The position numbers were made by a program, and so were the translations under genes. Below, piece by piece: positions 1 to 64,000 of a stretch of 64,000 bases of DNA (positions are counted from its first letter, which is position 1; each line of letters opens with the position of its first letter). The notes beneath the pieces were generated by a model. It saw nothing but the letters and a program-made list of their open reading frames with translations, was not told the origin of the DNA and did no database searches. This DNA is from Candidatus Altimarinota bacterium (GTDB lineage Bacteria > Patescibacteriota > Gracilibacteria > BD1-5 > UBA2023): the NCBI GenBank assembly GCA_043787675.1, contig JAYVUT010000010.1, positions 16,733 through 80,732 of the forward strand. The letters are read 5' to 3'.

Positions 1-933
1 CCACTCAGTGATATCCTCACAGATCTCAGTGATGTAGCACTCACCGTAGATAGCGATACTACCATTGATGCTAATGCGAATGGTATATTTGATGATGATT
101 TCACTACCAAGAGTTCTACAATTGCTATCTCATCTCGAGATATAGTATTTGGTTCATTCATACAACCAGGGAGATATAATATGATGCTCAGGGCAGTTGA
201 CGCACTCGGCAATACGACAACTATGCCACTCATAGTCACTGCCTATACCCCACTTCCACAGATACAGAGTGTGACATCTACAGGGTGGGTACTCGGTACT
301 ATATCAGAGTCACTCAGTGGTATACCGACTCACTTTTTCCGAGTTCGTTCATGAGAACAACCAACTCTCCTCGCATCAGGATCCACTTTGTCGAATGTAG
401 TTGGTAGATTTTCGACTGGTTCATTTTTTGCCTCTCCTGAGACTATCTCTCTTGCTCATGGAGCACAGATAGCCACAGTGACAACAAGATGAGATATCAC
501 TCTCAAATCAGGATATCATATTGAGGTCACACCTGCGAGTTCTACAGATCCTATGAGGATCCTCACAGTTGATCAGACAGGATCTATATCACATATACAT
601 ACGATATCACTCCCTACAGATACTCGGTTTGTCGATACCTCACGAACTTCCATATCTGCTACATGAGTATGGCTCACTCCTACAGCTGGTAGTACTCGGA
701 TTGTATGAGCAAGTCAGACAGATCTATCTATCCCAGGAGGACAGTATATCACTGATATGCTATATCGGCCAATAGCTGGTATAGCTCGCGATGGCAATAT
801 CTATACACTTGAACCCACCGTCACCCTCAGATACCGTAGCCGAGATGGATATATGAGTATCGAGCTTATCAAACAGGGTATAGTGGTAGCTATCGTGGAA
901 TATCGTATTGATTTTTTCTATACGATGCGATAG
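1..933 (+). CDS. C-terminal 310 aa of a large secreted or surface protein of unknown function; the 5' end lies outside the window
   Basis: Frame 1 is open from nt 1 to TAG 931-933 when the 4 in-frame TGA (352, 490, 664, 706) are read as Gly. The sequence is Thr/Ser/Ile-rich and beta-like, with no catalytic motif recognised. Confidence 0.5.
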
Positions 934-1019
934 TGCTTTCATTTGCTTTTTCCCTATTTTGGCTATACTGTGCATAAAATAGCAAAAAAGAAAATATAAT
1001 CTCATAACTTATCGCTCCT

Positions 1020-2498
1020 ATGCTTGCTCGCGTCACCATCATCGGTCGTCCCAATGTCGGGAAATCATCGATATTTAACTCGCTCTCGGGGCATCGTATT
1101 GCGATCATATCCGATATCGAGAATACGACTCGTGATATCATCGAGTACCATATCGATGATCCAGAGAATGATATCTCCTATATGATGGCAGATAGTGGTG
1201 GTATCGTGAGTGCTGACAATGAGACACTCCTCTCAGATGTCCGAGGTCGAGCCAATGATGCTATCCTCGCCTCTGACCTCATCCTATTCGTCGTTGAGTA
1301 TGATCGTATGACTGAGTTCGATGAGTATATCGTCAAGCTCCTTCGTAGATCGAAGAAGCCAGTACTGGTTGTTGCCAATAAGGCGGATAATCCGAAGAGA
1401 GCACTCGAAGCATATCAACATATGAGTCTCTGACTCGGGGATGTCGTTCCTGTGAGTGCTGTACAGACTCGTGGATTCGGTGAACTCAGAGTCAAAGTAG
1501 CCGAAATACTCAAAGAACTCGGATTCGGATATGTACCAAATGAGCTCCATGAGGGGCTGCTCAGACTCGCTATCATCGGTCGTCCCAATGTCGGTAAGTC
1601 ATCACTCGTCAATGCTATTGCCTGAGAAACTCGCTCTATAGTATATGATATGCCAGGAACTACTCGTGATGCGATCGATACAGTGATCCAATTCAACTGA
1701 GAAGACATCGTCCTCATCGATACTGCTGGTATCAGACGGGCCGGCAAGATCGGATCGGCCAACATCGAGCAGTGGAGTGTGATGCGAGCAGAGAAGTCTG
1801 TCGAGCGTTCTGATGTTGTTGCGGTCGTGATCGATGCATTCGAGGGGGTAGCTCATCAGGATGAGCATATCGTCGGTGAAGCGATGAAGGAGAAAAAATG
1901 AATCATCCTCGTCATCAATAAATGGGACAAGGTAATGAACAAACCATGAGTCAACAAAGATACTATCCTTGAGCGGTATATGCATTATCTTTCGAAAAAG
2001 TTTGATTTTCTCTCGTATGCTCCGGTCGTATTCACGACAGCGATCGAGAACAAGCGGATTGATCTCGTTCTCGAGCATGCTATAGCTATCCGTATCGAAC
2101 GCAACAAGCGAGTCAAGACGGGTGTATTCAACAAATTCCTCGAACAGATCACCTATGATCATGCCCCAACAGGGAATCGCAAGTCCCACAAGCCTCGAAT
2201 ATATTACGGATCACAGGTAGATGTGAATCCGCCAAAATTCATGATATCAGTCAACAATGCTGACCATTTTCACTTCTCGTATGTTCGCTATATCGAGAAC
2301 AAGATCCGTGAAATATTTGGATTCGAGGGAACTCCGATAGAGCTCGAACTCAGATCTCGCAAGAGTATGTTCAAACCCAAGGAACAAGGTGGATCTCGTG
2401 AGGATCATTTCTGAGAGGAGATCGTCGAACTCGAGCAAAAACTGGCAGATAAAAAGATCGATACATTTGGTAAAAAGAAACCAAGAAAAAAAAGATAG
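1020..2498 (+). CDS. der: Ribosome-associated GTPase Der/EngA
   Basis: It has two tandem G domains, each with GRPNVGKSS and DTAG-type motifs, plus a KH-like C-terminus. Track fragments 1020..1433 and 1980..2414 are in the same frame and join across 6 TGA. It ends at TAG 2496-2498. Confidence 0.9.
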
Positions 2499-2499
2499 T

Positions 2500-3504
2500 A
2501 TGAAAATATCAAAAATCTTCGCATATTTATTTGCATCTATTGCCCTTATATTCGAGGGTTTTTTTGGTGTTATTCCATTTGTATCGTTTATCCTACAAGT
2601 CATACTCATTGCATTTGCTCTCTTCTTGCTCATGTGGATGGTTCTGCGTAGCAAGGTAGGATATTGGCAACAAGTCATACCACGCTATTTTCTGACAGTG
2701 GTATCTACGATGGGATTTTTTATCTCTATCATGCTCGTATTTGTCTGATATCAGCATATGATGCCATGAGTAGTGTCTGATGTTACTCTCATGGGTTCTG
2801 GACAACATATTGTATTTATCCAGATGTCACACATAGCGACACCAGAGTTTTTTGCAACTAAAAAAGAAACTATCCAATGACTCTCTGCAAGTGGATATAC
2901 TATCCTCGTTGAGTGAGTCAAGCCTTGAACTCCAGAAAATCAAGTTCGTTTCAACCAATCGATAGGATTTGATTTTACACCGACACTCTATACTACTATC
3001 GCAGATTTGATATGACTTCAGAGTCAGGATAACCAGTTCCTTTTTGCTGGTATATGATCTGGATCCCTCGTATCTGTAGATCTATCTATCGATGATATCG
3101 TGAGAATCATGGGTAGCGGATCTCAGGTGAATATATCATCTGGATCAGTCACATCAACAGTTATCGATATTGAGTCACAGATCTCATCCGCCCTCATCGC
3201 CCTCTCTCCTCGTGAACGCATCTGGATGAGCTGGGTGGGGCGTGGACTCCTCAACTGGTCACTCAGACGATCTGATGATCTCTCAGAGATGATCACTACT
3301 GGATCACAGGCACAGCTCTTCTCGACGATCATCGATCGACGCAATAATGCCATAGTCAGATATATCCAGGATCATCCAAATCAAAATATAGCTATTGTCT
3401 ACTGAGCTCTCCACTTCAACGGAGTATATGAGGCTCTCCAGAGGCTCTCGCCAACATGGCAGATATCTCATATAGACAATAGCGAACCATATACTATCAG
3501 ATAA
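2500..3504 (+). CDS. Membrane-anchored TraB/GumN-like protein
   Basis: The N-terminus has 3 hydrophobic helices. The soluble domain carries IVFIQMSHIATPEFF and IAIVYGALHFNGV motifs resembling the TraB/GumN family. Frame 1 is open across 9 TGA to TAA 3502-3504. Confidence 0.5.
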
Positions 3505-3507
3505 TCT

Positions 3508-3849
3508 ATGATTGCCAAAATCCATATCAATCTCTCATCTATAGTAGATAAGCAATCATTATTTGATATATTTGCATCGACTTTTTCTTTTCCTGCATAT
3601 TTCGGGAATAACTGGGATGCATTATCTGATATGATGAGTTCACTTGACCCAGCTGCAAAAATATTTCAAGATCTCAAAAATCCACTCACAGGAGTACATT
3701 TGATACTTGAGAGTTTTGATACAATCGATGAGGCTCTATCTGAGGTTGATATTACTACCTTTAGATCTCTTCTTGTTGATCTTTCGGCTGGGCGAGATTT
3801 TCGCTCGGATCATCTTTCTTTTACTTTTGAGGTCAGATATTCACACTAG
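3508..3849 (+). CDS. Barstar-like ribonuclease-inhibitor (immunity) protein
   Basis: This is an intact 113-aa ORF in the track. Its FPAYFGNNWDALSDMM matches the barstar-family core (FPxYFGxNxDALxDxL). It starts 4 nt after the upstream stop. Confidence 0.6.
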   Translation: MIAKIHINLSSIVDKQSLFDIFASTFSFPAYFGNNWDALSDMMSSLDPAAKIFQDLKNPLTGVHLILESFDTIDEALSEVDITTFRSLLVDLSAGRDFRSDHLSFTFEVRYSH

Positions 3850-3927
3850 TTGATCACACTTTCCTTTGCTTTTTCGAGGAGTTTTTATATACTGTTTCGG
3901 CTTATTTCGTATATTTTCATCACTCTC

Positions 3928-5877
<1,950 letters not shown>

Positions 5878-5880
5878 TAC

Positions 5881-5912
5881 AAAATCCCCCTCAGAAATGA
5901 GGGGGATTTTTT
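5881..5912 (+). terminator. Rho-independent terminator of ftsH (repeat copy 1)
   Basis: The stem is AAAATCCCCCTCA / TGAGGGGGATTTT around a GAAA loop, followed by a T run. Confidence 0.7.
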
Positions 5913-5915
5913 GTG

Positions 5916-5943
5916 TTGGCAAAGTGCGAGAAAATCATAGAAT
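5916..5943 (+). promoter_or_regulatory. Putative sigma-70-type promoter (repeat copy 1) driving the zeta-toxin gene
   Basis: TTGGCA, a 16-nt spacer, then TAGAAT, immediately after the terminator. The same arrangement recurs at 6874-6901. Confidence 0.4.
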
Positions 5944-6741
5944 ATGAATATGTCAGATCAAAAATTTCCATATACAGATGATTGAATAAAGCTCATGGCT
6001 GAATATCTTCAGGTGAGAATTACTACAGGTAATCCAGAAAAATATCAATATAATGATACTTTTATTCCTGTTATTTTCCTTGCCTGAGCTCCATGAGCTG
6101 GCAAAACTGAGTGGATAGAGTCCTTCCCTGATATTGAGCACTATGTCATACTCGATACAGATCTCTATCGCTCATTTTTTGAGGGATATACAGGATCCAA
6201 TGCTTCAGATTTCCATCAGTATGCGAGTCGTGTGATGGATCGGATGTATAGTTTTTGTATCAAAAATAGATACAACATGATCGTGGATGGGACATTTTCA
6301 AACGTAAAAAAGACTGAAGAAAATATTGCTCAGTGTAGAAAAAAATGACTCGCATTTTCGATAATTCTTGTTATGCAAGATCCTATTATTTCATATCTAT
6401 ATACGAAGAAGAGAGAACAAGAAAAATTAAGAAATGTTCCTATGGAGGCTTTTATAGAAAAATTTTATAAATCGATTCAAGTAGTTAAAGAGATACTTAT
6501 AAAATATCCACAAGGACTTGTATTTATAACAAAAAAACTTAAATCAAATCCTAAGTTTTCTGATGTTCAAGTTAAAAACTCAGAACAATTTGACAAATTG
6601 ACAAAATATGAATATAATTCAAAAGAACTGAAACAAATTATTGAACAACTCAATCATGAATGTCAGAAGAATCCTTGATTTTTAACTAAGATATTATGAC
6701 TCCTACTCAAAAACAACTTGCCCACATGAAAAAATCTGTAA
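5944..6741 (+). CDS. Zeta-toxin-family P-loop kinase
   Basis: The Walker A motif LAGAPGAGKTE has both loop glycines encoded by TGA (6085-6087, 6094-6096). The VDGTF-type motif and the size fit the zeta toxin/AAA_33 fold. Frame 1 is open to TAA 6739-6741. Confidence 0.7.
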
Positions 6742-6836
6742 AAACTGCTACTCGTGGCTCGTATGAGAAGCAGATGGCAGTCCTAGAGAAATATCCAGAA
6801 GAGCTCGCACTCGCTCGAAAACTCGCAAAGTTCTAA
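6696..6836 (+). CDS. Small 46-aa ORF overlapping the zeta-toxin 3' end; possible cognate partner
   Basis: The ORF runs from ATG 6696 to TAA 6834-6836 and encodes MTPTQKQLAHMKKSVKTATRGSYEKQMAVLEKYPEELALARKLAKF, predicted helical and basic. No homology was recognised. Confidence 0.25.
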   Translation: MTPTQKQLAHMKKSVKTATRGSYEKQMAVLEKYPEELALARKLAKF

Positions 6837-6870
6837 AATATCCCCCTCAGAAATGAGGGGTATTTTTTTT
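6835..6870 (+). terminator. Rho-independent terminator (repeat copy 2)
   Basis: The hairpin TCCCCCTCA GAAA TGAGGGG plus a T run is near-identical to the one at 5881-5912. Confidence 0.65.
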
Positions 6871-6873
6871 GTG

Positions 6874-6901
6874 TTGGCAAAGTACGGGAAATATATAGAA
6901 T
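6874..6901 (+). promoter_or_regulatory. Putative promoter (repeat copy 2) driving the restriction-modification gene
   Basis: TTGGCA, a 16-nt spacer, then TAGAAT, matching copy 1. Confidence 0.4.
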
Positions 6902-6926
6902 AAATACAAATAAATCCATATATCGT

Positions 6927-9900
6927 ATGTCTCATCTCTTCTCCAAAGCAGTTATCAACGATGCGACTCGCAATATCACTATCTCAGATCTCGAGCTCAA
7001 GATCGCTATACTCCAATGATGGCTCGATATGTATGATGCTGGATCGCTCCAGAAAAAGTCTGAGAAAGAATTTGAGGGAGTGTACAATGAGTCCTTATTT
7101 GGTACTATACTCGGATATACGAGTATAGTGAGTGGAGAGTATACGAGAGAAAAAGAACCACGCAATGAGTCCAATGGACAAAAACCAGATATTGGACTCG
7201 GATTCTATAGTCCTACGCTTGCTACGACTCAGGCAGTTGTAGAGTTAAAAGATGCTGCCACTTCACTTGATCGACCTCAACAACGAGCCGGCAATATGAC
7301 TCCTATACAACAAGCATTCAAATACAAACCCCTCTATAACTCCAAATGGGTGATTGTATCGAATTTTTTTGAGATCAGACTCTATACCGATACCTACAAG
7401 GACTATGAGTCCTTCACACTCCGAGAACTCGTCAATCCTGCAGATGACTATGTCTTATTTCGCCAGTTCTATGCCATATTCCATGCGAGTAGACTCACGA
7501 GTAGAAGTGGTGAGAGTGAGACTGAGTGACTCCTCGCTCGGGTGCGTATCGAAGAAGAGAAAATATCAAAAGAATTCTATAAGCAATACAAATCTCTGCG
7601 ACTCGAGCTCATGCGAGATATCTGGAAAAATAACCCCGAGAGTCAGAATGCATATGTCATAGAGAAATCTCAACGTATCATCGATCGTATCGTGTTCATC
7701 TGTTTCTGTGAGGATCGTGGACTCATTCCTCAGAATGAGCTCAGTTATCGAGTAGAGCAAGCCAAAAAATTTGGATTTGCTCCATGGGAGATGCTCAAAA
7801 AGTTTTTTATCTCGATAGACTCTGGAGATGTCAGTCTCGGTATCCCTGACGGGTATAATGGTGGATTGTTCCGTCCTGATGCGAGTATCGATGTACTACA
7901 TATCAGTGATAGTATCATAGAGCAGTTCGTTGCTCTCGGTCGCTATGACTTCTCTGAGGACGGTGGACAGCTCTCGGTAGAGATACTGGGTCATATATTC
8001 GAACAGTCGATCAGCGATATCGAGGAGATCAGATCCAAGATAGAGACGAGTGGAAAGGTCGATGAGGAGATCATCACAGACAAAAAAGTCTCAAAACGCA
8101 AAAAAGATGGTATATTCTATACGCCTGCCTATATCGTGAACTATATCGTCGACAATAGTCTCGGCAAGTATCTCGCAGGACATGAAGAGGCTCTCCAAGA
8201 CAAGTATGCACTCAAGTCAGATATCAACGAGAAAAACTATCGTAAACGAGAGATCGAGGCATATACGGAGTATCAGAAAATACTCCAGCAGGTAAAAGTC
8301 CTCGATCCAGCTTGTGGTTCAGGAGCGTTCCTCGTACGCGTATTCGACTGGCTCCTCGCAGAGAATCAGCGAGTAGCAAATATCCTCTACACTCAGTGAG
8401 ATCAGATACGGATCTGAGATAGTGAAGACTATTTCCGTGAGATCCTCCGTAACAATATATATGGAGTCGATCTCAACGAGGAATCTGTCGAGATCACCAA
8501 GCTCTCACTCTGGCTCAAGAGTGCTGTGAAAGGCAAAAAACTCGTCACGCTCGATAACAATATCAAGTGTGGAAACTCACTCATCGATGATCCTGCGGTT
8601 GCGGGCGATAAGGCATTCGACTGGAATATAGAGTTCGCAGATATCATGGGGAGTGGATGATTCGATGTGATAGTAGGAAATCCACCGTATGTACAATCTA
8701 GGAATATTAAATTATCAGTTGAGAGAAATTTTTTATGGAAAAAATATCGTACTGATACAAATCATTCTGATTTATATAGTTTTTTTATTGAACTTTCTCT
8801 AACTATTCTTAATACAAAATGAATTTTAAGTTTTATTATTCCAACTACTATCCTTGCAATTCCAAGTTTCAAATCTATCAGAGAATATATAGTATTAAAT
8901 TCTCATATACAAAGTATTGTAACTTTTAATAATATTAAAGTATTTGATGACGCTACAATCAATCCAATAATTATAAGTATTTGTAAAAATAAGATTCAAA
9001 AAGCCACTGACATCTATAGCTATAACCATGATATATTTTTCTTTAATAGAATTATACCAATAAATACCCTTTCATGAGATTATGCTATTGATTTAGATCA
9101 TAGCGAGAAGAAATCTATTATTATTGATAAAGTAAATACGCATGAATTACTAGATAGCATGTATAATCTTATTGGATGAATTAGAACAGGTGACGATGCT
9201 CGCTTTATTGGTGTTAATATAGATTCTTCAGATTCTAAAAAACTCATCAGATGAAGAGACTTCAGTAGATATCATTCAAGTTGGAATGGTGAATATATAT
9301 GGTATCGTCCAGATCTGATGAAAGAAAAACAGGCAGCTGCCCCAAAAGAATCAAAACTCTTTGAAGTTAATAAAAAAATTCTCATAAGAATGATAAGTGG
9401 TGAGAATTTTTCTGCTACACTCGATACACAAAAAATGTATTTATTACAGGATAATGTAATTTTGGAGAAAACACCAGATATGACACTCGAATACTTACTT
9501 GTACTCATCAATTCGAGAATAATTCAATTTCTTTTAACTACCTCAAATATTGCAGTGACACAATCTATGTTGTGAAAACTCAGGATTCCAAAAATCTCTC
9601 TTATAGAACAAAAACCGTTTATCGAACGAGCAGATAGGATGCTCGCACTGTATAGTGAGTTGCATGATAAGAGTAATAGTTTTCTCAAAAACATCTCTAC
9701 AAAATACCATATCGAGAAAGTCACACGCAAGCTCGAAAAGTGGTGGGAGCTTGATTTTGCTGATTTCATAAAAGAACTCAAAGCAAAAATATCACTCGAA
9801 GAACAAGAAGAGCTGATGTTATATTTTGACAAACGCAAGACAGAACTCCGTGATATCGTTGCTCGTATCGATGCAACAGATAAGGAGATTGATGAGATGG

Positions 9901-9965
9901 TATTCGAGTTGTATGGACTCTCGGAAGAGGATAAGAGAGTTGTTCTGGAATATAACAGCAAGTAA
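6927..9965 (+). CDS. Type IIG restriction-modification enzyme: fused PD-ExK endonuclease, N6-adenine methyltransferase and target-recognition domain
   Basis: The N-terminus has PDIGLGF..VELKD (a PD-(D/E)xK nuclease motif). The SAM motif is VLDPACGSGAFL and catalytic NPPY lies at 8679-8690. The C-terminus is an AT-rich TaqI-like specificity region with a coiled-coil tail. Five track fragments share a frame and are continuous across 9 TGA. Total length is 1012 aa. Confidence 0.85.
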
Positions 9966-10039
9966 AACAAAAACAAGCTTGCAATTGCGTATTGTTTTTA
10001 TATACTGTGTTTAGCAGTATATTTTTAACATATATAAGT

Positions 10040-10486
10040 ATGCAATCACCACATACCCAAGATCTTATAGCTCAAAGAGATCAAGTAAAAAACGAGATAA
10101 AAAATCTCGAATCTAAACTTGCAGAGTCACGCATGAAACTTGGTATATTTGAGTCGGCTATAGTCCGCTCTGAGGATATAGATAAAACACAACCAAATAA
10201 AACAGTAATAGTAAAACATAATATTCTTACTTCTATTCCAGATAATAATAAATCCTCCATAGAGGAAAGAGTTATATCCTTTCTTCAGGGCAAAACAACT
10301 CATTCTGCAAGAGCATCAGATATTACAGATGCTCTTGGTGAAGGTAATAGAGATATCAATATGAAGATATATACCTCGATCAATCGTTTAATAAAACAAG
10401 GAAAAATACAAATCGAAAAAGAATACGACTCTATGGGTTCCGAAAGACAACGAAATCGACTCTATCAATTAACCTCTTTTGTGTAA
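10040..10486 (+). CDS. Coiled-coil plus winged-helix DNA-binding protein; candidate antitoxin or regulator
   Basis: This lies within the intact track ORF 9992..10486. The N-terminus has a heptad-like helix (QVKNEIKNLESKLAESRMKL). The C-terminus looks like wHTH (ISFLQGKTTHSARASDITDAL..IYTSINRLIKQGKI). Its stop lies 3 nt before the MazF-like start. Confidence 0.5.
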   Translation: MQSPHTQDLIAQRDQVKNEIKNLESKLAESRMKLGIFESAIVRSEDIDKTQPNKTVIVKHNILTSIPDNNKSSIEERVISFLQGKTTHSARASDITDALGEGNRDINMKIYTSINRLIKQGKIQIEKEYDSMGSERQRNRLYQLTSFV

Positions 10487-10489
10487 AAT

Positions 10490-11056
10490 ATGCCGAATAT
10501 TAATATCGATCTTCGAATCGTTGTAGAAGATATCATGAAAAAAACAACGCTTTATATAAAAAATTTTACTATGTTTGTACGAGATGAGTTCATAGTGCAA
10601 ACTGAAGAAAAGAAACATAATTTACAAAATCATCTTTATTGGCTCAAGGAAAAAATTAGGCTCAATCAACTTCCAGAAGTTATAAAAGCAAGTACAAAAT
10701 GGAGTATCTATTATGTGAATTACGGTATCAATGTCTGAAATGAAATTAATGGTAAAAGGCCATCTATTATTTATAAGAATTCTGCTTGGACTTTTGGTGA
10801 AGATATCATCGTGATACCACTTACTTCAGAGAAAGTAGATAAATCCATTGATCATTTTGATGTTCGTTTACTTCCTGATATGTCAAATTGACTGAAAAAT
10901 CCTTCCTATATTAAGCTCAGACAAATACGCTCAATATCCAAGAAGCGAATAGAATGAGGTATCTGAAAAATTACTGATAAAAATATACAAGATCAGATAG
11001 AAGCTAGTCTTGTAGAGATGTTTGGAATAAACATAAAAAAATCTCCTAACGAGTAG
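10490..11056 (+). CDS. PemK/MazF-family endoribonuclease toxin with a roughly 65-aa N-terminal extension
   Basis: The core IYYVNYGINVGNEINGKRPSIIY..IVIPLTSEK..SYIKLRQIRSISKKRI matches the MazF/PemK signature. The ORF is open across 4 TGA to TAG 11054-11056. Confidence 0.7.
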
Positions 11057-11167
11057 GAGATCAAGGCGCAATCAATATTTCTATTGAGAGGCTACATCTA
11101 AGTAAAACAAGTATATCACTTTTTACACTTAAGTCAAAAATATTCTCTTTACAACTATCATTTTTCT

Positions 11168-11416
11168 ATGCCAAACATCAAAAAAACCAGCAAGTCAATC
11201 GCAAAAATAGCTTCAAAAGAGCTAAAATCTAATAAAAAGGATAAATCTGTCGATGCGAGTGTGCTCGTACAAGTCCAACCAAAAAAGGAGACATCGAAAA
11301 AAGTTGCCACAAAAGCAAGCAAGGAACTCAAGAACAAAACAACTCCTCCAAAAGAGAAGAAAGTAGCTGGCTCTGTACTATCTCAAACACCGAAAAATAA
11401 AAACACAAATAAGTAG
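11168..11416 (+). CDS. Small lysine-rich protein (82 aa) with an internal repeat
   Basis: This is an intact track ORF. It contains two copies of a SKELK..K..SVL.Q unit. It is very basic and low complexity. Confidence 0.4.
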   Translation: MPNIKKTSKSIAKIASKELKSNKKDKSVDASVLVQVQPKKETSKKVATKASKELKNKTTPPKEKKVAGSVLSQTPKNKNTNK

Positions 11417-11518
11417 TATATTGTATACAAAATATACATAATAGTATTCAATACTCAAGTGATTTTATTTGATGAGTTCCCGATTTGGGATATACTATCA
11501 AAGTTATAATCACTCCCT

Positions 11519-11737
11519 ATGCCTCAATCTATATTCGAATCCATCCGTCATATAAACGAACATCACCAAGACTATTGGTCTGCTCGTGAGCTCCAATGAG
11601 TTCTCGGTTATGAGAAATGGGAGAGATTTCAGTGAGTGATCGAACGAGCTATGGAATCTGCCAAAAACAGTAAACAGAAGCTACAAGACCATTTCGCCGA
11701 TACCGGGAAAATGGTCCAACTTGGTTCTGGACTATAG
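11519..11737 (+). pseudogene. dinD: Truncated DNA-damage-inducible protein D (first roughly 72 of about 270 aa)
   Basis: MPQSIFESIRHINEHHQDYWSARELQGVLGYEKWERFQGVIERAMESAKNSKQKLQDHFADTGKMVQLGSG aligns with the DinD N-terminus (WSARQLGKLLGYSEY..DHF..MVKIGS). It then stops at TAG 11735-11737, and no remainder follows downstream. Confidence 0.7.
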
Positions 11738-11781
11738 ATTATAGTATTTTCTCGGGTGATAGCTTTATATCATTTTATACA

Positions 11782-11890
11782 TTACATGTAAATAAAATAC
11801 ATAAAAAGTTTACATGTAATGAGAACATGTAAAGAGTTGTATATATGTTTTGATAACATGTAAATAAAACATATGAAAAGTTTACATGTT
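11782..11890. repeat. Two roughly 37-bp imperfect palindromes plus an extra half-site, built on ACATGTAAA
   Basis: The units are TTACATGTAAATAAAATACATAAAAAGTTTACATGTAA (11782-11819) and AACATGTAAATAAAACATATGAAAAGTTTACATGTT (11855-11890). A lone AACATGTAAA sits at 11824-11833. Confidence 0.6.
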
Positions 11891-11943
11891 CTATTGATTT
11901 TCAGATATCTTTTCATATACTCAGGGCAATAACCTAAAAATAT

Positions 11944-13014
11944 ATGTTTGACCCAAAGATCCCATACAACCATCTGCCTACTTTACCAGGTATCTTCGAG
12001 TATGATCAGAAAAAACTCCTCAAGCTCGCTATAAGAGCAAGTACCGAAGTCTCGAAGCTCAACTGACTCATGCATCTCATCCCGAATCATGAAATCCTGA
12101 TATCACCCCTTCTCGTCAAAGAATCAGTCGAATCATCAGCGATAGAGAATATCCATACGACTACACTAAAAGTCCTAAAGTCTCAATCTCTCCCAGAGAG
12201 CTCTCTCGGGTGACCAGAAAAAGAAGTCCTACACTACCATAGAGCTATTCTCAGATGATATGAGAGACTCAAAAAAGAGTGAGGTATCGGGTACAATGCG
12301 ATTCTCGAAATCCAATCACTCATCGAACCAAACAAGCCATGAGTGAGGAAGCTCCCAGGTACAGTGATCGCAAATAGTCGTAGAGAAGTACTCTATACGC
12401 CTCCTGCCTGAGAAGATGTGATCATCTCACTTCTCTCGAATCTAGAGAGATGGATGCATACTACAGATGACGATATTGATCCATTTATCAAGATGCCAGT
12501 GATGCATTATCAGTTCGAGTCTATCCACCCGTTCTATGATGGGAATGGTCGTACAGGACGAATACTCAATGTACTCTATCTCGTGATGACGGGTAAACTC
12601 GATTTTCCTGTGTTATTCCTGAGTGAATACATAAATAAAACACGACAAGAATACTACCATCTCTTTAGTATAACTCGCAATGAGGGTGACTATACTGATT
12701 TTATAGTATATCTCCTAGAGGGGATTATCGTACAGGCAAAAGATACCACAGAAAAGATAATACGAATCCGTAAACTGATGCAAGAGACAGAGAATAAGAT
12801 AGCATATCTGAACTTAGACTACCATAAGATTACTATGATTCTTTTTTCGAGGCCATTTCTCACTGTTTCTGATTTCGCAGATGCTCTCGGTTTGACCCGC
12901 CAGACTGCTACGAAGTATATTTCTCTCTTAGAGGAGCATACCATACTATCATCACAGAAAGTAGGAAAAAATAAGCTCCTCTTTATACAATCATTTATCG
13001 ATATACTCACATAA
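11944..13014 (+). CDS. fic: Fic-family protein (AMPylase type) with an N-terminal inhibitory helix and a C-terminal wHTH
   Basis: The catalytic loop HPFYDGNGRTGR fits HxFx(D/E)GNGRxxR. SSAIEN fits the (S/T)xxxE(G/N) autoinhibition motif. Track ORF 12418..13014 extends upstream across 7 TGA to ATG 11944, and a TAA at 11935 closes the frame. Confidence 0.9.
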
Positions 13015-13019
13015 ATAAT

Positions 13020-13481
13020 ATGCAATACTGGCTCATGAAATCCGAACCCTCAGAATACTCGATCGATCACCTCATGCGAGATGGATCATCGAGTTGGTAT
13101 GGTGTACGCAATTATCTCGCTCGCAACTATATGCGAGACCATATGAGAATAGGAGATGTGGTATTATTCTATCACTCCAATTGCAAGGTTCCAGGTATTG
13201 CTGGACTCGCTCGAGTGGTATCTGCTCCACATGATGATATGACCCAATTTATCCCTGGAGACAAGCACTATGATCCCAAGTCTACTCATGAGAAGTCAAT
13301 ATGGCAATGTGTGGATGTAGGATTTGTTCAGAAACTCCATAGAATCATATCTCTCTCGGAGCTCCGAGATATAGAGTCACTCCAAACGATGAAAATCCTC
13401 CAAAAATGAAATAGACTCTCGATCACTCCCGTGACTCTAGAGGAATATCAGATTATTCTCAGTCTAATCGAGAAAGAATAA
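13020..13481 (+). CDS. EVE (PUA-like) domain protein
   Basis: MQYWLMKSEPSEYSIDHL..WYGVRNYLARNYMRD..GDVVLFYHS is the typical EVE/thymocyte-nuclear-protein-like sequence. It continues across TGA 13407-13409 to TAA 13479-13481. Confidence 0.8.
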
Positions 13482-14649
13482 TTTTGGTATCAGTTTTGCT
13501 ATACTCCTGGAACTCATATTTCCCAGCTTGGATCTGTGCATTGACGGCAATATACGGCTTGCCATCTGTAGTGATCCATTTGCGATGTACTGGTCGTACG
13601 GAGAGCTCTAGAGAATAGGTTTCTCTGAAATAGTCTTGTACATATCTGCGAGTATCACGATCGAGCGAGGGAGCTAGGATGAACGGAGTGTACTCACTCA
13701 TACTGAGAGAATAATATATCCGATGATCCTGGTGCAGTATGACGACTACCTGGGCATCAGGAGTAGGGAAGGATACGGATATCTTTTTTTCTATGATTTC
13801 ATTGTCTCAATTGCTCATATAGAACTCACTACCCGTGAAAATATAGGTATCTCTATTGAACAAGCTCGAATTCTTGGGTTCCATCATACGAGCCCAGTCC
13901 ATGAGTCCATTATTTATGTTTCTGATTATATCTCATGTACTTTTTGTAGAAAAAGTACCAAAACTATTGGGGAGAGAAAAACTCGTACCGCTTTGCTCAT
14001 CTTTTTTATTGTTTTCATCTGACTCAGACAGTTTCTCTCCCCAAACCCCGTTAAGTTCATTGTTTGTATTCTGTGTTGAGGATTCACAGGCGAAAATAGG
14101 AGCTCATGAAACATATTTTTCTATAAAATCCTGAAAATCTCTCTCGATTGTATTTTTCTCATTTTCTGTGAGTTTGATATTTTTTGCTCACTTATAATAC
14201 CTGGAAAATATCGTCTCCAGATTGGTATCCCAGGCGAGTAGGGGCTCTCAGTATCCAAATGCGAGTATAGCTCTCGCCGTATATTCTCCAACTCCAGGGA
14301 GTTTTTTGAGCAGGGACTTATCTCTTGGGAATATGCCACTATATTCCTCACTTATGATTTTTGCAGTTTTGAGGAGATTACGGGCTCGAGAATAGTAGCC
14401 GAGTCACTGATAATATGGGAAAAATTCTGCGTAACTCGACCTAGCAAGATCATGAACTGTTGGGTATTTTTCGAGCATTTTCGTGTAAAATCACACTACT
14501 CGATCAGCCTGGGTCTGTTGGAGGAGGATCTCTGCGAGCCAGACGGTGTAGTTATTCTGGGTATGTTGAGCATATTGCCTCCATGGGAAGTCGTGACGAC
14601 CATTTTCGCTATACCAGTCGAGGAGGAGTTGCCAAGGGAATGATTTCAT
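13453..14649 (-). CDS. mutY: Adenine DNA glycosylase MutY with a NUDIX-like C-terminal domain and no Fe-S cysteines
   Basis: It has WLAEILLQQTQ (catalytic Glu), HhH-GPD LPGVGEYTARAILAFG, and the catalytic Asp in LAWDTN. A single 398-aa frame is open across 9 TGA, checked triplet by triplet. It ends at TAA 13453-13455. Confidence 0.85.
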
Positions 14650-14727
14650 AGTGAGATAGTATTTATATTTCTTTTATTTGCAAAAAAAGAGTATATTCGA
14701 TATAATAAACACATTATAATAAATAGT

Positions 14728-15051
14728 ATGAATCAAAATCCAAAGTTCTTGACCGAATACCCGATACTCGCAAAAAGCCCAGAACATATTCCACAGGCTT
14801 CTTTTTATATAGAGGCTCTCAGGCAAAAATATGCTACATACCAAATAGTGCTCGACAGACTCGATAATATTGCTACCAAGATAGATCAAGTTCCGCCGCA
14901 TATCCAACATACTGTGACTGAGCTACTCAGAGCAGATCTAGAAAGTAGGGTGATCAACACTGGTATCATGACAGCAGCAATCATGGCTATCAATCCCAAA
15001 AATACGATACATCGAGCTATAAATGACGATACATTCCGCAAGGTTGCCTAA
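14728..15051 (+). CDS. Hypothetical protein (107 aa)
   Basis: This is an intact track ORF ending in TAA. No motif was recognised. Confidence 0.4.
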   Translation: MNQNPKFLTEYPILAKSPEHIPQASFYIEALRQKYATYQIVLDRLDNIATKIDQVPPHIQHTVTELLRADLESRVINTGIMTAAIMAINPKNTIHRAINDDTFRKVA

Positions 15052-15072
15052 TTATTTTCACTTTCACCCCGA

Positions 15073-15450
15073 ATGATGCAAAATACTCGTCTCCAACTCC
15101 TTCTCGAGCGTGCTCCTCTCACTGATGAGGATCGCCACAATATATCTCGTATTTTTGTTATTCTCTCGAGTGAGAGGCAGACAGCACTCATATCTGACTG
15201 GGATGCCTATATTGTCAGGTTCATATCGATTCGAGAACAACTCGCAGAAGATGAGGCTCGCAGATTCCTCTCATGACTACAGGCTATAGATATCCTCCTC
15301 GATGAGGCTATTGCTCGTGAGTGAGAAAAACAGAGAGAAAAAGATCAAAATAAAAAACAAGTTCGCAAAGAACTCGAGGCAACAGTGGCATATGATCAGA
15401 TGCAGAGACTACGGAGAGTAAAAGAGATACATAGTACGACCGTGAGATAA
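15073..15450 (+). CDS. Hypothetical protein (125 aa), charged helical C-terminus
   Basis: Track ORF 15073..15276 continues across 2 TGA to TAA 15448-15450. Confidence 0.4.
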
Positions 15451-15497
15451 ATTGTGTGTAGATTTAAGCCTTATGCAAGTCAAAAACTCTCCTCGAT

Positions 15498-15526
15498 TTG
15501 CAACTTTTTGCCCTATCTGATAATGT
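15498..15526 (+). promoter_or_regulatory. Putative promoter upstream of the transporter leader
   Basis: TTGCAA, a 17-nt spacer, then TAATGT. Confidence 0.3.
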
Positions 15527-15622
15527 AGTGATACATCACAAATTGGTCATGTGATCAGCTCTAGCCTCATCTTATACCTGAGACCAATAGAGTATATTGG
15601 TCTTTATCTTTTTATTTTTCAT

Positions 15623-17179
15623 ATGACTCCCCCAGCACCTACCGATACTATAGGAACTATTGATCATGGATCGAATCCGATTATCATATCTACACAGACA
15701 GGACTGGAGTGATACCGTCTTCGCAATTTTTATATTACCAATAGTTTACAGTGATTTGTTTGGATGATTTTTCATTTTTCCGTAGTCTTTTTTTTCTGAC
15801 TACTATTGGGTAATCTGGTTCTCGTAGGACTTTTTCTCGGGTTTGCGAATCTGATAGCATTTGCTATCGATGTTCCACTTGGGATCATCCAACGCTATAT
15901 TCCAACTCGCCGTATGTTTATTATCGCTGCTATTTCTCAGCTCATTGCGACTGGTATATTTTTTGCATTCATATTTCATATATTTGGTATTATTGAGTAT
16001 ATATCTGGAGTTATCACTCCAGAGTCTCTCGAATCTGGTAAGGCATGGTTTTTTGGGAGTGCTCTCAACTGGATATGAGTAGTCGTTGCATCTATCTGCT
16101 ATGGTGTGACAAAAGAGATAAATGATGTATCAACCTATTGATATGTTCTCTCTCATGCAGATCCAAGTGAATATGGAACTATTCTTGCTCGCAATAATAT
16201 CACATTTGGTATTGGTTCACTGATAGGACTGGTACTTTCGGGAGTTGTATTATCATTTAGTCCTACTATTGCTGTTGTGTTTTTGGCAATTATTATTGCT
16301 TGATTTCTTGCATTCACTATTCGATTTTTTGATAACTCTATGGATTCTGTCAATATTGCTGATATTACGAGTTTCCGTGTCTCTGTACAACGTTGGAACT
16401 GAGAAAACGTAAAAGAATACATCACAGAAACAATAGCAAAAGTAGATCTCGAAAAAGTGGTGAGTGGTGCAAAATACCTCATGCTCAAACCCAAGCAAAC
16501 AGCTATAGGGGATAGCATTCCATGGAAAGATGTTTTTGTCTCGAGCAAGAGAGAGTTCGCTATTATCTGGGAAATATGTATGCACAAGCCAATGCATATA
16601 TCTCTATTTTGGACTATTACCTTGGTGCTGACATTTTGATTTTGGGATACATTTGCATCATCATTTCTCTTGCAGTTTCTCGATCAGATGAAGCCAGGGT
16701 GGAGCTATATTCTCTTGGCTATGATAGGTATACCATGAATAGTTCTCCAAGAGACAGCGAGTAAAATAGGAGCCAAGATTGGTGTGAAGACTATTGGTAT
16801 AATTGGACTCACGCTTTCGGGAGGATCACTTATTTTGATGGGTATTTTCACACTTGGCTCTAGTATCAGTCCAATATTGATCATATTCCTTGCTCTCATC
16901 AATTCACTCGGATATGCATGTGGTATGTCTACAGGACAGAACCAGTTTCTCGATATGTATAATCGTATCTATGCGGATCATGAGTGACTCACTGAGATAA
17001 ATGCAAATGCATCGTCTGGTCCTATGAAAGTTATTCAGAATCTTGCAAATGTCATCGGACTTGTCATCGGATGAGTACTGGTTGCATTCTGATTCCCTGC
17101 ATTTTTTATACTATTTGGATTGGTCATATTCGCTATATTGGGCTGGACTATCCGAGAGAAACAGAGTATACAGCTCTAA
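15623..17179 (+). CDS. Polytopic membrane transporter, MFS-like
   Basis: This is a 518-aa frame with about 12 hydrophobic segments and a central hydrophilic loop. Track fragments 15806..16078 and 16784..16987 share its frame. It is continuous across 12 TGA to TAA 17177-17179. A GTG at 15551 is an alternative start. Confidence 0.6.
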
Positions 17180-18162
17180 TTCCTCTCGAGGGTTACACTC
17201 CGATTTCTCACTATTTCTACTTCCAGATCCTTGAGTATATATGAGAGATCTTTGTCTTTGAGTATGATTTTTTGTTGCCACTCACCATTGTATCGTTCCC
17301 AGATATGCGTATCAAAAGAAAAAAAAGTTGATGGAAGCTTGATAAGAGAGATCTTATTGATGAGTTTTGCTATTATATCTTCGACTTTATTTTTTTGTTC
17401 ATGGTGTATTCGTATCGTTGCTAACTCTGCAAATGGAGGATATCCGAAATCAGTCCGCTCACGAGAGAGATATGAGAGAAATGATCTCATATTACCCTCT
17501 ACAATCTCTCTGAGGAGAGGATGATCGGGGGTATATGTTTGTATATAGAGTGGGAGTCATTGTTTCTTGTAGTAGGATATCTCGTTGTATATATCCTCTT
17601 CTATGTGATATGATGGAATAGAGAGATTGAGTTCAAATGAAAGCCAAATAACGGCTCCAATATCCGGATGTACTATACTTGCTCCTATTTGTGTAGCTAT
17701 GACGATATCACTTGTATTGATTTTTGAGTATAATATTTCAGTTTTTTCACTGGTGTCACTATCTATGCGGAGTATACGAGTATCTTTCGGGAGTAGTTTT
17801 GCTATATTTTCTTCGATCTGCTGTATACCGACTCATACTGGATTGACTTTGTTTCCTTGGCAATGAGGACAAACAATAGGGAATGGTGCTATTTGTCCAC
17901 ATTGGTGACATATGAGACACTTATTGGGTGTTGTATGATATGCAAATGCAATATCACAATGTGGACACTTCTCATAGTGTCCACAATCACCACAGATCCA
18001 TGCTCTTGCGTTGCCCCTTCTTGAGTAGAATATGAGGGATTTTTTCCCTTCATTCTTTACTCTTTCGAGCACATTGATGATCTCCGCAGATATACATGGG
18101 GCCTCGAGATGAGCCCCTTGTAGAGGGATGATAGTAATTATAGAAGACAACGAATTATTCAA
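17176..18162 (-). CDS. priA: Primosomal protein N' (PriA), C-terminal half only: helicase lobe 2 with the Cys-rich zinc region, plus the C-terminal domain
   Basis: SLIFYSRRGNARAWICGDCGHYEKCPHCDIAFAYH..LICHQCG..PIVCPHCQG is the PriA 4xCxxC region. GVGIQQIEENI..LRIDSDT follows. The frame is open across 2 TGA to TAG 17176-17178. Upstream it closes at TAA 18217-18219. The candidate starts are TTG 18162 and ATG 18210. Confidence 0.7.
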
Positions 18163-18173
18163 AATTAAAAATA

Positions 18174-18620
18174 TTAACCGAGTTCTTCTTCAATAAATTT
18201 TACAAATCATTTCACATTATCATGATTATGATAGATCGATGCATATCTCACAAACGCTACTTCATCAAAATCTCTGAGCTTGCGGAGTATATCGCGGCCA
18301 ACGCGTTTGGAACTTATAGCTTGTTTATTTTGTGCCCATTCATTCTCGAGAGTATTGATAGCATCTTCGAGTTTATCAGGATCAAATGGTCTTTTCACAA
18401 GAGCCTTGAGCATAGAGTTCACTATCTTGGTACGATCATAGGGCTCGAGCTCGCCTGATGACTTGGTCACCATGAATGATACGAACTCGAGTCGTTCAAA
18501 TGTTGTGAATCTTGATTCACACTTTTCACACTCTCGGCGTCGGCGTATAGCCTTACCATCATCAGTAGTACGAGAGTCGATCACACGGGTATCGAGATTG
18601 CGACATTTTGGACATTTCAT
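18174..18620 (-). CDS. nrdR: Transcriptional repressor NrdR
   Basis: It has the zinc ribbon MKCPKCRNLDTRVIDSR..CEKCESRFTTFE and an ATP-cone. Track ORF 18207..18620 ends in TGA, so it extends 11 codons to TAA 18174-18176. Confidence 0.9.
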
Positions 18621-18645
18621 AGAGAGAGGGGTTATTTTTAGATTT

Positions 18646-21600
18646 TTATTTTACGGTGATCTTCTCATATTTGCCAGTAGCATGTATATATGGTTGGTAC
18701 ATATAATAAGCTGTCACAGGAGGGAGGAGATAGGTGCCGCTATATTCTGGGCGGATATAGTATGTATAGGTATAGGGTTTATCAGTTCTCCAGATGTAGT
18801 CTTGTGTTGCGAAGATCCTATCAAGCTGAGATTCGACGTGTGTCCAGCCATTCCAGTAGCCATACTCACTATTGGTATCTGTAGTACTCATACTCTCTGT
18901 CTTGAGTATTGAGCTAATCGGTCTCCATCCACCAGGTATATAGTCCTCGAGAGTCAGGTAGTACTTGTTTGTATTGCTGGGCTTTGGAGTCACAGTGATG
19001 CGAACTCTATAGAGCTCTCAATGGTGAAATATACTATCCGTGATAGGGGTAGCAGAGATGAATTGTCAGTTTTGATCGAGTCATCGTGATTCGTCAACTT
19101 TTTCAAATACTCGCGAAACAGTGAGTTCTGGATGGCTCACCCCCTGTACTGCAAAAATATCAATAGGCTCATCACGCATGCTGATCTCATAATAGACTAT
19201 CCCAGTCCCAGAAAGTCATGATATATCAAGTGTCTTACCTATGAGTGATCTACGAGTATCATAACTATATCTATGAGCTCATTTGCTCATACTGATTGGG
19301 ATCTTGAGTTTTCAGGTAGTTATCTGTAATTGAGATAGCGTATTCTGACCACCAGATAGAGATATCAGTGCCATGAGGAGTTGTATACGAGACTGAGTTG
19401 ATACATAGTAAGACTCGAGATCGACTCACTGGAGAAGATCACGGATAATAGTTGCTGCTATTGCCCGATCTCATAGTTGCACGAGGAGTCGAGCATATAT
19501 TGCCTGGTCAGCAGTATCATCCCAATACCAATAGCTTTCACTATGGCGAGAGCTCATTCGAGTTTTGAGATTTTTCTTCATGGTATTATCGAGTTTGTCT
19601 AGAGATGCGAGCCCAATACTATATATCAAGTAACCATGACGAGATAGCCGAGTGATATCTATAGAGTTCTCTACCTCTGGAGTTCTTGGATGCTTACCTT
19701 GTGCGAGAGTTGCGAATATCTCAGCCCTACTATCCATATCATCTGTGACTGGGAGACTACTGATATAATCTAGTCATCTCGATATATTATCATCTGGTAT
19801 AGTTATACCGAGCTTGCGGAACTCATAGAGTGACCTGATGACATATGGTGTTATATGATCATTTACTACAGTATCATTTTCCCAGTATTTCCATCCACCA
19901 TTCGCATCTTGCATTTTGAGTATTTTCTCAACTCCTGCTTCGAGATTTTTTCGGGCTTCTATTGTATCTATTTTTATACCGAGACTCGATCAGAGTGCTA
20001 GAGCTATAGCGTTGGGGAGAGTACTCGATATAGTCTGCTCTATACAGCCATATGGATAGGCAATCAGAGATGCTATGACTCTTTCAGGATTTTGTAGTGG
20101 ACTATCAGAAATACTGATAGTTACCTGTGAGTCTGGACTCGTATTATCTCAGATTGCTGGGATTGCTACTATCACTCCAGTAGCAGTCGATCCTGATACA
20201 CGAATCATATCAGTTATGATTGGTGGTTGAGCTATGTGGAGATTTTTAGATATACTATCGAGTATGATTCATTTTTTATCTCGTAGTGTGAGAGTATAGG
20301 GAATATCTCAATTCCATACTTTTCATACTACTATTTTATAGTCTTGTCATACGGCTTGTCCAGGACTCAGTATGAGTGTTTCTATTTTTTTCCATAATGA
20401 ACCACCAGTACCAATATTGAGTTCCAGGGTTGCCTCGCTGATCTGAGGTGTAGAGTTGAATACCGATGCAGTGATCGTAGTCATATCACCAGGATAGGCG
20501 AGTGATGATGCATGTGTCTCGAGTGTATAGTCTTGTCTGACTGATATAGTTTTCTCACTCACTGAAAATGTTGATGATTTTGTCTGTCATATTGCTATGA
20601 TGCGATAGTCGGTGACATTGTCCGGGAGAGCAAATGAAATATGAGCCTTACCGTTTTTATCTGAGAGAACCGATGGATTATAGTATGCAGTATTACGAAA
20701 TAGAGTCCGAGATGATATCTGTACTCCATCTCATCATTTATCTCCACTTCCACCATTTGATCCTTTTCGAGAGAGGTATCTATTGCGTTCGATACCGATA
20801 GCTGTGAGCGCTGTTTTCATTGTGAATTGGTACTTTTGGAAAAACTTCGGGATGATATCCAGATCGATATTGCCGAGAAGTCGTATCAGACTCTCATCGA
20901 TCACCATCACTTCTATCTCTCACTCGGTTCATTTGCCAGTAGTATCTGTGAGCAAGAGATCCATATTGACAGTATCACGGTTTTTATATATTTCTTTGTT
21001 TGGAGCTATATTTAGTTTTCATTTTTTATCTGAGAGATCCATAATAATCTCTCCATATCAGACTGCATATCCACGATCACTCCCTGTACTTCATCTTGGA
21101 AAAGCTACAACTCCTATATACACATTCGGATAAAAAGAATCATCTATCACATAGTCCCTGGTATAATTCGATCCTGTATATGTAATATATTCATGCTCGA
21201 GTACTCCTCATTTTTCCCGAGTTATATAGAGATGCCCTCAACTCGAGAAGGGCGTAGTGATGAGTACATGAGCTGTTTCACCACTATGGTATACAGTTCG
21301 TTCTGGTATAACACGCAGACTAGCATCTCGACTGACAAAGTTACCAGTAATGTAGATGAGCGTCTCACTGATAGACTCTATAGGTGGCATGATATCTGAT
21401 GGAGTGATCGGAGATATCTGCAATATATACTCTCAGGGTGTATATCACTTGGTAGCGAGGGTGAGATGATTTCCTGTGAGGGCTCACTCTGATACAATAG
21501 TATCTATTGTATGAGTTATTGGTGCTGATTCCCCTCGTAGCGTAGATATTTGTTCAGCAGTATATACTCGGTGGATGAGCTCATATTTGTATTTGTTGCT

Positions 21601-24486
21601 CATTGTTTGATCCCATTTTCCATGTTTTGGTCCTATAGTTGCCTCGAGTGATGTTCCAGGTTGTACCATCTTATTATCGAGAGTAGCCTCTACAGGGTTA
21701 TACCTATCATACATTTTGTGCTCTTGTCCGAGTGCGACGAGGAGACTCGCAGGAGTCACTATAGTTTCGCTAGTCAGGGGATCTATGAGCGTCACCTCAG
21801 CTGTGTATATATAGTCATCTGAGAATGATGAGAACTCGACATCTGTCCTGAATATTCCATATCCATCTGCATCTATTGATCCTGTACCTTCTGTATAGAA
21901 TTCTGGTGTCTGTTCGTAGTAGCATCACCAGAAACAGTCTCACCAGTCACTCATATTATAGTGAATACTCTTATAGATACGGTATGTGAATGGTGTGCTT
22001 TTTATCTGAGCACCATTATAATAATGAGCTTTTACATTTCACTCGATTGTAATATTGGATTTGTATGATTTATCATACCAAGGATTCGATGTGTCAGTAT
22101 TGTCTACCTCTCGTATATTTTGGATGATTCCATTTTTTACTTGTGGACTTGAGAGTTGTACCTCAGCAGTAAATGTGGGGTTTTTGAAAATTTCTACTTG
22201 AAAATTCGCATACCCATTGGTGATATAGATATTTGGATTTTTCACATCTTGTATATATATACTATATGATCCGAGAGATGCATCTTTTGCAAGGGTGAGT
22301 TCTGTAGCGATTGATCAGTAATTATTGCTTTTGATACGTTTTTTTGCTACTTCTTTTCATTCTTGATCTGATATAGTGATATCGAACTGTTCTCACTCCG
22401 GTATAGTGAGGGTTTTTTTATTTTCCCGGATGTAGGCCTTGATATATACCATTTCTCATGGGAGATAGAGTCTACGATCTGTGTGCATATAGACACTATA
22501 GAGAGATCTATTTTCCCAACCGTAGTCAGATTCTTTCATACCAAAATTCCACCCAGTGATACCATCATTCCAAGTACTCACTACATATCCGAAGTGTCCT
22601 CCTCATTTTGATACTGCGATGAATGAGCTATAGCGTCCCTCATAGTCACCCCATTCATTTGTGAGATTATAGGGATTATATTGACTTCCATCCGCCAGAG
22701 TTATTTGATCTTTCTGTAGTACCCCATCTCAGCTCGTTTTACCTATTGTGATACCAGTTCACCATGAGAGGGCGGAGAGGGGAGTATAGGCTATATCATA
22801 AGATTGTTTTCCTTGATTCCATTTCTGTGTATAGAGTTGAGATATATTCTCACGTAGGGTGATGCTTTGTTCACTGCGAGGTTCTCCAGTACGGATATCG
22901 GTTGCGAGCAACTGTATTTTTCCAGTGGTATCGAGTTTCATAGTAATATGAGTATCGACTACTGAGAATACTCTCGGAGATACCCACTTCTCTAGAGAGG
23001 AGATATCTCACTCTCGAGCAAAAGCCATCACATAGAGTCCTGGAGTGAGTCATTTCGGGTAGAATTCATTCACATCAAAATTGGATATCACAGATCCAGG
23101 TGACATAGTGATCGATTTTATTACACAATTTGATACATCATTCCCTCATAATAAACTGTAAACAACAGGTATATGTTCTTTATTTTTTAGTTCATTGAGT
23201 CGTTCTATTCTTGCATATCAATCAGATCATACCTGACAGAGCTTGATGTCATATTCATTCTTAATTCACTGACTTCTATAGAGCCTCGCGTCTATCGCAT
23301 CCCCATATTTGATGATAGTCTTGTTTCCTACGATTTTCATAGAGAGTGATGGGATTGCCTTGGCAGTCATATCGAGCACTGTGCTCGTTGTACGACCATA
23401 AATATCCTCAACTGTATCGAGAGATATATGATATGTTTCTCACTCTATGAAGCTGGCATATACAGTAGCTCTATTTGGTGAGAGCTCGAGATCTGATTCT
23501 CATATGGTGATATTGTTTGATATAGAGAGATGCTTCAGGAATGCTATCTTAGCTGATTGTCTATGTTGCATATATTCACTGCTATAGAGTACCCCAGTAT
23601 CTGTGAATATATCGGTTGTAAAATGAAACTCGATCCTACTCTGCATATCATATTCGGGTGATAGTATATCAGTAATGATACCCGTCGCTGTGAATGTATC
23701 GAGTGGAGCAAATAGGTATGACTGTATATCTCCACCGAGTCCTACTATAATACAACTATCACTCGGATATTCACTGAGTTCGAGTGAATAGGTTCATATT
23801 TTTTTCTGACTGACAGTATGATTTTCTATAGTTCTTGTTTTTACTCGAGTCCATAGTCAACTCCCCCATCCACTGAGTCCACCACAACTATGGTCAGCCC
23901 CCATTTTTTTTATATACCATCTGACATCAGATGTATCGAGACCTGTATATCCATAGGTAGTCAATTCATAACTCATATCTCGTGGGAGTCCTATTTGCCT
24001 GATCTCTATATTGTGCGGGTCATCAGAATATGTAGTTGTCATATCTCGTGGAAATTTCCATCCGATTTTTTTTTGACTATTATATATGCTTGCAGATATT
24101 GTGATGGTATCGCCTTTTATCCAATTCGCTGGCAGTACTTCGATATAGGTTCCATCCACTACAATTTTTCCATCTCATATTGATTCCCCTATACTATTAC
24201 CATCAGCCATAGGAATTCATCCTTCTGTACTGATTCTCCAGGGTTTTCCATTTTTACTGGTAGCAGCTATCAGGGCATCTCTATTGATCGCAGTTTCTTG
24301 GTTCATATTTCAGAATTGTATCCATGGTTTTGCGAGTGCTACTCTGAGAGTATTGTTGTGCTGAGACTCTTGTCCGATAAACGACGTCACGAGAGTATCA
24401 GTTGCTAGGCTATATGCATGATATCCGAGTATGCTCACTGAGAGGGTTGCTAATATGATGAGCAAATATTGTGAGATTTTTGACAT
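18646..24486 (-). CDS. Bacterial alpha-2-macroglobulin family protein (1946 aa) with an intact thioester motif
   Basis: The thioester motif AYPYGCIEQT has CIEQ at 20035-20046 (complement), and MG/A2M-type domains flank it. Eight track fragments share one frame. I checked every in-frame triplet from 18646 to 24486 and found no TAA or TAG, with about 50 TGA. The N-terminus is a signal-anchor, MSKISQYLLIILATLSVSILG. Confidence 0.85.
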
Positions 24487-24549
24487 AAAAAAAAGACAAA
24501 GAATATGTCTTTTAGTATAGATTTTATATCATTCTTTGCAAGAGAAAAA

Positions 24550-25242
24550 CTAGATCTGGTATCTGATTGCTTCTATCATCTGCGATATATTGGGTTCGAG
24601 CGGAGTTTGAGGCATTTTAGCATCTACAATAATGAACATATCACCAGTTTTTCATTCCTGACTCCGGCCTTTTCCAGATACTTTGAACCGAGTTCCAGGT
24701 TTGGTTCCTGCTTTGATCTTGAGTGTCAACATCTTCCCATATACAGTCTTGACTGATAGAGATGTATCATAGAGAAAATCCAAAAATGCAATCTCCACTG
24801 TCTCAGTGACATCGAGATTGATAATTTCTTTTGGTTTTTCTGTTTCTCTTGGCTGCCTGCGAGATTGTGATTTGCTACTAGTACCGAACATATCACCTAT
24901 ATCGAATTCTACACCACCAAACTGTGAAAAAATATCCTCGAATCCACTTGATTGTGTCTGACCTGATTGCCCATAAGACCGTGACCTAGCACCAAATGGA
25001 TTATCACTTCATCCGAATGAACTTGTTTCTGCTGATCCGAATTGGTCATATTTTTTTCGTTTCGTAGTATCTCCGAGAGTCTGATATGCCTCATTGATTT
25101 CTTTGAATTTTGCCTCTGCTTTTTTATCTCCAGCATTCTTGTCTGGATGGTATTGCATAGCCTTTTTTTTATATGCTTTTTTTATCTCAGCTTCGCTAGC
25201 TCATTTGCTCACTCCGAGTGATGTGTAGTAGTCTATAGACAT
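24550..25242 (-). CDS. J-domain co-chaperone, CbpA/DnaJ-like (230 aa, no zinc-finger domain)
   Basis: The J domain is [33 protein letters not shown] (HPD motif). It also has a G/F-like linker and one DnaJ C-terminal beta domain. The frame is open across 3 TGA to TAG 24550-24552. Confidence 0.75.
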
Positions 25243-25282
25243 AGTATAGTATCTGTATAGTGAGAAGACAGTATATTCAAAA

Positions 25283-25309
25283 AATAACACCTGTCAAAGA
25301 GGTGTTATT
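25283..25309 (-). terminator. Hairpin likely terminating the small minus-strand ORF
   Basis: A 9-bp stem AATAACACC / GGTGTTATT is followed on the minus strand by a T run. Confidence 0.4.
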
Positions 25310-25517
25310 TCATAGTATCTATAGTGTTTTTTATTTTTGTAGATAGTTCTCTCGGTATTACTATACTATTTCATTTTATTTTTATCTGTTCGACAAGAAT
25401 TTTCTCATCTATATTGAGTCATCATCTTATGTACCATAATAGATCATCACTTGATATACTCGAATGCCCATCTTTTATATTTTTTAGTCGTAGAATATAT
25501 CGAGATCAATGAATCAT
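25305..25517 (-). CDS. Small hypothetical protein (70 aa)
   Basis: The ORF runs from ATG 25517 to TAA 25305-25307 and is open across 4 TGA. It fills an otherwise 480-nt gap. No homology was recognised. Confidence 0.25.
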
Positions 25518-25721
25518 TCTCTCTGTGAGTACTTCGAGAATTTCTAGTACTTTTTTACTTACTTGAGATGTCTTATATATTCATCCTTGGATATCTGAAT
25601 CAAGCGTTGGCTCATATGATGGTAGCCATGTGGTATCAAGTTGTGTTGGCATATATCAATAATTGAATACAATGAAAAGTATAAAGATATATAAAAATAT
25701 TGCAAGTATAAAATACTAATA

Positions 25722-27620
25722 ATGTCAAAAAAATTAGAGCATCTCGAAAAAATACTCCAAAATCTTCCCAAAACCCCGTGAGTCTATCAAATGAAGGATG
25801 CTAAGGGATGAATTATGTATGTCGGTAAGGCAAAGAACCTCAAGAGTCGAGTGGGGAGTTACTTCGTCAAAACGAATGATCTTTCGATAGCCAAACAACA
25901 GATGGTTGGGAAGATCTCAGATATCGAGATTATCACTTGTCAGACAGAGGTCGAGGCACTGGTACTAGAAACAAATCTCATCAAACATCTCACGCCAAAA
26001 TATAATATCCTCATGAAGGATGACAAAAATCTTGCTTATATAAAGATTACCCATTCTCCAGTTCCAGAAATTATCAAAACAAGACAAAAAATTCGTGATG
26101 GTAGCATATATTTTGGTCCATATGTGAGTGGAGTAGAGCAATCTATTCGAGCATTGCGTCGTATTTTTAAAATTCGCAACTGTCGTATAAAATTCGCCAC
26201 TAGGAATGGAAATATCGAGCTCATAGATAAAGCAGGAAAAACTATACCCTGTATGGACTACTACATATGACTTTGCCCAGCCCCGTGTATGCTCCATACA
26301 TCCAAGATAGATGAACATAGTGAGCATATTGCTCGTGTACGATTATTTCTTTCGGGAGAATCTGGTACGATTTTCTCAGATCTTGAAGATACTATGAAAA
26401 AGAAGGCATCAGAACATGAGTTCGAAAAAGCTCAAGAAATCAAACAAACTATCATGGCACTCAGGTGACTCCATGAAAGGCAAAAAGTTCGAGATATCGT
26501 CGATGGAGATATCGATATTTGTATTCAGTATGAAAAGTATGATAAAACATATATAGGACTTACCCAAGTCAGATGATCTCAGATTGTATGAGTTTTTCGT
26601 CATGAGATATCTTTTGGTATTGATGAAGGGGAAGACATCATGATTGCTTTTTTGATGCGACAATATATCTCTATAGATGCAATAGAATCAGCTGATATAC
26701 CTGACATACTACTCTGTTCTCGAGAATTCTCAGATACTGGATTTATGGAATTTCTCAGATCACAAAAAATCCAACTCGAAATTCCCAAAATCTGACCCAA
26801 AAAAGATCTTCTCGATTTCACTAGAAATCAGGTTAGAGAATATGCCTATAAAAGAGAACTCGCCACTCTCGAAAATAAGAGCCTCACGAGAATACACATG
26901 GTGAATATATCAGAACGATTATGATATAGCGTTCCTGCGAAATGAGAGATTGTATTTGAGTGCTATGATATATCTCATACTGATTGACACTTCACCTATG
27001 CGAGTCGTGTAGTGATAGTCAATGGTAAACCAGATACAAAACGATATAGAAAATATAAAATCAAAACCCTTCAGGACGGGATGATTGATGACTATGCTTC
27101 GCATCGCGAGGTGATGATTCGTCGAACTCTTGAGTGAATTCGTGAGAACAATTTACCACATTTGATTATTATTGATGGTGGAAAAGGGCAACTTTCGAGT
27201 GCACTTTCAGGTATTCGTGAGGGCATTTATACAGCCTCAAAAGATCCAGAACTCATGGAAATCCCTCTCTATAGTGATATTTCACTCTGTTCTATTGCCA
27301 AGCGAGAAGAGGAGATATTTATCTCAGGACTCAAGGATCCGATTATCTTCGAAAAATGAAGTCCAGAACTCATGGTTCTCCAAAAAGCTCGCGATGAATC
27401 ACATAGGTTCTCTATTACGGCGAATAGATCAGCTAGAACCAAAGCTATGAAAAAAAATATTCTCGAAGAACTCCCAGGTATTGGTCCTGTGACACGGAGG
27501 AAATTATTGAAACTCGCATGAAGTATCGATGGAATCAAAAATATATCCCTCGAAGAATTATCAAAAATCTGTAATGTATGACAGGTAGAGACACTACGAG
27601 ATCATGGTATTATTTGATAA
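25722..27620 (+). CDS. uvrC: Excinuclease ABC subunit C
   Basis: The GIY-YIG N-terminus reads [26 protein letters not shown], with two of its Gly encoded by TGA. It also has a UVR domain, an endonuclease V-like domain and the C-terminal (HhH)2 [13 protein letters not shown]. The frame was checked line by line and has 13 TGA. It ends at TAA 27618-27620. Confidence 0.9.
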
Positions 27621-27660
27621 TTTTTTCATAAAAATCTATTTTTCACTATACTTCAAACTA

Positions 27661-28635
27661 ATGTATATCCTCGCCTTTGAAACATCTTGTGATGATACCT
27701 CTGTAGCTGTTATGAGAGATGATCAGTGCATATCTCTCTCTACTCGGACACAACTCGAACATAGTGTTACTGGTGGGGTAGTCCCTGAAGTAGCTGCTCG
27801 TAGTCATGCCAATGCTATATTCCCTTGTATCGATGATGCTCTGTATGGTGCTGGAATTCACCTATCAGATATTGATCTCATTGCTTGTACAGATCGCCCT
27901 GGTCTCGCTCCATCACTTTTGACTGGTCTCGTTGTTGCTGATACAATTGCATTATCTCTACAAAAACCAATACTGCGAATCGATCATATCGAGAGTCACA
28001 TATTTGCAAATCTGCTCGATCGAGTAGAATCAGATATCATTTTTCCAGCTATTGTACTCACTGTTTCTGGATGACATACAGAGCTGTATGCGTGGAATTC
28101 ACTATTTGATCTTGAAATGATAGGACAGACCCATGATGATGCTGCTGGAGAATGTTTTGATAAGGTATCGAAGATGCTCGGTATGTGATTTCCAGGGTGA
28201 AAAAAAATTGCTGATCTTGCAGAGAAATATACTTGAGAATATCGTGGGATTTTTCCTCTTGTTCTTTTGGATAGGGAATCCCTTGATTTTTCATTCTCTG
28301 GAATCAAAAGTGCAGTAAAACGATATATAGATATCCAATGAGTGAGTTCTGAATGACTCACTGAGGCCAAAAAAATGCAGATTGCGTTTGAATTTGAAGA
28401 AGTTGTGACTGATATTCTATCGAAAAAACTCCTGAGAGCAAGAGATCAGAAAAATGCTAAAATGATACTCTTGGCTGGGGGAGTGAGTGCCAATACTAAG
28501 CTCAAAAATAAAATACAAAAACTCTCTGATGATTCCACTATACCATTTCTCGCACCTACTCAGATAATATATTCTATGGATAATGCTGCAATGGTAGGTA
28601 TTCGAGCTTATTATGAGTATATGAGGAATATATAG
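27661..28635 (+). CDS. tsaD: tRNA N6-adenosine threonylcarbamoyltransferase TsaD
   Basis: Motifs include ILAFETSCDDTSVAV, AARSHANAI and VSGGHT (the second G is TGA 28072-28074). Track fragments 27604..28074 and 28375..28635 share its frame. Confidence 0.9.
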
Positions 28636-28726
28636 ATGATTGTCAAAGGGTTTTATTTATCTTGTTTTGCTTTTGATATCGACTCGAGTATGATAAAGCT
28701 CTCTATATTTTTATTATTTTCTTTAT

Positions 28727-29641
28727 ATGTTTGGTAAATCAGAATCTTGTAATACTAATTGCGTCACTCCTATACTTCTCGGTATTCTTATTGTACTCAA
28801 TATTTTTGCTCTATTTCTTCTCACTGGGAATTCATTCTCTCTCCCAGCAAGTATCTCTGTAGATCCTGTATGAGTCAAAAAAGCACTTCTCGAAATCGAA
28901 TACTCAAAAGTTGGAGGTAAAGCAAACTATGATATCATGACTCAGGCTCAAAATCTTTCGGTCAATGATCCACAGAATCCCTCAAATATAGAAGCAATGA
29001 AGAAATATATCTCTACATTTGGAAGTGGAACTAAATCTCCTATTGTACCAACAACGCCAGCAGTGAGTGCTATTCTCAGTCCAGCTGATGTGGCTATCAT
29101 TTTATCTGGAGCCGCTCTTGAGGGAAATAAATTAGCCGATATCGTCGCTATTGAGTATTCTGATATGGAGTGTCCATTTTGCATCAAACAATATAGTGAT
29201 ACTAAGATCCAGGCATCTCTTCTCACACAATATGGAGATAAGGTAGCATTCGCATTCAAAAATAACCGTGGTGTTAATCATCCTGGAACAGAAGCAAAGG
29301 CAATAGCAGCACTCTGTGCTAAAAAAGTCTGAGGAGACAAGCCATATATCGGATTCTATCATGCAGTTATGGATGGTACAAGCCAATGAAATGTTTATCC
29401 AGTAGCAAAACTCGCAGATATCGCTAAAAAACTCTCACTCGATATGGTGAAGTGGCAAGCGTGTGTTGATAGCAAATCAACTCTAGCATGATTTGAGGCT
29501 GAGACAGCGGAAGCTCAAAAATATGGAATGGGAGGTACTCCAGGTACGCTTCTTCTCAATGTAAAAACAGGGAAGTATAGTACCGTCGAATGAGCATATC
29601 CATTTTCTGAGTTCACACAAAAAATTGAATCTATCAAGTAA
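28727..29641 (+). CDS. Membrane-anchored DsbA-like thiol:disulfide oxidoreductase
   Basis: It has an N-terminal TM helix, a CPFC active site, and a GTP cis-Pro region (GMGGTPGTLL). Track ORF 28937..29332 extends in both directions across 6 TGA. Confidence 0.7.
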
Positions 29642-29655
29642 ACTTGATAGATCAT

Positions 29656-29688
29656 AAAAAATACTTCTCAGTGTGAGAAGTATTTTTT
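29656..29688. terminator. Bidirectional rho-independent terminator between convergent genes
   Basis: The stem ATACTTCTCA / TGAGAAGTAT is flanked by an A run and a T run. Confidence 0.7.
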
Positions 29689-29689
29689 A

Positions 29690-30592
29690 TTAGTTTTTAG
29701 CTCGAATATCGCAAATTTCAGATTCTTTATCTATATCAAGATGCAGAGTAACAGTTGATCCAGGAAATGTTGCCATAATCTTGGATTCAATGGATTCAGA
29801 TATAACATGAGCCTCCTTGAGGAGAATTTCTTTATTTCGAAATACGATGTGAGCCTCTATGAAAGTATAATCTCCAGAACTCCGGGTTTTAAGGTAATGG
29901 AAGCTTTCTATTTCCTTTTCTTCATTTATAACTGATTCTATTTTCTTGGTAGATATGGTATCTAGAGCACGATCAAGTAACATCACTATGCCACTCCATA
30001 TAATTGGAATAGCATTGCGAATAATCCAGAGTCCAATTCCAATAGCAAAGACTGCATCACACCACCAGAATCCAAAAAATTTACTCGCGAGAAGTGCTAT
30101 TAATATTCAACTATTCATATAGAGATCTGATGAATAATGGAGGGCATCAGATCTGATAAGAAGAGAATTAGTAATTCGACTGATTCTCAGAAAATTCCAC
30201 ATAATTATAGCAGTTCCCAAAATTGCAACAATCATGACTATAATCTCTGGGAGGGCTATCTCAGGTCATTTATGTTCCAAATAATTTATTAGACCATTGT
30301 ATGATAGGAATACTCCAGAAGAGAATACAACAATTCCTTCAAATATTGCTGCAAATCATTGCACCTTGCCAAGACCATATGTATATGTGTTTGTTCAAGA
30401 ACGCTCCGATAGCTTGAGTGCAATTATATTCACCCCTGAAACAAACATATCCATTAATGAGTCGAGTGCAGAACCAATTATTGCAAGTGATCCAGACATA
30501 TATCCTATTATGGCTTTTATAATAGCAAGTATTATCGATATAATCAATGCAAATTTGATACCAAAACTTGCTGTAGTAGGAATTTTTAACAT
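29690..30592 (-). CDS. Cation diffusion facilitator (CDF) family metal efflux transporter
   Basis: It has six TM segments with SALDSLMDMF and HYSSD metal-site-like motifs, plus a cytoplasmic C-terminal domain. Track fragments 29690..29986 and 30395..30592 share its frame, and the gap between them was checked (4 TGA). Confidence 0.8.
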
Positions 30593-30613
30593 ATATAATA
30601 TTTTTTATCAAAT

Positions 30614-31990
30614 TTATTTGCGTCGCCATTCATGAGAGAATGTATTAGAGATGATATCTCACTTACGATATTCGAGTCAGAGTATTTGACTATTATATAC
30701 GATGAGTATATACCCATCTGATCCAGATGATTCTATACTTTCTCATCTGAGATATCTATCGAGCCCTTTTTCATCAGGAATGACATATGTGGCAGTATCA
30801 GTCATATTGAGATATCGCCACGCCCTATTGCTTGCCATGAACCTGCCATGATCTACTACACCTACTTGTTCTCCGTATCGCATGAGAAATACGCTATCCT
30901 TGATTCTTACCCCTGTTTCATCATTTCGTACTGCGAGTATTTTCCCCTCGTGCTCATAGAGACTGACTGTCTCTTGTGATTGCCATGGAGCTATATTTCC
31001 TCGAAATAATTTGAGTTCTTTATTATGGTGTGTCTGAGACTTTTGTTCAGATTTTTTCCATCATTTTTCTCCTATTTCATTATTTTCAGTGTGTTCTTTC
31101 ATGTTTCATAGAGATTGGAGTTTTTTGATTTTTGCTACAAAAAATCCTCCCGTTCCATCGATATGTGGCCAGAATTTTTTCTGAAAAATGATCTCGAATG
31201 CATTTCCATATTTTCCTGACATTGTCTCAAGAACTCATTCATTTTCGAGGAGATTCAATGAACAGGTGGAGTATATCATCTCTCCTCCTACCTTGAGTGT
31301 ATGGAGTGCTGCATCCAGGAGCTTTGTTTGAAGTCTGGCAATTTCTTTGATATTTTTTAGATGCCAGTGTTTCACTGCATCTGTACCTTTGAAGAGAGTT
31401 CATTCTCCACTACAGGGGGCATCGAGGAGTACTCGATCAAAAATTTCTGAGTGATGACGATAGAGTTGTCCCGGATAAAGAGTGATGCCTATATTGGCAC
31501 TTCCCATGCGTTCTAGATTCTGTAGGAGCTGTGGGAGTCGCTCGCGAGTTGGTTCATTCGCAATGATAAAACTATTTGGATAGTACTCTGCGAGTTGTGT
31601 TGTTTTGCCTCATGGGCTGGATGCCATATCCAATATGAGAAAATTCTCTGTACTAATTTGTGAGTTCGCAAGTATGTCTACAGGATGAGCCGCTGCGAGC
31701 TCCTGGATATAAAAGTTGCCGACGAGATGGTCGATTGAGAATCCAAGTCGTCTCTCAAGAGGATCAAAGTCGTCTCTCCGATCCATGCAAAAAACTCGAT
31801 TGACCGAAGTTGGTGTGAGTATCCAACCATTTGATTCAAGATTCTTTGTCACTTGTTCTACTTTTTCTGGCTTGATACGGATAGTACGGAGTATCGGTTT
31901 TTGTATAGCTACTAGGAACTCCTGGAGTTCTGTTTCTTTATTTTGGAAACAATTTTCTCGGAAGTAGGAGATGAATCGATCATTGATCAT
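30614..31990 (-). CDS. rRNA cytosine-C5 methyltransferase, RsmF/RsmB (NOL1/NOP2/Sun) family, with a PUA-like C-terminal domain
   Basis: Motifs are DMASSPGGKTTQLA (SAM motif), DAPCSGEGT and IYSTCS (catalytic Cys). The C-terminus GYILIVYNSQILGLEYRKGDIISNTF resembles the RsmF RNA-binding domain. The protein is 458 aa and ends at TAA 30614-30616. Confidence 0.8.
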
Positions 31991-31994
31991 ATTT

Positions 31995-32444
31995 TTAATA
32001 ATTTTTTTTATTTTCTCTATCGAGATCTCGTTCTTTGAGGAGATTTTTTTTCTCCCATTTTTTGCGTCATTTTGCTAGAGCAACCCGTACTTTGAATATA
32101 TTTCATTTTGAATATATGCTCACTGGTACCAGTGTAGCACTTGTCTCTTTTACTTTTTGTCAGATTCTCAGGATCTCTTTTTTGGACATGAGGATGATTC
32201 GCTCTCGCTTGGGATCCACAATTGTGCCAGTACTTCATTTATATTCGGATATATGAGATCCGACGAGTATAGGACGACCTGAGTGGAGAGTTATATAGGC
32301 TCACTTGAGATTCGCACTTCCGTTGCGTATACTCTTTACCTCACTTCCTACGAGTACTATCCCAGCCTCGAACTCTTCGATGACTTCATAGTCGAATAGA
32401 GCTTTCTTATTCTCGATGATGACTTGGTTTGCTATGCTTCACAT
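31995..32444 (-). CDS. smpB: SsrA-binding protein SmpB
   Basis: Motifs are [46 protein letters not shown] and TLVPVSIY. The frame is open across 7 TGA, including codon 2. Confidence 0.9.
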
Positions 32445-32541
32445 ATGCGGGAGTATACTCGAGATTCGCGAAAAGTCTATTTTTTGGTAAAAAAGTATAA
32501 AAAATATTTGTCAATATAAAAATATGTGGTAAAATTCTAGT

Positions 32542-32757
32542 ATGAAATATATATCAATGTACATAATTTTTACCATATCACTCGTATTGAGTTGCATCCA
32601 AGGCACATATGCGAACTCAGATAAGTGAGAAAATCAAGGTATAGCTGAAACACATGCTACACAACATCCACCTCATGACCATCATGAGCCAGATCATATC
32701 AAAAAACTCGATGAGAGCATGAGACGAAAGAGAGAAGATGAGGAAAAGTCTCACTAA
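32542..32757 (+). CDS. Small secreted His-rich peptide (71 aa)
   Basis: It has a signal-like N-terminus MKYISMYIIFTISLVLSCIQGTYA, followed by HATQHPPHDHHEPDH. One TGA is in frame. It ends at TAA 32755-32757. Confidence 0.3.
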
Positions 32758-33152
32758 AGCGTAGGATTTTCTATTATATCCTGAATAGTTTTGCTAAAAT
32801 TACCTGTAAGTCATTCTATATCTTTCTGATTAGTTGGAAATAATCATATCCGAATTTGTTCTGAGATAACTTCTTTAAAATATTTTTGTCTTTTCGTTCT
32901 TGCATATATGAGATGTATTTTTTTTGCAATTATGTTCCAATGTTTTTCCCATTCAGGGGCACAGATCGTGTCTGGCAATTTTCCTATAGCAAAAAAAAGA
33001 TCTTCATAGTTTACTTTTTTTCCAGTGTCAGTGAGTATCCTTAAACAACCTAATATATGTCACTTCAAATAGGCAACTTCTTCTTGATTATATGGTCATT
33101 TTATTCTCTTTCTGACCTCAATATTTGATGCAGATAGCGTATTGCTCTTCAT
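32754..33152 (-). CDS. Hypothetical protein (132 aa)
   Basis: The frame is open from ATG 33152 across 4 TGA to TAG 32754-32756. It overlaps the upstream gene by about 50 nt. No motif was recognised. Confidence 0.35.
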
Positions 33153-33832
33153 TGTTCTATGAAATAAGGTGATGTCGCTATAGTAACATATTGTACCTTT
33201 TTGAGCAAATTCCGGATGATTTTAATTTTTTTCTCTTCTCGAATATGATCAAGTTCTGGAGCGAATATATCGAGATCGAGATTCAATACTGAGTTCTCAC
33301 TTGGTATATAGTCCATATAGGTATCAATCTGATATTCGTTCTCTATGCGTATCATACGGGTAACCAGACCAGATTTGATCGCTGGGAGTATATAGTTCCC
33401 AACATTGCAGGAGAGATTGGTAAAATCCCAAGCATATTCCATATTTTGTATCGCTTGTTCTAAATTGAGTTGATTCTCATTGTCCCAGAGATCAGAGTGT
33501 TCATCTATATGTATTATTTCGCATCCTGGTTGTATTTTTCATGATCTCACAGCATCAATCCAAAAATAGAGAGCATGATTATGATTGTCGAATACGACCA
33601 TATTTGCACTGAGTTGTACAAAATTATCGAGTCCTACACATGATGTTAATTTTTCATTTTCTATTTCTTCAAATACAATATCTGACCCAATTTTTATATC
33701 ATCAAGAGTACCATATATAACAGCAGCAATAGTGAGAGTAGGGGATGATCCATATTTCATAGTTCTCTCATCCCATGCAAAGGCATTATTCCCGAGCTTA
33801 TGAGTGAGAGCTTGCTTATTTTGATAGTGCAT
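33101..33832 (-). CDS. UPF0489-like / arginase-deacetylase-fold candidate metal hydrolase
   Basis: Track fragments 33539..33832 and 33149..33442 share its frame. VVFDNHNHALYFW and IIHIDEHSDLWDN are His/Asp clusters. The protein is 243 aa. Confidence 0.4.
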
Positions 33833-34364
33833 CGATAGATTGGATTACTGTATCGAATACTTCGTCTGGAGTTCGACTACTCGTATCTACAACTATATCA
33901 TAGAGATTCATATCATAGATATGGAGCCCATAGTACTTCATATATCTATCATTCTCGCTCTCTCGTCTTGTATTGATATTTGTTACTGTATGCTCTATAG
34001 TCTCATGTGTTTCAACACCTTGGCGTGTTGCATCAGCGAAAATACGATGAGCCGCTTCGAGTGGAGTCACTGTCAGGAATATTTTGATGCCATGAGGAAT
34101 AAAATAAAACGCGAGACGACCATCGATAATAAAATTATCCTCTATTTTGCCGAGATCTCGTTGTCTGTCATCCAGGATCGCATCGATAATTCACTCATCT
34201 GACTCTGCCTCTCGTCCAAGATCGATAATCGAGATACAACGCTCTAGAGCGAGTCATCGCATAAAATCTCCCGTAGAATAGCGTTTGTATCCATAGTACT
34301 CTGCGAGACGAGCTCCGAGTGTGCTCTTGCCAGCCCCGTGATGTCCTCCTAGTGTGATTATCAT
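33816..34364 (-). CDS. Cytidylate-kinase-like P-loop NMP kinase
   Basis: It has the P-loop ITLGGHHGAGKSTLG and a layout like archaeal-type CMP kinase. It is open across 2 TGA. Track fragment 33816..34070 forms its C-terminus. Confidence 0.6.
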
Positions 34365-34397
34365 TGAGTGATTATAAGAAAAATATATATTTTGCAA

Positions 34398-36281
34398 CTA
34401 TTGTTGTATCTTCCATTTTTGCATCTCATCTGCCGATATATTTCCAAAAAAATCTCCACGATAATATACTCACTCACTTGGCCGACTCTTTGGGCTTTCA
34501 TATTTTTTGCTATAGAGCAGTTCTCTTCTCAGACAAGGAGTATCGAGACATATGGGGATCTGATGGAGTCAGTTTGGTACTGCAGATGTATTTTGCTGTA
34601 TATATTTATTTGTTATCATATACTCAGCAATCTTGTGCCAGATTGGTCCTGCTCCACTCACACCTGACACATCTCCCATCGATGATCCATCAGTATTGCC
34701 AACCCAGACCCCGATAATTGCATCTTTTGAGTACGATATCGTCCAATTATCTCGGAAATCTGTGCTGGTTCCAGTTTTTACTGGTAGGGGTATACTCGTA
34801 CCAAGTATACTCGATATACCAAAAGTACGCGATCGATTTCTTGGATCAGAGAGTATTTTAGAAATTTGCCATTTACTAGGATTGCTCATATCAAGGAGTG
34901 AGCTGTAGGAGTCTACTATATTCTCCATTGTGAGTTCGACAGTTCCTAGCGATATACCATACCCGTAGTATCCGACATCATGATCGAGTGAGAGTCCCAT
35001 ACTACGGAGAAAGTCGTATACTCTAGAAATAGAGAGAGTATCCGTGAGCCTGACTGTTGCTGAGTTGAGTGAGTTGCCGAGTGCTTCTCTGAGTTTGATT
35101 GGGCCATATGACTTGGGATTATAGTTTTCAGGGACAAAATATTTTCCTGTTGTACTCGTTTCATAACTTGTTTTTTCATCGAGGAGATAGTCCTCAGTAT
35201 CAGCTCATTTCTCGAGTGCGAGGAGATATATGAATGGTTTCAGTAGTGATCCAACAGAACGACTACGAGTAATCATATCGATTTGTTCATCCGTATTCAT
35301 ATTTGCTATATATGTGAGGATCGTATTTGTCCGAGGATCAATGATATATATCTGAGCATTTGTCACATTTTTTCATGAGAGAGAATCAAGTACTCATCTT
35401 GCTATAAGGAGTGACTCATTCATCAGACGTGAGTCTATAGTGAGAGTGAGGCTGATATTGTTTGATTCACATAGATTTTCTGGTATCTCGATTGTCCATT
35501 TTTTCATAATATTTTTATACCCACTACAGTATAATTTTATTTCATTATCAACACGATTTGTTATCATCGGGAATATATCAATTCATGGTTTTTGTACTTT
35601 TATTCTGAGATGTGTTTGCGTTCATTTTTTTCCTATCTTTTCAGTGACCCTCGTTCTATATGCGAGTACTGCCCCTTCATTTGACTCTCATATATTAGGG
35701 TATTTGAGTCTGGTGATAGTATCGAGTATTGTATCCTCATCAGGATTATTACCTATCACTGTGGCTATACCGTAGAGTCCATTTCCCATGTACACTGTAG
35801 AGAGATATTTACGCAGTATTTCGTCTTTGCTGTATCTGTGTTCGAGGATCATGGCTCCGATAGTTTCTCTGATTTTTTGGAGTATAGTCCGAGGTTCACT
35901 ATTATAGTATGCGTTCTTGATATACTGTTCTGTTATCGTCGATCCACCACGTACGACTCCACCTGCCGATATATTCTGATAGATACTCGCGATCTTCGCA
36001 CTCAGATTGACTCAACTATGCTCATAGAATCTCGCGTCTTCCACTCATACTATATTCTTTACGAGATCTGTATCGAGTGACCCAGTATAGAGGAGTGAGT
36101 AGCCATCAGATCTTCACTTATCTGTGATTATCCCTCATAGGTGATCCCTGAGGATGATATGTCCATATTGAGTGTTGGGATTTTTGTATACAGTATTGCA
36201 GATGTCCACGACAAATAACACGACAAGTATAAAAAAGGCAAAAGAGATGAGAAGCAGGATTTTTTTCACGAGAAGTATCAT
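34398..36281 (-). CDS. Class A penicillin-binding protein (GT51 transglycosylase plus transpeptidase)
   Basis: The TG motifs are VEDARFYEHSGV and RGGSTITEQY. The TP motifs are SLLK (SxxK), SLN (SxN) and KTGTS (KTG). The N-terminus has a TM helix. The single 627-aa frame was verified codon by codon, including the A7 tract near 35625. Confidence 0.85.
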
Positions 36282-36297
36282 ATCTACAAAAAATCTT

Positions 36298-36324
36298 TTG
36301 ACAAATATAATATTTCACTATAAT
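36298..36324 (+). promoter_or_regulatory. Putative promoter of the rplJL operon
   Basis: It has perfect TTGACA and TATAAT hexamers, but the spacer is only 15 nt. Confidence 0.35.
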
Positions 36325-36334
36325 CCACTCACTT

Positions 36335-36500
36335 CTATCGGAGACAGTAGGTTTCGCATTATGCGAAGTAAAAATAGCCTACCGAGATGGACAGTTAGGG
36401 TATAGAGGTTAGTAATTAGATTTTCGAATCTAAATCCTAAATTCTAAAATCTCATTCTGTTCGTACGATATGTGCGGACTTTTTTTATCCCAAATATTGT
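36335..36500 (+). promoter_or_regulatory. Structured 5' leader of rplJ (L10-leader-like autoregulatory element) ending in an intrinsic terminator or attenuator
   Basis: It has nested hairpins: GTAGGT..GCCTAC enclosing TTCGCAT/ATGCGAA, then TAGATT-TTCG-AATCTA. These are followed by GUUCGUAC-GAUA-GUGCGGAC plus T7 at about 36468-36497, 35 nt before the rplJ ATG. Confidence 0.5.
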
Positions 36501-36533
36501 CAGGAGTATTATCTCTCTAATCATCATCCCAAT

Positions 36534-37169
36534 ATGGCTGTCACAAAAGCAAAAAAAGCAGAACAACTCCTTGTTCTTGAATCTCATCTCAAGTCAGCAA
36601 CGAGTGTCGCTTTCACATCTAATACAAAGGTAACTGTTCTCGAGATATCTGCTCTCAAAAAAGATCTCCGTTCGCAGAACGCTATCTATCTCACTGCGAA
36701 AAAGACTCTCATTCGTATAGCATTCAAGACTGTATATGGTGTCGATGTAGATCTTGCTACTCTCCCAGGTCAGGTTGGTCTTGTTATCGCCAAGGGCGAT
36801 GCCCTCACTCCATTTTCTATTGCGAATAAGTATGCAACAGAGTGGAAAAAAGAACAGAAAATGACATTCGTCGCTGGATATATGGAGGGTCGCCTCATGG
36901 ATGCTACAGAGACTGCGAAGCTCGCAACACTCCCATCTCGAGAAGTACTCCTCGCGAAACTCCTCGGATCTATGATGTCTCCGCTCTCTGGTCTCGCTCG
37001 ATTCTTCGATGCTGCAGGGAAGGATCTTACTGCAAAATCTCTCACCAAAGTAGGAGATCTCATTGGGTTTGGAGCTGCTCCAGTAGTAACTGAAGTTCCA
37101 GTTGTTGAGGTTGTAGTCGAGGCTCCAGTTGCGGAAGCTGTTGCTTCAGAAGAGGCTCCCGCTGCATAA
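36534..37169 (+). CDS. rplJ: 50S ribosomal protein L10 with an Ala/Val/Glu-rich C-terminal extension
   Basis: This is an intact track ORF of 211 aa with typical L10 sequence. It contains no TGA codon. Confidence 0.93.
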   Translation: MAVTKAKKAEQLLVLESHLKSATSVAFTSNTKVTVLEISALKKDLRSQNAIYLTAKKTLIRIAFKTVYGVDVDLATLPGQVGLVIAKGDALTPFSIANKYATEWKKEQKMTFVAGYMEGRLMDATETAKLATLPSREVLLAKLLGSMMSPLSGLARFFDAAGKDLTAKSLTKVGDLIGFGAAPVVTEVPVVEVVVEAPVAEAVASEEAPAA

Positions 37170-37256
37170 TTGTTTTCTCGTATACTGTTTCCTTCGGGAG
37201 ACAGTCACGAGATGAGAATCTCGGCAAATATATTTATTTATTTATTTTTTTCTATT

Positions 37257-37634
37257 ATGGCTGACCTATCTAAGAACGCAGAAAAGATCATGGAACTCGT
37301 AGAGGCTCTCACGATCGTCGAACTCGCTGATCTCGTATCTGCAATGGAGACGAAGTTCGGAGTATCTGCTGCTGCTCCTGTAGCTGCTCTAGGAGCTGCT
37401 GTTGCTGGTGGTGGTGACGATGAGAAGACAGCATTCGATGTTGTTATGACCTCTGCTGGAGCTGCGAAGATCGCGGTTATCAAGGTAATCCGTGAGATCA
37501 CTGGTCTCGGACTCGCTGAGGCAAAAGGACTCGCTGACAATGGTGGAAACATCAAGACAGGTGTCAAGAAAGATGAGGCTGAGAAAATCAAGACTCAACT
37601 CACTGAGGCTGGAGCTACAGTTGAGATCAAATAA
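37257..37634 (+). CDS. rplL: 50S ribosomal protein L7/L12
   Basis: The sequence [60 protein letters not shown] is typical L7/L12. The start is the internal ATG of track ORF 37170..37634. It contains no TGA. Confidence 0.93.
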
Positions 37635-37651
37635 TTGATTTCTTTTCTTTC

Positions 37652-37686
37652 AAAAATCCACTCGAATTTCGAGTGGATTTTTTTGG
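37652..37686 (+). terminator. Rho-independent terminator of rplJL
   Basis: The stem AAATCCACTCG / CGAGTGGATTT is followed by a T run. Confidence 0.75.
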
Positions 37687-37727
37687 TTTTTGTGTATAAT
37701 CAGTTCATTATTTTTGTTTCTCTATCT

Positions 37728-39539
37728 ATGTCTCCTATCCTCGTATCTGATATTCGCCAGAAGTATCTCGATTTTTTTCGTTCCCATGGTCATGCTATCA
37801 TACCATCAGCACCACTTGTTCCTGAGAATGATCCATCAGTACTATTCAACACAGCTGGTATGCAACCACTCATACCATACCTCCTCGGAGAATCCCATCC
37901 ATCAGGCAAGAGACTCGCTGATGTACAGAAGTGTGTACGAACTGGAGATATTGATGATGTTGGTGATAATACGCATCTGACTTTTTTTGAGATGCTCGGA
38001 AACTGGTCTCTCGGGGATTATTTTAAAAAAGAATCGATTGCAATGAGTTGGGAATTTCTCACTGATAAAAAATGGCTCTCTCTCGATCCCGAAATGATCT
38101 CAGTCACTGTGTTCGAGTGAGATGTGAACGCTCCTCGAGATGAGGAATCGGCAGAGATATGGAAGTCTATAGGTATGCCTGTAGATCGTATTGCATATCT
38201 ACCAGCGGAGGATAACTGGTGGGCCGCAGGCCCAACGGGTCCATGTGGTCCTGATACGGAGATATTCTACTGGATGGGTTCATGAAAACCACCAGCTAAA
38301 TCGAATGTTGGAAGTGATCCGAAAAATTGGATGGAGATATGGAATAATGTTTTTATGCAGTACAATCGAGTTGATGCGAATACACTCAATACTCTTCCAG
38401 CACAATGTGTAGATACTGGTATGGGTATAGAGAGATGTGCAGTTACACTCAATGGTATGAAGAGTGTTTATGAAACAGATTCATTTGCTCCAGTATTGCA
38501 ACAAATCCGAGAAATCGTCTGAGAAAAAAACTATATCGAACGATCAGCTCGTATCATCGCAGATCATATCCGTACAGCGACGCATATGATCGCAGATGGA
38601 GTCACTCCGAAGAATGTTGATCAAGGGTATATTCTCCGCCGTCTCATTCGCCGAGCTATCCGTGAAGCATATAAGATGGGATATGAGCTACCATTCGCGA
38701 GTGTGATCTCAGATATGTACATCGAGCAATTCTCTGGTATCTATGAGAGTGTATGAAATAATGCTGAAAAGATTAAAAATGAACTAAATATAGAAGAAGG
38801 AAAGTTCAGTAAAACTCTCAAAGAAGGAGTACGAGAATTCGATAAAATTGTGAATGGATTCCAGATTGCATTCGAACGAAGTGGTCAGAGAGTGACTCAG
38901 ATTTCAGGAGCTAAGGCATTCACACTCTTTGATACCTATGGATTCCCACTTGAGATGACGGTAGAACTCGCAAAAGAGAAAGATCTCACGGTAGATATAG
39001 AATGATTCAATATTGCATTCGAAAAACATCAAGAACTCTCTCGTACAGCGAGTGCTGGCAAGTTCAAGTGAGGACTAGCCGATGATGGAATCGAGACAAC
39101 AGCTCTACACTCTGCTTGTCACCTGATGCTTGCAGGACTCCGGCAAGTACTCGGGACACACGTAACCCAAGCAGGATCGAATATCACAGCTGAGCGTCTT
39201 CGGTTTGACTTCACTCACTCTGAGAAGATGACCTCGGAACAGATTCAGGCAGTTGAGGACTACGTGAATACCGCTATAGGTGCATCACTCACTGTGACAA
39301 TATCCAATATGGATAAAAAAGAGGCCCAAGATACATGAGTATCTGGCTCGTTCTGGGAGAAGTATCCTGATATCGTTAAGGTCTACTCGATGGTTGGAGG
39401 TGATGGTTTCGTATACTCTAGGGAGTTATGTGGTGGTCCTCATGTCGAGAACTCACAAGAGATGGGGAAGTTTAAGATAGTAAAAGAAGAATCAAGTAGT
39501 TCAGGGGTGAGGAGAATTAAGGCGGTGTTGGAGAAATAA
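37728..39539 (+). CDS. alaS: Alanine--tRNA ligase, short form lacking the C-Ala domain
   Basis: It has class II motifs ([30 protein letters not shown]) and the editing-domain motifs HSACHLM and CGGPHV. The frame was checked line by line (7 TGA). It is 603 aa and ends at TAA 39537-39539. Confidence 0.9.
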
Positions 39540-39547
39540 TAGAGAAT

Positions 39548-39799
39548 ATGCCAATCCCACTTCCCCATTCCCACTGGCGTCATTACAAATCTACAGGATG
39601 AACTGATTATACGTATGAGGTGATCGGTATTGCAAAACACTCTGAAACTGGAGAAGAAATGGTGATATATAAACCTCTCTATGAGATACCACTTGATTCA
39701 TGGGCCTATGGGTATGAATTCGTAATTCGCCCACTCTCTATCTGGTATGATATCATTGAATACGGAGGGAAGAGTATTCAGAGATTTACTCAAATATAA
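39548..39799 (+). CDS. DUF1653-family small protein
   Basis: WRHYKSTGGTDYTYEVIGIAKHSETGEEMVIYKPLY..FVIRPLSIW..RFTQI matches the DUF1653 pattern. One TGA is in frame. Confidence 0.7.
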
Positions 39800-39813
39800 A
39801 TAAGATATTTTCC

Positions 39814-41112
39814 ATGTACTCCTTTATCTGAGTTTTAATACTCATTTTCCCTGTATTTCACTCACCGTCACTTGTGAGTCGTATTGAGTCTCCTATTCAG
39901 GATATTATCTATACGAATTCTGGATACAGTTCTGATTATGTAGAGGTATCTATTGGTACTCCTATAATTTTTTGGAATCAATCTAATCTTCCTATGTGGA
40001 CAGCCTCAGATCCACATCCGGTTCATACGGATTTTTCTCTATTTGATGCCCGTAGGTCTTATGCGCCAGGAACTTTTTATATCTATACATTCCAGAAAAC
40101 AGGTACATATGCGTATCATAATCACGAGAAATCCAATCATCGTGGAATTATTCGAGTGATTGATCCGACTAGGCCATTTGTTCCGATTGATAAAACTCAA
40201 GAAAATCTCAAAAAAACTCGTGATAAGTTTCTCGCCATGCTCGACCCCCATGATGATACGAGTATTTCTCATATGATCAGAACTCTCGAATCAGATACCA
40301 AGCTCTCTCGTAATTGTCATGATATGTCTCATGATTTGGGACATCGTGCATATGAACTCTATGGCTTTTCTCGTGCGATGACGTGGTCCAATGGAAATAT
40401 AGAGAATACCTCAGTAGATGATGTGTGTGCTGGGTGATATATGCATGGTATTCTTGAAGAATTATTCCTACATCATCCAGAATTACAAGAAAATCCTGAG
40501 TCGGTATGTTCAGGAATTCCGAGCAAGCATCAGGGAAGTTGTTATCATGGGGTGGGTCATGGTATTATGTTCTCTACCAAGAGAGACGTTGAGAAATCAC
40601 TCATTGCATGTCGTACTATGTCTAATAGCACATTTGTATATCGTTGTTTTGAATGAGTGTGGATGGAAATGTTCTGGTGAGATACGGGTCATGCTGGTGC
40701 TGATTCTCTTGGTTGGAGTACTGATGATCCATTTGCACGCTGTAAACTTGCCAAAGCTGATGAGAAGCCTACTTGTTTTCTCTATGCCCATCTCGGATAT
40801 TTGAGGTCTCACCTTTGAGATTTTCCAGGAGTTATCCGGTTCTGTACTAATTCTGATCTCTCGAGTTATGATACGAGATTCTGTCTCAAGTGAATCTGAA
40901 TCACCATGATGAAACACTTCACCAGTAATCATCTGGAAAAATCAGAATCACTTGTCAAAAAACTGAGTGAATCACAGAAATATGCATACTATGGATGAAT
41001 ACATAGTTATGCACTACTTTCTTCTGTTAAAAAAACTGATTTGGACATATTTTGTGGGCATTTAAGTCAAGATAGTACTGTTTGTAGAAAAGCACTTTTA
41101 GAGGCAAAATAG
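39814..41112 (+). CDS. Secreted or anchored protein with an N-terminal cupredoxin-like domain and a Cys/His-rich C-terminal domain
   Basis: The signal-like start is MYSFIGVLILIFPVF. VEVSIGTPIIFWNQSN..ASDPHPVH..GTYAYHNHEKSNHRGIIRV resembles the cupredoxin_1 fold. Downstream are repeated C..H..GHG motifs. Track fragments 39874..40437 and 40441..40656 share its frame (10 TGA). Confidence 0.5.
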
Positions 41113-41120
41113 ATAATTAT

Positions 41121-41726
41121 CTAGTCCTTTTTTCCGAGTCCGATAAAATATTCTTCGAAACTCCTTTCTCGACATGCTTTGGGTTTGAATCGACTTACTT
41201 TTGCAAAATTTGCCTTGAGTGGTCACATGAGATCATTCACATCTTCTCAGACGAATACCTTGAGTACGAGATTACCTCACTTCACGAGAAATACTCGGGC
41301 AACGTCGAGGATTGCAAGATTGAGTTCCACTGATCTATATTGATCTACACCGCTCATTCCTGTAGTGGATGGAGCGATATCTGAGGTGATGAGGTCAAAC
41401 TGTCCTATGTTTAGACTATCGAGATAGGTACGGATTTTTTCATATTCGAAGATACTCTCTTGTAGGAGGTGGATATTGGGACGACCAAAATTGGGATCAA
41501 TTTTTGTGATATCGATACCGACTACCTTGTGTTCGAGGTCTACAATTTTCCCAATTACTTGTAAAAAACTCCCTGGTGCAGCTCCAACATCGAGTACATT
41601 CATTTTAGGTTGAATAATACTGTATTTTTCTTGGATTTCTAGTAGCTTAAATGCACTACGAGCACGATATCCGAGTTTTTTAGCTTTTTCGAAATAGGGA
41701 TCTTGTACAATGAATTGTTTGGTCAT
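41121..41726 (-). CDS. rlmE: 23S rRNA 2'-O-ribose methyltransferase RlmE/FtsJ
   Basis: Motifs are DPYFEKAKKLGYRARSAFKLLEI, LDVGAAPGSF and TSDIAPSTTG. The frame continues across 3 TGA to TAG 41121-41123. Confidence 0.85.
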
Positions 41727-41802
41727 GAGTGGTTGACAGATGGATAAATCTCGATACACTGAGTATCAATATTGTATTACTTTGCTATCCTAGTCTTTTT
41801 GT

Positions 41803-42405
41803 ATGGAAAATCAACCAAAAAAATGAACCTATCTCCTCATGGATCTTGAGATGACAGGTCTCAATCCATTTCAGCATGGAGTCATTGAAATCGGTATGAT
41901 AGTGCTCGATGCTCAATTCGAGATTATTGGTGAGCTTCTCATGGATCTTTGCCCCCCAGAAGATATTGCAATAGATAGATCAGCATTAGAGTATAATGGA
42001 TTCACTTTGGATCGAATTGCAGCAGGGAGATCATATGAGGAGTTTTGTGATATATTCACTGGATTTTTCGAGACGTATTTTTCTCCAGAACACAAGCCTG
42101 TTATTGTAGGGCAATATATCACTGCTGATATTGTATTTCTTTCGAGTGTATTTGATCGATCTCGACGTAGTATTCTCATGGATTCTCTTGGCAATGATAT
42201 CATCGATACCAAGTCAATAGCTAATCAGGCAAATGCTATAGCGAGATACAATAATATACCACTTCCATTCAAGAGTACGAGCCTCTCAAAACCTGGATGA
42301 CTTGCTGATGTATTCCATATTTCTGGATATGAGGCTCATACTGCTAAGGGTGATATGCTCGCAACTCGTGAGGTCCTCCTCAAGTTTCTACATTTCAAAA
42401 AATAA
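41803..42405 (+). CDS. DEDDh 3'-5' exonuclease (DnaQ/epsilon-like fold)
   Basis: Exo I is MDLEMTGL, Exo II is GQYITADIVFL, and Exo III is HTAKGD. Track ORF 41839..42300 extends across TGA at both ends. Confidence 0.7.
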
Positions 42406-42411
42406 TATATT

Positions 42412-44193
42412 ATGACTTACTCAATCAAGTGGAATCTTTCCCGCTACTTTTATACTGGGCTCGATGATCCCAAACTTGCGAGTGATATTGCCAATATACT
42501 CCCAACAACTGAAATTTTCTCAAAAAAGTATGAACATACTTTTCATACTTTTACTACTACTGAAGAAATACTCGAGTTCTACTCAGATTATACGATCATA
42601 TCATATGATATGGCAACACCGAGTTATTATCTATTCTATAGATCATCTCTTGATACTCAGGATCTCGCTGTGACCAAAAAAATGTGAGAAGTAGACTATA
42701 TCTATACTCTAGCGTCTAATCAGATGCTCTGGATAGCCCAATGATGGAAGACTATCGGATATGATAGAATCATATCTTGGACCAATGATCCAAAAATGGC
42801 TCGATATAAAAATGATCTTCTCTCTACAGCAGATGGTATAAAGTATATCCTTGGAGAAGCTGAGGAAAAGGTCCTCAATCTCAAATCTCGACCTCTCTCT
42901 CTCGCGAATTCACTCCATGATGAGCTCACAGGATCCTATGAATATACGATGATGATCGACGGCGAGGAAAAAAAACTTACCGAAGAAGAAGTTAGGAGCT
43001 ATCGTCAACATACGGATCGCAATATCAGACGAGAATCATATGAGTCATTGCGTAGAGTATATAATTCCAAACAAACTCAGATCACCCTTGGTAATATCTA
43101 TACGAGCATAGTCAAGGACTGGAGCTCTGAAATCACTATGCGTTGATATCCAGAGAACGTGATGGCTGGACGCAATATTTCTGAAGAGATGGATGATGAG
43201 GTGGTAGATATGCTTCTCGCCGAGGTCGAGCGAGCATATCCACTTTACCAGAGATTTCTCAGAGTAAAGGCGAAAATGATCGGACTTCAGGATGATTTTT
43301 CAGTCTATGATATCGGTGCACCACTTGGGACAGTAGATAAAAACTTTACATTCGATGAGGCATATGATCTCCACCTGAGTGTGATGCGAGATTTTGACTC
43401 GGAGTTCTATGACTATTCAGTACGGATGATCGAGGAGGAGCGGATCGATGCACTCCCACATGCAGGTAAGCGAGGATGAGCCTATGCATCATATCGTAAG
43501 TGAGAGGAGTCATTTGTCCTCCTCAACTTCACAGGGAAGCTCCGTGATGTCTCGACAATCTCACACGAGCTCGGGCATGCTATCCATGGACACCTCTCAC
43601 AGTGACAAGAGGCTCCAGTCTATGACTCGGCACTCTCTATGGCTGAGACGGCTTCGATATTTGCTGAGATGCTCCTCGGTGAAAAGGTCAAATCTCTCGT
43701 AAATGCCGATGAATATAGAGAATATCTCAATGAGCGACTCTGAGATATATTTGCAACGATTTTTCGCCAGGTGCAATATGTCGCATTCGAGCGACAGGTA
43801 CATACGCAGATCCATAGCGGAGAGGAGCTCTCATATAAAGATCTCAATACACTCTGGAGAGGGCATCAAGACAAGCTCTATGGCTGAGTTGTTGCCTATG
43901 ATACTGATGCCTCGAGTGAGAGTGGATGGTCTATGATACCTCATATTTTTCATACACCGTTCTATTGTTATGCTTATACATTTGGTAATCTTCTCACATT
44001 TGCTCTCTATAACAAGGTACAGAGTGGTGAACTATCGAAAGAAGACTACAAGGATATCCTCAGGTCTGGAGGATCTGAACGTCCTCGTGATTTATTGAAT
44101 AGATATGGTATAGATATTGCCTCCACTGATTTTTATCAGTCAGGACTCAGAGAAGTGGAGAAAATGGTAGAGGAGTTTGAGAAACTTGTATAA
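42412..44193 (+). CDS. pepF: Oligoendopeptidase F (M3B metallopeptidase)
   Basis: It has the HELGH zinc motif and the downstream Glu region. Four track fragments share one frame and join across 8 TGA. The protein is 593 aa. Confidence 0.85.
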
Positions 44194-44203
44194 TATCATC
44201 ACT

Positions 44204-44797
44204 ATGATTCATGTTTTTCTTTTCATATACTTTACTCTTTATTTTTTGATTACGTTTGTTCTCAAGAGTATTTTAATTGCGAAAAAAATCTGAAAAAGTC
44301 CGCTTGTTCTCCCAAAAGATGATAGTGCTTATGGACTTATAGGATATTACTTCAGAACCACACTGGTATTCATGTTTGTCTACGTAGTTCTTATGGTATT
44401 TTCCCCATCTCTTGCTGTATATATCATGCCAATATTATGGATCGAAAACGAAATCCTTGCTTATATTGGAATGTTTCTCTTGTTTCTGAGTATTATCTGG
44501 ACGATCATTGCTCAATGAAATATGAAAAATTCATGGCGAATTGGTATTGATACCGTGACAAAAACAGAACTTGTTACAATAGGACTCTTTCAGTATTCGC
44601 GAAATCCTATATTTTTTGGAATGATTTTGACTCTTTTTTGATTTTTTCTCGTTACACCCAATATGTTCACTCTTTTATTCCTATTGATCGGATATGTACT
44701 TATTCAGATTCAGATTCGCCTAGAAGAAGAATTTCTCTTATCCCAACATGGAGAACTTTATGCAGCGTATACCAAAAAAGTTCGTAGAATAATATAG
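44204..44797 (+). CDS. Isoprenylcysteine carboxyl methyltransferase (ICMT/PEMT)-family membrane methyltransferase
   Basis: It has five TM segments, and LVTIGLFQYSRNPIFFG is the family signature. Three TGA are in frame. Confidence 0.7.
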
Positions 44798-44823
44798 TAT
44801 AAAAAATAATTATTTTTCAACTT

Positions 44824-45453
44824 ATGCCTACTCCCATCAAATCCTCATCTGCAAATATTCTCCCATTTGTCTCTGGTATTCCACTCAAATATTGGAAACA
44901 ATGAGCCGTTCCAGGTGGAACCGTCCTCACAACAGGGAATCCAGGTATTGATCTAGAACACCTTTATATGATAGTATATTCACCCAATCCTGGTACAGTG
45001 AGCTATACAGGAGATATGCAGTATCCGCAGTTCTCTGAGCAGGCACTCGGGAGTCAATATCATGGTCAGTGTGCCGCATTCGCCAAGGCAGTCTGTGATG
45101 TGAGATCTACTCCAACGAGTTCATGGATACCATATCAATCACTCGAGGACTTCATGATCTGAATAGAGAGTCATACTTCCAATTCTTACCAATGAATTAT
45201 GATTGCTTGTTTTGATGGAAAATCGAATTATGCTCTGGCAGATTCAGATCGCAAACATGTAGCAATTATTGTGGATATTATCAGGTATGCCGATGGCAAA
45301 CCCAAGGCAATAGTCGTGATAGATCAGAATTATTATAATTTCAATCCGTACAAGTGATATAGTTGAAAAATTGCAAAACATATCATTGTATGGGGAACTC
45401 CAGGACAAAAATGAGTCGGGTATGCTCGTAATTATCATATCGTTGGTATCTAA
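44824..45453 (+). CDS. Papain-fold (CHAP/NlpC-P60, BPSL0067-like) putative amidase
   Basis: YHGQCAAFAKAVC is a candidate nucleophile Cys, and RKHVAIIVD a candidate His. The frame was checked (6 TGA). Confidence 0.5.
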
Positions 45454-45473
45454 TTTTATTATCACAATAACTC

Positions 45474-46340
45474 TTGAAAACTCTATCTCGCTCACTCATT
45501 CCTCCTGATTTTACATACTACCGTACTGGGAGTAGATTATTTTATGAGTATTATCGTAGATATACGAGTCATATAGTGAGTCGTATAGGGCAGTGATACG
45601 AATTCTGGATAGCATGGAATATTTTCCCTGGATGGTGGAGTGTGACTATAGAGAAAAATGACACTGAGCTCACGATAACTGATCTCAAAAAATCTGGAAT
45701 ATCACATGGGATCATATGGTGGACACCGATGAGAGCTATGGAGAAGCCAAAATGATGGTGGCAGGTGCCCAGCTGGTTTACCAAAAAAAATATCCATTCA
45801 TCTCGATCAGCGTTCTCTATCATCGATCATAGCGACTACTGGAACAAATGGACAGCTCCTGCGAGGGCACATCGACGTAAGGTGCTCGCGAACATAGAAC
45901 ATGGAACTATAGAGATATTGTCTGACTCTTGACTCGATGATTTTCTCTTACTATACCAGTCCACACCGGTGCACGACTCTGAAAAATGATCACGCATCCG
46001 TATGACCCGCAAATTGCTACAAAATCAGGAATCCGGATATCGTATCTATACGGCTGCAGTCTGAGGACGAGTTCTCGCAGGAGCAATATTCATCGACGAG
46101 GGACTGACGAGTGAGTATTGGGTTTCTTTTTATCATCAGGACAGTCATCCATATCATCTTGGTATAGCCATTATGGACCGGTGGTTCCTTGACTCATACA
46201 AAAATTGAATACAATATTGTGACTTAGATCATATGCGAGATACTTTCCAATCATCCAAGTATTCTGGATATACCAAATTCAAAGAATCGATTGCTGATCA
46301 TGATGTTTATTTTCATGATATGTGGATAAAAATATTCTAA
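45474..46340 (+). CDS. FemAB/BioF2-like GNAT-fold acyltransferase candidate
   Basis: The frame is open from 45471 to TAA 46338-46340 across 6 TGA. There is no ATG until codon 86, so a TTG start at 45474 is assumed. The C-terminal half (AGAIFIDEGLTSEYWVSFYHQ..LGIAIMDRWFLDS..YCDLDHM) resembles FemAB-type GNAT proteins. Confidence 0.45.
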
Positions 46341-46376
46341 AATTTAATATACTTACTATTCTAACTTTTCATACTT

Positions 46377-47123
46377 ATGAAATCACTCATTATATTCGAT
46401 CTTGACGATACCCTTGCTGAGAGCAAATCGGCTATTTTGCCTCACATGGCTATAGCACTAAAGCAACTCCTAGCAATCAAAAAAGTAGCTATCATCACAG
46501 GTGGGAAGTACGAACAAATTATCAAGCAAGTCGTCTCAAATCTCCCTGAAGATGCTAATATAGCAAATCTCTATCTATTTCCAACTTGTGGGGCATCCTA
46601 CTATCACTATGGAGATGGGCAATGGTCGAATGTTTACGAAGAGAAACTCTCAAGAGAAGATGTGAAAAAAATATTCCAAGCTCTCCGTGATGCTCAGGAA
46701 TCAGCAGGAGTAGTGACTGAGTGACCATTGTATGGTGAGCAGATCGAAGATCGTGGCACACAAGTATCTTGGTCTGCACTGGGACAGCAGTGTCCACCAG
46801 CAGTCAAGGTCATATGGGATCCAGATCAGAAAAAACGACTTTCTATGCTCCCATTTTTGAATAGGAGTATTCCAGAATATGAGTCTCGAGTTGGAGGAGC
46901 AACGACGATCGATGTTACTCGCAAGGGTGTAGATAAGAAATATGGTATCTATCAGATGGAGAAATATCTCTGAGTTCCACTCGCAGATATGTTGTTTATA
47001 GGAGATGCTATATTCCCAGGTGGCAATGACTACGCAGCTGTTGAGGTAGGTATCGATTATGAGAAAACAACCTGACCAGAGATGACTCATCGACTTATTG
47101 AGGAGATCGTAGCTCTCGGATAG
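46377..47123 (+). CDS. HAD-IIB family hydrolase (phosphomannomutase/sugar-phosphatase-like)
   Basis: Motifs are FDLDDTL (motif I), ITGG (II) and FIGDAIFPGGNDY (IV). Track fragments 46377..46724 and 46728..46973 share its frame. Confidence 0.75.
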
Positions 47124-47165
47124 TCTGATTTGCTTGCTTGAGATATATATGATATACTCATAATC

Positions 47166-47921
47166 ATGTTCACAAAAAAAGATCTTATTCACGAAAATAA
47201 TGAGCTCAAGTCTCGTCTCGAATTTGCTGAGAAATGGATGCGTCGTGAAGTAGCAGTATCCATAAATCGAATACAGAGAGAGAAATCCACCAAATCTACT
47301 CGCAAGTCTCTCTCTAATGTATTCGAGGCTGAGTGACTCGATATCCTTACGGGGCGTATCCTAGACCAGTTCGATGACTCACTCTCCAATGCACCGAAGT
47401 ATACCATAGAGCGTCTTATCGATGCTGAGATCTATTGGCAGACACTCCAGCGATATCCTCAGATGGATGCACTCCCAATAGTACTCGCGTATCAGAAGAT
47501 ATTTGATGCTTGGATCGAAGAAAAGCTGATTGCCCCATATCGTAGAGAGATGCAACATACTCACATAGGTGCTCTCATACGGAATCTAGACATAGATATT
47601 ATCAATATTCTCACCAAGAACTATAGTCTCTCTATCGGTCGACTCTATCAGATTCTCACGATTGTTCGTAGTAGTGGTCATGAGATATCTCCGGTCACCC
47701 AGAGTCTCATTGTATATTGGCAAAAAGAAATCCCAAATATACTCTCAATACTCATCTCTGATGAGTGTTTTATTATATTTTCTTGTCTCATAGAACTGGA
47801 GATATTCTCACGAAAACGCCATGAAGGCAAGGTCAACTATAGTGATGCCAAGAAGATGAGAGAAATAATGGTAGATGCGAGTGATACAAAAAGTTTTCTC
47901 GAAATGATTTTCTCAGTATAA
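47166..47921 (+). CDS. Hypothetical protein (251 aa)
   Basis: The frame is open from ATG 47166 across 1 TGA into track ORF 47463..47921. No motif was recognised. Confidence 0.45.
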
Positions 47922-47929
47922 TCACGAGT

Positions 47930-48400
47930 ATGATAATACTCGGCATAGATCCATGAACCGCTACGACCTGATTCGCAATCATCGAAAAAGAATGAAAGCG
48001 ACTCACCATACTCGAGTATGGAGTTATCACGACTCGATCTGGTATAAACTTCTCTGATCGTCTTGTCCAGATTGGGACTGATCTTAGTGAGATTATTGAT
48101 ACCTATCGTCCGACTCTTTGTGGCATTGAGCGTTTATTTTTTCTTCGCAATGTGACGAATGGTATCGATGTGGCTCAGGCGAGAGGTGTGATCGTCTATA
48201 CGCTCGCTACTCGAGGTATTCCACTTGTCGAATATACTCCACTTCAGGTGAAATCAGGAATAGCAGGGAACTGATTTGCCAAAAAACCTCAAGTCCAGAA
48301 AGCACTCAAAATGCTCCTCGGACTCACAGAGATCCCCAAGCCCGATGATGCAGCTGATGCCCTCGCTATAGCATATCTCACGAGTCTGAAGGTGAAGTAG
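47930..48400 (+). CDS. ruvC: Crossover junction endodeoxyribonuclease RuvC
   Basis: In ILGIDPGTATTGFAII, both Gly after DP and TT are TGA (the first at 47954-47956). It also has GIERLFF and [13 protein letters not shown]. The protein is 156 aa. Confidence 0.9.
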
Positions 48401-48489
48401 TCAAGTATTTGCGATAGTATAAAAATCCCTTGCTTTCGGCTCTCTCTTCTATACAATTCATATCAGTTATAGTTTCTACTTACTCATAT

Positions 48490-49251
48490 ATGGGTCTCGT
48501 TGCCGCATTTGCACAGACATTTCAGGTTTCAGAGTTTGATATCATATTTTTTGGTTTCAGTTTTTTCTCTACGATGATCATGTACTACTACTGGACGCTC
48601 CATACTCTCTATGAGATTGCGTTTGGTGCTATCGTGTGACTCGGGATCTATATCCTTCTCTCAGTGCTCCTCCTCGGAAATGGTCCTATGGGGACGATGG
48701 GTGGGCTTTTTCCATTTCCTTTTGCTGTACTCGTCATCTCGATTGCTGTGTATGCTGTGTTTGCTCTTGCTGTATTATTTCCTCTCCATGGTTGACTCGT
48801 TATTGCTGAGACCACTCACCAGGGTATTTATATTATTCAGTATATTTTTGTGGGTATGTTTCTCATATTCTCATGAGCTGCAGTCCTCGTATATATGATA
48901 GAACAGGTATACGTATTCCAGGTAGGTACTATATTTGTCTGGTTCCGAGATAGTTGGTACTATCAGAATATTATTCATTCATCGGCAGTATTCGCCTATA
49001 TCATGGCTCATCGAGATGTGATTATTCCACTTGGTGTTCTCCTCATGCTTTACAAGCTCCTCTTGTCTAATATTGTTTCCGCTATAGCTCTCTCTATCTG
49101 GTATAACTTATCTCATATAGGATTTTATAGGGCCAAGGATGAGGCATCCGCATATCGTGTTGAGTTCCATGAGGTTGGTGGTGCTGATGGGCATAGTCCA
49201 GATACACATGGAGCTGCAGCCCCAGCTCATGATGAACATACCCACCACTAA
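48490..49251 (+). CDS. Integral membrane protein with a His-rich C-terminal tail
   Basis: It has six or seven hydrophobic segments and the tail GGADGHSPDTHGAAAPAHDEHTHH. Track fragments 48430..48639 and 48895..49251 share its frame. The TTG at 48430 is an alternative start. Confidence 0.5.
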
Positions 49252-49269
49252 ATACTATATTGATATATT

Positions 49270-49824
49270 ATGACTATTGCCACTCCTATATTCGAGGAGA
49301 AAATCCTCTACAAGACTCACCAACACTGGATCATCCCAGTTATTAACTCACTCAAACTCATAATAATAGTGTCCATTCCGCTTGCTATAGTGACCTATTT
49401 TCTCTCTGGATACTCATGGACCCTAACGAGCCTGATATTTTTCATATTTTCAGCATTACTCGTATCGTATGATCACTATCTCTGGCACCACTCGTGGCTC
49501 ATGATTGGTAATCAGAAAATTACACTCTCTATACGCAACGGGCTCTGGTCACAATATGCTATGAATATCCGATATCGCAATATTAGAGATTCTGCAGTGA
49601 GCAAAAATAGCATATGGTGATATCTCTTCAAATATGGATCACTTTTTATCAGATCATCAGTTGCAGAGGGTGATTTCCGTGCACACTATGTACCAAAAGT
49701 AGGAAAAATATATGCACTCGTCAATGCACTCTCGAGATACTCAGATGATGAGAGAGCCTCCATCAATAGTATCGAGGCACTCCATGAGCATCATCAACGG
49801 TCAGAATTCTCATCGCCCCTCTAG
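49270..49824 (+). CDS. Membrane protein with a bacterial PH (bPH_2/YdbT-like) domain
   Basis: ILYKTHQHWIIP is followed by two TM helices, then a PH-like beta region. One TGA is in frame. It ends at TAG 49822-49824. Confidence 0.5.
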
Positions 49825-49827
49825 TCT

Positions 49828-50841
49828 ATGCTACAGAGACTATATATTATATTCTTATTATTTCTCATATCTGGCTGTACGAGCCCATATCATGAGCATT
49901 TTTGGCGAGAAAATATCGAACTCACTTCCCCGAAAAAAACTGTATCAGGAGAGCTATTCGCAAGTGATGGACAACTCGAAACACTTCCCAATACATATAC
50001 TCAGAAAGATCTCATCTCTCGTATTGATAAGGCACATAACCGTATATGGATAGAGATATATACTTGGACAGATGCAGCAAAACTCACGGATCCGATTATC
50101 CGAGCCCGACAAAGATGAGTTGATATCCGAGTTGTTCTGGAGGGGAATGTATTCGGCACTCCTCGCATCAATATGCCAGTTGCCAAAAAACTCAAAGAGG
50201 CTGGTATTTGAGTTATATATGCTGATAACCATCGATATTCTTTTACTCATGCAAAATTCTGGATTATTGATGATACGTATTCGATCTCGACAGGGAACTG
50301 GACCGCTTCATTTTATACCAAAAATCGTGAATACATCTATACAAGTACCGATATAGCGACTATGAATTTTCTCGAGAATATATTCATCGCTGACTCAACC
50401 CATATGGGCTACAAAGATATTTCTCAGATACCGAGTCATATAGTGATATCTCCGCTCAATGCTCGTATAGAGCTTGAGTGACTTATCTTATCTGCTCATG
50501 AGAGCCTACTTCTCTATGTCCAGACCCTCGATGATGATCATATCATAGAACTCATCGGACAACTGATTGCATCAGGTAAAAAAGTCGAAATATGTACTGC
50601 AGATAATGATTCCAACCGTATTCGTCAGACAGAATTCCCAAGTTGGCACTGGCGAATTATCCGCAAGCCATACCTCCATGCCAAAGTGATTATTGTCGAT
50701 AATGCTCGTATATTTATCGGAAGTCATAATCTCACTACCAATGCCATCGAAAATAATAGAGAAATGGGTATCATACTCTCTCAGAGAAGCGATATTGTAG
50801 AGCGTATACAGGCTGACTTCATATGAGATGGCTGTAGATAG
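49828..50841 (+). CDS. Phospholipase D superfamily lipoprotein (two HKD motifs; cardiolipin-synthase/nuclease-like)
   Basis: It has the lipobox LFLISGC and the motifs HAKFWIIDD..ISTGN and HAKVIIVDN..GSHNLT. The frame was checked (4 TGA). Confidence 0.8.
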
Positions 50842-50885
50842 TGTGATTTTTTGCTTTTTCACATGAGATGTGCTACTATCATAGT

Positions 50886-52814
50886 ATGAATATTTGGAAA
50901 AACAGTCTCATCACCCTTCTTTCACTTGGATTTGCTTCATTTTTTGTGTATGCATCATTCGTATTCGGTATGCCCAAAAACCAAAACAAAGATATACTCA
51001 CAGATCACCAGATACAAAAATCAGTTGCAAGTATTAGTACAGATAGCAAATGACTCCAGAGTCTTGAATATAGTTCATATGAAACTGGTTCTAGTGCTTC
51101 GGGCATATTATCACTCGATCTTGGCCGTCTATCGACAGCTTTTGTTATGAATAATTCTGATCTTTCTATTGTATTCTCAGGAACTCATGATCTTATTTTC
51201 CATGGATTTCAAGGTATTGTATCTCTTTATGATCCATTTATCTCATATACTCTTCATCCGAGTGATGCGAGTTATCGAGTGAGCCAGATAACCAATGGGA
51301 GTTATTATCTCTCATCTGAAAGCGATGGTACCATCTCTATTTACTCAATTGATGTTGTAGCAGAGCTCGCATTCTATGACCAATGAGAGCAAATGACAAA
51401 TATGATATTGTTTCCTGGTATGTATATCAGATTCGATCCAAAAGCAAATAAGGATCTCAAATGAGCTGATTTGTTTCGTATCATGCTCGTACTCGGAGAT
51501 GAACATAGTGATAAGCGTACTGGTTTAGAGTTTGTTAATCCAAGAGTTGACGGTGGTAAGTGAGAAGATATATTTTTTATGTATCAACTTCCAACTCCGA
51601 CACGCCCACTATTTCAGATGCTCCATCTCTTGTTCCGTGATCGTATCAAGCAAGTTGAGGATCTCAAAAGCTATGCAAGTAGTCGATGATATATTACTGA
51701 GGATATCAACACACTTGTCTATAATCCCAGTAAAAAAAATCACTATCTTCTCGATGATCTCAGATCAGTACTCTCTCGGGCAGTACAGTCTCAGATGGTG
51801 GCATCGGATTTTCGTACAAAGATTGATAAGATTCATATAGCATCTACTCAACTGGTTCAGGGTAATAGTGTCCAAAAAATGCTCGAAGGATTTCTCACTG
51901 ATGCTCGATTCGCTATATATGGTAATGTGAGCAATAGTCAATTTGATGCTATTTATACTGAGACTGCCAACATTCTTGGAATTATTCCTGGTACTGGTAA
52001 GGGTAAATTTTTTCAATACCTCTCTGACATCTACTCTCGTAATGTTGTATTGCAACGTAAAGATCCTACATTCTCAGGTATCGATACCTATACACCAACA
52101 GCGGACGGACTTAAGGAAACTCTTGAGAATAGTAATATAGAATCCAAAGATTATTTTGATATAGCACTCTATACATATCAACTTTTGCAAAAGACCCAAG
52201 ATAATCAAATGTTCACCTATGAGTCTATCACATCTCGAGCTACGTATGAGCTCATAGATACATTGTTCTGAGCTACTACCAAATATATTGAGTGACTCGC
52301 TACCCCAGAGCTCCAGAAAGCTGCATATCAGACACTTGTTATTCAGTTTTATGCACCGATTGCTGCAACGCTCAATCGCTCTCTCTATAGTACTTACGGG
52401 TCATATTCTGATGGTAAGATATATATCGATCGTCAGCATCTCGATGGTGACTTTGTCAAGTTCGATGTGAAGATGCGAGATAATCTAGAATCTACATATG
52501 AGCTGATGTTAGCATCATATGAACGTGTGGCACCACTCTATGATGTCGGGGAACAAAGATATACACTAATTGCCCTCAGAGATTCTATTACCCGAATAGG
52601 TTGATTCCTTGATATGGTCAGAGAGGGGAAGTATAGAGAATACCAGCTTGCTCCATATGCTGGTATCGATATTTGAGGTATTCCAACCCCAACTATTGGA
52701 TCTGATGGGCATATCGAAGTATTCGGAACTGTTGTACCTATACAACTTGGATCAGGTTCAACTATACCATCTTCCTCTGGATCTATAGTTATACCTCCAG
52801 TAGTGGTACAATAG
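50886..52814 (+). CDS. Large membrane-anchored or secreted hypothetical protein (642 aa)
   Basis: The N-terminal anchor is MNIWKNSLITLLSLGFASFFVYA. Three track fragments share a frame and are continuous across 9 TGA to TAG 52812-52814. No motif was recognised. Confidence 0.5.
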
Positions 52815-52818
52815 ATAT

Positions 52819-52852
52819 AAAAAACTTTCCTCAATATTGAGGAAAGTTTTTT
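52819..52852. terminator. Bidirectional rho-independent terminator
   Basis: A 13-bp stem AAAACTTTCCTCA / TGAGGAAAGTTTT is flanked by A and T runs. The trmD stop lies inside its T run. Confidence 0.75.
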
Positions 52853-53501
52853 ATGAGAGATGTGTCATTTTCCAATTTTGGATTTTTTTCAGGTCTCCCG
52901 ATAACAGGATACTTGGAACAGCAAGATTCTCGAATATCTCTGGTCTTGAGTATTGTGGATATTCTTTTTTTCCATTGAGTCAAGGAGAGAAACTCTCCTC
53001 AGTGAGTGATTCTACTGAGAGTACCCCTGGAATCAGTCTCACTATGCTATCGATGATGACGAGTGATGCGAGCTCACCACTTGAGAGTACATAGTTGCCG
53101 ATAGAGAGTTCATAGATATCGAATAGATCATATATACGGGCATCTATTCACTCATAGTGACCACAGATAATCGTGTATTGCTCTGAGTTCCTCGATAGGT
53201 CATAACTGAGTGATTGAGTGAGAACATCTCCTCTCGGACTCGTCAGGAGTATTGGCATCTTCCCATATCGGCTCTCTATATCTCTCAGACAATTCGATAT
53301 TGGCTCTATAGTGATGAGCGTGCCAGCTCATCCGCCATATGGACGATCATCCACACGTCTCGTATTGCGGACACTATAGTCCGCTAGGTTATATATTTTA
53401 TAGACAAAGAGCCCCTTATCTTGGGCTCTTTGCATGATACTTGTATTGAGATATGGCTTGATACTCTCTGGAAAAAGAGATATGATATGTATCGTGATCA
53501 T
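52851..53501 (-). CDS. trmD: tRNA (guanine37-N1)-methyltransferase TrmD
   Basis: Motifs are [20 protein letters not shown] and [11 protein letters not shown] (the third G is TGA 53328-53330, complement), plus a SPOUT-knot region. The protein is 216 aa and the frame was checked. Confidence 0.9.
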
Positions 53502-53502
53502 T

Positions 53503-54408
53503 TTATTGGATATCTATGATCTCAACATCGAAGTAGAGATCTTTCGACATGAATGGGTGATCAGCAAGGATGGTAACTGTTTTGTCACCGATTTCTTTGA
53601 TAGTTATTTTTGATCCATTAGGCGGAGTAGCTGATTCGCCTACAGCAAATGATTTACCATAGAACGGACTCTCTTTATTTGTGATCTGTAGAGTTACGTT
53701 ACTCCCTTCTATAGATAGAATCTTGAAATCTGCACCAGTACTCGTTGCAACTGCACCGACTTTGATTTCTTTTTTGTAGAATGGATTTCCTATATTCTCG
53801 ATTGCAAGAGTAATTGATCCTGACGATACTGCTGATACCTTAGCTGTTGCATTATTGGCTCCAGTGAGAGTATCTCCGACTTTTGCATTCATTACTTTAT
53901 CCTTCATTTCAGCAGGGAACTGAGATTTCTCGATTGTCTGAGAAAGAACATTATCGAACATTTTTTTATCACGAGTGATAGAGAATTCTGGAGCAATCTG
54001 CTCCTTGGCTATAACTACTGGCCTACCATAACCTTCTGATGGTATGACCTTGATTGTTTTTTTCTCACCCTTATGCAAACCCATGAGACCAGCTTCAAAT
54101 CCGACGATAACCTGACCTTGGCCAAGTGCTACTTGGAATGGCTTGTAAGTAGATCCAGTCTTGTAGAGGCCATTTGACATAGCTATGGACTCAAGTGTTG
54201 TCTCTTGGATAGGTCCAGTTGGTGAATCAGTGTGGAGAGTATAATTGAGAGTGAGCACAGATCCAGTAGACGCCATAGTTGTGCCAGACATCATTGTGTT
54301 CGGAGTTCCTATCTTATCTGGAGGCATCATTGCATCATCATTTTTCATACCAGGGAATGTACAGCTCGCGAGCGAGAGGAGGAGTGCAGATATCAGGAGA
54401 ATACGCAT
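53503..54408 (-). CDS. FKBP-type peptidyl-prolyl isomerase lipoprotein with an extended C-terminal domain
   Basis: It has the lipobox LLLSLASC and the FKBP core FQVALGQGQVIVGFEAGLMGLHKGEKKTIKV. This is an intact track ORF, and the start is chosen at the internal Met preceding the signal peptide. It has no TGA in about 300 codons. Confidence 0.8.
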   Translation of the reverse strand: MRILLISALLLSLASCTFPGMKNDDAMMPPDKIGTPNTMMSGTTMASTGSVLTLNYTLHTDSPTGPIQETTLESIAMSNGLYKTGSTYKPFQVALGQGQVIVGFEAGLMGLHKGEKKTIKVIPSEGYGRPVVIAKEQIAPEFSITRDKKMFDNVLSQTIEKSQFPAEMKDKVMNAKVGDTLTGANNATAKVSAVSSGSITLAIENIGNPFYKKEIKVGAVATSTGADFKILSIEGSNVTLQITNKESPFYGKSFAVGESATPPNGSKITIKEIGDKTVTILADHPFMSKDLYFDVEIIDIQ

Positions 54409-54477
54409 AGGAGAGAGTGGTAAAAAATAGAAATATAAAGGTGACTGCCGTATGAGCATTACCAATTGATAGATATT

Positions 54478-55464
54478 TTATAGATTTTTTGATTTTTGCA
54501 AGTCCAGTAGGGCTAGCTCTATTGCCAATATTCGTCATAATTCACTATCTTTGAGTCATTTTCCTCTCTTGTATGCGACGCTCATCATAGCGAGTTTATT
54601 ATAGAGTTTTTGTAGTTCGCTATATGGTATCTTGCTTATATATCATTTTTGTACCACATACGGGTGGATTCTAGTGATGTCTACTATATCTGATTCCCTC
54701 TCTCCTTGTTCTCTGAGGTATCTGATATAGAGAGTATTGCGGAGACTCCCCATCCAGCCTCCGAACCACTCATCTATCTTGGTAGTCGCAGTGATGCGAT
54801 GGAGTATATCGAGTGCTCTGACTATATCCATAGACATGACAGCATCTGTGAGTGCGAACATCGTATCTCCCCCATAGCCATGACAGAGTGCTATGATAGC
54901 ATCTTTTTGTTGCAAAACTCCAGACAGTGATACCATTTCGATGGTATGTGCAATATGGTGTCCCAAGAGCGGATTCCCGATATCATCTTTGCTACGAGTT
55001 GCCTCAGCCCCTTTATAGGTCGAGAGTATCAGATTCAACGCCTTCGTGTCTATATTTGATCTCTTTTCCCAAGCATCTTTATCCCAGAGAGTATCTATTT
55101 TTCTATTATCAGCATTTTTGCGTAGCCACGTGAGGAGTCATTCTTCTTTTTCTCACACATTATGAAATAGTAAATAATGATCCTCTGGTATATTGTCTGA
55201 TTTCTCTTGGAGCATCTTCTCTATTCCATCTGCTTTGCTCTTGCGATCTCGTCACCCACGAAATATAAATAATCTCTTTTCAGTGAAGAGTCCACTCATC
55301 AGTATCATATCACCCATTCACCTCATACTATCTTTGTCTCCGAGGTCATAGCGATCGATATTGATATCCCCGAATTTGAGACAAAATGCCCCGAGCCATC
55401 TCCGTACCTCTAGTTCTACGCCATAGCTATCATTGCCAGTAATGTGAATGATATTCTTGTACAT
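54478..55464 (-). CDS. holA: DNA polymerase III delta subunit (HolA)-like
   Basis: The N-terminus IIHITGNDSYGVELEVRRW and the overall length (328 aa) resemble HolA. The frame was checked (8 TGA). Sequence similarity was judged by eye only. Confidence 0.6.
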
Positions 55465-55534
55465 ATTGCTATCCTAGGAGTATCTCTCCAAAATTCAACT
55501 TTTCTTTTTATATTTTTGTAATATTATATCATAT

Positions 55535-56074
55535 ATGTTCAAGCTTATTTTTGCTCTCTCTCTGATATGTGCCCTTGCATCCTGTACTGCAGGTAGGTAT
55601 GAGGCTGTACATATACTATGAAAATTCCCTCAAGATAGCGAAATCCGAGTCCGTGGTATGTGAGTCAGGCTCCCAGATCATAGCATCCTCACGAGTGCCC
55701 ATGTTGTCCGCGATGATAGTATGATCTATGATATAGACTGAGAGAGATATCAGGCAGTCTACCGAGATATCCCATGAGATCGAGCTATCATAGCGAGAGA
55801 TACCACTCATCAGAATCAACCTCAAATCCCTAAACTCGCAACAGTCCAACTCTGAGGTCCTATATATACTGAGGTGAGTAGATCTGGTGTGATAGTGAGA
55901 ATAGCTGGTAAGGTCGTAGATCCTGCCGCATCGGTGCTCGGCTATGACTCCCTATGACGAGTTGTATCCCTCTCGGGGATAGTACGCATCGATGTAGATC
56001 TGTCTCCATGAGATAGTGGGGCCCCCATATATACATCTTTATGAGAACTCGTAGATGTAGTCCATGTGAGATAA
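55535..56074 (+). CDS. Small trypsin-like (S1/S1B) serine protease lipoprotein
   Basis: It has the lipobox ALASC. The catalytic His is in LTSAHVV, and the Ser is in PGDSGAPI (the G before DSG is TGA). It is only 179 aa. Confidence 0.65.
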
Positions 56075-56075
56075 T

Positions 56076-56102
56076 AAAAAACACCCGAGAGGGTGTTTTA
56101 TT
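56076..56102. terminator. Bidirectional terminator between convergent genes
   Basis: The hairpin ACACCC GAGA GGGTGT has an A run upstream and a T run downstream. Confidence 0.7.
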
Positions 56103-56119
56103 AAAGCTCAAGAGGGATA

Positions 56120-58330
56120 CTATTTTTTTGGAGGAGGTGTAGTTGGATTTTGTGTTGTAGATTCTGTATTTGTAGATCCTCCTGATTCATTATTTGCTTG
56201 TTCTGTGGTAGTTTTTTGAGCTCAACCAGTTGATGCAGTGGGGTGAATTTGTTTATATAAATACTGCCCCTCGTGGCTGTCTTCAAAATATTTCTTTGAA
56301 ATCATTCATTTTTCATATGCTGCCTTTATTTTCGGTAGATCACTTGTTATATCTTTTACTCACAATGCTACCATATTACTTTTTAGATCTGCTTCATTGC
56401 TCCATGTTATTTTTCAGTCTGCTCCCTTTTTTCAATATTTCTCTAGAATTGTATTTAATCATTCCGCAGTTTTATCCATTTTATTTCATTTGCTTTCTTG
56501 ACTGAGTTGAGTACGTAGATTGCCTACCATAGTATCTGTAGGAATATTAGTTGTTCGAATAGCCTCTATAGCTTTTACTGTTTCTTTTCTTGCGGCTGCC
56601 TCTAATCCAAGAAGTTGTCCAAGTGGGCTCTTGGCGTCTTCGTTGGTTCTATGGTCTTTATAGCCTTGTTCTACTTTCCCTATACCTTTTTCCATACCAC
56701 TCATACTCATACCGAGTCCAGGAATAGGAGTGTACTTCGGTATGCTCTTGGCGAGTGATCACACTTGACTACCGATCTTCTCAAATGGCTCAACAGCCAT
56801 TGCCACTGCTTTGCTCACATTCTTGGCTGCCATGAATGCCATCCATATGAATACGAGAGCTATGATATCGATAATGAGAGTACCAAATATACCACCAGCA
56901 GAGTTGAGTACACTCATAGTTCCACTCGCTCATGCAGCTTCCGTTGCTGGATCTATAGCTGCTCCAGCTTTTCATTCGAATGTTGTTTGGACACCACCGA
57001 ATTTGATGATATTGAGAGTTTTTGCTTCAGGTTCACCGAATTTGACTATTTTCCTTGTTATAGAGTTTTCACTATTACCAGCTATACTGATGATTTTACA
57101 TCATTCTCCCTTTATCATATCAGAGGTACATGGTGTTGTTGTAGCACCAGCCTTATCACTTCCTACTGCATTTATGAGTATGAGTCAAAATGATAGTGCA
57201 AGTCCGACGATCGCAGGGACGAAGCAGAGTCCGACGAACTCCTTGATCGTGAATGTATCCTTGTCTCCTCACATCATCGCAGATCCAGCAACAAACTGGA
57301 AAGTAAATAGTGGAGAGAATATCGCATAGACCCATAGCTTGATCGCTCTTACGAGGAGCATCGCAACGAGTGCCAGAGTGAGGAGACCGAATACGACAAA
57401 CATGATAGCCGCAACTATTCACTGATGTACTATCCCGAGCCCTGTAGATATTATATCTAGCCCTTGAGGGAGATTTTTTACTTCCTGAAACCTGAATACT
57501 GAATATGCATATATCATCATATAGCCATACATTCCAGCAGATTTATTGATGACATCTATAGGAGCTATACAATTTCCACCTTCTTTTTGTCCATCACATA
57601 TTGTTTTACTAGTATCAAGGCTACTATTTTTTTTGAATGAGTTATCATTTATAGTTATCTCTCTTGGTATACTTGGCGTACTCATCCAACTTTTCCCATC
57701 TTTATCTAGATTTGCCATAGTCTCAGCTGGAATAGTGATGACAGATGCAGTCACGACACTCGCGAGCGATACTGTCCACTGGACGAACCACCAGGTAAAT
57801 GGTACCATCAGGATACCGAGTGCCAGTTTTGGGAGCATTACTTTGTAGGAAAATGACTCTTTCCCGAACATCGTCCCGAGTGCGATGAGGATCAGTAGGA
57901 TCGCATAGACAAAATATACTATATTGGATACTGTCACCCAGAGTGAGTACATAGGAGTACGTAGACCAAATAAATCACCACTCGTCCAATCTGGAGACAT
58001 CAGCCATCATGCGAACATGATAGCAGGGGAGACAATAGCTGTGATGATTCCGAGGATAATATTGAGTCCGTCTATGAGACTATTCCACATCTTGAGTTGG
58101 TCTGTTGAAGTTGCTTTCGCATCTTTTGTCTCATAGGCAGATGCATCTAGTCCATTGATCATACCATCACTACTACTGGGTCCACTACCTGCAGCATATG
58201 TGTGCTGTTCAGTATATGATATACTCACTATTTTATCATTCGATCATATCATTTCGATATGTATATTCCCAAAAAACCCACTAAGAGCGACAAGTGATAG
58301 GAGCGAATATGTGAGAATGCGTTTGAACAT
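56120..58330 (-). CDS. Large polytopic membrane protein (736 aa) with a hydrophilic C-terminal tail; VirB6/TrbL-like topology, function unknown
   Basis: Track fragments 58007..58228, 57419..58000 and 56486..56710 share one frame. It has an N-terminal signal, at least 6 TM segments and a Trp-rich loop (PFTWWFVQW). The roughly 200-aa charged tail ends TTQNPTTPPPKK. It ends at TAG 56120-56122. Confidence 0.6.
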
Positions 58331-58435
58331 AATTGCTAAGGCTAAATACCAGAAAATTGGAATATAGATTCATTAGACCACAATTTGTTTTTTTTTGCAA
58401 ATATTGTGATTGTTTCTTTGTCAAAAAACTCCCCA

Positions 58436-59281
58436 CTATTGGAGAGTCTTGGATATATTTGCTTCTGCCTCTGTCTGTATCAATTTCAGTGTCCTGATGA
58501 TATCTGTTCCAGAGTCAGGGATGACTACAGTCGATCTCTTGATGAGGGCATCTCGATTATTCGAGAGAGCATCGATCAATTGCAGATTGCGTATCTGGAG
58601 AGCAGTATAACTTTGCTTGAATCTACCCAGATATATGAGATAGACGCGGGCTCTGGTATCCATATGTTTTGCCGTGATATAGCTATCGATCGCTCCATCG
58701 ACACCACTATAGTCATACGCGTCGTAGGAGGATTGCATGATATTTTTGGCACTACTCGTCTCACTCGTCGATCTATCGATAATCCCCTGGAGGTCTCAGA
58801 TCTGCTCTCCTATTACAGACAGTCGCTCGAGAGTGCGATTGTAGTATGACTTTAGCAGTGATATATGTTCCCCGAGTGCTACTGCTCTATCTGTCGCACT
58901 ATCGAGGAGATGTACTATATCTGTAGAGAGGATATTCGCGTAGCTCGATATCCCCAGCATATTGCTCCCTATGAGTCGTTGTTGTCATATATTCGGGGAT
59001 GAGAGCACCTCAGCGATAGAGATAATATTATTTGATAAATCTACACCTGCATATTTTATTTGTGTTTCTTTTTGTCCGAGAGAGAGACTCATTGCCGTTG
59101 CAATATTGCCCATATATGTAATATCTGCTTGTGAAAATGAGAGATCGTTGGCTCCAGCACTCGTCTTGAGTCCGAGCATCGGTCATATATATCCCCATGA
59201 GAGATGGAGTATGAGTGTGAAGAATAGCGTCAGAATGAGTGTGTTTCGTATGAAGTCCTTGACTTCGCTCGTGAAAACCAT
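58436..59281 (-). CDS. Membrane-anchored hypothetical protein (281 aa), first gene of the operon
   Basis: The N-terminal TM is NTLILTLFFTLILHLSW, followed by a helical soluble domain. Track fragments 58985..59179 and 58436..58738 share its frame, and the gaps were checked (3 TGA). It ends at TAG 58436-58438. Confidence 0.5.
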
Positions 59282-59340
59282 AATTTGGGAAGTAATCTTT
59301 TCTTGTATTGTATCGTTTATTTCCTATTATTGCAAATAAA

Positions 59341-61551
59341 ATGCGTTATTTTATCATTGTTGTTACCCTGTGTCTCCTATTGATAGGGACTCTCATACAC
59401 CGCACACCGACATATGATATGACTATAGAGAGATCCCAGATGACCCCCATATGAGATATGGCATACCGTACCACTACACAAAAACCAAAGAATATCTGGT
59501 ATATAGGGATCAAAAATCCTAAATCCTCTGATGCGAATATATGTGTAGATTGGATATTTGCTCATGCAACAAAAACCGAATGTATCGATCATGATGGGAC
59601 AAGGAGTGGGGATGAAATATTCTCATTCCCAGTTCTTGTGGATGCGACCGATAGTGCATCATTGCATATTGTATGATCACAAATTGACCCCAAGGATATC
59701 ACCGTATATTCGATGGATACTCGTGCCGCTGGTTCTCGACTTGGATTCGCACTTCCTGGTGCTCGAGCCGAGAATGGTATCATATCTCGAGCTGAGTGGT
59801 GAGCAGATGAAACGATGCGATATACAGATAGTCCATACTGGCAGAATCGCTACCCTATATATCTCCAGTATGTCCAGTCCCCGAAAACTCAGGCACAACT
59901 CGATGCCATCAATATAGAGAACAAAAAAGTCGACTACCTCATCAAAAATGGATGAGCTGCTACAGAAGTAGTCTCACTCAAAAGAACTGAAAATGGACAT
60001 CCACTGGTATGGCCTATCGAGAATACTCGGCAAGTATCTCGTATTGTCATCCATCACACTGCCCAGAGTCTCGATAATACCAAGACAGATGCTGAGATGA
60101 TACGTGGTATCTATGCGTATCATACGCTCTCGAGAGAGTGGGGAGATATTGGATATAACTATCTCATAGCTCAACGGGGGCTCATATATGAGGGGAGGGC
60201 TGGTGGTGACTATGTAGTGGCATCACACGCTGCCTACAACAATATGGGAACTGTCGGTATATCGATCCTCGGTGACTATAACCGTGATCATCTCAATCGT
60301 GACCAGATATCTGGTATCGCCCAAGCTATATCGATGATGGCGAGCAAATATGGGATCACGCTCTCTGATAGCAAAAAGTGAGTTAGAAAGTGCAGTATAG
60401 CTAGTTGTGAGCTGTTTGATATCGTAACTACCAAGTCACTCATGGGTCATCAGGATATCGGACACACTGATTGTCCCGGATCAGATACCTATCCACGCAT
60501 CTCTGAGTGGATATCTCAACTTGATCGATCATATAGCCCAGTATACAATAGTATTTGAGGTACTATAGAGCCAAAACTTCCTGGTACAGAAATGAATATG
60601 TCATTGCGAGTCGCAGCACCTATAGCTACATATCCATCTACACTATTTGCTCCGAGTATAGCAACAGTGAAATATATATGACCCAAGTTCAGAGTCAGGC
60701 TCTCGTATCCAGATAGTACGAGTATCACTCTCACAACAGCAGATAGCAAGATCGGTAAGCTCATACTCGATCAGACAAAAATACCAATGCAAGTATCTCA
60801 AAAAGTACAAGTATGAATAGTATGAAATACTCAATTATCAGTACAAATATGACAAAAAATATATACTGGATCAGTAATGAGACTATCTCATAGTATAGTG
60901 CGTATCGACTCATGGGATCGTATTCCTGACTGGGACAAGAGTGGTAAGTACAATGACAATCTATTCCGTGATACCATCAGAGTCATAGCTCAAAATGGCA
61001 AACTTGTAGTCATCAATGATCTCCCTATAGAATGGTATCTCAAGGGTATGTGAGAAGTATCAAATAGTGATCTCAGTGAGAAAATCAAGACGATCATAGT
61101 ATCTGCTCGCTCATATGCAAGATGGTATATGTCACCTCAAAATCGTAAATTCCCAGGTGAATCCTATGATGGGTCGGATGATCCGGACGTATTCCAAAAG
61201 TATCTCGGATACTCGTATGAACTGAGATCTCCTATAGTAGCGAAGTTCGTCGACGCGACTCGTGGACAAGTTATCACATATTCTGGTCAACTTATCAAGC
61301 CTTGGTACCACTCATCTTCTGATGGTCGTACACTCTCTGCACTCGAGTATTGTCAAAAAAATGGATCATCGAATTGTGTCGATACTCCATACCTCCAATC
61401 CGTCATTGACCCAGGTTCAGTATGACGTACTAGATCTGGACATGGGGTCGGAATCTCTGGAATCGGAGCTACATATTGGGCTCAGGCAGGATGGGATTAT
61501 CCGCGAATTATACAATACTACCTCAAGTGAGTTGAAATATCTAAAAAATAG
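59341..61551 (+). CDS. Fusion of an N-acetylmuramoyl-L-alanine amidase (Amidase_2/PGRP fold) with a SpoIID/LytB-type lytic transglycosylase domain
   Basis: It has a signal-anchor. The amidase motifs are RIVIHHTAQS, WGDIGYNYLIAQRG and GHQDIGHTDCPG. The SpoIID-like C-terminus carries EWYLKGMGEVS, VSARSYARWY, SDDPDVFQKYLGY, WYHSSSDGRT and GHGVGISG. The frame was checked line by line (about 16 TGA). The protein is 736 aa. Confidence 0.8.
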
Positions 61552-61590
61552 ATATACTTTTTATAGTTTTATTCTTGACCACAGTATACT

Positions 61591-62133
61591 ATGTATCTTT
61601 CTGATCGTGATATCCGTACTGCGATTGACGCTAGTACTATCTCTATATCTGATTTTGACGAGTCTCGTCTCCAGCCAGCGAGTTATGATATCCGCCTTGG
61701 AGATAGATTCCTGATTGTAAAGGAATACTCAGTAGCCAATATCGACCCCGTCAATCATATCCTTCCAGAATATGAGGAAATCATCGTCACCGCTGAGCAG
61801 TGACTCATCCTCCGTCCTGGAGTCACTGTCCTTGGCACCAGTGTAGAGAAGTTTGGCTCTGAAAAATATCTCATCCAACTATCAGGTAAGTCATCTCTGG
61901 CTCGTATCTGACTCATCGTCCACAATACTGCATGACTCATCAATCCAGGTCACTATCTCAATATCACATTTGAACTTGCGAATATGAACTCTGTACCTAT
62001 CATACTTCGTCCTGGTATGGATATTGCTCAACTCCTCTTCGCTGAGATGAGTTCTCCACCAGACCAAGACTACAAAAAAGTTGGACGATATGGGGAGGGT
62101 GAGGATAATATGGTCTGATATATAAAAAAATAA
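61591..62133 (+). CDS. dcd: dCTP deaminase
   Basis: Motifs are LQPASYDIRLG, GKSSLARIGL and the PGH region. Track ORF 61591..61803 continues across 4 TGA to TAA 62131-62133. Confidence 0.9.
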
Positions 62134-62192
62134 ATTCGCAAAATACTCCTATTTTCATATAATCTAGGGGTATTTTTGTAATATGTATTATT

Positions 62193-62621
62193 ATGCAGGT
62201 TCAAATCCAAAATTCGTCGTGAAAAATTCTCGAATATAAAACTCCCGGTGCCTGTGCTTTTGATTTTGAGGCTATGGAAGAGGTAGTATTTGCTCCTGGC
62301 GAGTGGAAACTCGTGGAAACAGGAACTGCAATTGCTACACCACTATGATATTGCCTCGTCGTATCTCCGAGATCGAGTATATTCAAGAATTATGGACTCA
62401 TGCAGGTCAATAGTATTGGTATAGTGGATCAGGATTATTGCTGAGAAAAAGATACTATCAAATTTCCTTATATTAACATGAGAAAAGAAGAAGTGATTAT
62501 CAAAAAATGAGAACGAATCGGGCAAGGTATGTTTGTAAAAATTGAAAAACCTGAATTTGTATTGATAGATAAAATGTGAAGTGAAAATAGAGGTGGTTTT
62601 GGTACTACAGGACTCAAGTAA
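62193..62621 (+). CDS. dut: dUTP diphosphatase
   Basis: Motifs are GACAFDF, VSPRSS, GIVDQDYCGE, ERIGQGMF and the C-terminal RGGFGTTG. The frame was checked (6 TGA). Confidence 0.85.
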
Positions 62622-62632
62622 AAACCTAAATT

Positions 62633-63109
62633 ATGAAAATCACAGCTATACTCGCTATGGACCAGACGCTACTGATCGGTCGAAAAAATGGGCTCCCATG
62701 GAATATTCCCGAAGATATGAAGCGTTTCCGAGAATTCACGATCGGAGGCACTGTAGTGATGGGTCGCAATACCTATCTCTCTCTTCCAGACCGATTTCGC
62801 CCACTGCCCCATCGTCGAAATATTGTCATAACGCATATTCCTCTCGATTGAGTTGAGTGTTATTCGAGTATTGAATCTTGTATCTCTACTCTACAAGTAG
62901 AAATGATCGAACAAGTATGGTTGATCGGATGAGCGTCACTTTACGATCAGTTTTTTGCCCATAAACTCGTTGATCAGATAGAGCTGACATTGCTTGATGG
63001 AGAACATGAGTGAGACATACGGGTATCCGAGTTTCGCTCTGATTTTCATGAGATATCGAGCAGAGATTTTTCTCAGGGTCGATTCATTACACTTATTCGC
63101 AATTCTTAA
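62633..63109 (+). CDS. folA: Dihydrofolate reductase
   Basis: Motifs are ILAMDQTLLIGRKNGLPWNIPEDMKRFREFT, VVMGRNTY and WLIGGASLY. It ends at TAA 63107-63109. Confidence 0.85.
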
Positions 63110-63121
63110 TTTTTCTCTCTT

Positions 63122-64000
63122 ATGCATGCAGAGCAACAATATCTCGATCTCCTCCAGAAAATTATGGACACATGAGTAGATCGTATGGATCGTACCGGTG
63201 TAGGAACTCGGTCGATTTTTGGTCATCAGATGAGGTTTGATCTCTCTCAGGGATTTCCACTTCTCACGACCAAAAAAGTATTCATCCGAGGTATCATCCA
63301 TGAACTGATCTGGTTCATCTCTGGTATTACCAATATTCGTCCTCTAGTGCAGAATGATGTGAAGATCTGGAACGAGTGGGCGTATGCAAAATATCTCAAA
63401 AAAACAGGAAAAGATAAAGAGTTACCGAGGTATTCTCCAGAGTGGGATGCTGAACTCGTAAATTTTATTGAAAAAATAAAAATAGATGAAGATTTTGCAA
63501 ATGAATGGGGTGATCTTGGTCCAGTATATGGGAAGCAGTGGAGAGCCTGGGAAACTCGGAAGGGAAATGTGATCGATCAGATTCAGAATGTACTCAATAC
63601 TCTCGCGAATGACCCCTATTCTCGTCGCAATCTTATCTCCGGATGGAATGTTGGGGAGATAGAGGAACTCATCAAGGATAAGGATACTGCACCACCACCT
63701 TGTCATACGCTCTTCCAGTTCTATGTAGCAAATGGTTGCCTCTCTTGTCAACTTTATCAGCGGTCAGCTGATGTATTCCTCGGAGTACCATTCAATATCG
63801 CATCATATGCACTTCTCACCATGATGATCGCTCAGGTGAGTGGACTCCAACCTGGTGAATTTGTCCATACATTTGGTGATGTACATATCTATCATAATCA
63901 CTATGATCAGGTTCGCGAACAACTCAGTCATACGCCTCGAACATTTCCTATTATACATATCAATCCAGCAATAACAGACCTCTTTGCTTTTCGATTTGAG
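63122..64000 (+). CDS. thyA: Thymidylate synthase ThyA (3' end beyond the window)
   Basis: Motifs are [22 protein letters not shown] (catalytic Cys) and [21 protein letters not shown]. The frame is open to the window edge. Confidence 0.92.

Follow-up and report, generated by a model that had tools for sequence, protein, structure and literature searches.

Translation table 25, in which UGA is read as glycine, was reportedly introduced for the Gracilibacteria / BD1-5 lineage by Rinke et al. in 2013, and UGA is likewise said to have been found to encode glycine in SR1 by Campbell et al. in 2013. In translation table 4, the same codon is freed and read as tryptophan, as in the Mycoplasmatales and several insect endosymbionts. 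Reading of UGA as glycine is a hallmark of the Gracilibacteria/Absconditabacteria clade (PMC8629427, PMC11452946) and proteomic data from a BD1-5 bacterium have confirmed it (Hanke et al. 2014, PMC4032931). The GC content reported for the clade ranges from 0.21 to 0.53, and in the Absconditabacteria CGA and CGG are predicted to have been reassigned to tryptophan (Shulgina & Eddy 2021, PMC8629427).

Here we analyse a stretch of 64,000 nucleotides, referred to in its entirety as the window, which almost certainly comes from the chromosome of an uncultured member of the Gracilibacteria whose genetic code is NCBI translation table 25. Compared with the table 25 known from Gracilibacteria/BD1-5 (GTDB class JAEDAM01, order BD1-5), the window differs in nothing of kind: UGA appears as a frequent glycine codon, UAA and UAG are the sole stops, the density of TGA (1.71 per 100 codons) is close to the median of its relatives (1.77), and the GC content of 39.6% lies inside the reported range of 0.21-0.53 (PMC8629427). 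The Absconditabacteria (SR1), a sister CPR lineage, share the reading of UGA as glycine, but the window differs from them in that CGA and CGG are common and apparently encode arginine. Table 4 frees the same codon with the same effect on ORF length and coding density, whereas the amino acid assigned by our comparisons is glycine.

Results

TGA is a sense codon in the window

Under table 11, the window contains one stop-to-stop ORF of at least 300 aa, versus 34 when TGA is treated as sense; in the controls, freeing TAG or TAA yielded only two such ORFs each. When ORFs were called greedily with a minimum length of 70 aa, table 11 gave 110 ORFs (median 101 aa, 60.6% coding) and the reading of TGA as sense gave 61 (median 254 aa, 96.1% coding). 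These counts bear out the initial annotation, which had described the table-11 ORF track as broken up specifically at TGA, and re-calling the genes with TGA as sense restored normal lengths at a coding density of 96%. With only TAA and TAG as stops, the gene set comprises 60 genes of normal length that contain 348 in-frame TGA codons; the window and the genes and sites discussed below are as follows.

1-64000: the window, almost certainly chromosomal, Gracilibacteria (BD1-5-type); 60 genes, 348 in-frame TGA
1020-2498, plus strand: der/engA, 492 aa, 6 TGA; 2 opposite Gly in B. subtilis EngA, 2 others opposite Gln and Ala
3928-5877, plus strand: ftsH, 649 aa, 5 TGA; AAA and Peptidase_M41 domains intact across the TGAs
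4699-4701, plus strand: FtsH TGA, AVA-x-ESGVPFF; Gly column in E. coli and T. maritima FtsH
4873-4875, plus strand: FtsH TGA, PGI-x-GGHDEREQ; Gly column in solved FtsH structures
6085-6096, plus strand: zeta-toxin-like kinase, two TGA (6085-6087, 6094-6096); both Walker-A glycines, LA-x-AP-x-AGKT
6927-9965, plus strand: RM methylase-nuclease, Eco57I/MmeI-type, 10 TGA
8658-8660, plus strand: RM enzyme TGA before FDVIVGNPPY; genuine and in frame; CamA has Lys and BrxX has Arg in this column
18646-24486, minus strand: alpha-2-macroglobulin-like gene, 1946 aa, 51 TGA; synteny shared with 27 related loci
25722-27620, plus strand: uvrC, 632 aa, 15 TGA, the last directly before TAA; query for related loci
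27604-28635, plus strand: tsaD, 6 TGA
28072-28074, plus strand: TsaD TGA, SG-x-HT; Gly column in E. coli and Salmonella TsaD
36534-37634, plus strand: rplJ and rplL (L10, L7/L12), 0 TGA; all 25 glycines GGN
37728-39539, plus strand: alaS, 603 aa, 7 TGA; TGA 426 opposite Gly in the AlaRS of A. aeolicus and E. coli
47930-48400, plus strand: ruvC, 4 TGA, 3 of the 4 on all-Gly columns
47954-47956, plus strand: RuvC TGA, DP-x-T; in frame at the quoted context
52851-53501, minus strand: trmD, 3 TGA
53328-53330, minus strand: TrmD TGA, PYGG-x-AG; Gly column in solved TrmD structures
61591-62133, plus strand: dcd, 180 aa, 4 TGA; 2 opposite Gly in M. tuberculosis Dcd

In the window, UGA is a sense codon. 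The 59 closed genes terminate at TAA (37) or TAG (22) and never at TGA, as had been asserted beforehand, and neither in-frame TAA or TAG codons nor frameshifts were found inside the 60 genes, in which the interruptions are exclusively TGA. The placement of TGA along the genes is uniform (KS p = 0.52), without a pile-up at the 3' ends. In eight genes a TGA lies at most 10 codons before the TAA or TAG stop, where about 10 such genes are expected by chance, and at these eight termination at TGA is conceivable judged by length alone. Pfam domains run unbroken through the TGA codons, including FtsH AAA (1-130 of 131), RuvC (1-145 of 148), TsaD, TrmD and the EVE domain. All eight TGA codons singled out in the initial annotation are in frame exactly where it placed them, each within the peptide context given for it. 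Its description of genes in two to eight fragments holds for the fragmentation itself but understates the upper range, as the 15 TGA codons of uvrC and the 51 of the alpha-2-macroglobulin-like gene demonstrate.

The field of short same-frame ORFs seen under table 11 could also suggest that UGA is a true stop and that the short ORFs reflect pseudogenes, errors of assembly or genes expressed through occasional read-through, and two genomes labelled 'Gracilibacteria' at NCBI indeed retain UGA as a stop (Shulgina & Eddy, PMC8629427). However, this reading would leave the essential genes ftsH, alaS, tsaD, trmD and der all broken, it does not account for interruptions that are restricted to TGA, and the TGA sites are common to, or occupied by GGN in, the 78 related loci compared below. 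As for assembly error, a separate Logan assembly, a 16-kb contig retrieved with the TGA-free FKBP gene, agrees with window positions 52825-64000 at every one of 11,176 bp. The reading of UGA as a stop is refuted by the codon comparison, and we regard it as scarcely conceivable.

TGA makes up 1.71% of the codons and 24.2% of the glycine codons of the 60-gene set. Glycine content is 7.1% when TGA is counted as glycine, whereas tryptophan content would reach an implausible 2.9% when it is counted as tryptophan. With a GC content of 39.6%, the window is only moderately AT-rich, which tempers the AT-richness remarked on earlier. The FKBP gene, like those of L10 and L7/L12, is without TGA; the missing UGA in these genes may be a hint of expression-dependent UGA avoidance.

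Codon comparison with related loci assigns TGA to glycine

Because ORF lengths and coding density are the same under tables 4 and 25, pipelines based on density treat such genomes as table 4. The identity of the amino acid was taken from alignments. The window was compared codon by codon with 78 related loci found with UvrC as the query, giving 3,891 aligned pairs over 181 TGA columns. The partners of window TGA codons were GGN in 36.7% of pairs and TGA in 24.4%, followed by Ser and Ala, and this substitution profile equals that of the window's own GGN codons. In strongly conserved columns under window TGA, the residue was Gly in 37 of 41. Conversely, where the relatives have a conserved Gly, the window uses GGN 195 times and TGA 37 times, and where they have a conserved Trp, it uses TGG in 41 of 41 columns and TGA in none. 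TGA is the sole codon whose commonest aligned residue departs from its standard meaning. Judged by these alignments, the meaning of UGA is glycine, and tryptophan is excluded.

The assignment of UGA to tryptophan (table 4) would explain gene lengths and coding density equally well; in addition, in a public protein collection the UvrC of the window carries W at each of its 15 TGA codons, and UGA-to-Trp cases in a few Patescibacteriota are listed in the gTranslate preprint (10.64898/2026.05.24.727570). Against this stand the single Trp opposite a window TGA among the 3,891 pairs (0.03%), the complete partition of conserved Trp columns in favour of TGG, the inflated tryptophan content and the solved-structure alignments described below, in which a single low-confidence W falls under TGA. 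The tryptophan reading is refuted by the comparison with the 78 loci, and we hold it to be extremely unlikely.

The same data bear on the extended code of the Absconditabacteria (SR1), in which UGA encodes glycine and CGA and CGG encode tryptophan. The initial annotation had left this code open, and CGA/CGG-to-Trp in Absconditabacteria, as well as CGG-to-Trp in some Gracilibacteria, has been described (PMC8629427). In the window, however, CGG aligns with Arg in 72.5% of cases, with Lys in 13% and with Trp in 0%, and CGA with Arg in 64.8% and Trp in 1.3%. Neither codon is rare (98 CGA and 29 CGG per 10,000 codons), and an Absconditabacteria label occurs on none of the 78 nearest loci. There is thus very little chance that the extended code applies here, and by the aligned residues the codons other than TGA keep their standard meaning.

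TGA positions in solved standard-code homologues

Alignments with proteins of the standard code, read by hand against PDB entries that included E. coli FtsH, TsaD, RuvC and AlaRS, placed 21 of 42 aligned TGA positions on Gly columns (binomial P ~1e-12, with 8% as the background frequency of Gly). In distant homologues, roughly one TGA in two lies opposite a variable column that is not Gly; any glycine codon would be expected to show this, but it leaves single sites with little weight as proof. Among the individual sites, the two TGA codons of the zeta-toxin-like kinase (6085-6087, 6094-6096) match G-AP-G-SGKS in Pnkp1, and UvrC TGA positions 20, 401, 422 and 600 coincide with Gly columns of solved UvrC domains. 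The earlier proposal that TGA falls on invariant glycines therefore stands for FtsH, TsaD, RuvC, TrmD and the Walker-A motif of the zeta toxin, but not for the RM enzyme at 8658-8660, where the column is Lys or Arg. Taken with the 37 of 41 conserved columns in the related loci, the residue found under TGA is glycine.

Decoding machinery

No tRNA genes were found in the 64-kb window, which is part of a contig of 113,664 bp, and no Rfam family matched it at the gathering score. Beyond the window, the Logan locus contributes 459 bases, in which thyA ends and tmk begins and no tRNA is present. No release-factor domain (Pfam) was detected among the 60 window proteins, which are a small part of the genome, and the GGQ release-factor motif occurs neither in the window nor in the 78 loci, an absence that is uninformative in such small fractions of genomes.

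Three of the related loci (L039, L041 and L051), which are distant relatives with about 50% UvrC identity, carry a tRNA(UCA) of 79 nt with G1:C72, C2:G71, G3:C70 and U73, the features applied as a rule for tRNA-Gly(UCA) (PMC8629427). This tRNA is of class I, with a 7-bp acceptor stem and a short variable loop, and it fits the Rfam general tRNA model rather than the tRNA-Sec model. ARAGORN calls it 'tRNA-SeC', which would point to UGA as a selenocysteine codon; however, both its class-I structure with U73 and the 348 UGA codons in 60 genes, which coincide with columns of Gly and not of Cys/Sec (4 of the 3,891 pairs have Cys), speak against selenocysteine. Selenocysteine recoding is refuted by the abundance of UGA, the Gly columns and the class of the tRNA, and we assign it a vanishingly small probability.

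Lineage

The 78 nearest UvrC loci, every one of them with in-frame TGA, derive without exception from MAGs that bear the label Gracilibacteria, 'Peribacteria' or Patescibacteria group; none is labelled Absconditabacteria. Gene order (g16-g34) is conserved across related loci, the named protein matches belong to Gracilibacteria or Altimarinota, and the best 120 UvrC protein matches are exclusively of the Gracilibacteria type. As these 120 proteins mix W- and G-translations, they are unfit as an unbiased column test. UvrC identity to any GTDB species representative is at most about 80%, and the source is probably a species without a GTDB representative. Nearest neighbours and record labels, rather than a tree, support placement within the Gracilibacteria, of the BD1-5 / GTDB class JAEDAM01 type. 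The earlier assignment to the Gracilibacteria/Absconditabacteria part of the CPR thus finds support and can be narrowed to Gracilibacteria by the labels of the 78 nearest loci and the apparent reading of CGA and CGG as arginine.

Discussion

The observations are best explained by table 25 in a Gracilibacteria genome, in which UGA serves as an ordinary glycine codon, accounting for roughly one glycine codon in four, and in which translation is terminated by UAA and UAG only. By analogy with the clade, UGA would be read by a dedicated tRNA with the anticodon UCA and glycine identity elements (G1:C72, C2:G71, G3:C70 and U73), which would be charged by GlyRS, and release factor 2 would have been lost, leaving RF1 for UAA and UAG. 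For this particular genome, we infer both the dedicated tRNA-Gly(UCA) and the loss of RF2. It is very unlikely that UGA is decoded non-canonically in another manner, be it without a dedicated tRNA-Gly(UCA), with RF2 kept and UGA ambiguous, or with an expression-dependent avoidance of UGA that results from inefficient decoding.

The recoding of UGA to glycine is already known, having been recognized in 2013 and validated by proteomics in 2014 (PMC4032931), and the value of the present result is practical, for annotation, rather than conceptual. A table-11 gene track is useless here, as it returns 110 fragments where some 60 genes exist. With table 4 the gene boundaries come out right, but 348 glycines, among them those of the Walker-A motif and other catalytic ones, are turned into Trp. 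In the public protein collection, relatives from JGI are, like the window's UvrC, stored with W at TGA sites, and such W-for-Gly proteins can make homology searches and structure predictions less reliable. Plain table 25, with CGA and CGG most probably left unreassigned, fixes the translation on which all other findings in the window depend.

TGA is a sense codon in the window

A single stop codon, TGA, accounts for the fragmentation of genes in the window (39.6% GC). Under table 11, the standard bacterial code, the window has a single stop-to-stop ORF of 300 aa or more; reading through TGA raises the number to 34, and reading through TAG or TAA instead, as a control, yields only 2. With an identical greedy procedure for both codes (minimum ORF length 70 aa), table 11 gave 110 ORFs with a median of 101 aa and 60.6% coding, and the re-calling with TGA as sense that the initial annotation had proposed gave 61 ORFs with a median of 254 aa and 96.1% coding. 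When the stops are TAA and TAG only, 60 genes occupy 95% of the window and contain 348 in-frame TGA codons; the closed genes terminate, as had been claimed, in TAA (n = 37) or TAG (n = 22) with no exception. TGA is placed uniformly along the window genes (KS p = 0.52), with no 3′-end excess in this position test. The eight TGA codons named initially (two each in FtsH and the zeta toxin, one each in TsaD, RuvC, TrmD and the restriction-modification (RM) enzyme) were correct in coordinates, frame and quoted peptide context; the fragment counts go beyond the two to eight stated.

A Pfam scan of all 60 products, with each TGA entered as X, recovered a normal bacterial housekeeping set (among others Der, FtsH, UvrC, TsaD, SmpB, Cmk, class A PBP, L10, L7/L12, AlaRS, RlmE, RuvC, TrmD, HolA, Dcd, Dut, DHFR and ThyA), and domain matches are continuous across TGAs. 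The window is cellular DNA rather than phage or pseudogene sequence.

TGA corresponds to glycine

Codon shares in the window genes are 5.4% for GGN, 1.7% for TGA and 1.15% for TGG, so that glycine amounts to 7.1% of residues if TGA is glycine and tryptophan to 2.9% if TGA is tryptophan; amino-acid composition thus points to glycine. For a comparison with relatives, GTDB species-representative genomes were scanned with the UvrC protein. The 78 loci obtained (1.28 Mb) belong without exception to MAGs whose labels read Candidatus Gracilibacteria, 'Peribacteria' or Patescibacteria group; their UvrC identities lie between about 80% and 39%, and many of them keep the order of the window gene run g16-g34. 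Because the NCBI label 'Gracilibacteria' does not always imply table 25, in which UGA is glycine (gTranslate preprint, 10.64898/2026.05.24.727570), in-frame TGA was checked directly in each locus, and was present in matched genes of all 78. The loci were translated with TGA masked and compared codon against codon at aligned positions, a test that is not circular since GGN is glycine in every code. Across 181 window TGA columns (3,891 pairs), the relatives carry GGN in 36.7%, TGA in 24.4%, Ser in 7.0% and Ala in 4.8%, and Trp in one pair (0.03%); this substitution profile is that of the window's own GGA, GGT, GGG and GGC codons. Where a window TGA lies on a strongly conserved column (n = 41), the claim that TGA falls on glycine columns was borne out in 37 cases. 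At columns where the relatives have conserved glycine, the window codon is GGN in 195 cases, TGA in 37 and something else in 5; where they have conserved tryptophan, it is TGG in all 41 and TGA in none. No codon other than TGA has a commonest aligned residue that departs from its standard meaning.

A second, independent test read the residue under each TGA from solved structures of organisms with the standard code. Glycine is invariant or nearly so among the displayed homologues at 21 of 42 residue-aligned TGA positions (the probability of at least 21 of 42 is about 1e-12 at 8% glycine background), the other positions being mixed (n = 2) or variable columns (n = 19).

TGA codons on glycine columns of solved structures
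FtsH: AIA-G-E and GL-G-GGH
TsaD: SG-G-HT and YPG-G
RuvC: DP-G, T-G-Y/F and G-x-G-x-A-x-K
TrmD: YGG-G and E-G-ID
Zeta-like kinase: both Walker-A glycines
Methylase: the 'pGG' motif
UvrC: P-G-VY and three further sites
AlaRS: position 426
Der and Dcd: two sites in each

One site needs correction: the TGA at 8658-8660 of the RM enzyme, before FDVIVGNPPY, had been taken for an invariant glycine, but the aligned homologues CamA and BrxX have Lys and Arg there, respectively.

Other codons and placement

CGA and CGG are predicted to encode Trp in Absconditabacteria, as is CGG in some Gracilibacteria (PMC8629427), whereas here both behave as Arg. Against aligned relatives, window CGG stands opposite Arg in 72.5% and Trp in 0% of cases, and CGA opposite Arg in 64.8% and Trp in 1.3%. 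Both codons are in common use. The window thus follows table 25 with no CGA/CGG reassignment. This result and the nearest neighbours narrow the earlier placement in the CPR clade to the BD1-5/Gracilibacteria branch, not Absconditabacteria, as judged from best hits and record labels rather than a tree.

Decoding of UGA

The mechanism established for the clade is a tRNA-Gly with anticodon UCA together with loss of RF2 (PMC8629427; 10.64898/2026.05.24.727570), and proteomics of one BD1-5 bacterium confirmed the reassignment, with 97 peptides unique to the UGA-Gly database, 3 to UGA-Trp and 0 to UGA-stop (PMC4032931). Since the 64-kb window, part of a contig of 113,664 bp, holds no tRNA gene, no Rfam family at gathering score and no release-factor gene, we infer the decoding step from the clade: UGA would be read by tRNA-Gly(UCA) in the window's genome, and RF2 would be missing. 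ARAGORN called a tRNA(UCA) in three of the related loci, whose UvrC is about 50% identical to that of the window:

L039, 13272-13350 (-): tRNA(UCA)
L041, 12935-13013 (-): tRNA(UCA)
L051, 14156-14234 (-): tRNA(UCA)

Each is 79 nt long, adjoins a tRNA-Arg(GCG) and lies about 1.4 kb downstream of uvrC; they are nearly identical, L051 differing by one base. All have G1:C72, C2:G71, G3:C70 and, as discriminator, U73; the CCA end is encoded, and ARAGORN's drawing shows an anticodon stem of 6 bp and an enlarged D-loop. The program mislabels them tRNA-SeC because the anticodon is UCA; their acceptor stem has 7 bp, the variable loop is short, and the match is to the Rfam tRNA family (43 bits) and not to tRNA-Sec. 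Judged by sequence, the predicted tRNA(UCA) falls under the Shulgina & Eddy rule for tRNA-Gly(UCA) (PMC8629427).

Uneven use of TGA

Overall, 24.2% of the window's glycine codons are TGA. It is absent from rplJ and rplL (36534-37634; 12 GGN in L10, 13 in L7/L12) and from an FKBP lipoprotein gene (53503-54459; 26 GGN, p = 0.0008), and is scarce in ftsH (3928-5877; 5 of 54 glycine codons, p = 0.005). A possible explanation for these TGA-poor genes is that UGA is avoided where expression is high. At its 3′ end (27612-27620), uvrC reads ATT TGA TAA, with TGA as the last sense codon, where relatives have TGA, GGG, GGA, GTG or no residue.

Other genes of the window

5944-13014: toxin/defence-type cluster, made up of a zeta-toxin-like kinase, a methylase-nuclease fusion of the Eco57I/MmeI type (1012 aa) that carries a TaqI-like specificity domain, an unknown gene of 148 aa and after it MazF/PemK, a Bro-N fragment, and a Fic protein whose C-terminal domain is an HTH
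17176-18210 (-): PriA-like product of only 344 aa, a Cys-rich region plus the C-terminal part
18646-24486 (-): alpha-2-macroglobulin-like protein, 1946 aa, 51 TGA; MG2, A2M bait region, TED and bMG10
31995-32753 (-): smpB-containing ORF, about 100 N-terminal codons without SmpB homology
37728-39539: AlaRS of only 603 aa, catalytic and editing SAD domains
39700-41112, 50868-52814 and 56120-59281: sizeable genes without a Pfam match, many TGAs in each; products are a Cys/His-rich protein of 470 aa, one of 648 aa, and a multi-pass membrane protein of 736 aa adjoining one of 281 aa

The alpha-2-macroglobulin-like gene occupies the same position in 27 related Gracilibacteria loci. Upstream of the PriA-like gene the N-terminal helicase half is absent, and nrdR is found there instead. 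The whole smpB ORF has an abnormal TGA/GGN ratio (11:9); the true start probably lies near codon 93, in which case about 300 nt before it would be non-coding. Neither a tmRNA nor another Rfam family was found upstream of smpB or elsewhere in the window.

A 16-kb Logan contig (SRR23617267_2173893, from the public run SRR23617267; locus L079) matches window positions 52825-64000 over 11,176 bp with 0 mismatches, which independently confirms the sequence; the window's organism is thus also represented in that Logan assembly. Locus L079, taken from this contig, adds 459 bases past the window end, with the remainder of thyA and the start of a thymidylate kinase gene; window end and contig together carry a nucleotide-metabolism run, dcd-dut-folA-thyA-tmk.

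Consequences for annotation

The analysis confirms the observation behind UGA as glycine in the window and supports its interpretation, apart from the RM site and the fragment counts, which needed small corrections. The reassignment is already a textbook property of the clade. In the public protein collection, the window's UvrC (P0001, 25722-27620) has Trp at 15 of 15 TGA codons, a JGI relative (P0005) is stored likewise, and the NCBI relative P0002 has Gly; table-4-style calling, with UGA as Trp, therefore gets boundaries right and the residue wrong at hundreds of glycine sites. All window proteins need translation with table 25: table 11 breaks the genes up, and table 4, used by some public collections, yields Trp at glycine sites.

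What the first reader, a model, noticed from the sequence alone, without database searches (positions are those of the whole stretch)
5881..13481. A 7.6-kb defence/toxin island wedged between ftsH and mutY
Seven consecutive same-strand units are all conflict-related: zeta-toxin kinase, type IIG RM, wHTH plus long MazF, a Lys-rich ORF, a dinD remnant, Fic, and EVE. They carry signs of mosaic assembly, namely the duplicated terminator-promoter module, a truncated gene, a palindrome cluster and a compositionally distinct AT-rich stretch at 8.7-12.4 kb. For an organism with a very small genome this is a large investment. The combination of three different toxin chemistries (UNAG kinase, RNase, AMPylase) beside one RM enzyme may act as an integrated multi-layer system rather than as independent modules.
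Basis: inference. Interest (0 to 1): 0.7.

Follow-up and report, generated by a model that had tools for sequence, protein, structure and literature searches.

The report
Mosaic defence island with orphan toxins
A real but fairly ordinary strain-specific defence island sits in a recombination hotspot after ftsH in a stop-codon-recoded bacterium, and two of its toxin genes have unusual conserved partners: a small antisense RNA for MazF and a tiny overlapping gene for the zeta-like kinase.

Summary
TGA codes for Gly (table 25). The zeta-like kinase, type IIG RM, MazF, Lys-rich ORF, DinD fragment, SoFic-type Fic and EVE calls all hold, and so do the duplicated terminator-promoter, the palindrome cluster and the AT-rich block.

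The borders and the interpretation need correcting.
- **EVE is core, not island.** In the four closest genomes ftsH is followed directly by EVE and mutY. The island is 5878-13019 (about 7.1 kb).
- **The site is a clade-wide hotspot.** Other Gracilibacteria carry different RM, GmrSD-like or AIPR genes at the same junction.
- **The island is a mosaic of separately mobile modules.** I found no evidence for an integrated system.
- **"UNAG kinase" is not supported.** The GTXR motif is absent.
- **wHTH travels with the RM gene, not with MazF.**

Two new points emerged.
- The long MazF has no conserved protein partner. All 8 loci examined carry a convergent, roughly 69-nt structured sRNA (window 11035-11103, minus strand; covariation supported; absent from Rfam). 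It is a candidate RNA antitoxin.
- The zeta-like gene is followed by an overlapping 46-aa ORF (6696-6836) under strong purifying selection. This cassette sits at the left edge of RM islands in four lineages.

The island itself is ordinary. The two toxin modules are new variants.

The parts
3925..5877 (+). ftsH, the conserved left flank of the hotspot (not part of the island)
   Evidence: Pfam AAA + Peptidase_M41. Syntenic der, TraB-like gene, barstar, ftsH in relatives.
5867..5944 (+). Terminator-promoter module, copy 1: ftsH terminator hairpin CCCCTCAGAAATGAGGGG, then TTGGCA-16-TAGAAT
   Evidence: A similarly placed hairpin + T-run follows ftsH in empty-site relatives.
5944..6741 (+). Zeta-toxin-family P-loop kinase (265 aa). 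Walker A K54 and Asp73 (= zeta Asp67) are present. The UNAG-binding GTXR motif is replaced by G116-T-F-S119.
   Evidence: Pfam 93 bits. Alignment to PezT and zeta. Motif definition from PMC6362051. About 24 related clusters.
6696..6836 (+). Conserved 46-aa small ORF overlapping the zeta 3' end by 46 nt. Candidate cognate antitoxin or partner.
   Evidence: Last 29 residues identical in the window, L100/L101 and L102, with single substitutions in L007 and L034. Synonymous vs non-synonymous codon differences 21:5 for window vs L102. Family of 6 representative clusters among 1.84e9 proteins. No Pfam, NCBIfam, PHROG or PDB match.
6823..6902 (+). Terminator-promoter module, copy 2 (about 85-90% identical to copy 1). 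Terminates zeta/small ORF and provides the promoter for the RM gene.
6927..9965 (+). Type IIG restriction-modification enzyme (1012 aa): PD...ELK (aa 87-108), motif I DPACGSGAFL (aa 460), NPPY (aa 585), TaqI_C-like specificity domain. Chimeric: GC drops from 0.46 to 0.24 exactly at NPPY (nt 8679).
10040..10486 (+). 148-aa protein: coiled-coil helix plus winged-helix-like module. Linked to the RM gene; probable DNA-binding regulator.
   Evidence: AlphaFold pLDDT 75. Foldseek hits to PadR/MarR/Fur/BlaI winged helices, E about 2e-3. Only 2 homologous clusters. In L081/L082 it follows a homologous RM C-terminus, and DNA homology to the window stops at 10497.
10490..11056 (+). Long MazF/PemK endoribonuclease (188 aa) with a conserved 70-aa N-terminal extension (KKHNLxNH motif). 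Arg90 and Thr112 align with the R and T of B. subtilis EndoA that I recall as catalytic.
11035..11103 (-). Convergent ~69-nt structured sRNA gene: invariant 5' ACUUAGAUGUARCCU, P1 enclosing hairpin P2, then terminator hairpin P3 + U-run. It overlaps the last 22 nt of mazF. Candidate RNA antitoxin or regulator of long MazF.
   Evidence: Present in 8 of 8 long-mazF loci. Same fold from independent MFE predictions, z down to -7.5. Plus strand much weaker. Covariation: 88% paired vs 74±2 in shuffles (0/500), 20 double-change cells (0/500). No Rfam match. The covariance model hits only these loci in 0.93 Mb.
11104..11140 (-). Promoter of the sRNA: extended -10 TGATATACT ending 6 nt before the transcript start, and -35 TTGACT
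   Evidence: TTGACT-16-TATACT with TG. The -10 box sits at the identical distance in all 8 loci.
11168..11416 (+). Lys-rich 82-aa protein made of two ~40-aa repeats of a phage-associated family of unknown function
   Evidence: phrog_5079, E 2e-16, two stretches. 73% identical homolog after mazF in L090; 29 synonymous vs 23 non-synonymous codon differences.
11519..11737 (+). Short DinD/Bro-N N-terminal ORF (72 aa), equal to the first quarter of DinD
   Evidence: NCBIfam DinD positions 11-78 of 288, E 4e-25. Pfam Bro-N positions 2-60 of 96. L090 and L010 have longer or full-length versions. L010 also has a 70-aa copy ending at the same position next to EVE.
11784..11889 (.). Cluster of five ACATGT-centred palindromes (TTACATGTAA type) 55-160 nt upstream of Fic. 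Probable operator array.
   Evidence: 5 of the 6 ACATGT sites in 64 kb..
11944..13014 (+). SoFic-type Fic protein (356 aa): catalytic HPFYDGNGRTGR (aa 195), SSAIEN segment matching the inhibitory-helix motif (aa 64), C-terminal wHTH
   Evidence: PADLOC SoFic 328 bits. PDB SoFic structures 224-233 bits, full length. NCBIfam SoFic 309 bits, below the 550-bit equivalog cutoff.
13020..13481 (+). EVE-domain protein, the conserved right flank (not part of the island). Overlaps convergent mutY by 29 nt.
   Evidence: Directly follows ftsH in L002, L003, L004 and L039. Paired with mutY in L005, L006, L010 and L035..

Best explanation
Window 5878-13019 is a strain-specific accessory island of about 7.1 kb. 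It occupies a clade-wide recombination hotspot between ftsH and the conserved EVE-mutY pair of a UGA=Gly Gracilibacteria genome.

It is a patchwork of at least five separately mobile modules, each with its own regulation. They are not one integrated machine.

1. A zeta-family P-loop kinase of unknown substrate, plus an overlapping and strongly conserved 46-aa ORF. The pair is bracketed by a duplicated ftsH terminator-promoter. Inferred: a toxin with a downstream antitoxin or partner.
2. A chimeric type IIG RM enzyme whose region downstream of NPPY (including the specificity domain) was swapped, plus a winged-helix protein that travels with it. Inferred: a regulator.
3. A long MazF RNase plus a convergent 69-nt structured sRNA. 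This pair is the only unit conserved across all long-MazF loci. Inferred: the sRNA restrains MazF, either by pairing with the read-through 3' end of the mazF mRNA or by binding the protein.
4. A phage-family Lys-rich protein plus a short DinD/Bro-N ORF.
5. A SoFic-type, auto-inhibited Fic AMPylase with an upstream palindromic operator array.

The modules were most likely assembled by homologous or illegitimate recombination among code-25 genomes, since the larger genes all carry in-frame TGA. Shown: anatomy, variability, module separability, RNA structure and linkage. Inferred: toxicity, antitoxin roles and any anti-phage function.
For: - **Empty site.** Four closest relatives have ftsH, a terminator and about 20 nt, then EVE.
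- **Same junction, other cargo.** C5-MTase + AIPR, GmrSD_N-domain protein, Type ISP-like RM + DUF3800 + DinD, N6/N4-MTase + putative nucleases + IS1595, ResIII, or zeta.
- **Module separability.** Zeta + small ORF occurs next to DpnII-type RM genes (L102) and type I RM genes at tRNA-Lys (L100/L101). The small ORF occurs alone with a methyltransferase-like ORF (L034). RM + wHTH occurs without MazF. Long MazF + sRNA occurs in 8 different contexts.
- **Breakpoints.** Homology to L081/L082 ends at 10497. The GC break is at NPPY, nt 8679. The terminator-promoter is duplicated. DinD is truncated.
- **sRNA.**
- **Catalytic motifs.**
- **Recoding.** In-frame TGA in zeta (7), RM (10), mazF (4) and fic (6).
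Against: - No expression or activity data exist.
- Toxin modules sit next to RM genes repeatedly: zeta/small ORF precedes RM or methyltransferase genes in 4 of 4 loci with downstream sequence, and long MazF is next to RM genes in 4 of 9. Some functional coupling with RM cannot be excluded.
- The families are tiny (9 MazF clusters, 6 small-ORF clusters) and many contigs are short, so linkage statistics rest on few independent lineages.
- The long-MazF structure model failed (pLDDT 35), so the role of the N-terminal extension, possibly a cis-inhibitor, is open.
- No mobility gene is present in the window's island.
Confidence: 0.75

Rival explanations
1. One reading: the RM enzyme and three toxins form one integrated, co-regulated, multi-layer defence system.
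For: All genes are on the same strand and tightly packed. Toxin modules recur next to RM genes in other genomes.
Against: No relative carries the same combination. Each module occurs without the others. There are internal terminators and promoters, sharp composition and homology breakpoints between modules, and SoFic matches a single-gene PADLOC model.
Confidence: 0.08
2. The wHTH protein is the type II (protein) antitoxin of the long MazF. The downstream RNA element would then be only a terminator or 3'-UTR feature.
For: wHTH lies 3 nt upstream of mazF in the window, and the same adjacency is seen in L090. Many type II antitoxins are DNA-binding proteins.
Against: Six other long-mazF loci lack any wHTH homolog upstream: HsdS, an FtsW/RodA-like C-terminus, unrelated 140-aa and 218-aa ORFs, or no gene. 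wHTH follows an RM gene without MazF in L081/L082. The RNA element has its own conserved promoter, invariant single-stranded nucleotides and minus-strand-specific G.U pairs.
Confidence: 0.15
3. The long MazF is auto-inhibited by its own conserved N-terminal 70-aa extension, a cis-acting antitoxin as I recall for EzeT among zeta toxins. The sRNA would then have another role, such as transcriptional interference or an unrelated trans-acting regulator.
For: The extension is conserved across the family, with invariant residues such as KKHN, N47, H48 and W51. No protein partner is conserved.
Against: No structural support, because the model failed. It does not explain why the sRNA co-transfers with mazF in 8 of 8 loci and is better conserved than mazF codons.
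Confidence: 0.2
4. The island is the decayed remnant of a prophage or integrative element, not a defence island as such.
For: Bro-N/DinD, the phrog_5079 Lys-rich protein and Fic are common phage accessory genes. L100/L101 carry the zeta cassette next to tRNA-Lys. L013 has an IS1595 transposase.
Against: There are no integrase, structural or replication genes, and no att-like direct repeats at the borders other than the terminator module inside the island. No relatives of long MazF or the small ORF were found in IMG/VR. Occupants in relatives are mostly RM-type genes.
Confidence: 0.15

Closest known systems
Defence islands at core-gene-flanked hotspots (as described for E. coli and other pan-genomes; my own knowledge)
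   Same: Variable cargo of RM, type IV restriction-like, Abi-like and toxin genes between conserved flanking genes. Empty sites in close relatives. No integrase needed.
   Different: The hotspot is ftsH|EVE-mutY in UGA=Gly Gracilibacteria. All the larger cargo genes are recoded, so exchange appears confined to code-25 lineages.
Type I toxin-antitoxin systems with 3'-overlapping convergent antisense RNA (B. subtilis txpA/RatA, bsrG/SR4; my own knowledge)
   Same: A small RNA transcribed convergently from its own promoter, ending in a terminator at or inside the toxin gene's 3' end, and complementary to the toxin mRNA 3' region.
   Different: The toxin is a 188-aa MazF-family RNase, not a small membrane peptide. 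The sRNA's unpaired nucleotides are invariant across the family, which simple cis-antisense pairing does not require. Overlap with the ORF ranges from 0 to 48 nt.
Type III toxin-antitoxin systems (ToxIN, CptIN, TenpIN; PMC5086642)
   Same: An endoribonuclease toxin with a MazF/Kid-like fold, partnered with a structured non-coding RNA instead of a protein.
   Different: Type III antitoxins are tandem repeats upstream of the toxin gene, on the same strand, separated from it by a terminator. Here the RNA is single-copy, downstream and on the opposite strand, and the toxin is a sequence-detectable PemK/MazF member.
Epsilon/zeta and PezAT type II systems
   Same: Zeta_toxin-family P-loop kinase with Walker A and the catalytic Asp. 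A small adjacent ORF is a candidate antitoxin.
   Different: The GTXR UNAG-binding motif is absent. The small ORF is downstream and overlapping, not upstream. It has no detectable similarity to epsilon or PezA, and it is more conserved than the kinase.
MmeI-like type IIG RM enzymes
   Same: A single polypeptide with an N-terminal PD-ExK nuclease motif, a gamma-class N6-adenine methyltransferase (motif I, NPPY) and a C-terminal specificity domain.
   Different: Composition shows a recombinant junction exactly at NPPY. A dedicated coiled-coil + winged-helix gene follows it in two lineages.
SoFic single-gene defence system / class II Fic AMPylase
   Same: Full-length homology to SoFic structures, an intact HxFx(D/E)GNGRxxR loop, the SSxIEN segment I recall as the inhibitory motif, and a C-terminal wHTH.
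   Different: Below NCBIfam's equivalog cutoff (309 vs 550 bits). Preceded by an unusual array of five ACATGT palindromes.

Membership tests
Genomic (defence) island in a hotspot | Absent from close relatives with otherwise conserved flanks | tested here: met
   L002, L003, L004 and L039 have ftsH, a terminator, then EVE and mutY.
Genomic (defence) island in a hotspot | The same junction holds different cargo in other genomes | tested here: met
   L005, L006, L009, L010, L013, L014, L007, L102 and L034.
Genomic (defence) island in a hotspot | Cargo recognised by defence-system models | tested here: met
   PADLOC REase_MTase_IIG 409 bits and SoFic 328 bits. Zeta, MazF, wHTH, Lys-rich and EVE have no PADLOC hit.
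Zeta/PezT UNAG kinase toxin | Walker A P-loop and catalytic Asp (zeta D67) | tested here: met
   GAPGAGKT (K54). D73 aligns with zeta D67.
Zeta/PezT UNAG kinase toxin | GTXR UNAG-binding motif (zeta G117-T121) | tested here: not met
   The aligned segment is G116-T-F-S119-N120, and L100 and L102 have the same. Motif definition from PMC6362051. NCBIfam PezT 28 bits vs cutoff 470.
Zeta/PezT UNAG kinase toxin | Upstream epsilon/PezA-type antitoxin gene | tested here: not met
   Only a 66-nt terminator-promoter lies between ftsH and zeta. tRNA-Lys is upstream in L100. The conserved partner is a downstream 46-aa ORF.
Type II MazEF toxin-antitoxin | PemK/MazF fold with catalytic Arg and Thr | tested here: met
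   Pfam PemK 63 bits. R90 and T112 align with the R and T of EndoA that I recall as catalytic (R25, T48).
Type II MazEF toxin-antitoxin | Conserved adjacent protein antitoxin (MazE or similar) | tested here: not met
   Upstream neighbours are unrelated across 8 loci.
Type III toxin-antitoxin | Tandem RNA repeats upstream of the toxin, separated by a terminator | tested here: not met
   None of the loci has an upstream repeat array; one has an FtsW/RodA-like coding sequence 10 nt upstream. The RNA is single-copy, downstream and antisense. Definition from PMC5086642.
Type I toxin-antitoxin (antisense RNA) | Independently transcribed antisense sRNA overlapping the toxin transcript | tested here: inconclusive
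   The promoter, terminator and structure are conserved on the minus strand. Overlap with the ORF is 0-48 nt, and overlap with the mRNA depends on read-through, which is not testable here. No conserved trans target was found in the mazF 5' region.
Type I toxin-antitoxin (antisense RNA) | Toxin is a small hydrophobic peptide | tested here: not met
   The toxin candidate is a 188-aa soluble RNase-family protein.
Type IIG RM enzyme | Fused nuclease, N6-adenine methyltransferase and specificity domain in one polypeptide | tested here: met
   MmeI_N (weak), Eco57I, N6_Mtase and TaqI_C. PD...ELK, motif I and NPPY located. Nuclease activity itself is not testable here.
SoFic / class II Fic AMPylase | HxFx(D/E)GNGRxxR active-site loop and N-terminal (S/T)xxxE(G/N) inhibitory motif | tested here: met
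   HPFYDGNGRTGR at aa 195 and SSAIEN at aa 64. Full-length alignment to SoFic structures. The motif definitions are from my own knowledge.
Rfam-described RNA families | Match at gathering score | tested here: not met
   No hit in the window at gathering score. Best E 4.9 in the local E-value scan.

The most novel reading that the evidence does not exclude
The long MazF plus its convergent 69-nt sRNA is a new kind of toxin-antitoxin pair, in which a bona fide MazF-family RNase is held in check by a structured RNA rather than by MazE. The sRNA's invariant 5' arm would act as a protein-binding decoy or pseudo-substrate. In parallel, the zeta-like kinase plus its overlapping 46-aa downstream ORF is a new inverted-order zeta-family pair with a non-UNAG substrate. 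Both are confined to UGA-recoded bacteria and act as compact modules that ride with, and perhaps back up, restriction-modification islands.
Probability: 0.3. Interest if true: 0.75.

Novelty: new variant of a known kind. Interest (0 to 1): 0.55.

Why it matters
- **Hotspot in a reduced genome.** Very small, host-dependent, stop-codon-recoded bacteria keep a classical defence-island hotspot. The cargo turns over between species yet stays within the recoded gene pool, which gives a natural view of how an alternative genetic code channels horizontal transfer.
- **MazF with an RNA partner.** It points to a MazF toxin whose only conserved partner is a small RNA. If confirmed, this would blur the boundary between type I, II and III toxin-antitoxin systems and add an RNA family not present in Rfam.
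- **An atypical zeta-like kinase.** It flags a zeta-like kinase with a non-canonical substrate site and a strongly conserved micro-ORF partner.
- **Annotation under table 11.** Such pipelines fragment these genes and miss both partners.

Tried and rejected
- **AlphaFold model of the long MazF family** (8 sequences): pLDDT 35, unusable, so there is no inference on the N-terminal extension.
- **Public scans with the sRNA core pattern**: the metagenome and viral collections gave only one true hit (the L085 contig). The rest lacked the hairpins and terminator and I treated them as chance.
- **Conserved trans target for the sRNA 5' arm in the mazF mRNA**: duplex energies equal those of shuffles and positions are not conserved. 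Rejected.
- **The acidic 140-aa ORF upstream of mazF in L085 as a wHTH homolog**: no similarity.
- **MAFFT fixed-column pair counts**: these misregistered the hairpins, so I used independent folds and a CM-guided alignment. That alignment leans towards the structure.
- **Homology between the ftsH 3' end and the sequence before module copy 2**: weak and not conclusive.
- **Small ORF against PDB, Pfam, NCBIfam and PHROGs**: nothing significant. The Pol beta 8-kDa resemblance has E 0.34 and is only a lead.
- **IMG/VR scans for long MazF and the small ORF**: no relatives.
- **dinD coordinates**: they were one base off, so the tblastn and GC3 values for that ORF are invalid there. Corrected.

Full report
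**Genetic code and gene map**

Under table 11 the region is shredded into short ORFs. Reading TGA through raises the summed length of ORFs of at least 150 aa from 4,432 to 32,240 aa. TGA falls on Walker-A glycines of the zeta-like protein (G48, G51) and within FtsH.

The plus-strand genes, with supporting evidence, are:

| Gene | Coordinates | Note |
|---|---|---|
| ftsH | 3925-5877 | left flank |
| zeta-like kinase | 5944-6741 | Pfam Zeta_toxin 93 bits |
| 46-aa ORF | 6696-6836 | overlaps zeta 3' end |
| type IIG RM | 6927-9965 | PADLOC 409 bits |
| 148-aa protein | 10040-10486 | no family hit |
| long MazF | 10490-11056 | PemK 63 bits, residues 71-177 |
| Lys-rich ORF | 11168-11416 | phrog_5079 |
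| short DinD/Bro-N ORF | 11519-11737 | DinD positions 11-78 of 288 |
| SoFic-type Fic | 11944-13014 | PADLOC SoFic 328 bits |
| EVE | 13020-13481 | right flank |

Convergent mutY lies at 13453-14649 on the minus strand.

**Check of the non-coding observations**

- The terminator-promoter module (hairpin CCCCTCAGAAATGAGGGG, T-run, TTGGCA-16-TAGAAT) occurs exactly twice in 64 kb, at 5867-5944 and 6823-6902, bracketing the zeta cassette.
- Five of the window's six ACATGT hexamers lie within 11784-11889, just upstream of Fic.
- The AT-rich block is real. It begins abruptly inside the RM gene, where GC falls from 0.46 to 0.24 at nt 8679. That is the NPPY catalytic motif, aa 585.
- The break is the signature of a recombinant junction at a conserved motif that swapped the downstream part of the gene, including the specificity domain.

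**Is it an island? Yes, but EVE is outside it**

A scan of one genome per GTDB species with FtsH returned 79 loci. A code-25 tblastn map was then made.

- The four closest relatives with flanks (L002, L003, L004, L039; FtsH 85-91% identical) share der, a TraB-like gene, barstar, ftsH, EVE, mutY(-) and the next four genes.
- In those four, only a terminator hairpin and about 20 nt separate ftsH from EVE.
- EVE (66-80% identical) is paired with mutY in the relatives that retain it, so it is core context.
- The island is therefore 5878-13019, about 7.1 kb.

More distant relatives carry unrelated cargo at the same junction:

| Locus | Cargo after ftsH |
|---|---|
| L005 | C5-methyltransferase + AIPR |
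| L006 | GmrSD_N-domain protein and others |
| L010 | Type ISP-like RM + DUF3800 + full-length DinD |
| L013 | N6/N4 methyltransferase + DUF6996/6997/7226 protein + IS1595 transposase |
| L014 | the same methyltransferase + MutH-like nuclease |
| L009 | ResIII helicase |
| L011 | pilin-like protein |
| L007 | zeta homolog |

All the larger cargo genes in the window contain in-frame TGA, so they come from code-25 donors.

**Module 1: zeta-like kinase plus a 46-aa ORF**

- The kinase keeps the P-loop (K54) and the Asp aligned with zeta Asp67 (D73).
- Where zeta and PezT have E-G-T-x-R-T, it has D-G-T-F-S-N.
- The GTXR motif is required for UNAG binding (PMC6362051), and the same DGTFSN is seen in the L100 and L102 homologs.
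- A polynucleotide kinase scores as well as PezT in the PDB search, and the NCBIfam PezT score is 28 against a cutoff of 470.
- "UNAG kinase" is therefore not supported.

There is no upstream antitoxin. Instead a 46-aa ORF overlaps the kinase 3' end.

- Its last 29 residues are identical in the window, L100/L101 and L102, with single substitutions in L007 and L034. The kinases themselves are 63-75% identical.
- Codon differences are mostly synonymous: 21 against 5 for window vs L102.
- In L034 the kinase has been deleted, leaving about 20 nt of its 3' end, while the small ORF remains. That is the order of loss expected if the small ORF is the antidote.
- The cassette lies after ftsH in the window, L007 and L102, and after tRNA-Lys in L100/L101.
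- It is followed by RM or methyltransferase genes in every case with downstream sequence.
- The small-ORF family has 6 representative clusters among 1.84 billion proteins and no annotation.

**Module 2: RM plus wHTH**

- The 148-aa protein has only two homologous clusters.
- Its model has a long helix (4-49) and a winged-helix-like module (74-144), with pLDDT 75. It matches only winged-helix regulators, at E about 2e-3.
- In L081/L082 it again follows a homologous type IIG C-terminus.
- DNA homology to the window (about 70%) ends at 10497, 8 nt into mazF, and no MazF follows in the sequence available.
- So it travels with the RM gene. I infer a regulatory role.

**Module 3: long MazF plus a convergent sRNA**

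The 188-aa MazF has a conserved N-terminal extension and belongs to a family of 9 clusters. Arg90 and Thr112 align with the R and T of EndoA that I recall as catalytic. Its upstream neighbour differs from locus to locus:

| Locus | Upstream of long mazF |
|---|---|
| window, L090 | wHTH protein |
| L085/L086 | acidic 140-aa ORF |
| L084 | HsdS, inside a type I RM operon |
| L098 | 218-aa ORF |
| L099 | FtsW/RodA-like C-terminus |
| L089 | about 300 nt of non-coding DNA |

All 8 loci with DNA available carry the same element immediately downstream. Read on the minus strand, it has these features:

- a -10 box exactly 6 nt before an invariant ACUUAGAUGUARCCU;
- a short helix P1 with an R:Y covariation (G:C in three sequences, A:U in five);
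- an enclosed hairpin P2 in five sequence versions;
- a terminator hairpin P3 in seven versions, followed by a U-run.

The evidence for structure and specificity is as follows.

- Independent MFE folds give the same architecture in all eight, with z-scores from -2.6 to -7.5.
- Plus-strand folds are much weaker in seven of eight, because of G.U pairs.
- On a CM-guided alignment, 88% of cells pair, against 74 ± 2% in shuffles (0 of 500) and 32-43% when partners are slid. Twenty cells change on both sides (0 of 500). This alignment leans towards the structure.
- The model finds no other copy in 0.93 Mb of related DNA.
- Rfam has no match.
- Between the window and L090 the sRNA is nearly identical, while 41% of mazF codons differ.

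I infer that the sRNA controls MazF. The architecture resembles type I systems with 3' overlap. The invariance of the unpaired nucleotides, and the lack of a conserved trans target in the mazF mRNA, hint at protein recognition instead, as in type III. The defining type III layout is not met (PMC5086642).

**Modules 4 and 5**

- The Lys-rich protein consists of two repeats of phrog_5079 and has a homolog after mazF in L090.
- The DinD-like ORF is the first quarter of DinD. L090's copy runs on past the window's stop.
- L010 has a full-length DinD plus a second 70-aa copy that ends at the same alignment position, next to EVE. The short form is therefore either an old scar or functional.
- Fic is a full-length SoFic homolog with an intact active-site loop and the segment I recall as the inhibitory motif.
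- The palindrome array is a plausible operator for its C-terminal wHTH. That is an inference.

**Verdict**

- The island, its mosaicism and most domain calls are confirmed.
- The right border, the UNAG assignment, the wHTH-MazF pairing and the "integrated system" idea are not.
- Each module occurs elsewhere without the others.
- The recurrent adjacency of the toxin modules to RM genes is compatible with ordinary defence-island clustering, but leaves a small chance of functional coupling.
- The island is a new member of a known kind.
- The MazF-sRNA and kinase-small-ORF pairs are new variants that deserve experimental tests.

Noticed in passing
window 3508-3849 (+): A Barstar-family gene (113 aa) sits just upstream of ftsH with no recognisable barnase next to it. 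The preceding 334-aa gene is a weak TraB/GumN-like membrane protein. Barstar is present in the closest relatives (40-71% identical) but was not detected at this position in more distant ones.
   Followed up: partly
window 13453-13481: EVE and mutY are convergent and overlap by 29 nt. The EVE-mutY pairing is conserved across the clade, hinting at a housekeeping link between a modified-base reader and base-excision repair rather than defence.
   Followed up: partly
window 8679 (RM codon 585, NPPY): GC falls from 0.46 to 0.24 exactly at the catalytic NPPY motif. This suggests the downstream specificity region was swapped by recombination at a conserved motif.
   Followed up: partly
L010 16409-17447: A full-length DinD (272 aa) is followed by a second 70-aa DinD N-terminal ORF that stops at the same alignment position as the window's 72-aa ORF. 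Both lie on the EVE side of the hotspot.
   Followed up: partly
L100 4447-4522 and L101 4847-4922: The zeta/small-ORF/type I RM island in this lineage lies directly after tRNA-Lys(UUU). Public gene calls had translated the tRNA as part of a 117-aa 'protein'.
   Followed up: yes
window 5938-5952: The -10 box of module copy 1 (TAGAAT, ending at 5943) abuts the zeta start codons (ATG at 5944 and 5950), so the kinase mRNA may be leaderless.
   Followed up: no
L084 5815-6000: The region upstream of long mazF inside a type I RM operon contains TTTACATGT-like motifs that resemble the palindromes upstream of Fic in the window. This may be a lineage-typical promoter or operator word.
   Followed up: no
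L036 7159-7359: Another Gracilibacteria genome has a Fic-like segment (37% identical over residues 171-237) right after ftsH, so Fic genes recur at this hotspot.
   Followed up: no
window 6696-6836; alignment A9: The small-ORF profile weakly resembles the helix-hairpin-helix region of the DNA polymerase beta 8-kDa domain (E 0.34, not significant).
   Followed up: partly
P0050: A 4,318-aa protein matches residues 4-30 of the 46-aa ORF in 30 separate stretches. This is probably a repeat or low-complexity artefact and was not examined.
   Followed up: no

Follow-up and report, generated by a model that had tools for sequence, protein, structure and literature searches.

The locus considered here lies in a stretch of 64,000 nucleotides that was analysed as a whole (the window). 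It raised the question of whether a zinc amidase and a SpoIID/LytB-type domain are joined in one secreted polypeptide, as a preliminary description had proposed, and what such a protein would do for the organism that bears it.

Reading frame and genetic code

In-frame translation of positions 59341-61551 (+) gave a single unbroken ORF of 736 codons closed by TAG, and all of the stops found in frame inside it (n=13) were TGA. ORF calling with table 11 broke the region into short ORFs, and these calls were discarded as made with the wrong code. When TGA was dropped as a stop, the ORF coverage of the whole window rose about six-fold, from 19.6 kb to 115 kb, and no such gain was obtained across the window by dropping TAA or TAG. 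At the conserved columns of standard-code homologues from Peregrinibacteria and Abawacabacteria, the UGA positions 154, 504, 695 and 730 stood opposite Gly, position 571 was opposite Gly or Ala, and Trp was never found opposite UGA. UGA was therefore read as Gly (code 25), and code 4, in which UGA is Trp, was ruled out. A scan for a UGA-reading tRNA detected no tRNA at all in the window. Many public translations of the fusion family, in which UGA was read as Trp, are wrong at Gly positions.

The start ATG at 59341, followed by MRYF and a hydrophobic stretch, agreed with the N-termini of the homologues, one of which (P0001) was collinear with the protein along its full length (83% identity, 98% coverage). 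Because full-length collinear homologues such as P0001 exist, a frameshift or a split gene could be excluded. The gene is real and intact once UGA is read as Gly, and the only interruptions found between the two halves of the protein were UGA codons. A pseudogene full of stops, or two separate genes, is what the 13 TGA codons would imply under the standard code, but every interruption is a TGA, the whole window behaves alike, TGA pairs with Gly, and the homologues are full-length with invariant catalytic residues; this reading, whose probability is next to nil, is already refuted. The ORF and its full-length homologues thus upheld the continuous polypeptide of the preliminary description, and the homologues and the UGA/Gly alignment agreed with a CPR/Gracilibacteria origin with recoding. 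A search for RNA evidence turned up only DNA runs from sediment metagenomes, the promoter scan around the gene gave nothing above chance, and no terminator was detected between the gene and dcd.

Domain architecture of the fusion protein

The features of the gene and of its two neighbours are collected in Table 1. The AF2 model used was that of the 83%-identical homologue P0001, standing in for the recoded protein; its mean pLDDT was 89, and its inter-domain geometry was unreliable (pTM 0.58).

Table 1. Positions in the window of the fusion gene, its domains and motifs, and the two neighbouring genes
Feature	Positions	Strand	Basis or description
Whole fusion gene	59341-61551	+	736 codons + TAG; 13 in-frame UGA as Gly (code 25); full-length homologues
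N-terminal export signal	59341-59400	+	MR + 16-residue hydrophobic stretch FIIVVTLCLLLIGTLI
N-terminal all-beta, sandwich-like accessory domain, aa ~22-137	59404-59751	+	AF2 model of P0001
Predicted Amidase_2 / PGRP / T7-lysozyme-type zinc N-acetylmuramoyl-L-alanine amidase domain, aa ~145-400	59773-60540	+	Pfam, PDB, Foldseek, AF2
Amidase catalytic set H238, Y272, H370, T376, C378	60052-60474	+	Invariant in homologues
Disordered inter-domain linker, aa ~426-439	60616-60657	+	Low pLDDT, variable spacing
Beta-domain ahead of SpoIID core, aa ~449-522, begins FRVRLSYPD	60685-60906	+	AF2, consensus
Compact SpoIID/LytB-type domain, aa ~541-736	60961-61548	+	Pfam, TIGR02669, PDB, Foldseek
Shortened SpoIID junction YLQSVIDPGSVGRTRSGHGVGIS	61390-61458	+	Two-piece alignments to 4rwr and TIGR02669
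Divergent neighbour, 281-aa orphan	58436-59281	-	Conserved N-terminal TM helix, long coiled-coil hairpin; syntenic with fusion in 14 loci
Second neighbour, 736-aa polytopic membrane orphan	56120-58330	-	Hydrophilic C-terminal tail; syntenic with fusion in 10 loci

The amidase domain matched PF01510 (Amidase_2) at aa 229-380 (55.2 bits, cutoff 26, E 1.2e-14), over positions 2-130 of the 131 of the profile, and PGRP3 in the PDB (4z8i, E 6e-16). Its Foldseek matches included PGRP-LB, PGRP-SA, LysC and T7 lysozyme (prob 1.0, TMt 0.65-0.78), PGRP-LB and endolysin amidases standing at TMt ~0.7-0.78, and a helical insertion was present at aa ~165-205. The zinc ligands H238 (60052-60054), H370 (60448-60450) and C378 (60472-60474), together with Y272 (60154-60156) and T376 (60466-60468), lined up with the PGRP motifs and were invariant in 120/120 homologues. 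The spacing of H..(+8)..C and of the T at C-2 was the same as that of H152/T158/C160 in PGRP-LB, and the PDB and Foldseek matches of the domain included 7nt0 and 7nsy, the entries for the mutants Y78F and C160S. The motifs originally quoted for it were located at aa 235-241 (IVIHHTA) and 369-380 (GHQDIGHTDCPG). Judged by this residue set the amidase domain is catalytically complete, with a predicted activity, and the Pfam match above cutoff and the PDB and fold matches corroborated its assignment as a zinc amidase of the Amidase_2/PGRP type.

The C-terminal domain matched PF08486 (SpoIID) at aa 552-647 with 36.5 bits against a cutoff of 23, NCBIfam TIGR02669 (SpoIID_LytB) with 103.7 bits against 83.3, and PDB entry 4rwr with an E value of 5.5e-12. 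The best Foldseek matches overall were the SpoIID structures 5i1t (E 1.1e-11) and 4rwr, in agreement with the SpoIID/LytB assignment. Profile searches placed both domains above their cutoffs, as had been asked for when the fusion was first described. The match to the SpoIID equivalog TIGR02870 failed, reaching 65.4 bits where 234.75 are required. E572 (61054-61056), aligned with the Glu in the 'SEM' of 4rwr, and R590 (61108-61110) were invariant in 115/115 homologues, down to ~30% identity; neither domain therefore lacked the catalytic residues that were checked, the amidase set H/Y/H/T/C being kept in all 120. The catalytic Glu of SpoIID is essential (PMC6221140, PMC6635528). It corresponds to E88 in B. 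subtilis and E101 in C. difficile. Also invariant in this domain were D690, H701 and, in the groove region, Y609, D610, D613, Q619, Y621 and E627. Of the residues that we take to be important in B. subtilis SpoIID (R106, K203 and D210), the first would be matched by the invariant R590, which lies at Glu+18 as R106 presumably does; the position presumed equivalent to K203 was variable (Q686 in 70/114), and the region that we equate with that of D210 was remodelled, with the invariant D690 nearby.

The domain is not a full SpoIID/LytB domain as first described, because ~80 canonical residues between 'YLxSV' and 'GHGVG' were missing in the entire family. The junction had 16 residues, a spacing that is the norm of the family, against ~87 in B. 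anthracis SpoIID (4rwr); the alignment to 4rwr consequently fell into two pieces (chain 52-196 and 283-318), and the TIGR02669 match covered only positions 2-125 and the tail of a profile of ~270 positions. The TMt of 0.50-0.55 of the two SpoIID matches was consistent with the missing segment. On these alignments the domain is a compact sub-type of SpoIID/LytB, and since so much of the canonical domain is missing, lytic transglycosylase activity is suggested but not assured; the compact domain may lack it.

If so, the protein would be an amidase only, and its compact SpoIID/LytB-like domain would act in cis as a glycan-binding or activating module, on the model of SpoIIP, which is stimulated by SpoIID. 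LytB likewise enhances the LytC amidase, and COG2385 bears the name of an amidase-enhancer domain. The deletion, the score far under the equivalog cutoff, the low TM to SpoIID and the JGI name 'peptidoglycan hydrolase-like amidase' on two homologues would all agree with this. However, the invariance of E572 and R590, together with that of D690, H701 and the groove residues, is the pattern of an active site and not that of a binding module, and we regard the amidase-only reading as unlikely.

Neither half of the protein was as simple as had been supposed. The N-terminal half does hold the amidase, but in the AF2 model a separate beta-sandwich is also there (strands at 5-124 of P0001, pLDDT mostly >85). 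This domain had no Pfam match, gave a weak Foldseek match to the collagen-binding beta-sandwich 1nqj (E 3e-3), and was absent from some members of the family, being dispensable in many; it could be a targeting module. The C-terminal half does contain the SpoIID/LytB domain, but this is incomplete and is preceded by an extra beta-domain (strands at 436-509 of P0001, pLDDT >90) with the consensus 'IRIxLSYP' conserved in the homologues and no family match. In the linker, pLDDT was <50 at P0001 413-426. The inter-domain spacing varied from 161 to 696 aa across the family, and in Peregrinibacteria the linker was expanded by several hundred residues bearing Ig-like PF16158 domains. The N-terminal stretch, the sole hydrophobic segment of the protein, would be either a Sec signal peptide or an uncleaved signal anchor. 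The N-termini of homologues were alike, and in some of them an AxA-type site was clear (P0062 SYA/SS, P0111 LQA/AS); the presence of this export signal supports the view that the protein is secreted.

Distribution and genomic neighbours

The fusion is not unusual: it occurred in no fewer than 80 species-representative genomes and its family formed >150 clusters at 50% identity, with a constant domain order (amidase, then SpoIID-type) and with "N-acetylmuramoyl-L-alanine amidase" already given to it as a name in GenBank. The named sources among the matches listed were all Gracilibacteria, Peregrinibacteria/Peribacteria or Abawacabacteria, and the restriction to this lineage holds for the matches listed, all of them filled by its members. 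By this distribution the fusion belongs to the standard, widespread core genes of Gracilibacteria/Peregrinibacteria. The number of genomes and clusters and the constant order of the domains are as expected of a housekeeping gene. In phage genomes (tblastn, 50,697 phage records) only the amidase domain had matches and the fusion had none, the fold search in BFVD gave amidase-only matches, and the scan of IMG/VR gave no viral counterpart of the fusion; a phage endolysin origin was thus ruled out. The fusion was not found in any phage, viral or plasmid-like context.

The adjacent membrane proteins mentioned earlier proved to be a conserved pair, syntenic with the fusion as listed in Table 1, and the synteny of the 281-aa neighbour was also backed by the consecutive NCBI locus tags HOO68_00115 and HOO68_00120. 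Neither protein had a Pfam or NCBIfam match above threshold. The N-terminal TM helix of the 281-aa protein was highly conserved, and its AF2 model gave non-significant Foldseek matches to helical hairpins, among them a weak one to components of ClyA-type pore-forming toxins (best E 0.03-0.1). One of the 27 members of the 736-aa family matched Pfam TrbL_4 below threshold (E 3e-4), and NCBIfam and PDB profile searches with the 736-aa protein were empty. In Gracilibacteria these two divergently transcribed membrane proteins probably position or control the fusion. A secreted PLD-like lipoprotein is encoded nearby in the window. In Peregrinibacteria the neighbours of the fusion looked housekeeping-like by sequence (TsaB/RsmI/thioredoxin/RNase H/LeuRS-like), and prepilin-like genes lay downstream of it in ~12-15 loci.

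This setting bears on whether the enzyme might breach the wall of a host or prey cell at the epibiont-host interface, perhaps with the two membrane proteins. Some Absconditabacteria and Gracilibacteria are epibiotic predators, relatives of the lineage live as predators or parasites of this kind, and their secreted peptidoglycan hydrolases have been proposed to act against host walls (PMC8080830, PMC11452946). The export signal, the beta-sandwich as a possible binding module, the ClyA-type likeness of the neighbour and the PLD-like lipoprotein could be seen in the same light, but many members do without the N-terminal module, and the Foldseek matches of the neighbour are typical of any long helical hairpin. 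Moreover, weapons are usually patchy and fast-evolving, whereas this gene is lineage-wide with a fixed architecture, including many Peregrinibacteria/Peribacteria with housekeeping-like neighbours, and the cell's own wall must be split too, with no second hydrolase candidate in the window. We therefore hold an attack on host walls to be a rather improbable role.

A VirB1-like role was considered as well, in which the enzyme would locally open the own wall to make room for an envelope-spanning apparatus, T4SS-like or a pilus, with the 736-aa neighbour in its membrane part. Two-domain hydrolases (lytic transglycosylase and peptidase) serve monoderm T4SSs, and VirB6 homologues were reported to be undetectable in Gracilibacteria, which suggests extreme divergence (PMC12102498). 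The TrbL_4 match and the downstream prepilin-like genes would point the same way; however, the former is the lone sub-threshold match of a hydrophobic protein and the latter linkage is confined to a minority of loci, and neither VirB4/VirD4-like genes nor any others of a T4SS turned up among the scanned window genes, which were part of the window, or among the recurrent neighbours. This role appears highly unlikely.

Proposed role and comparison with known systems

Remodelling of the cell's own wall is most likely the role of the fusion, and to the complete reading, that of an exported or tethered two-step hydrolase which remodels the own wall and is encoded by a core gene of the lineage, we give an even chance. 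The amidase would take the stem peptides off MurNAc, and the tethered SpoIID-like domain would then act as a lytic transglycosylase on the glycan so denuded and set anhydro-disaccharides free. The order SpoIIP-then-SpoIID, or AmiA-then-SpoIID in Waddlia, would be built into one chain, and glycan would therefore be cut only where the amidase had just acted. The self-sufficient, processive stripping put forward in the preliminary description would go beyond this and is a hypothesis. SpoIID enzymes cut only amidase-denuded glycans, in agreement with the reasoning of the preliminary description (PMC6221140, PMC6635528), and in one bacterium that does not sporulate a SpoIID homologue and AmiA work together at the division septum (PMC6635528). 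The fusion could serve septum splitting, daughter-cell separation and turnover of the own wall in an organism whose small genome holds few hydrolases. A class A PBP is encoded in the window, which means that the cell makes its own peptidoglycan; in related organisms the wall is of the Gram-positive type and peptidoglycan synthesis is complete (PMC8080830, PMC11452946). An own-wall role is favoured because of the lineage-wide conservation and the mostly housekeeping-like neighbours in Peregrinibacteria.

In the DMP engulfment machine of Bacillus and Clostridioides, SpoIIP denudes the glycan and the SpoIID-type lytic transglycosylase cuts it (PMC6221140), the same steps as are predicted for the fusion, which keeps the catalytic Glu of SpoIID as E572. 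SpoIIP and SpoIID have N-terminal membrane tethers and a polytopic partner, SpoIIM. In contrast, the fusion carries both activities on one polypeptide, its amidase is of the Amidase_2/PGRP type and not of the SpoIIP type, its SpoIID domain is ~80 residues shorter and fails the equivalog model, and its lineage is not known to sporulate; no SpoIIM homologue or SpoIIP-type amidase was found in the window, the neighbours being orphans. It is conceivable, but distinctly unlikely, that the fusion and the 281-aa bitopic coiled-coil and 736-aa polytopic proteins form a Gracilibacteria-specific three-protein envelope machine analogous to DMP (D and P fused, M replaced), coupling wall degradation to membrane movement at epibiont-host contact or division. 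If true, this machine would offer a first way into the question of how walls are opened or reshaped by these recoded epibionts.

For a role in division and at the own wall, SpoIID and AmiA of Waddlia chondrophila are the best precedent in function. In this non-sporulating, genome-reduced bacterium, SpoIID is implicated in division and breaks down glycans only after an amidase has denuded them (PMC6635528). The two chlamydial enzymes are separate proteins, unlike the fusion; Waddlia SpoIID relies on D48 and not on the canonical Glu, which the fusion keeps, and the organism of the fusion has a full wall, that of its relatives being of the Gram-positive type.

Atl/AtlE of staphylococci, which acts in daughter-cell separation, combines an Amidase_2-type amidase and a glucosaminidase in one secreted precursor; like the fusion, it is a single exported chain in which a domain that cleaves glycan comes after an N-terminal amidase of the Amidase_2 fold. 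By analogy with it, the covalent coupling of an amidase to glycan-strand cleavage is an established design. In Atl the glycan is cut by a GH73 glucosaminidase, for which the strands need not be denuded, and Atl has GW repeats and is processed into two enzymes. LytC and LytB (lytABC of B. subtilis) pair a SpoIID/LytB-domain protein with a wall amidase in vegetative growth; they are two separate proteins, LytC being an Amidase_3 and LytB being described as an enhancer and not as an enzyme. The VirB1-like proteins of monoderm T4SSs, TraG of pIP501 and PrgK, join a lytic transglycosylase to a peptide-bond hydrolase and are membrane-anchored beside polytopic components (PMC12102498). They use SLT and CHAP domains, whereas the fusion uses other domain families and no T4SS ATPase context was found for it.

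The general picture of peptidoglycan hydrolysis is unchanged by these results, since bifunctional autolysins and the cooperation of amidases with SpoIID were already established. SpoIID-type enzymes, unusual in that they cut only glycan from which the peptides are gone, always need an amidase partner, and a lineage-wide covalent fusion offers a clean system for testing how the substrate is handed off, while the compact domain, with ~80 residues fewer, provides a way to ask for the minimal catalytic core of SpoIID. For CPR biology, the fusion is the probable principal wall-remodelling enzyme of Gracilibacteria/Peregrinibacteria, and the two co-conserved orphan membrane proteins are candidate regulators of it.

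Reading frame and genetic code of the fusion gene

Under the standard bacterial code, the region encoding the amidase-SpoIID fusion contained only many short ORFs. In the frame of the fusion it comprised 737 codons with 13 internal stops, all 13 of them TGA, the sole other stop being the terminal TAG. When TGA was dropped as a stop over the whole window, ORFs of 150 aa or longer summed to 115 kb instead of 19.6 kb; no such gain was found on dropping TAA or TAG. UGA columns were judged against standard-code homologues (Peregrinibacteria and Abawacabacteria) and correctly translated Gracilibacteria entries. UGA positions 154, 504, 695 and 730 corresponded to Gly at conserved columns and position 571 to G/A, and Trp never occupied a conserved column holding UGA in this alignment. 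Because all the internal stops were TGA and the UGA columns were Gly, the gene is an intact 736-codon ORF of code 25 (UGA = Gly), and no undetected stop or frameshift separates its two halves. The chance that it is a pseudogene is negligible; that reading was refuted by the nature of the interruptions, all TGA and window-wide, and by the Gly columns.

The start codon (ATG, 59341) is followed by MRYF and a 16-residue hydrophobic stretch, in agreement with the N-termini of homologues, and no second copy of either half was found within the window. Code 25 was evident across the window, for example in the fusion gene and its two upstream neighbours. In many public entries of the family UGA has been misread as Trp, giving spurious W at Gly positions (P0121 and P0232, which are public translations of this same contig, and P0006, P0065, P0071 and P0077); their W content was 3-7%, against about 1.5%.

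Domain architecture and catalytic residues

The preliminary description had proposed an Amidase_2/PGRP-type amidase and a SpoIID/LytB domain in one secreted polypeptide, and profile, PDB and fold searches confirmed this observation, the interpretation built on it being supported in part. Pfam matched Amidase_2 at aa 229-380 (55.2 bits, cutoff 26) and SpoIID at aa 552-647 (36.5 bits, cutoff 23). The NCBIfam SpoIID/LytB domain model TIGR02669 was above its cutoff (103.7 against 83.3), whereas the sporulation-SpoIID equivalog model was far below (65 against 235). Among PDB sequences, the N-terminal part matched peptidoglycan-recognition proteins and T7-lysozyme-type amidases (4z8i, E 6e-16) and the C-terminal part B. 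anthracis SpoIID (4rwr). An AlphaFold2 model was made of P0001, a homologue 83% identical to the fusion and offset by 13 residues; it was confident (mean pLDDT 89.3) and resolved six parts (Table). The top Foldseek hits were crystal structures of SpoIID (5i1t, E 1.1e-11; 4rwr), followed by dozens of PGRP and endolysin amidases, so that sequence and fold searches concurred on two catalytic domains. A two-helix insertion, kept across the family, lies between the 'ISRAEWGADE' strand and the amidase catalytic core. In division amidases a regulatory helix occludes the active site, a role that this insertion might share.

Table. Features of the fusion protein (residue limits from the AlphaFold2 model of P0001) and of other genes in the window
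Feature	Residues	Window position (strand)	Remarks
Fusion gene	1-736	59341-61551 (+)	
Signal or anchor segment	1-20		
All-beta domain	~22-137		matched by no profile
Amidase	~145-400		
Two-helix insertion within amidase	~165-205	59833-59955	
Disordered linker	~426-439		
Second beta-domain	~449-522		
SpoIID-like core	~541-736		
281-aa orphan		58436-59281 (-)	no Pfam or NCBIfam match
736-aa polytopic membrane orphan		56120-58330 (-)	no Pfam or NCBIfam match
Small trypsin-like lipoprotein		55535-56074 (+)	Trypsin_2 just below cutoff
Class A PBP		34398-36281 (-)	Transgly and Transpeptidase
Bacterial alpha-2-macroglobulin, 1946 aa		18646-24486 (-)	MG2, A2M, bait region, TED, bMG10
Single-chain type IIG/IIL restriction-modification enzyme, 1012 aa		6927-9965 (+)	Eco57I, N6_Mtase, MmeI_Mtase, TaqI_C
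Lipoprotein-like protein		49828-50841 (+)	LISGC lipobox, two PLD/HKD phospholipase D domains
648-aa protein		50868-52814 (+)	N-terminal hydrophobic segment; no Pfam or NCBIfam match
470-aa protein		39700-41112 (+)	Cys/His-rich, N-terminal hydrophobic segment; no Pfam match

None of the following catalytic residues was missing from either domain. H238, H239, Y272, H370, T376 and C378 were invariant among 120 homologues, and the spacing H370-(+8)-C378, with T376 at C-2, reproduced the His/Thr/Cys arrangement of catalytic PGRPs; structures of the PGRP-LB mutants Y78F and C160S appeared among the PDB/Foldseek matches. The N-terminal catalytic domain is a genuine Amidase_2 member. In the SpoIID part, E572 aligned with the Glu of 'SEM' in 4rwr, whose equivalents, E88 in B. 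subtilis and E101 in C. difficile, are essential for activity (PMC6221140, PMC6635528). E572 and R590 (Glu+18) were invariant in all 115 homologues with a SpoIID domain, as were D690 and H701 in 114 of 114.

The 4rwr alignment was split in two (chain 52-196 and 283-318), and the TIGR02669 match spanned profile positions 2-125 plus the tail. From 'YLQSV' to 'GHGVG' there were 16 residues, the norm of the fusion family, against about 87 in B. anthracis SpoIID. A deletion of that size is consistent with the Foldseek comparison with SpoIID, in which the TM-score was 0.50-0.55 across 276 columns (target length 285 residues). These alignments make the domain a compact variant, or sub-type, of the SpoIID/LytB family; the domain of the preliminary description is present, and the missing segment had been invisible to it. 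In B. subtilis SpoIID, residues K203 and D210 are important as well; the K203-equivalent position was variable in the fusion family and the D210 region remodelled. The deletion favours a reading of the protein as an amidase whose SpoIID-like domain merely binds or activates, which we consider unlikely given the invariant Glu and Arg. Since Glu, Arg and groove residues are all invariant, lytic-transglycosylase activity is likely, not assured.

Distribution and genomic neighbourhood

A first homologue search returned 566 proteins, of which the top ~112 had both Pfam domains; all named sources were Gracilibacteria, Peregrinibacteria/Peribacteraceae or Abawacabacteria. Scanning one genome per GTDB species gave 580 relatives; the best 80 of these 580 loci all belonged to Gracilibacteria, Peribacteria, Peregrinibacteria, 'Altimarinota' or Patescibacteria MAGs, with both halves matched in nearly all. 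When 1.84 billion cluster representatives were searched exhaustively with an HMM, at least 150 separate 50%-identity clusters were recovered, the 150th (489 bits) still matching both halves. Members of the lineage filled each of these listings. The fusion is common rather than rare. The order amidase-SpoIID was constant, the N-terminal module was absent from some homologues, and the spacer between the catalytic domains was anywhere between about 160 and about 700 residues long; in Peregrinibacteria/Peribacteria it holds a long insert of Ig-like PF16158 domains, sometimes also CARDB. Five amidase-only proteins of 433-459 aa (P0113-P0117) resembled the N-terminal portion of P0050, a fusion of 761 aa, and stopped just past the amidase; truncated gene calls, contig ends and a real split of the gene could each account for them. 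The sequence was present in sediment metagenome data, and the search turned up no RNA run.

Several homologues are already labelled 'N-acetylmuramoyl-L-alanine amidase'. No paper treating Gracilibacteria together with SpoIID was found in the literature searched, and the Vampirococcus genome paper reports two secreted 'peptidoglycan hydrolases' and does not describe the amidase-SpoIID architecture. The fusion stands in databases under a partial name, yet is undescribed as far as that literature shows.

The fusion and its upstream neighbours are transcribed divergently, their start codons lying 59 bp apart. Using tblastn with code 25, the 281-aa gene was found beside the fusion in the same arrangement in 14 Gracilibacteria loci and the 736-aa gene in 10. 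The arrangement of the pair, confirmed by consecutive NCBI locus tags (HOO68_00115/00120; HHAS10_08730/08740), was kept down to about 38% fusion identity, whereas other neighbours drift. Both orphan families are lineage-restricted (111 and 105 proteins, respectively). The 281-aa protein has a nearly invariant N-terminal 31 residues and a predicted TM helix followed by a confidently predicted long antiparallel coiled-coil hairpin; Foldseek gave no significant match (best E 0.03), the non-significant ones being helical hairpins of a generic kind, among them components of ClyA-type pore-forming toxins. The 736-aa protein has a large loop with conserved Cys pairs and ends in a hydrophilic C-terminal tail rich in Lys, Glu and Thr. 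The trypsin-like lipoprotein gene stays beside the pair in four related loci (L001, L003, L004 and L033).

Downstream of the fusion lie dcd, dut and folA, and a terminator scan around the gene found no terminator-like site before dcd. In standard-code Peregrinibacteria/Peribacteria loci the recurrent neighbours were TsaB-, RsmI-, thioredoxin-, RNase H- and LeuRS-like by sequence, and about 12-15 standard-code loci (among L021-L080) had prepilin-like genes ('GFTLVEVLIA' N-terminal motif) within 6 kb downstream. These pilin neighbours, together with a single sub-threshold TrbL_4 (VirB6-type) match (E 3e-4) in one of 27 members of the 736-aa family, which had no other profile match, would fit a VirB1-like hydrolase that makes space for a T4SS or pilus, a role that we regard as very improbable. 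A published survey found VirB6 undetectable in Gracilibacteria (PMC12102498).

Elsewhere in the window, this small CPR genome encodes the alpha-2-macroglobulin, which has a thioester-like 'GCIEQ' motif. For the related predator Vampirococcus a secreted phospholipase has been proposed as a host-membrane factor; the lipoprotein-like phospholipase D gene was also observed here.

Proposed mode of action

The fusion is exported and carries two catalytic centres, both intact and joined by a flexible tether, and it is kept as a unit lineage-wide. SpoIID enzymes cleave only glycans that an amidase has denuded of stem peptides, as established for sporulation and also for the division septum of a bacterium that does not sporulate (PMC6221140, PMC6635528). 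By analogy with SpoIIP and SpoIID, and with AmiA and SpoIID of Waddlia, the amidase domain would strip stem peptides from a glycan strand and the tethered SpoIID-like domain would then cut the denuded strand as a lytic transglycosylase, confining glycan cutting to spots where the amidase has just acted. The window encodes a class A PBP and the organism therefore builds peptidoglycan. That the gene is conserved across the lineage in a fixed architecture, has housekeeping-like neighbours and lacks any mobile or viral context points to the cell's own wall as the substrate, in septum splitting, separation or turnover; phage genomes, IMG/VR contigs and predicted viral structures yielded only amidase-domain similarity. 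Use as a weapon against a host wall is plausible in that relatives are epibiotic predators, but the gene is universally conserved and we hold this to be improbable. In Gracilibacteria the enzyme may be tethered or gated by the two membrane proteins, a part that SpoIIM plays towards SpoIID and SpoIIP. For the full model, own-wall cutting by amidase and then SpoIID with the membrane pair perhaps tethering or gating, we see an even chance.

The fusion is not a member of the DMP (SpoIID/SpoIIM/SpoIIP) system, because its amidase is of a different family, its score is below the cutoff of the SpoIID equivalog model and no SpoIIM was found in the window. Staphylococcal Atl is a bifunctional autolysin with an Amidase_2-fold amidase and a glycan-cleaving domain. 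The architecture of such autolysins parallels that of the fusion, in which, unlike Atl, the glycan-cleaving module would need the product of its own amidase. Although neither rare nor surprising to a cell-wall specialist, the fusion offers a testable natural experiment in substrate hand-off and points to two orphan membrane proteins as candidate partners.
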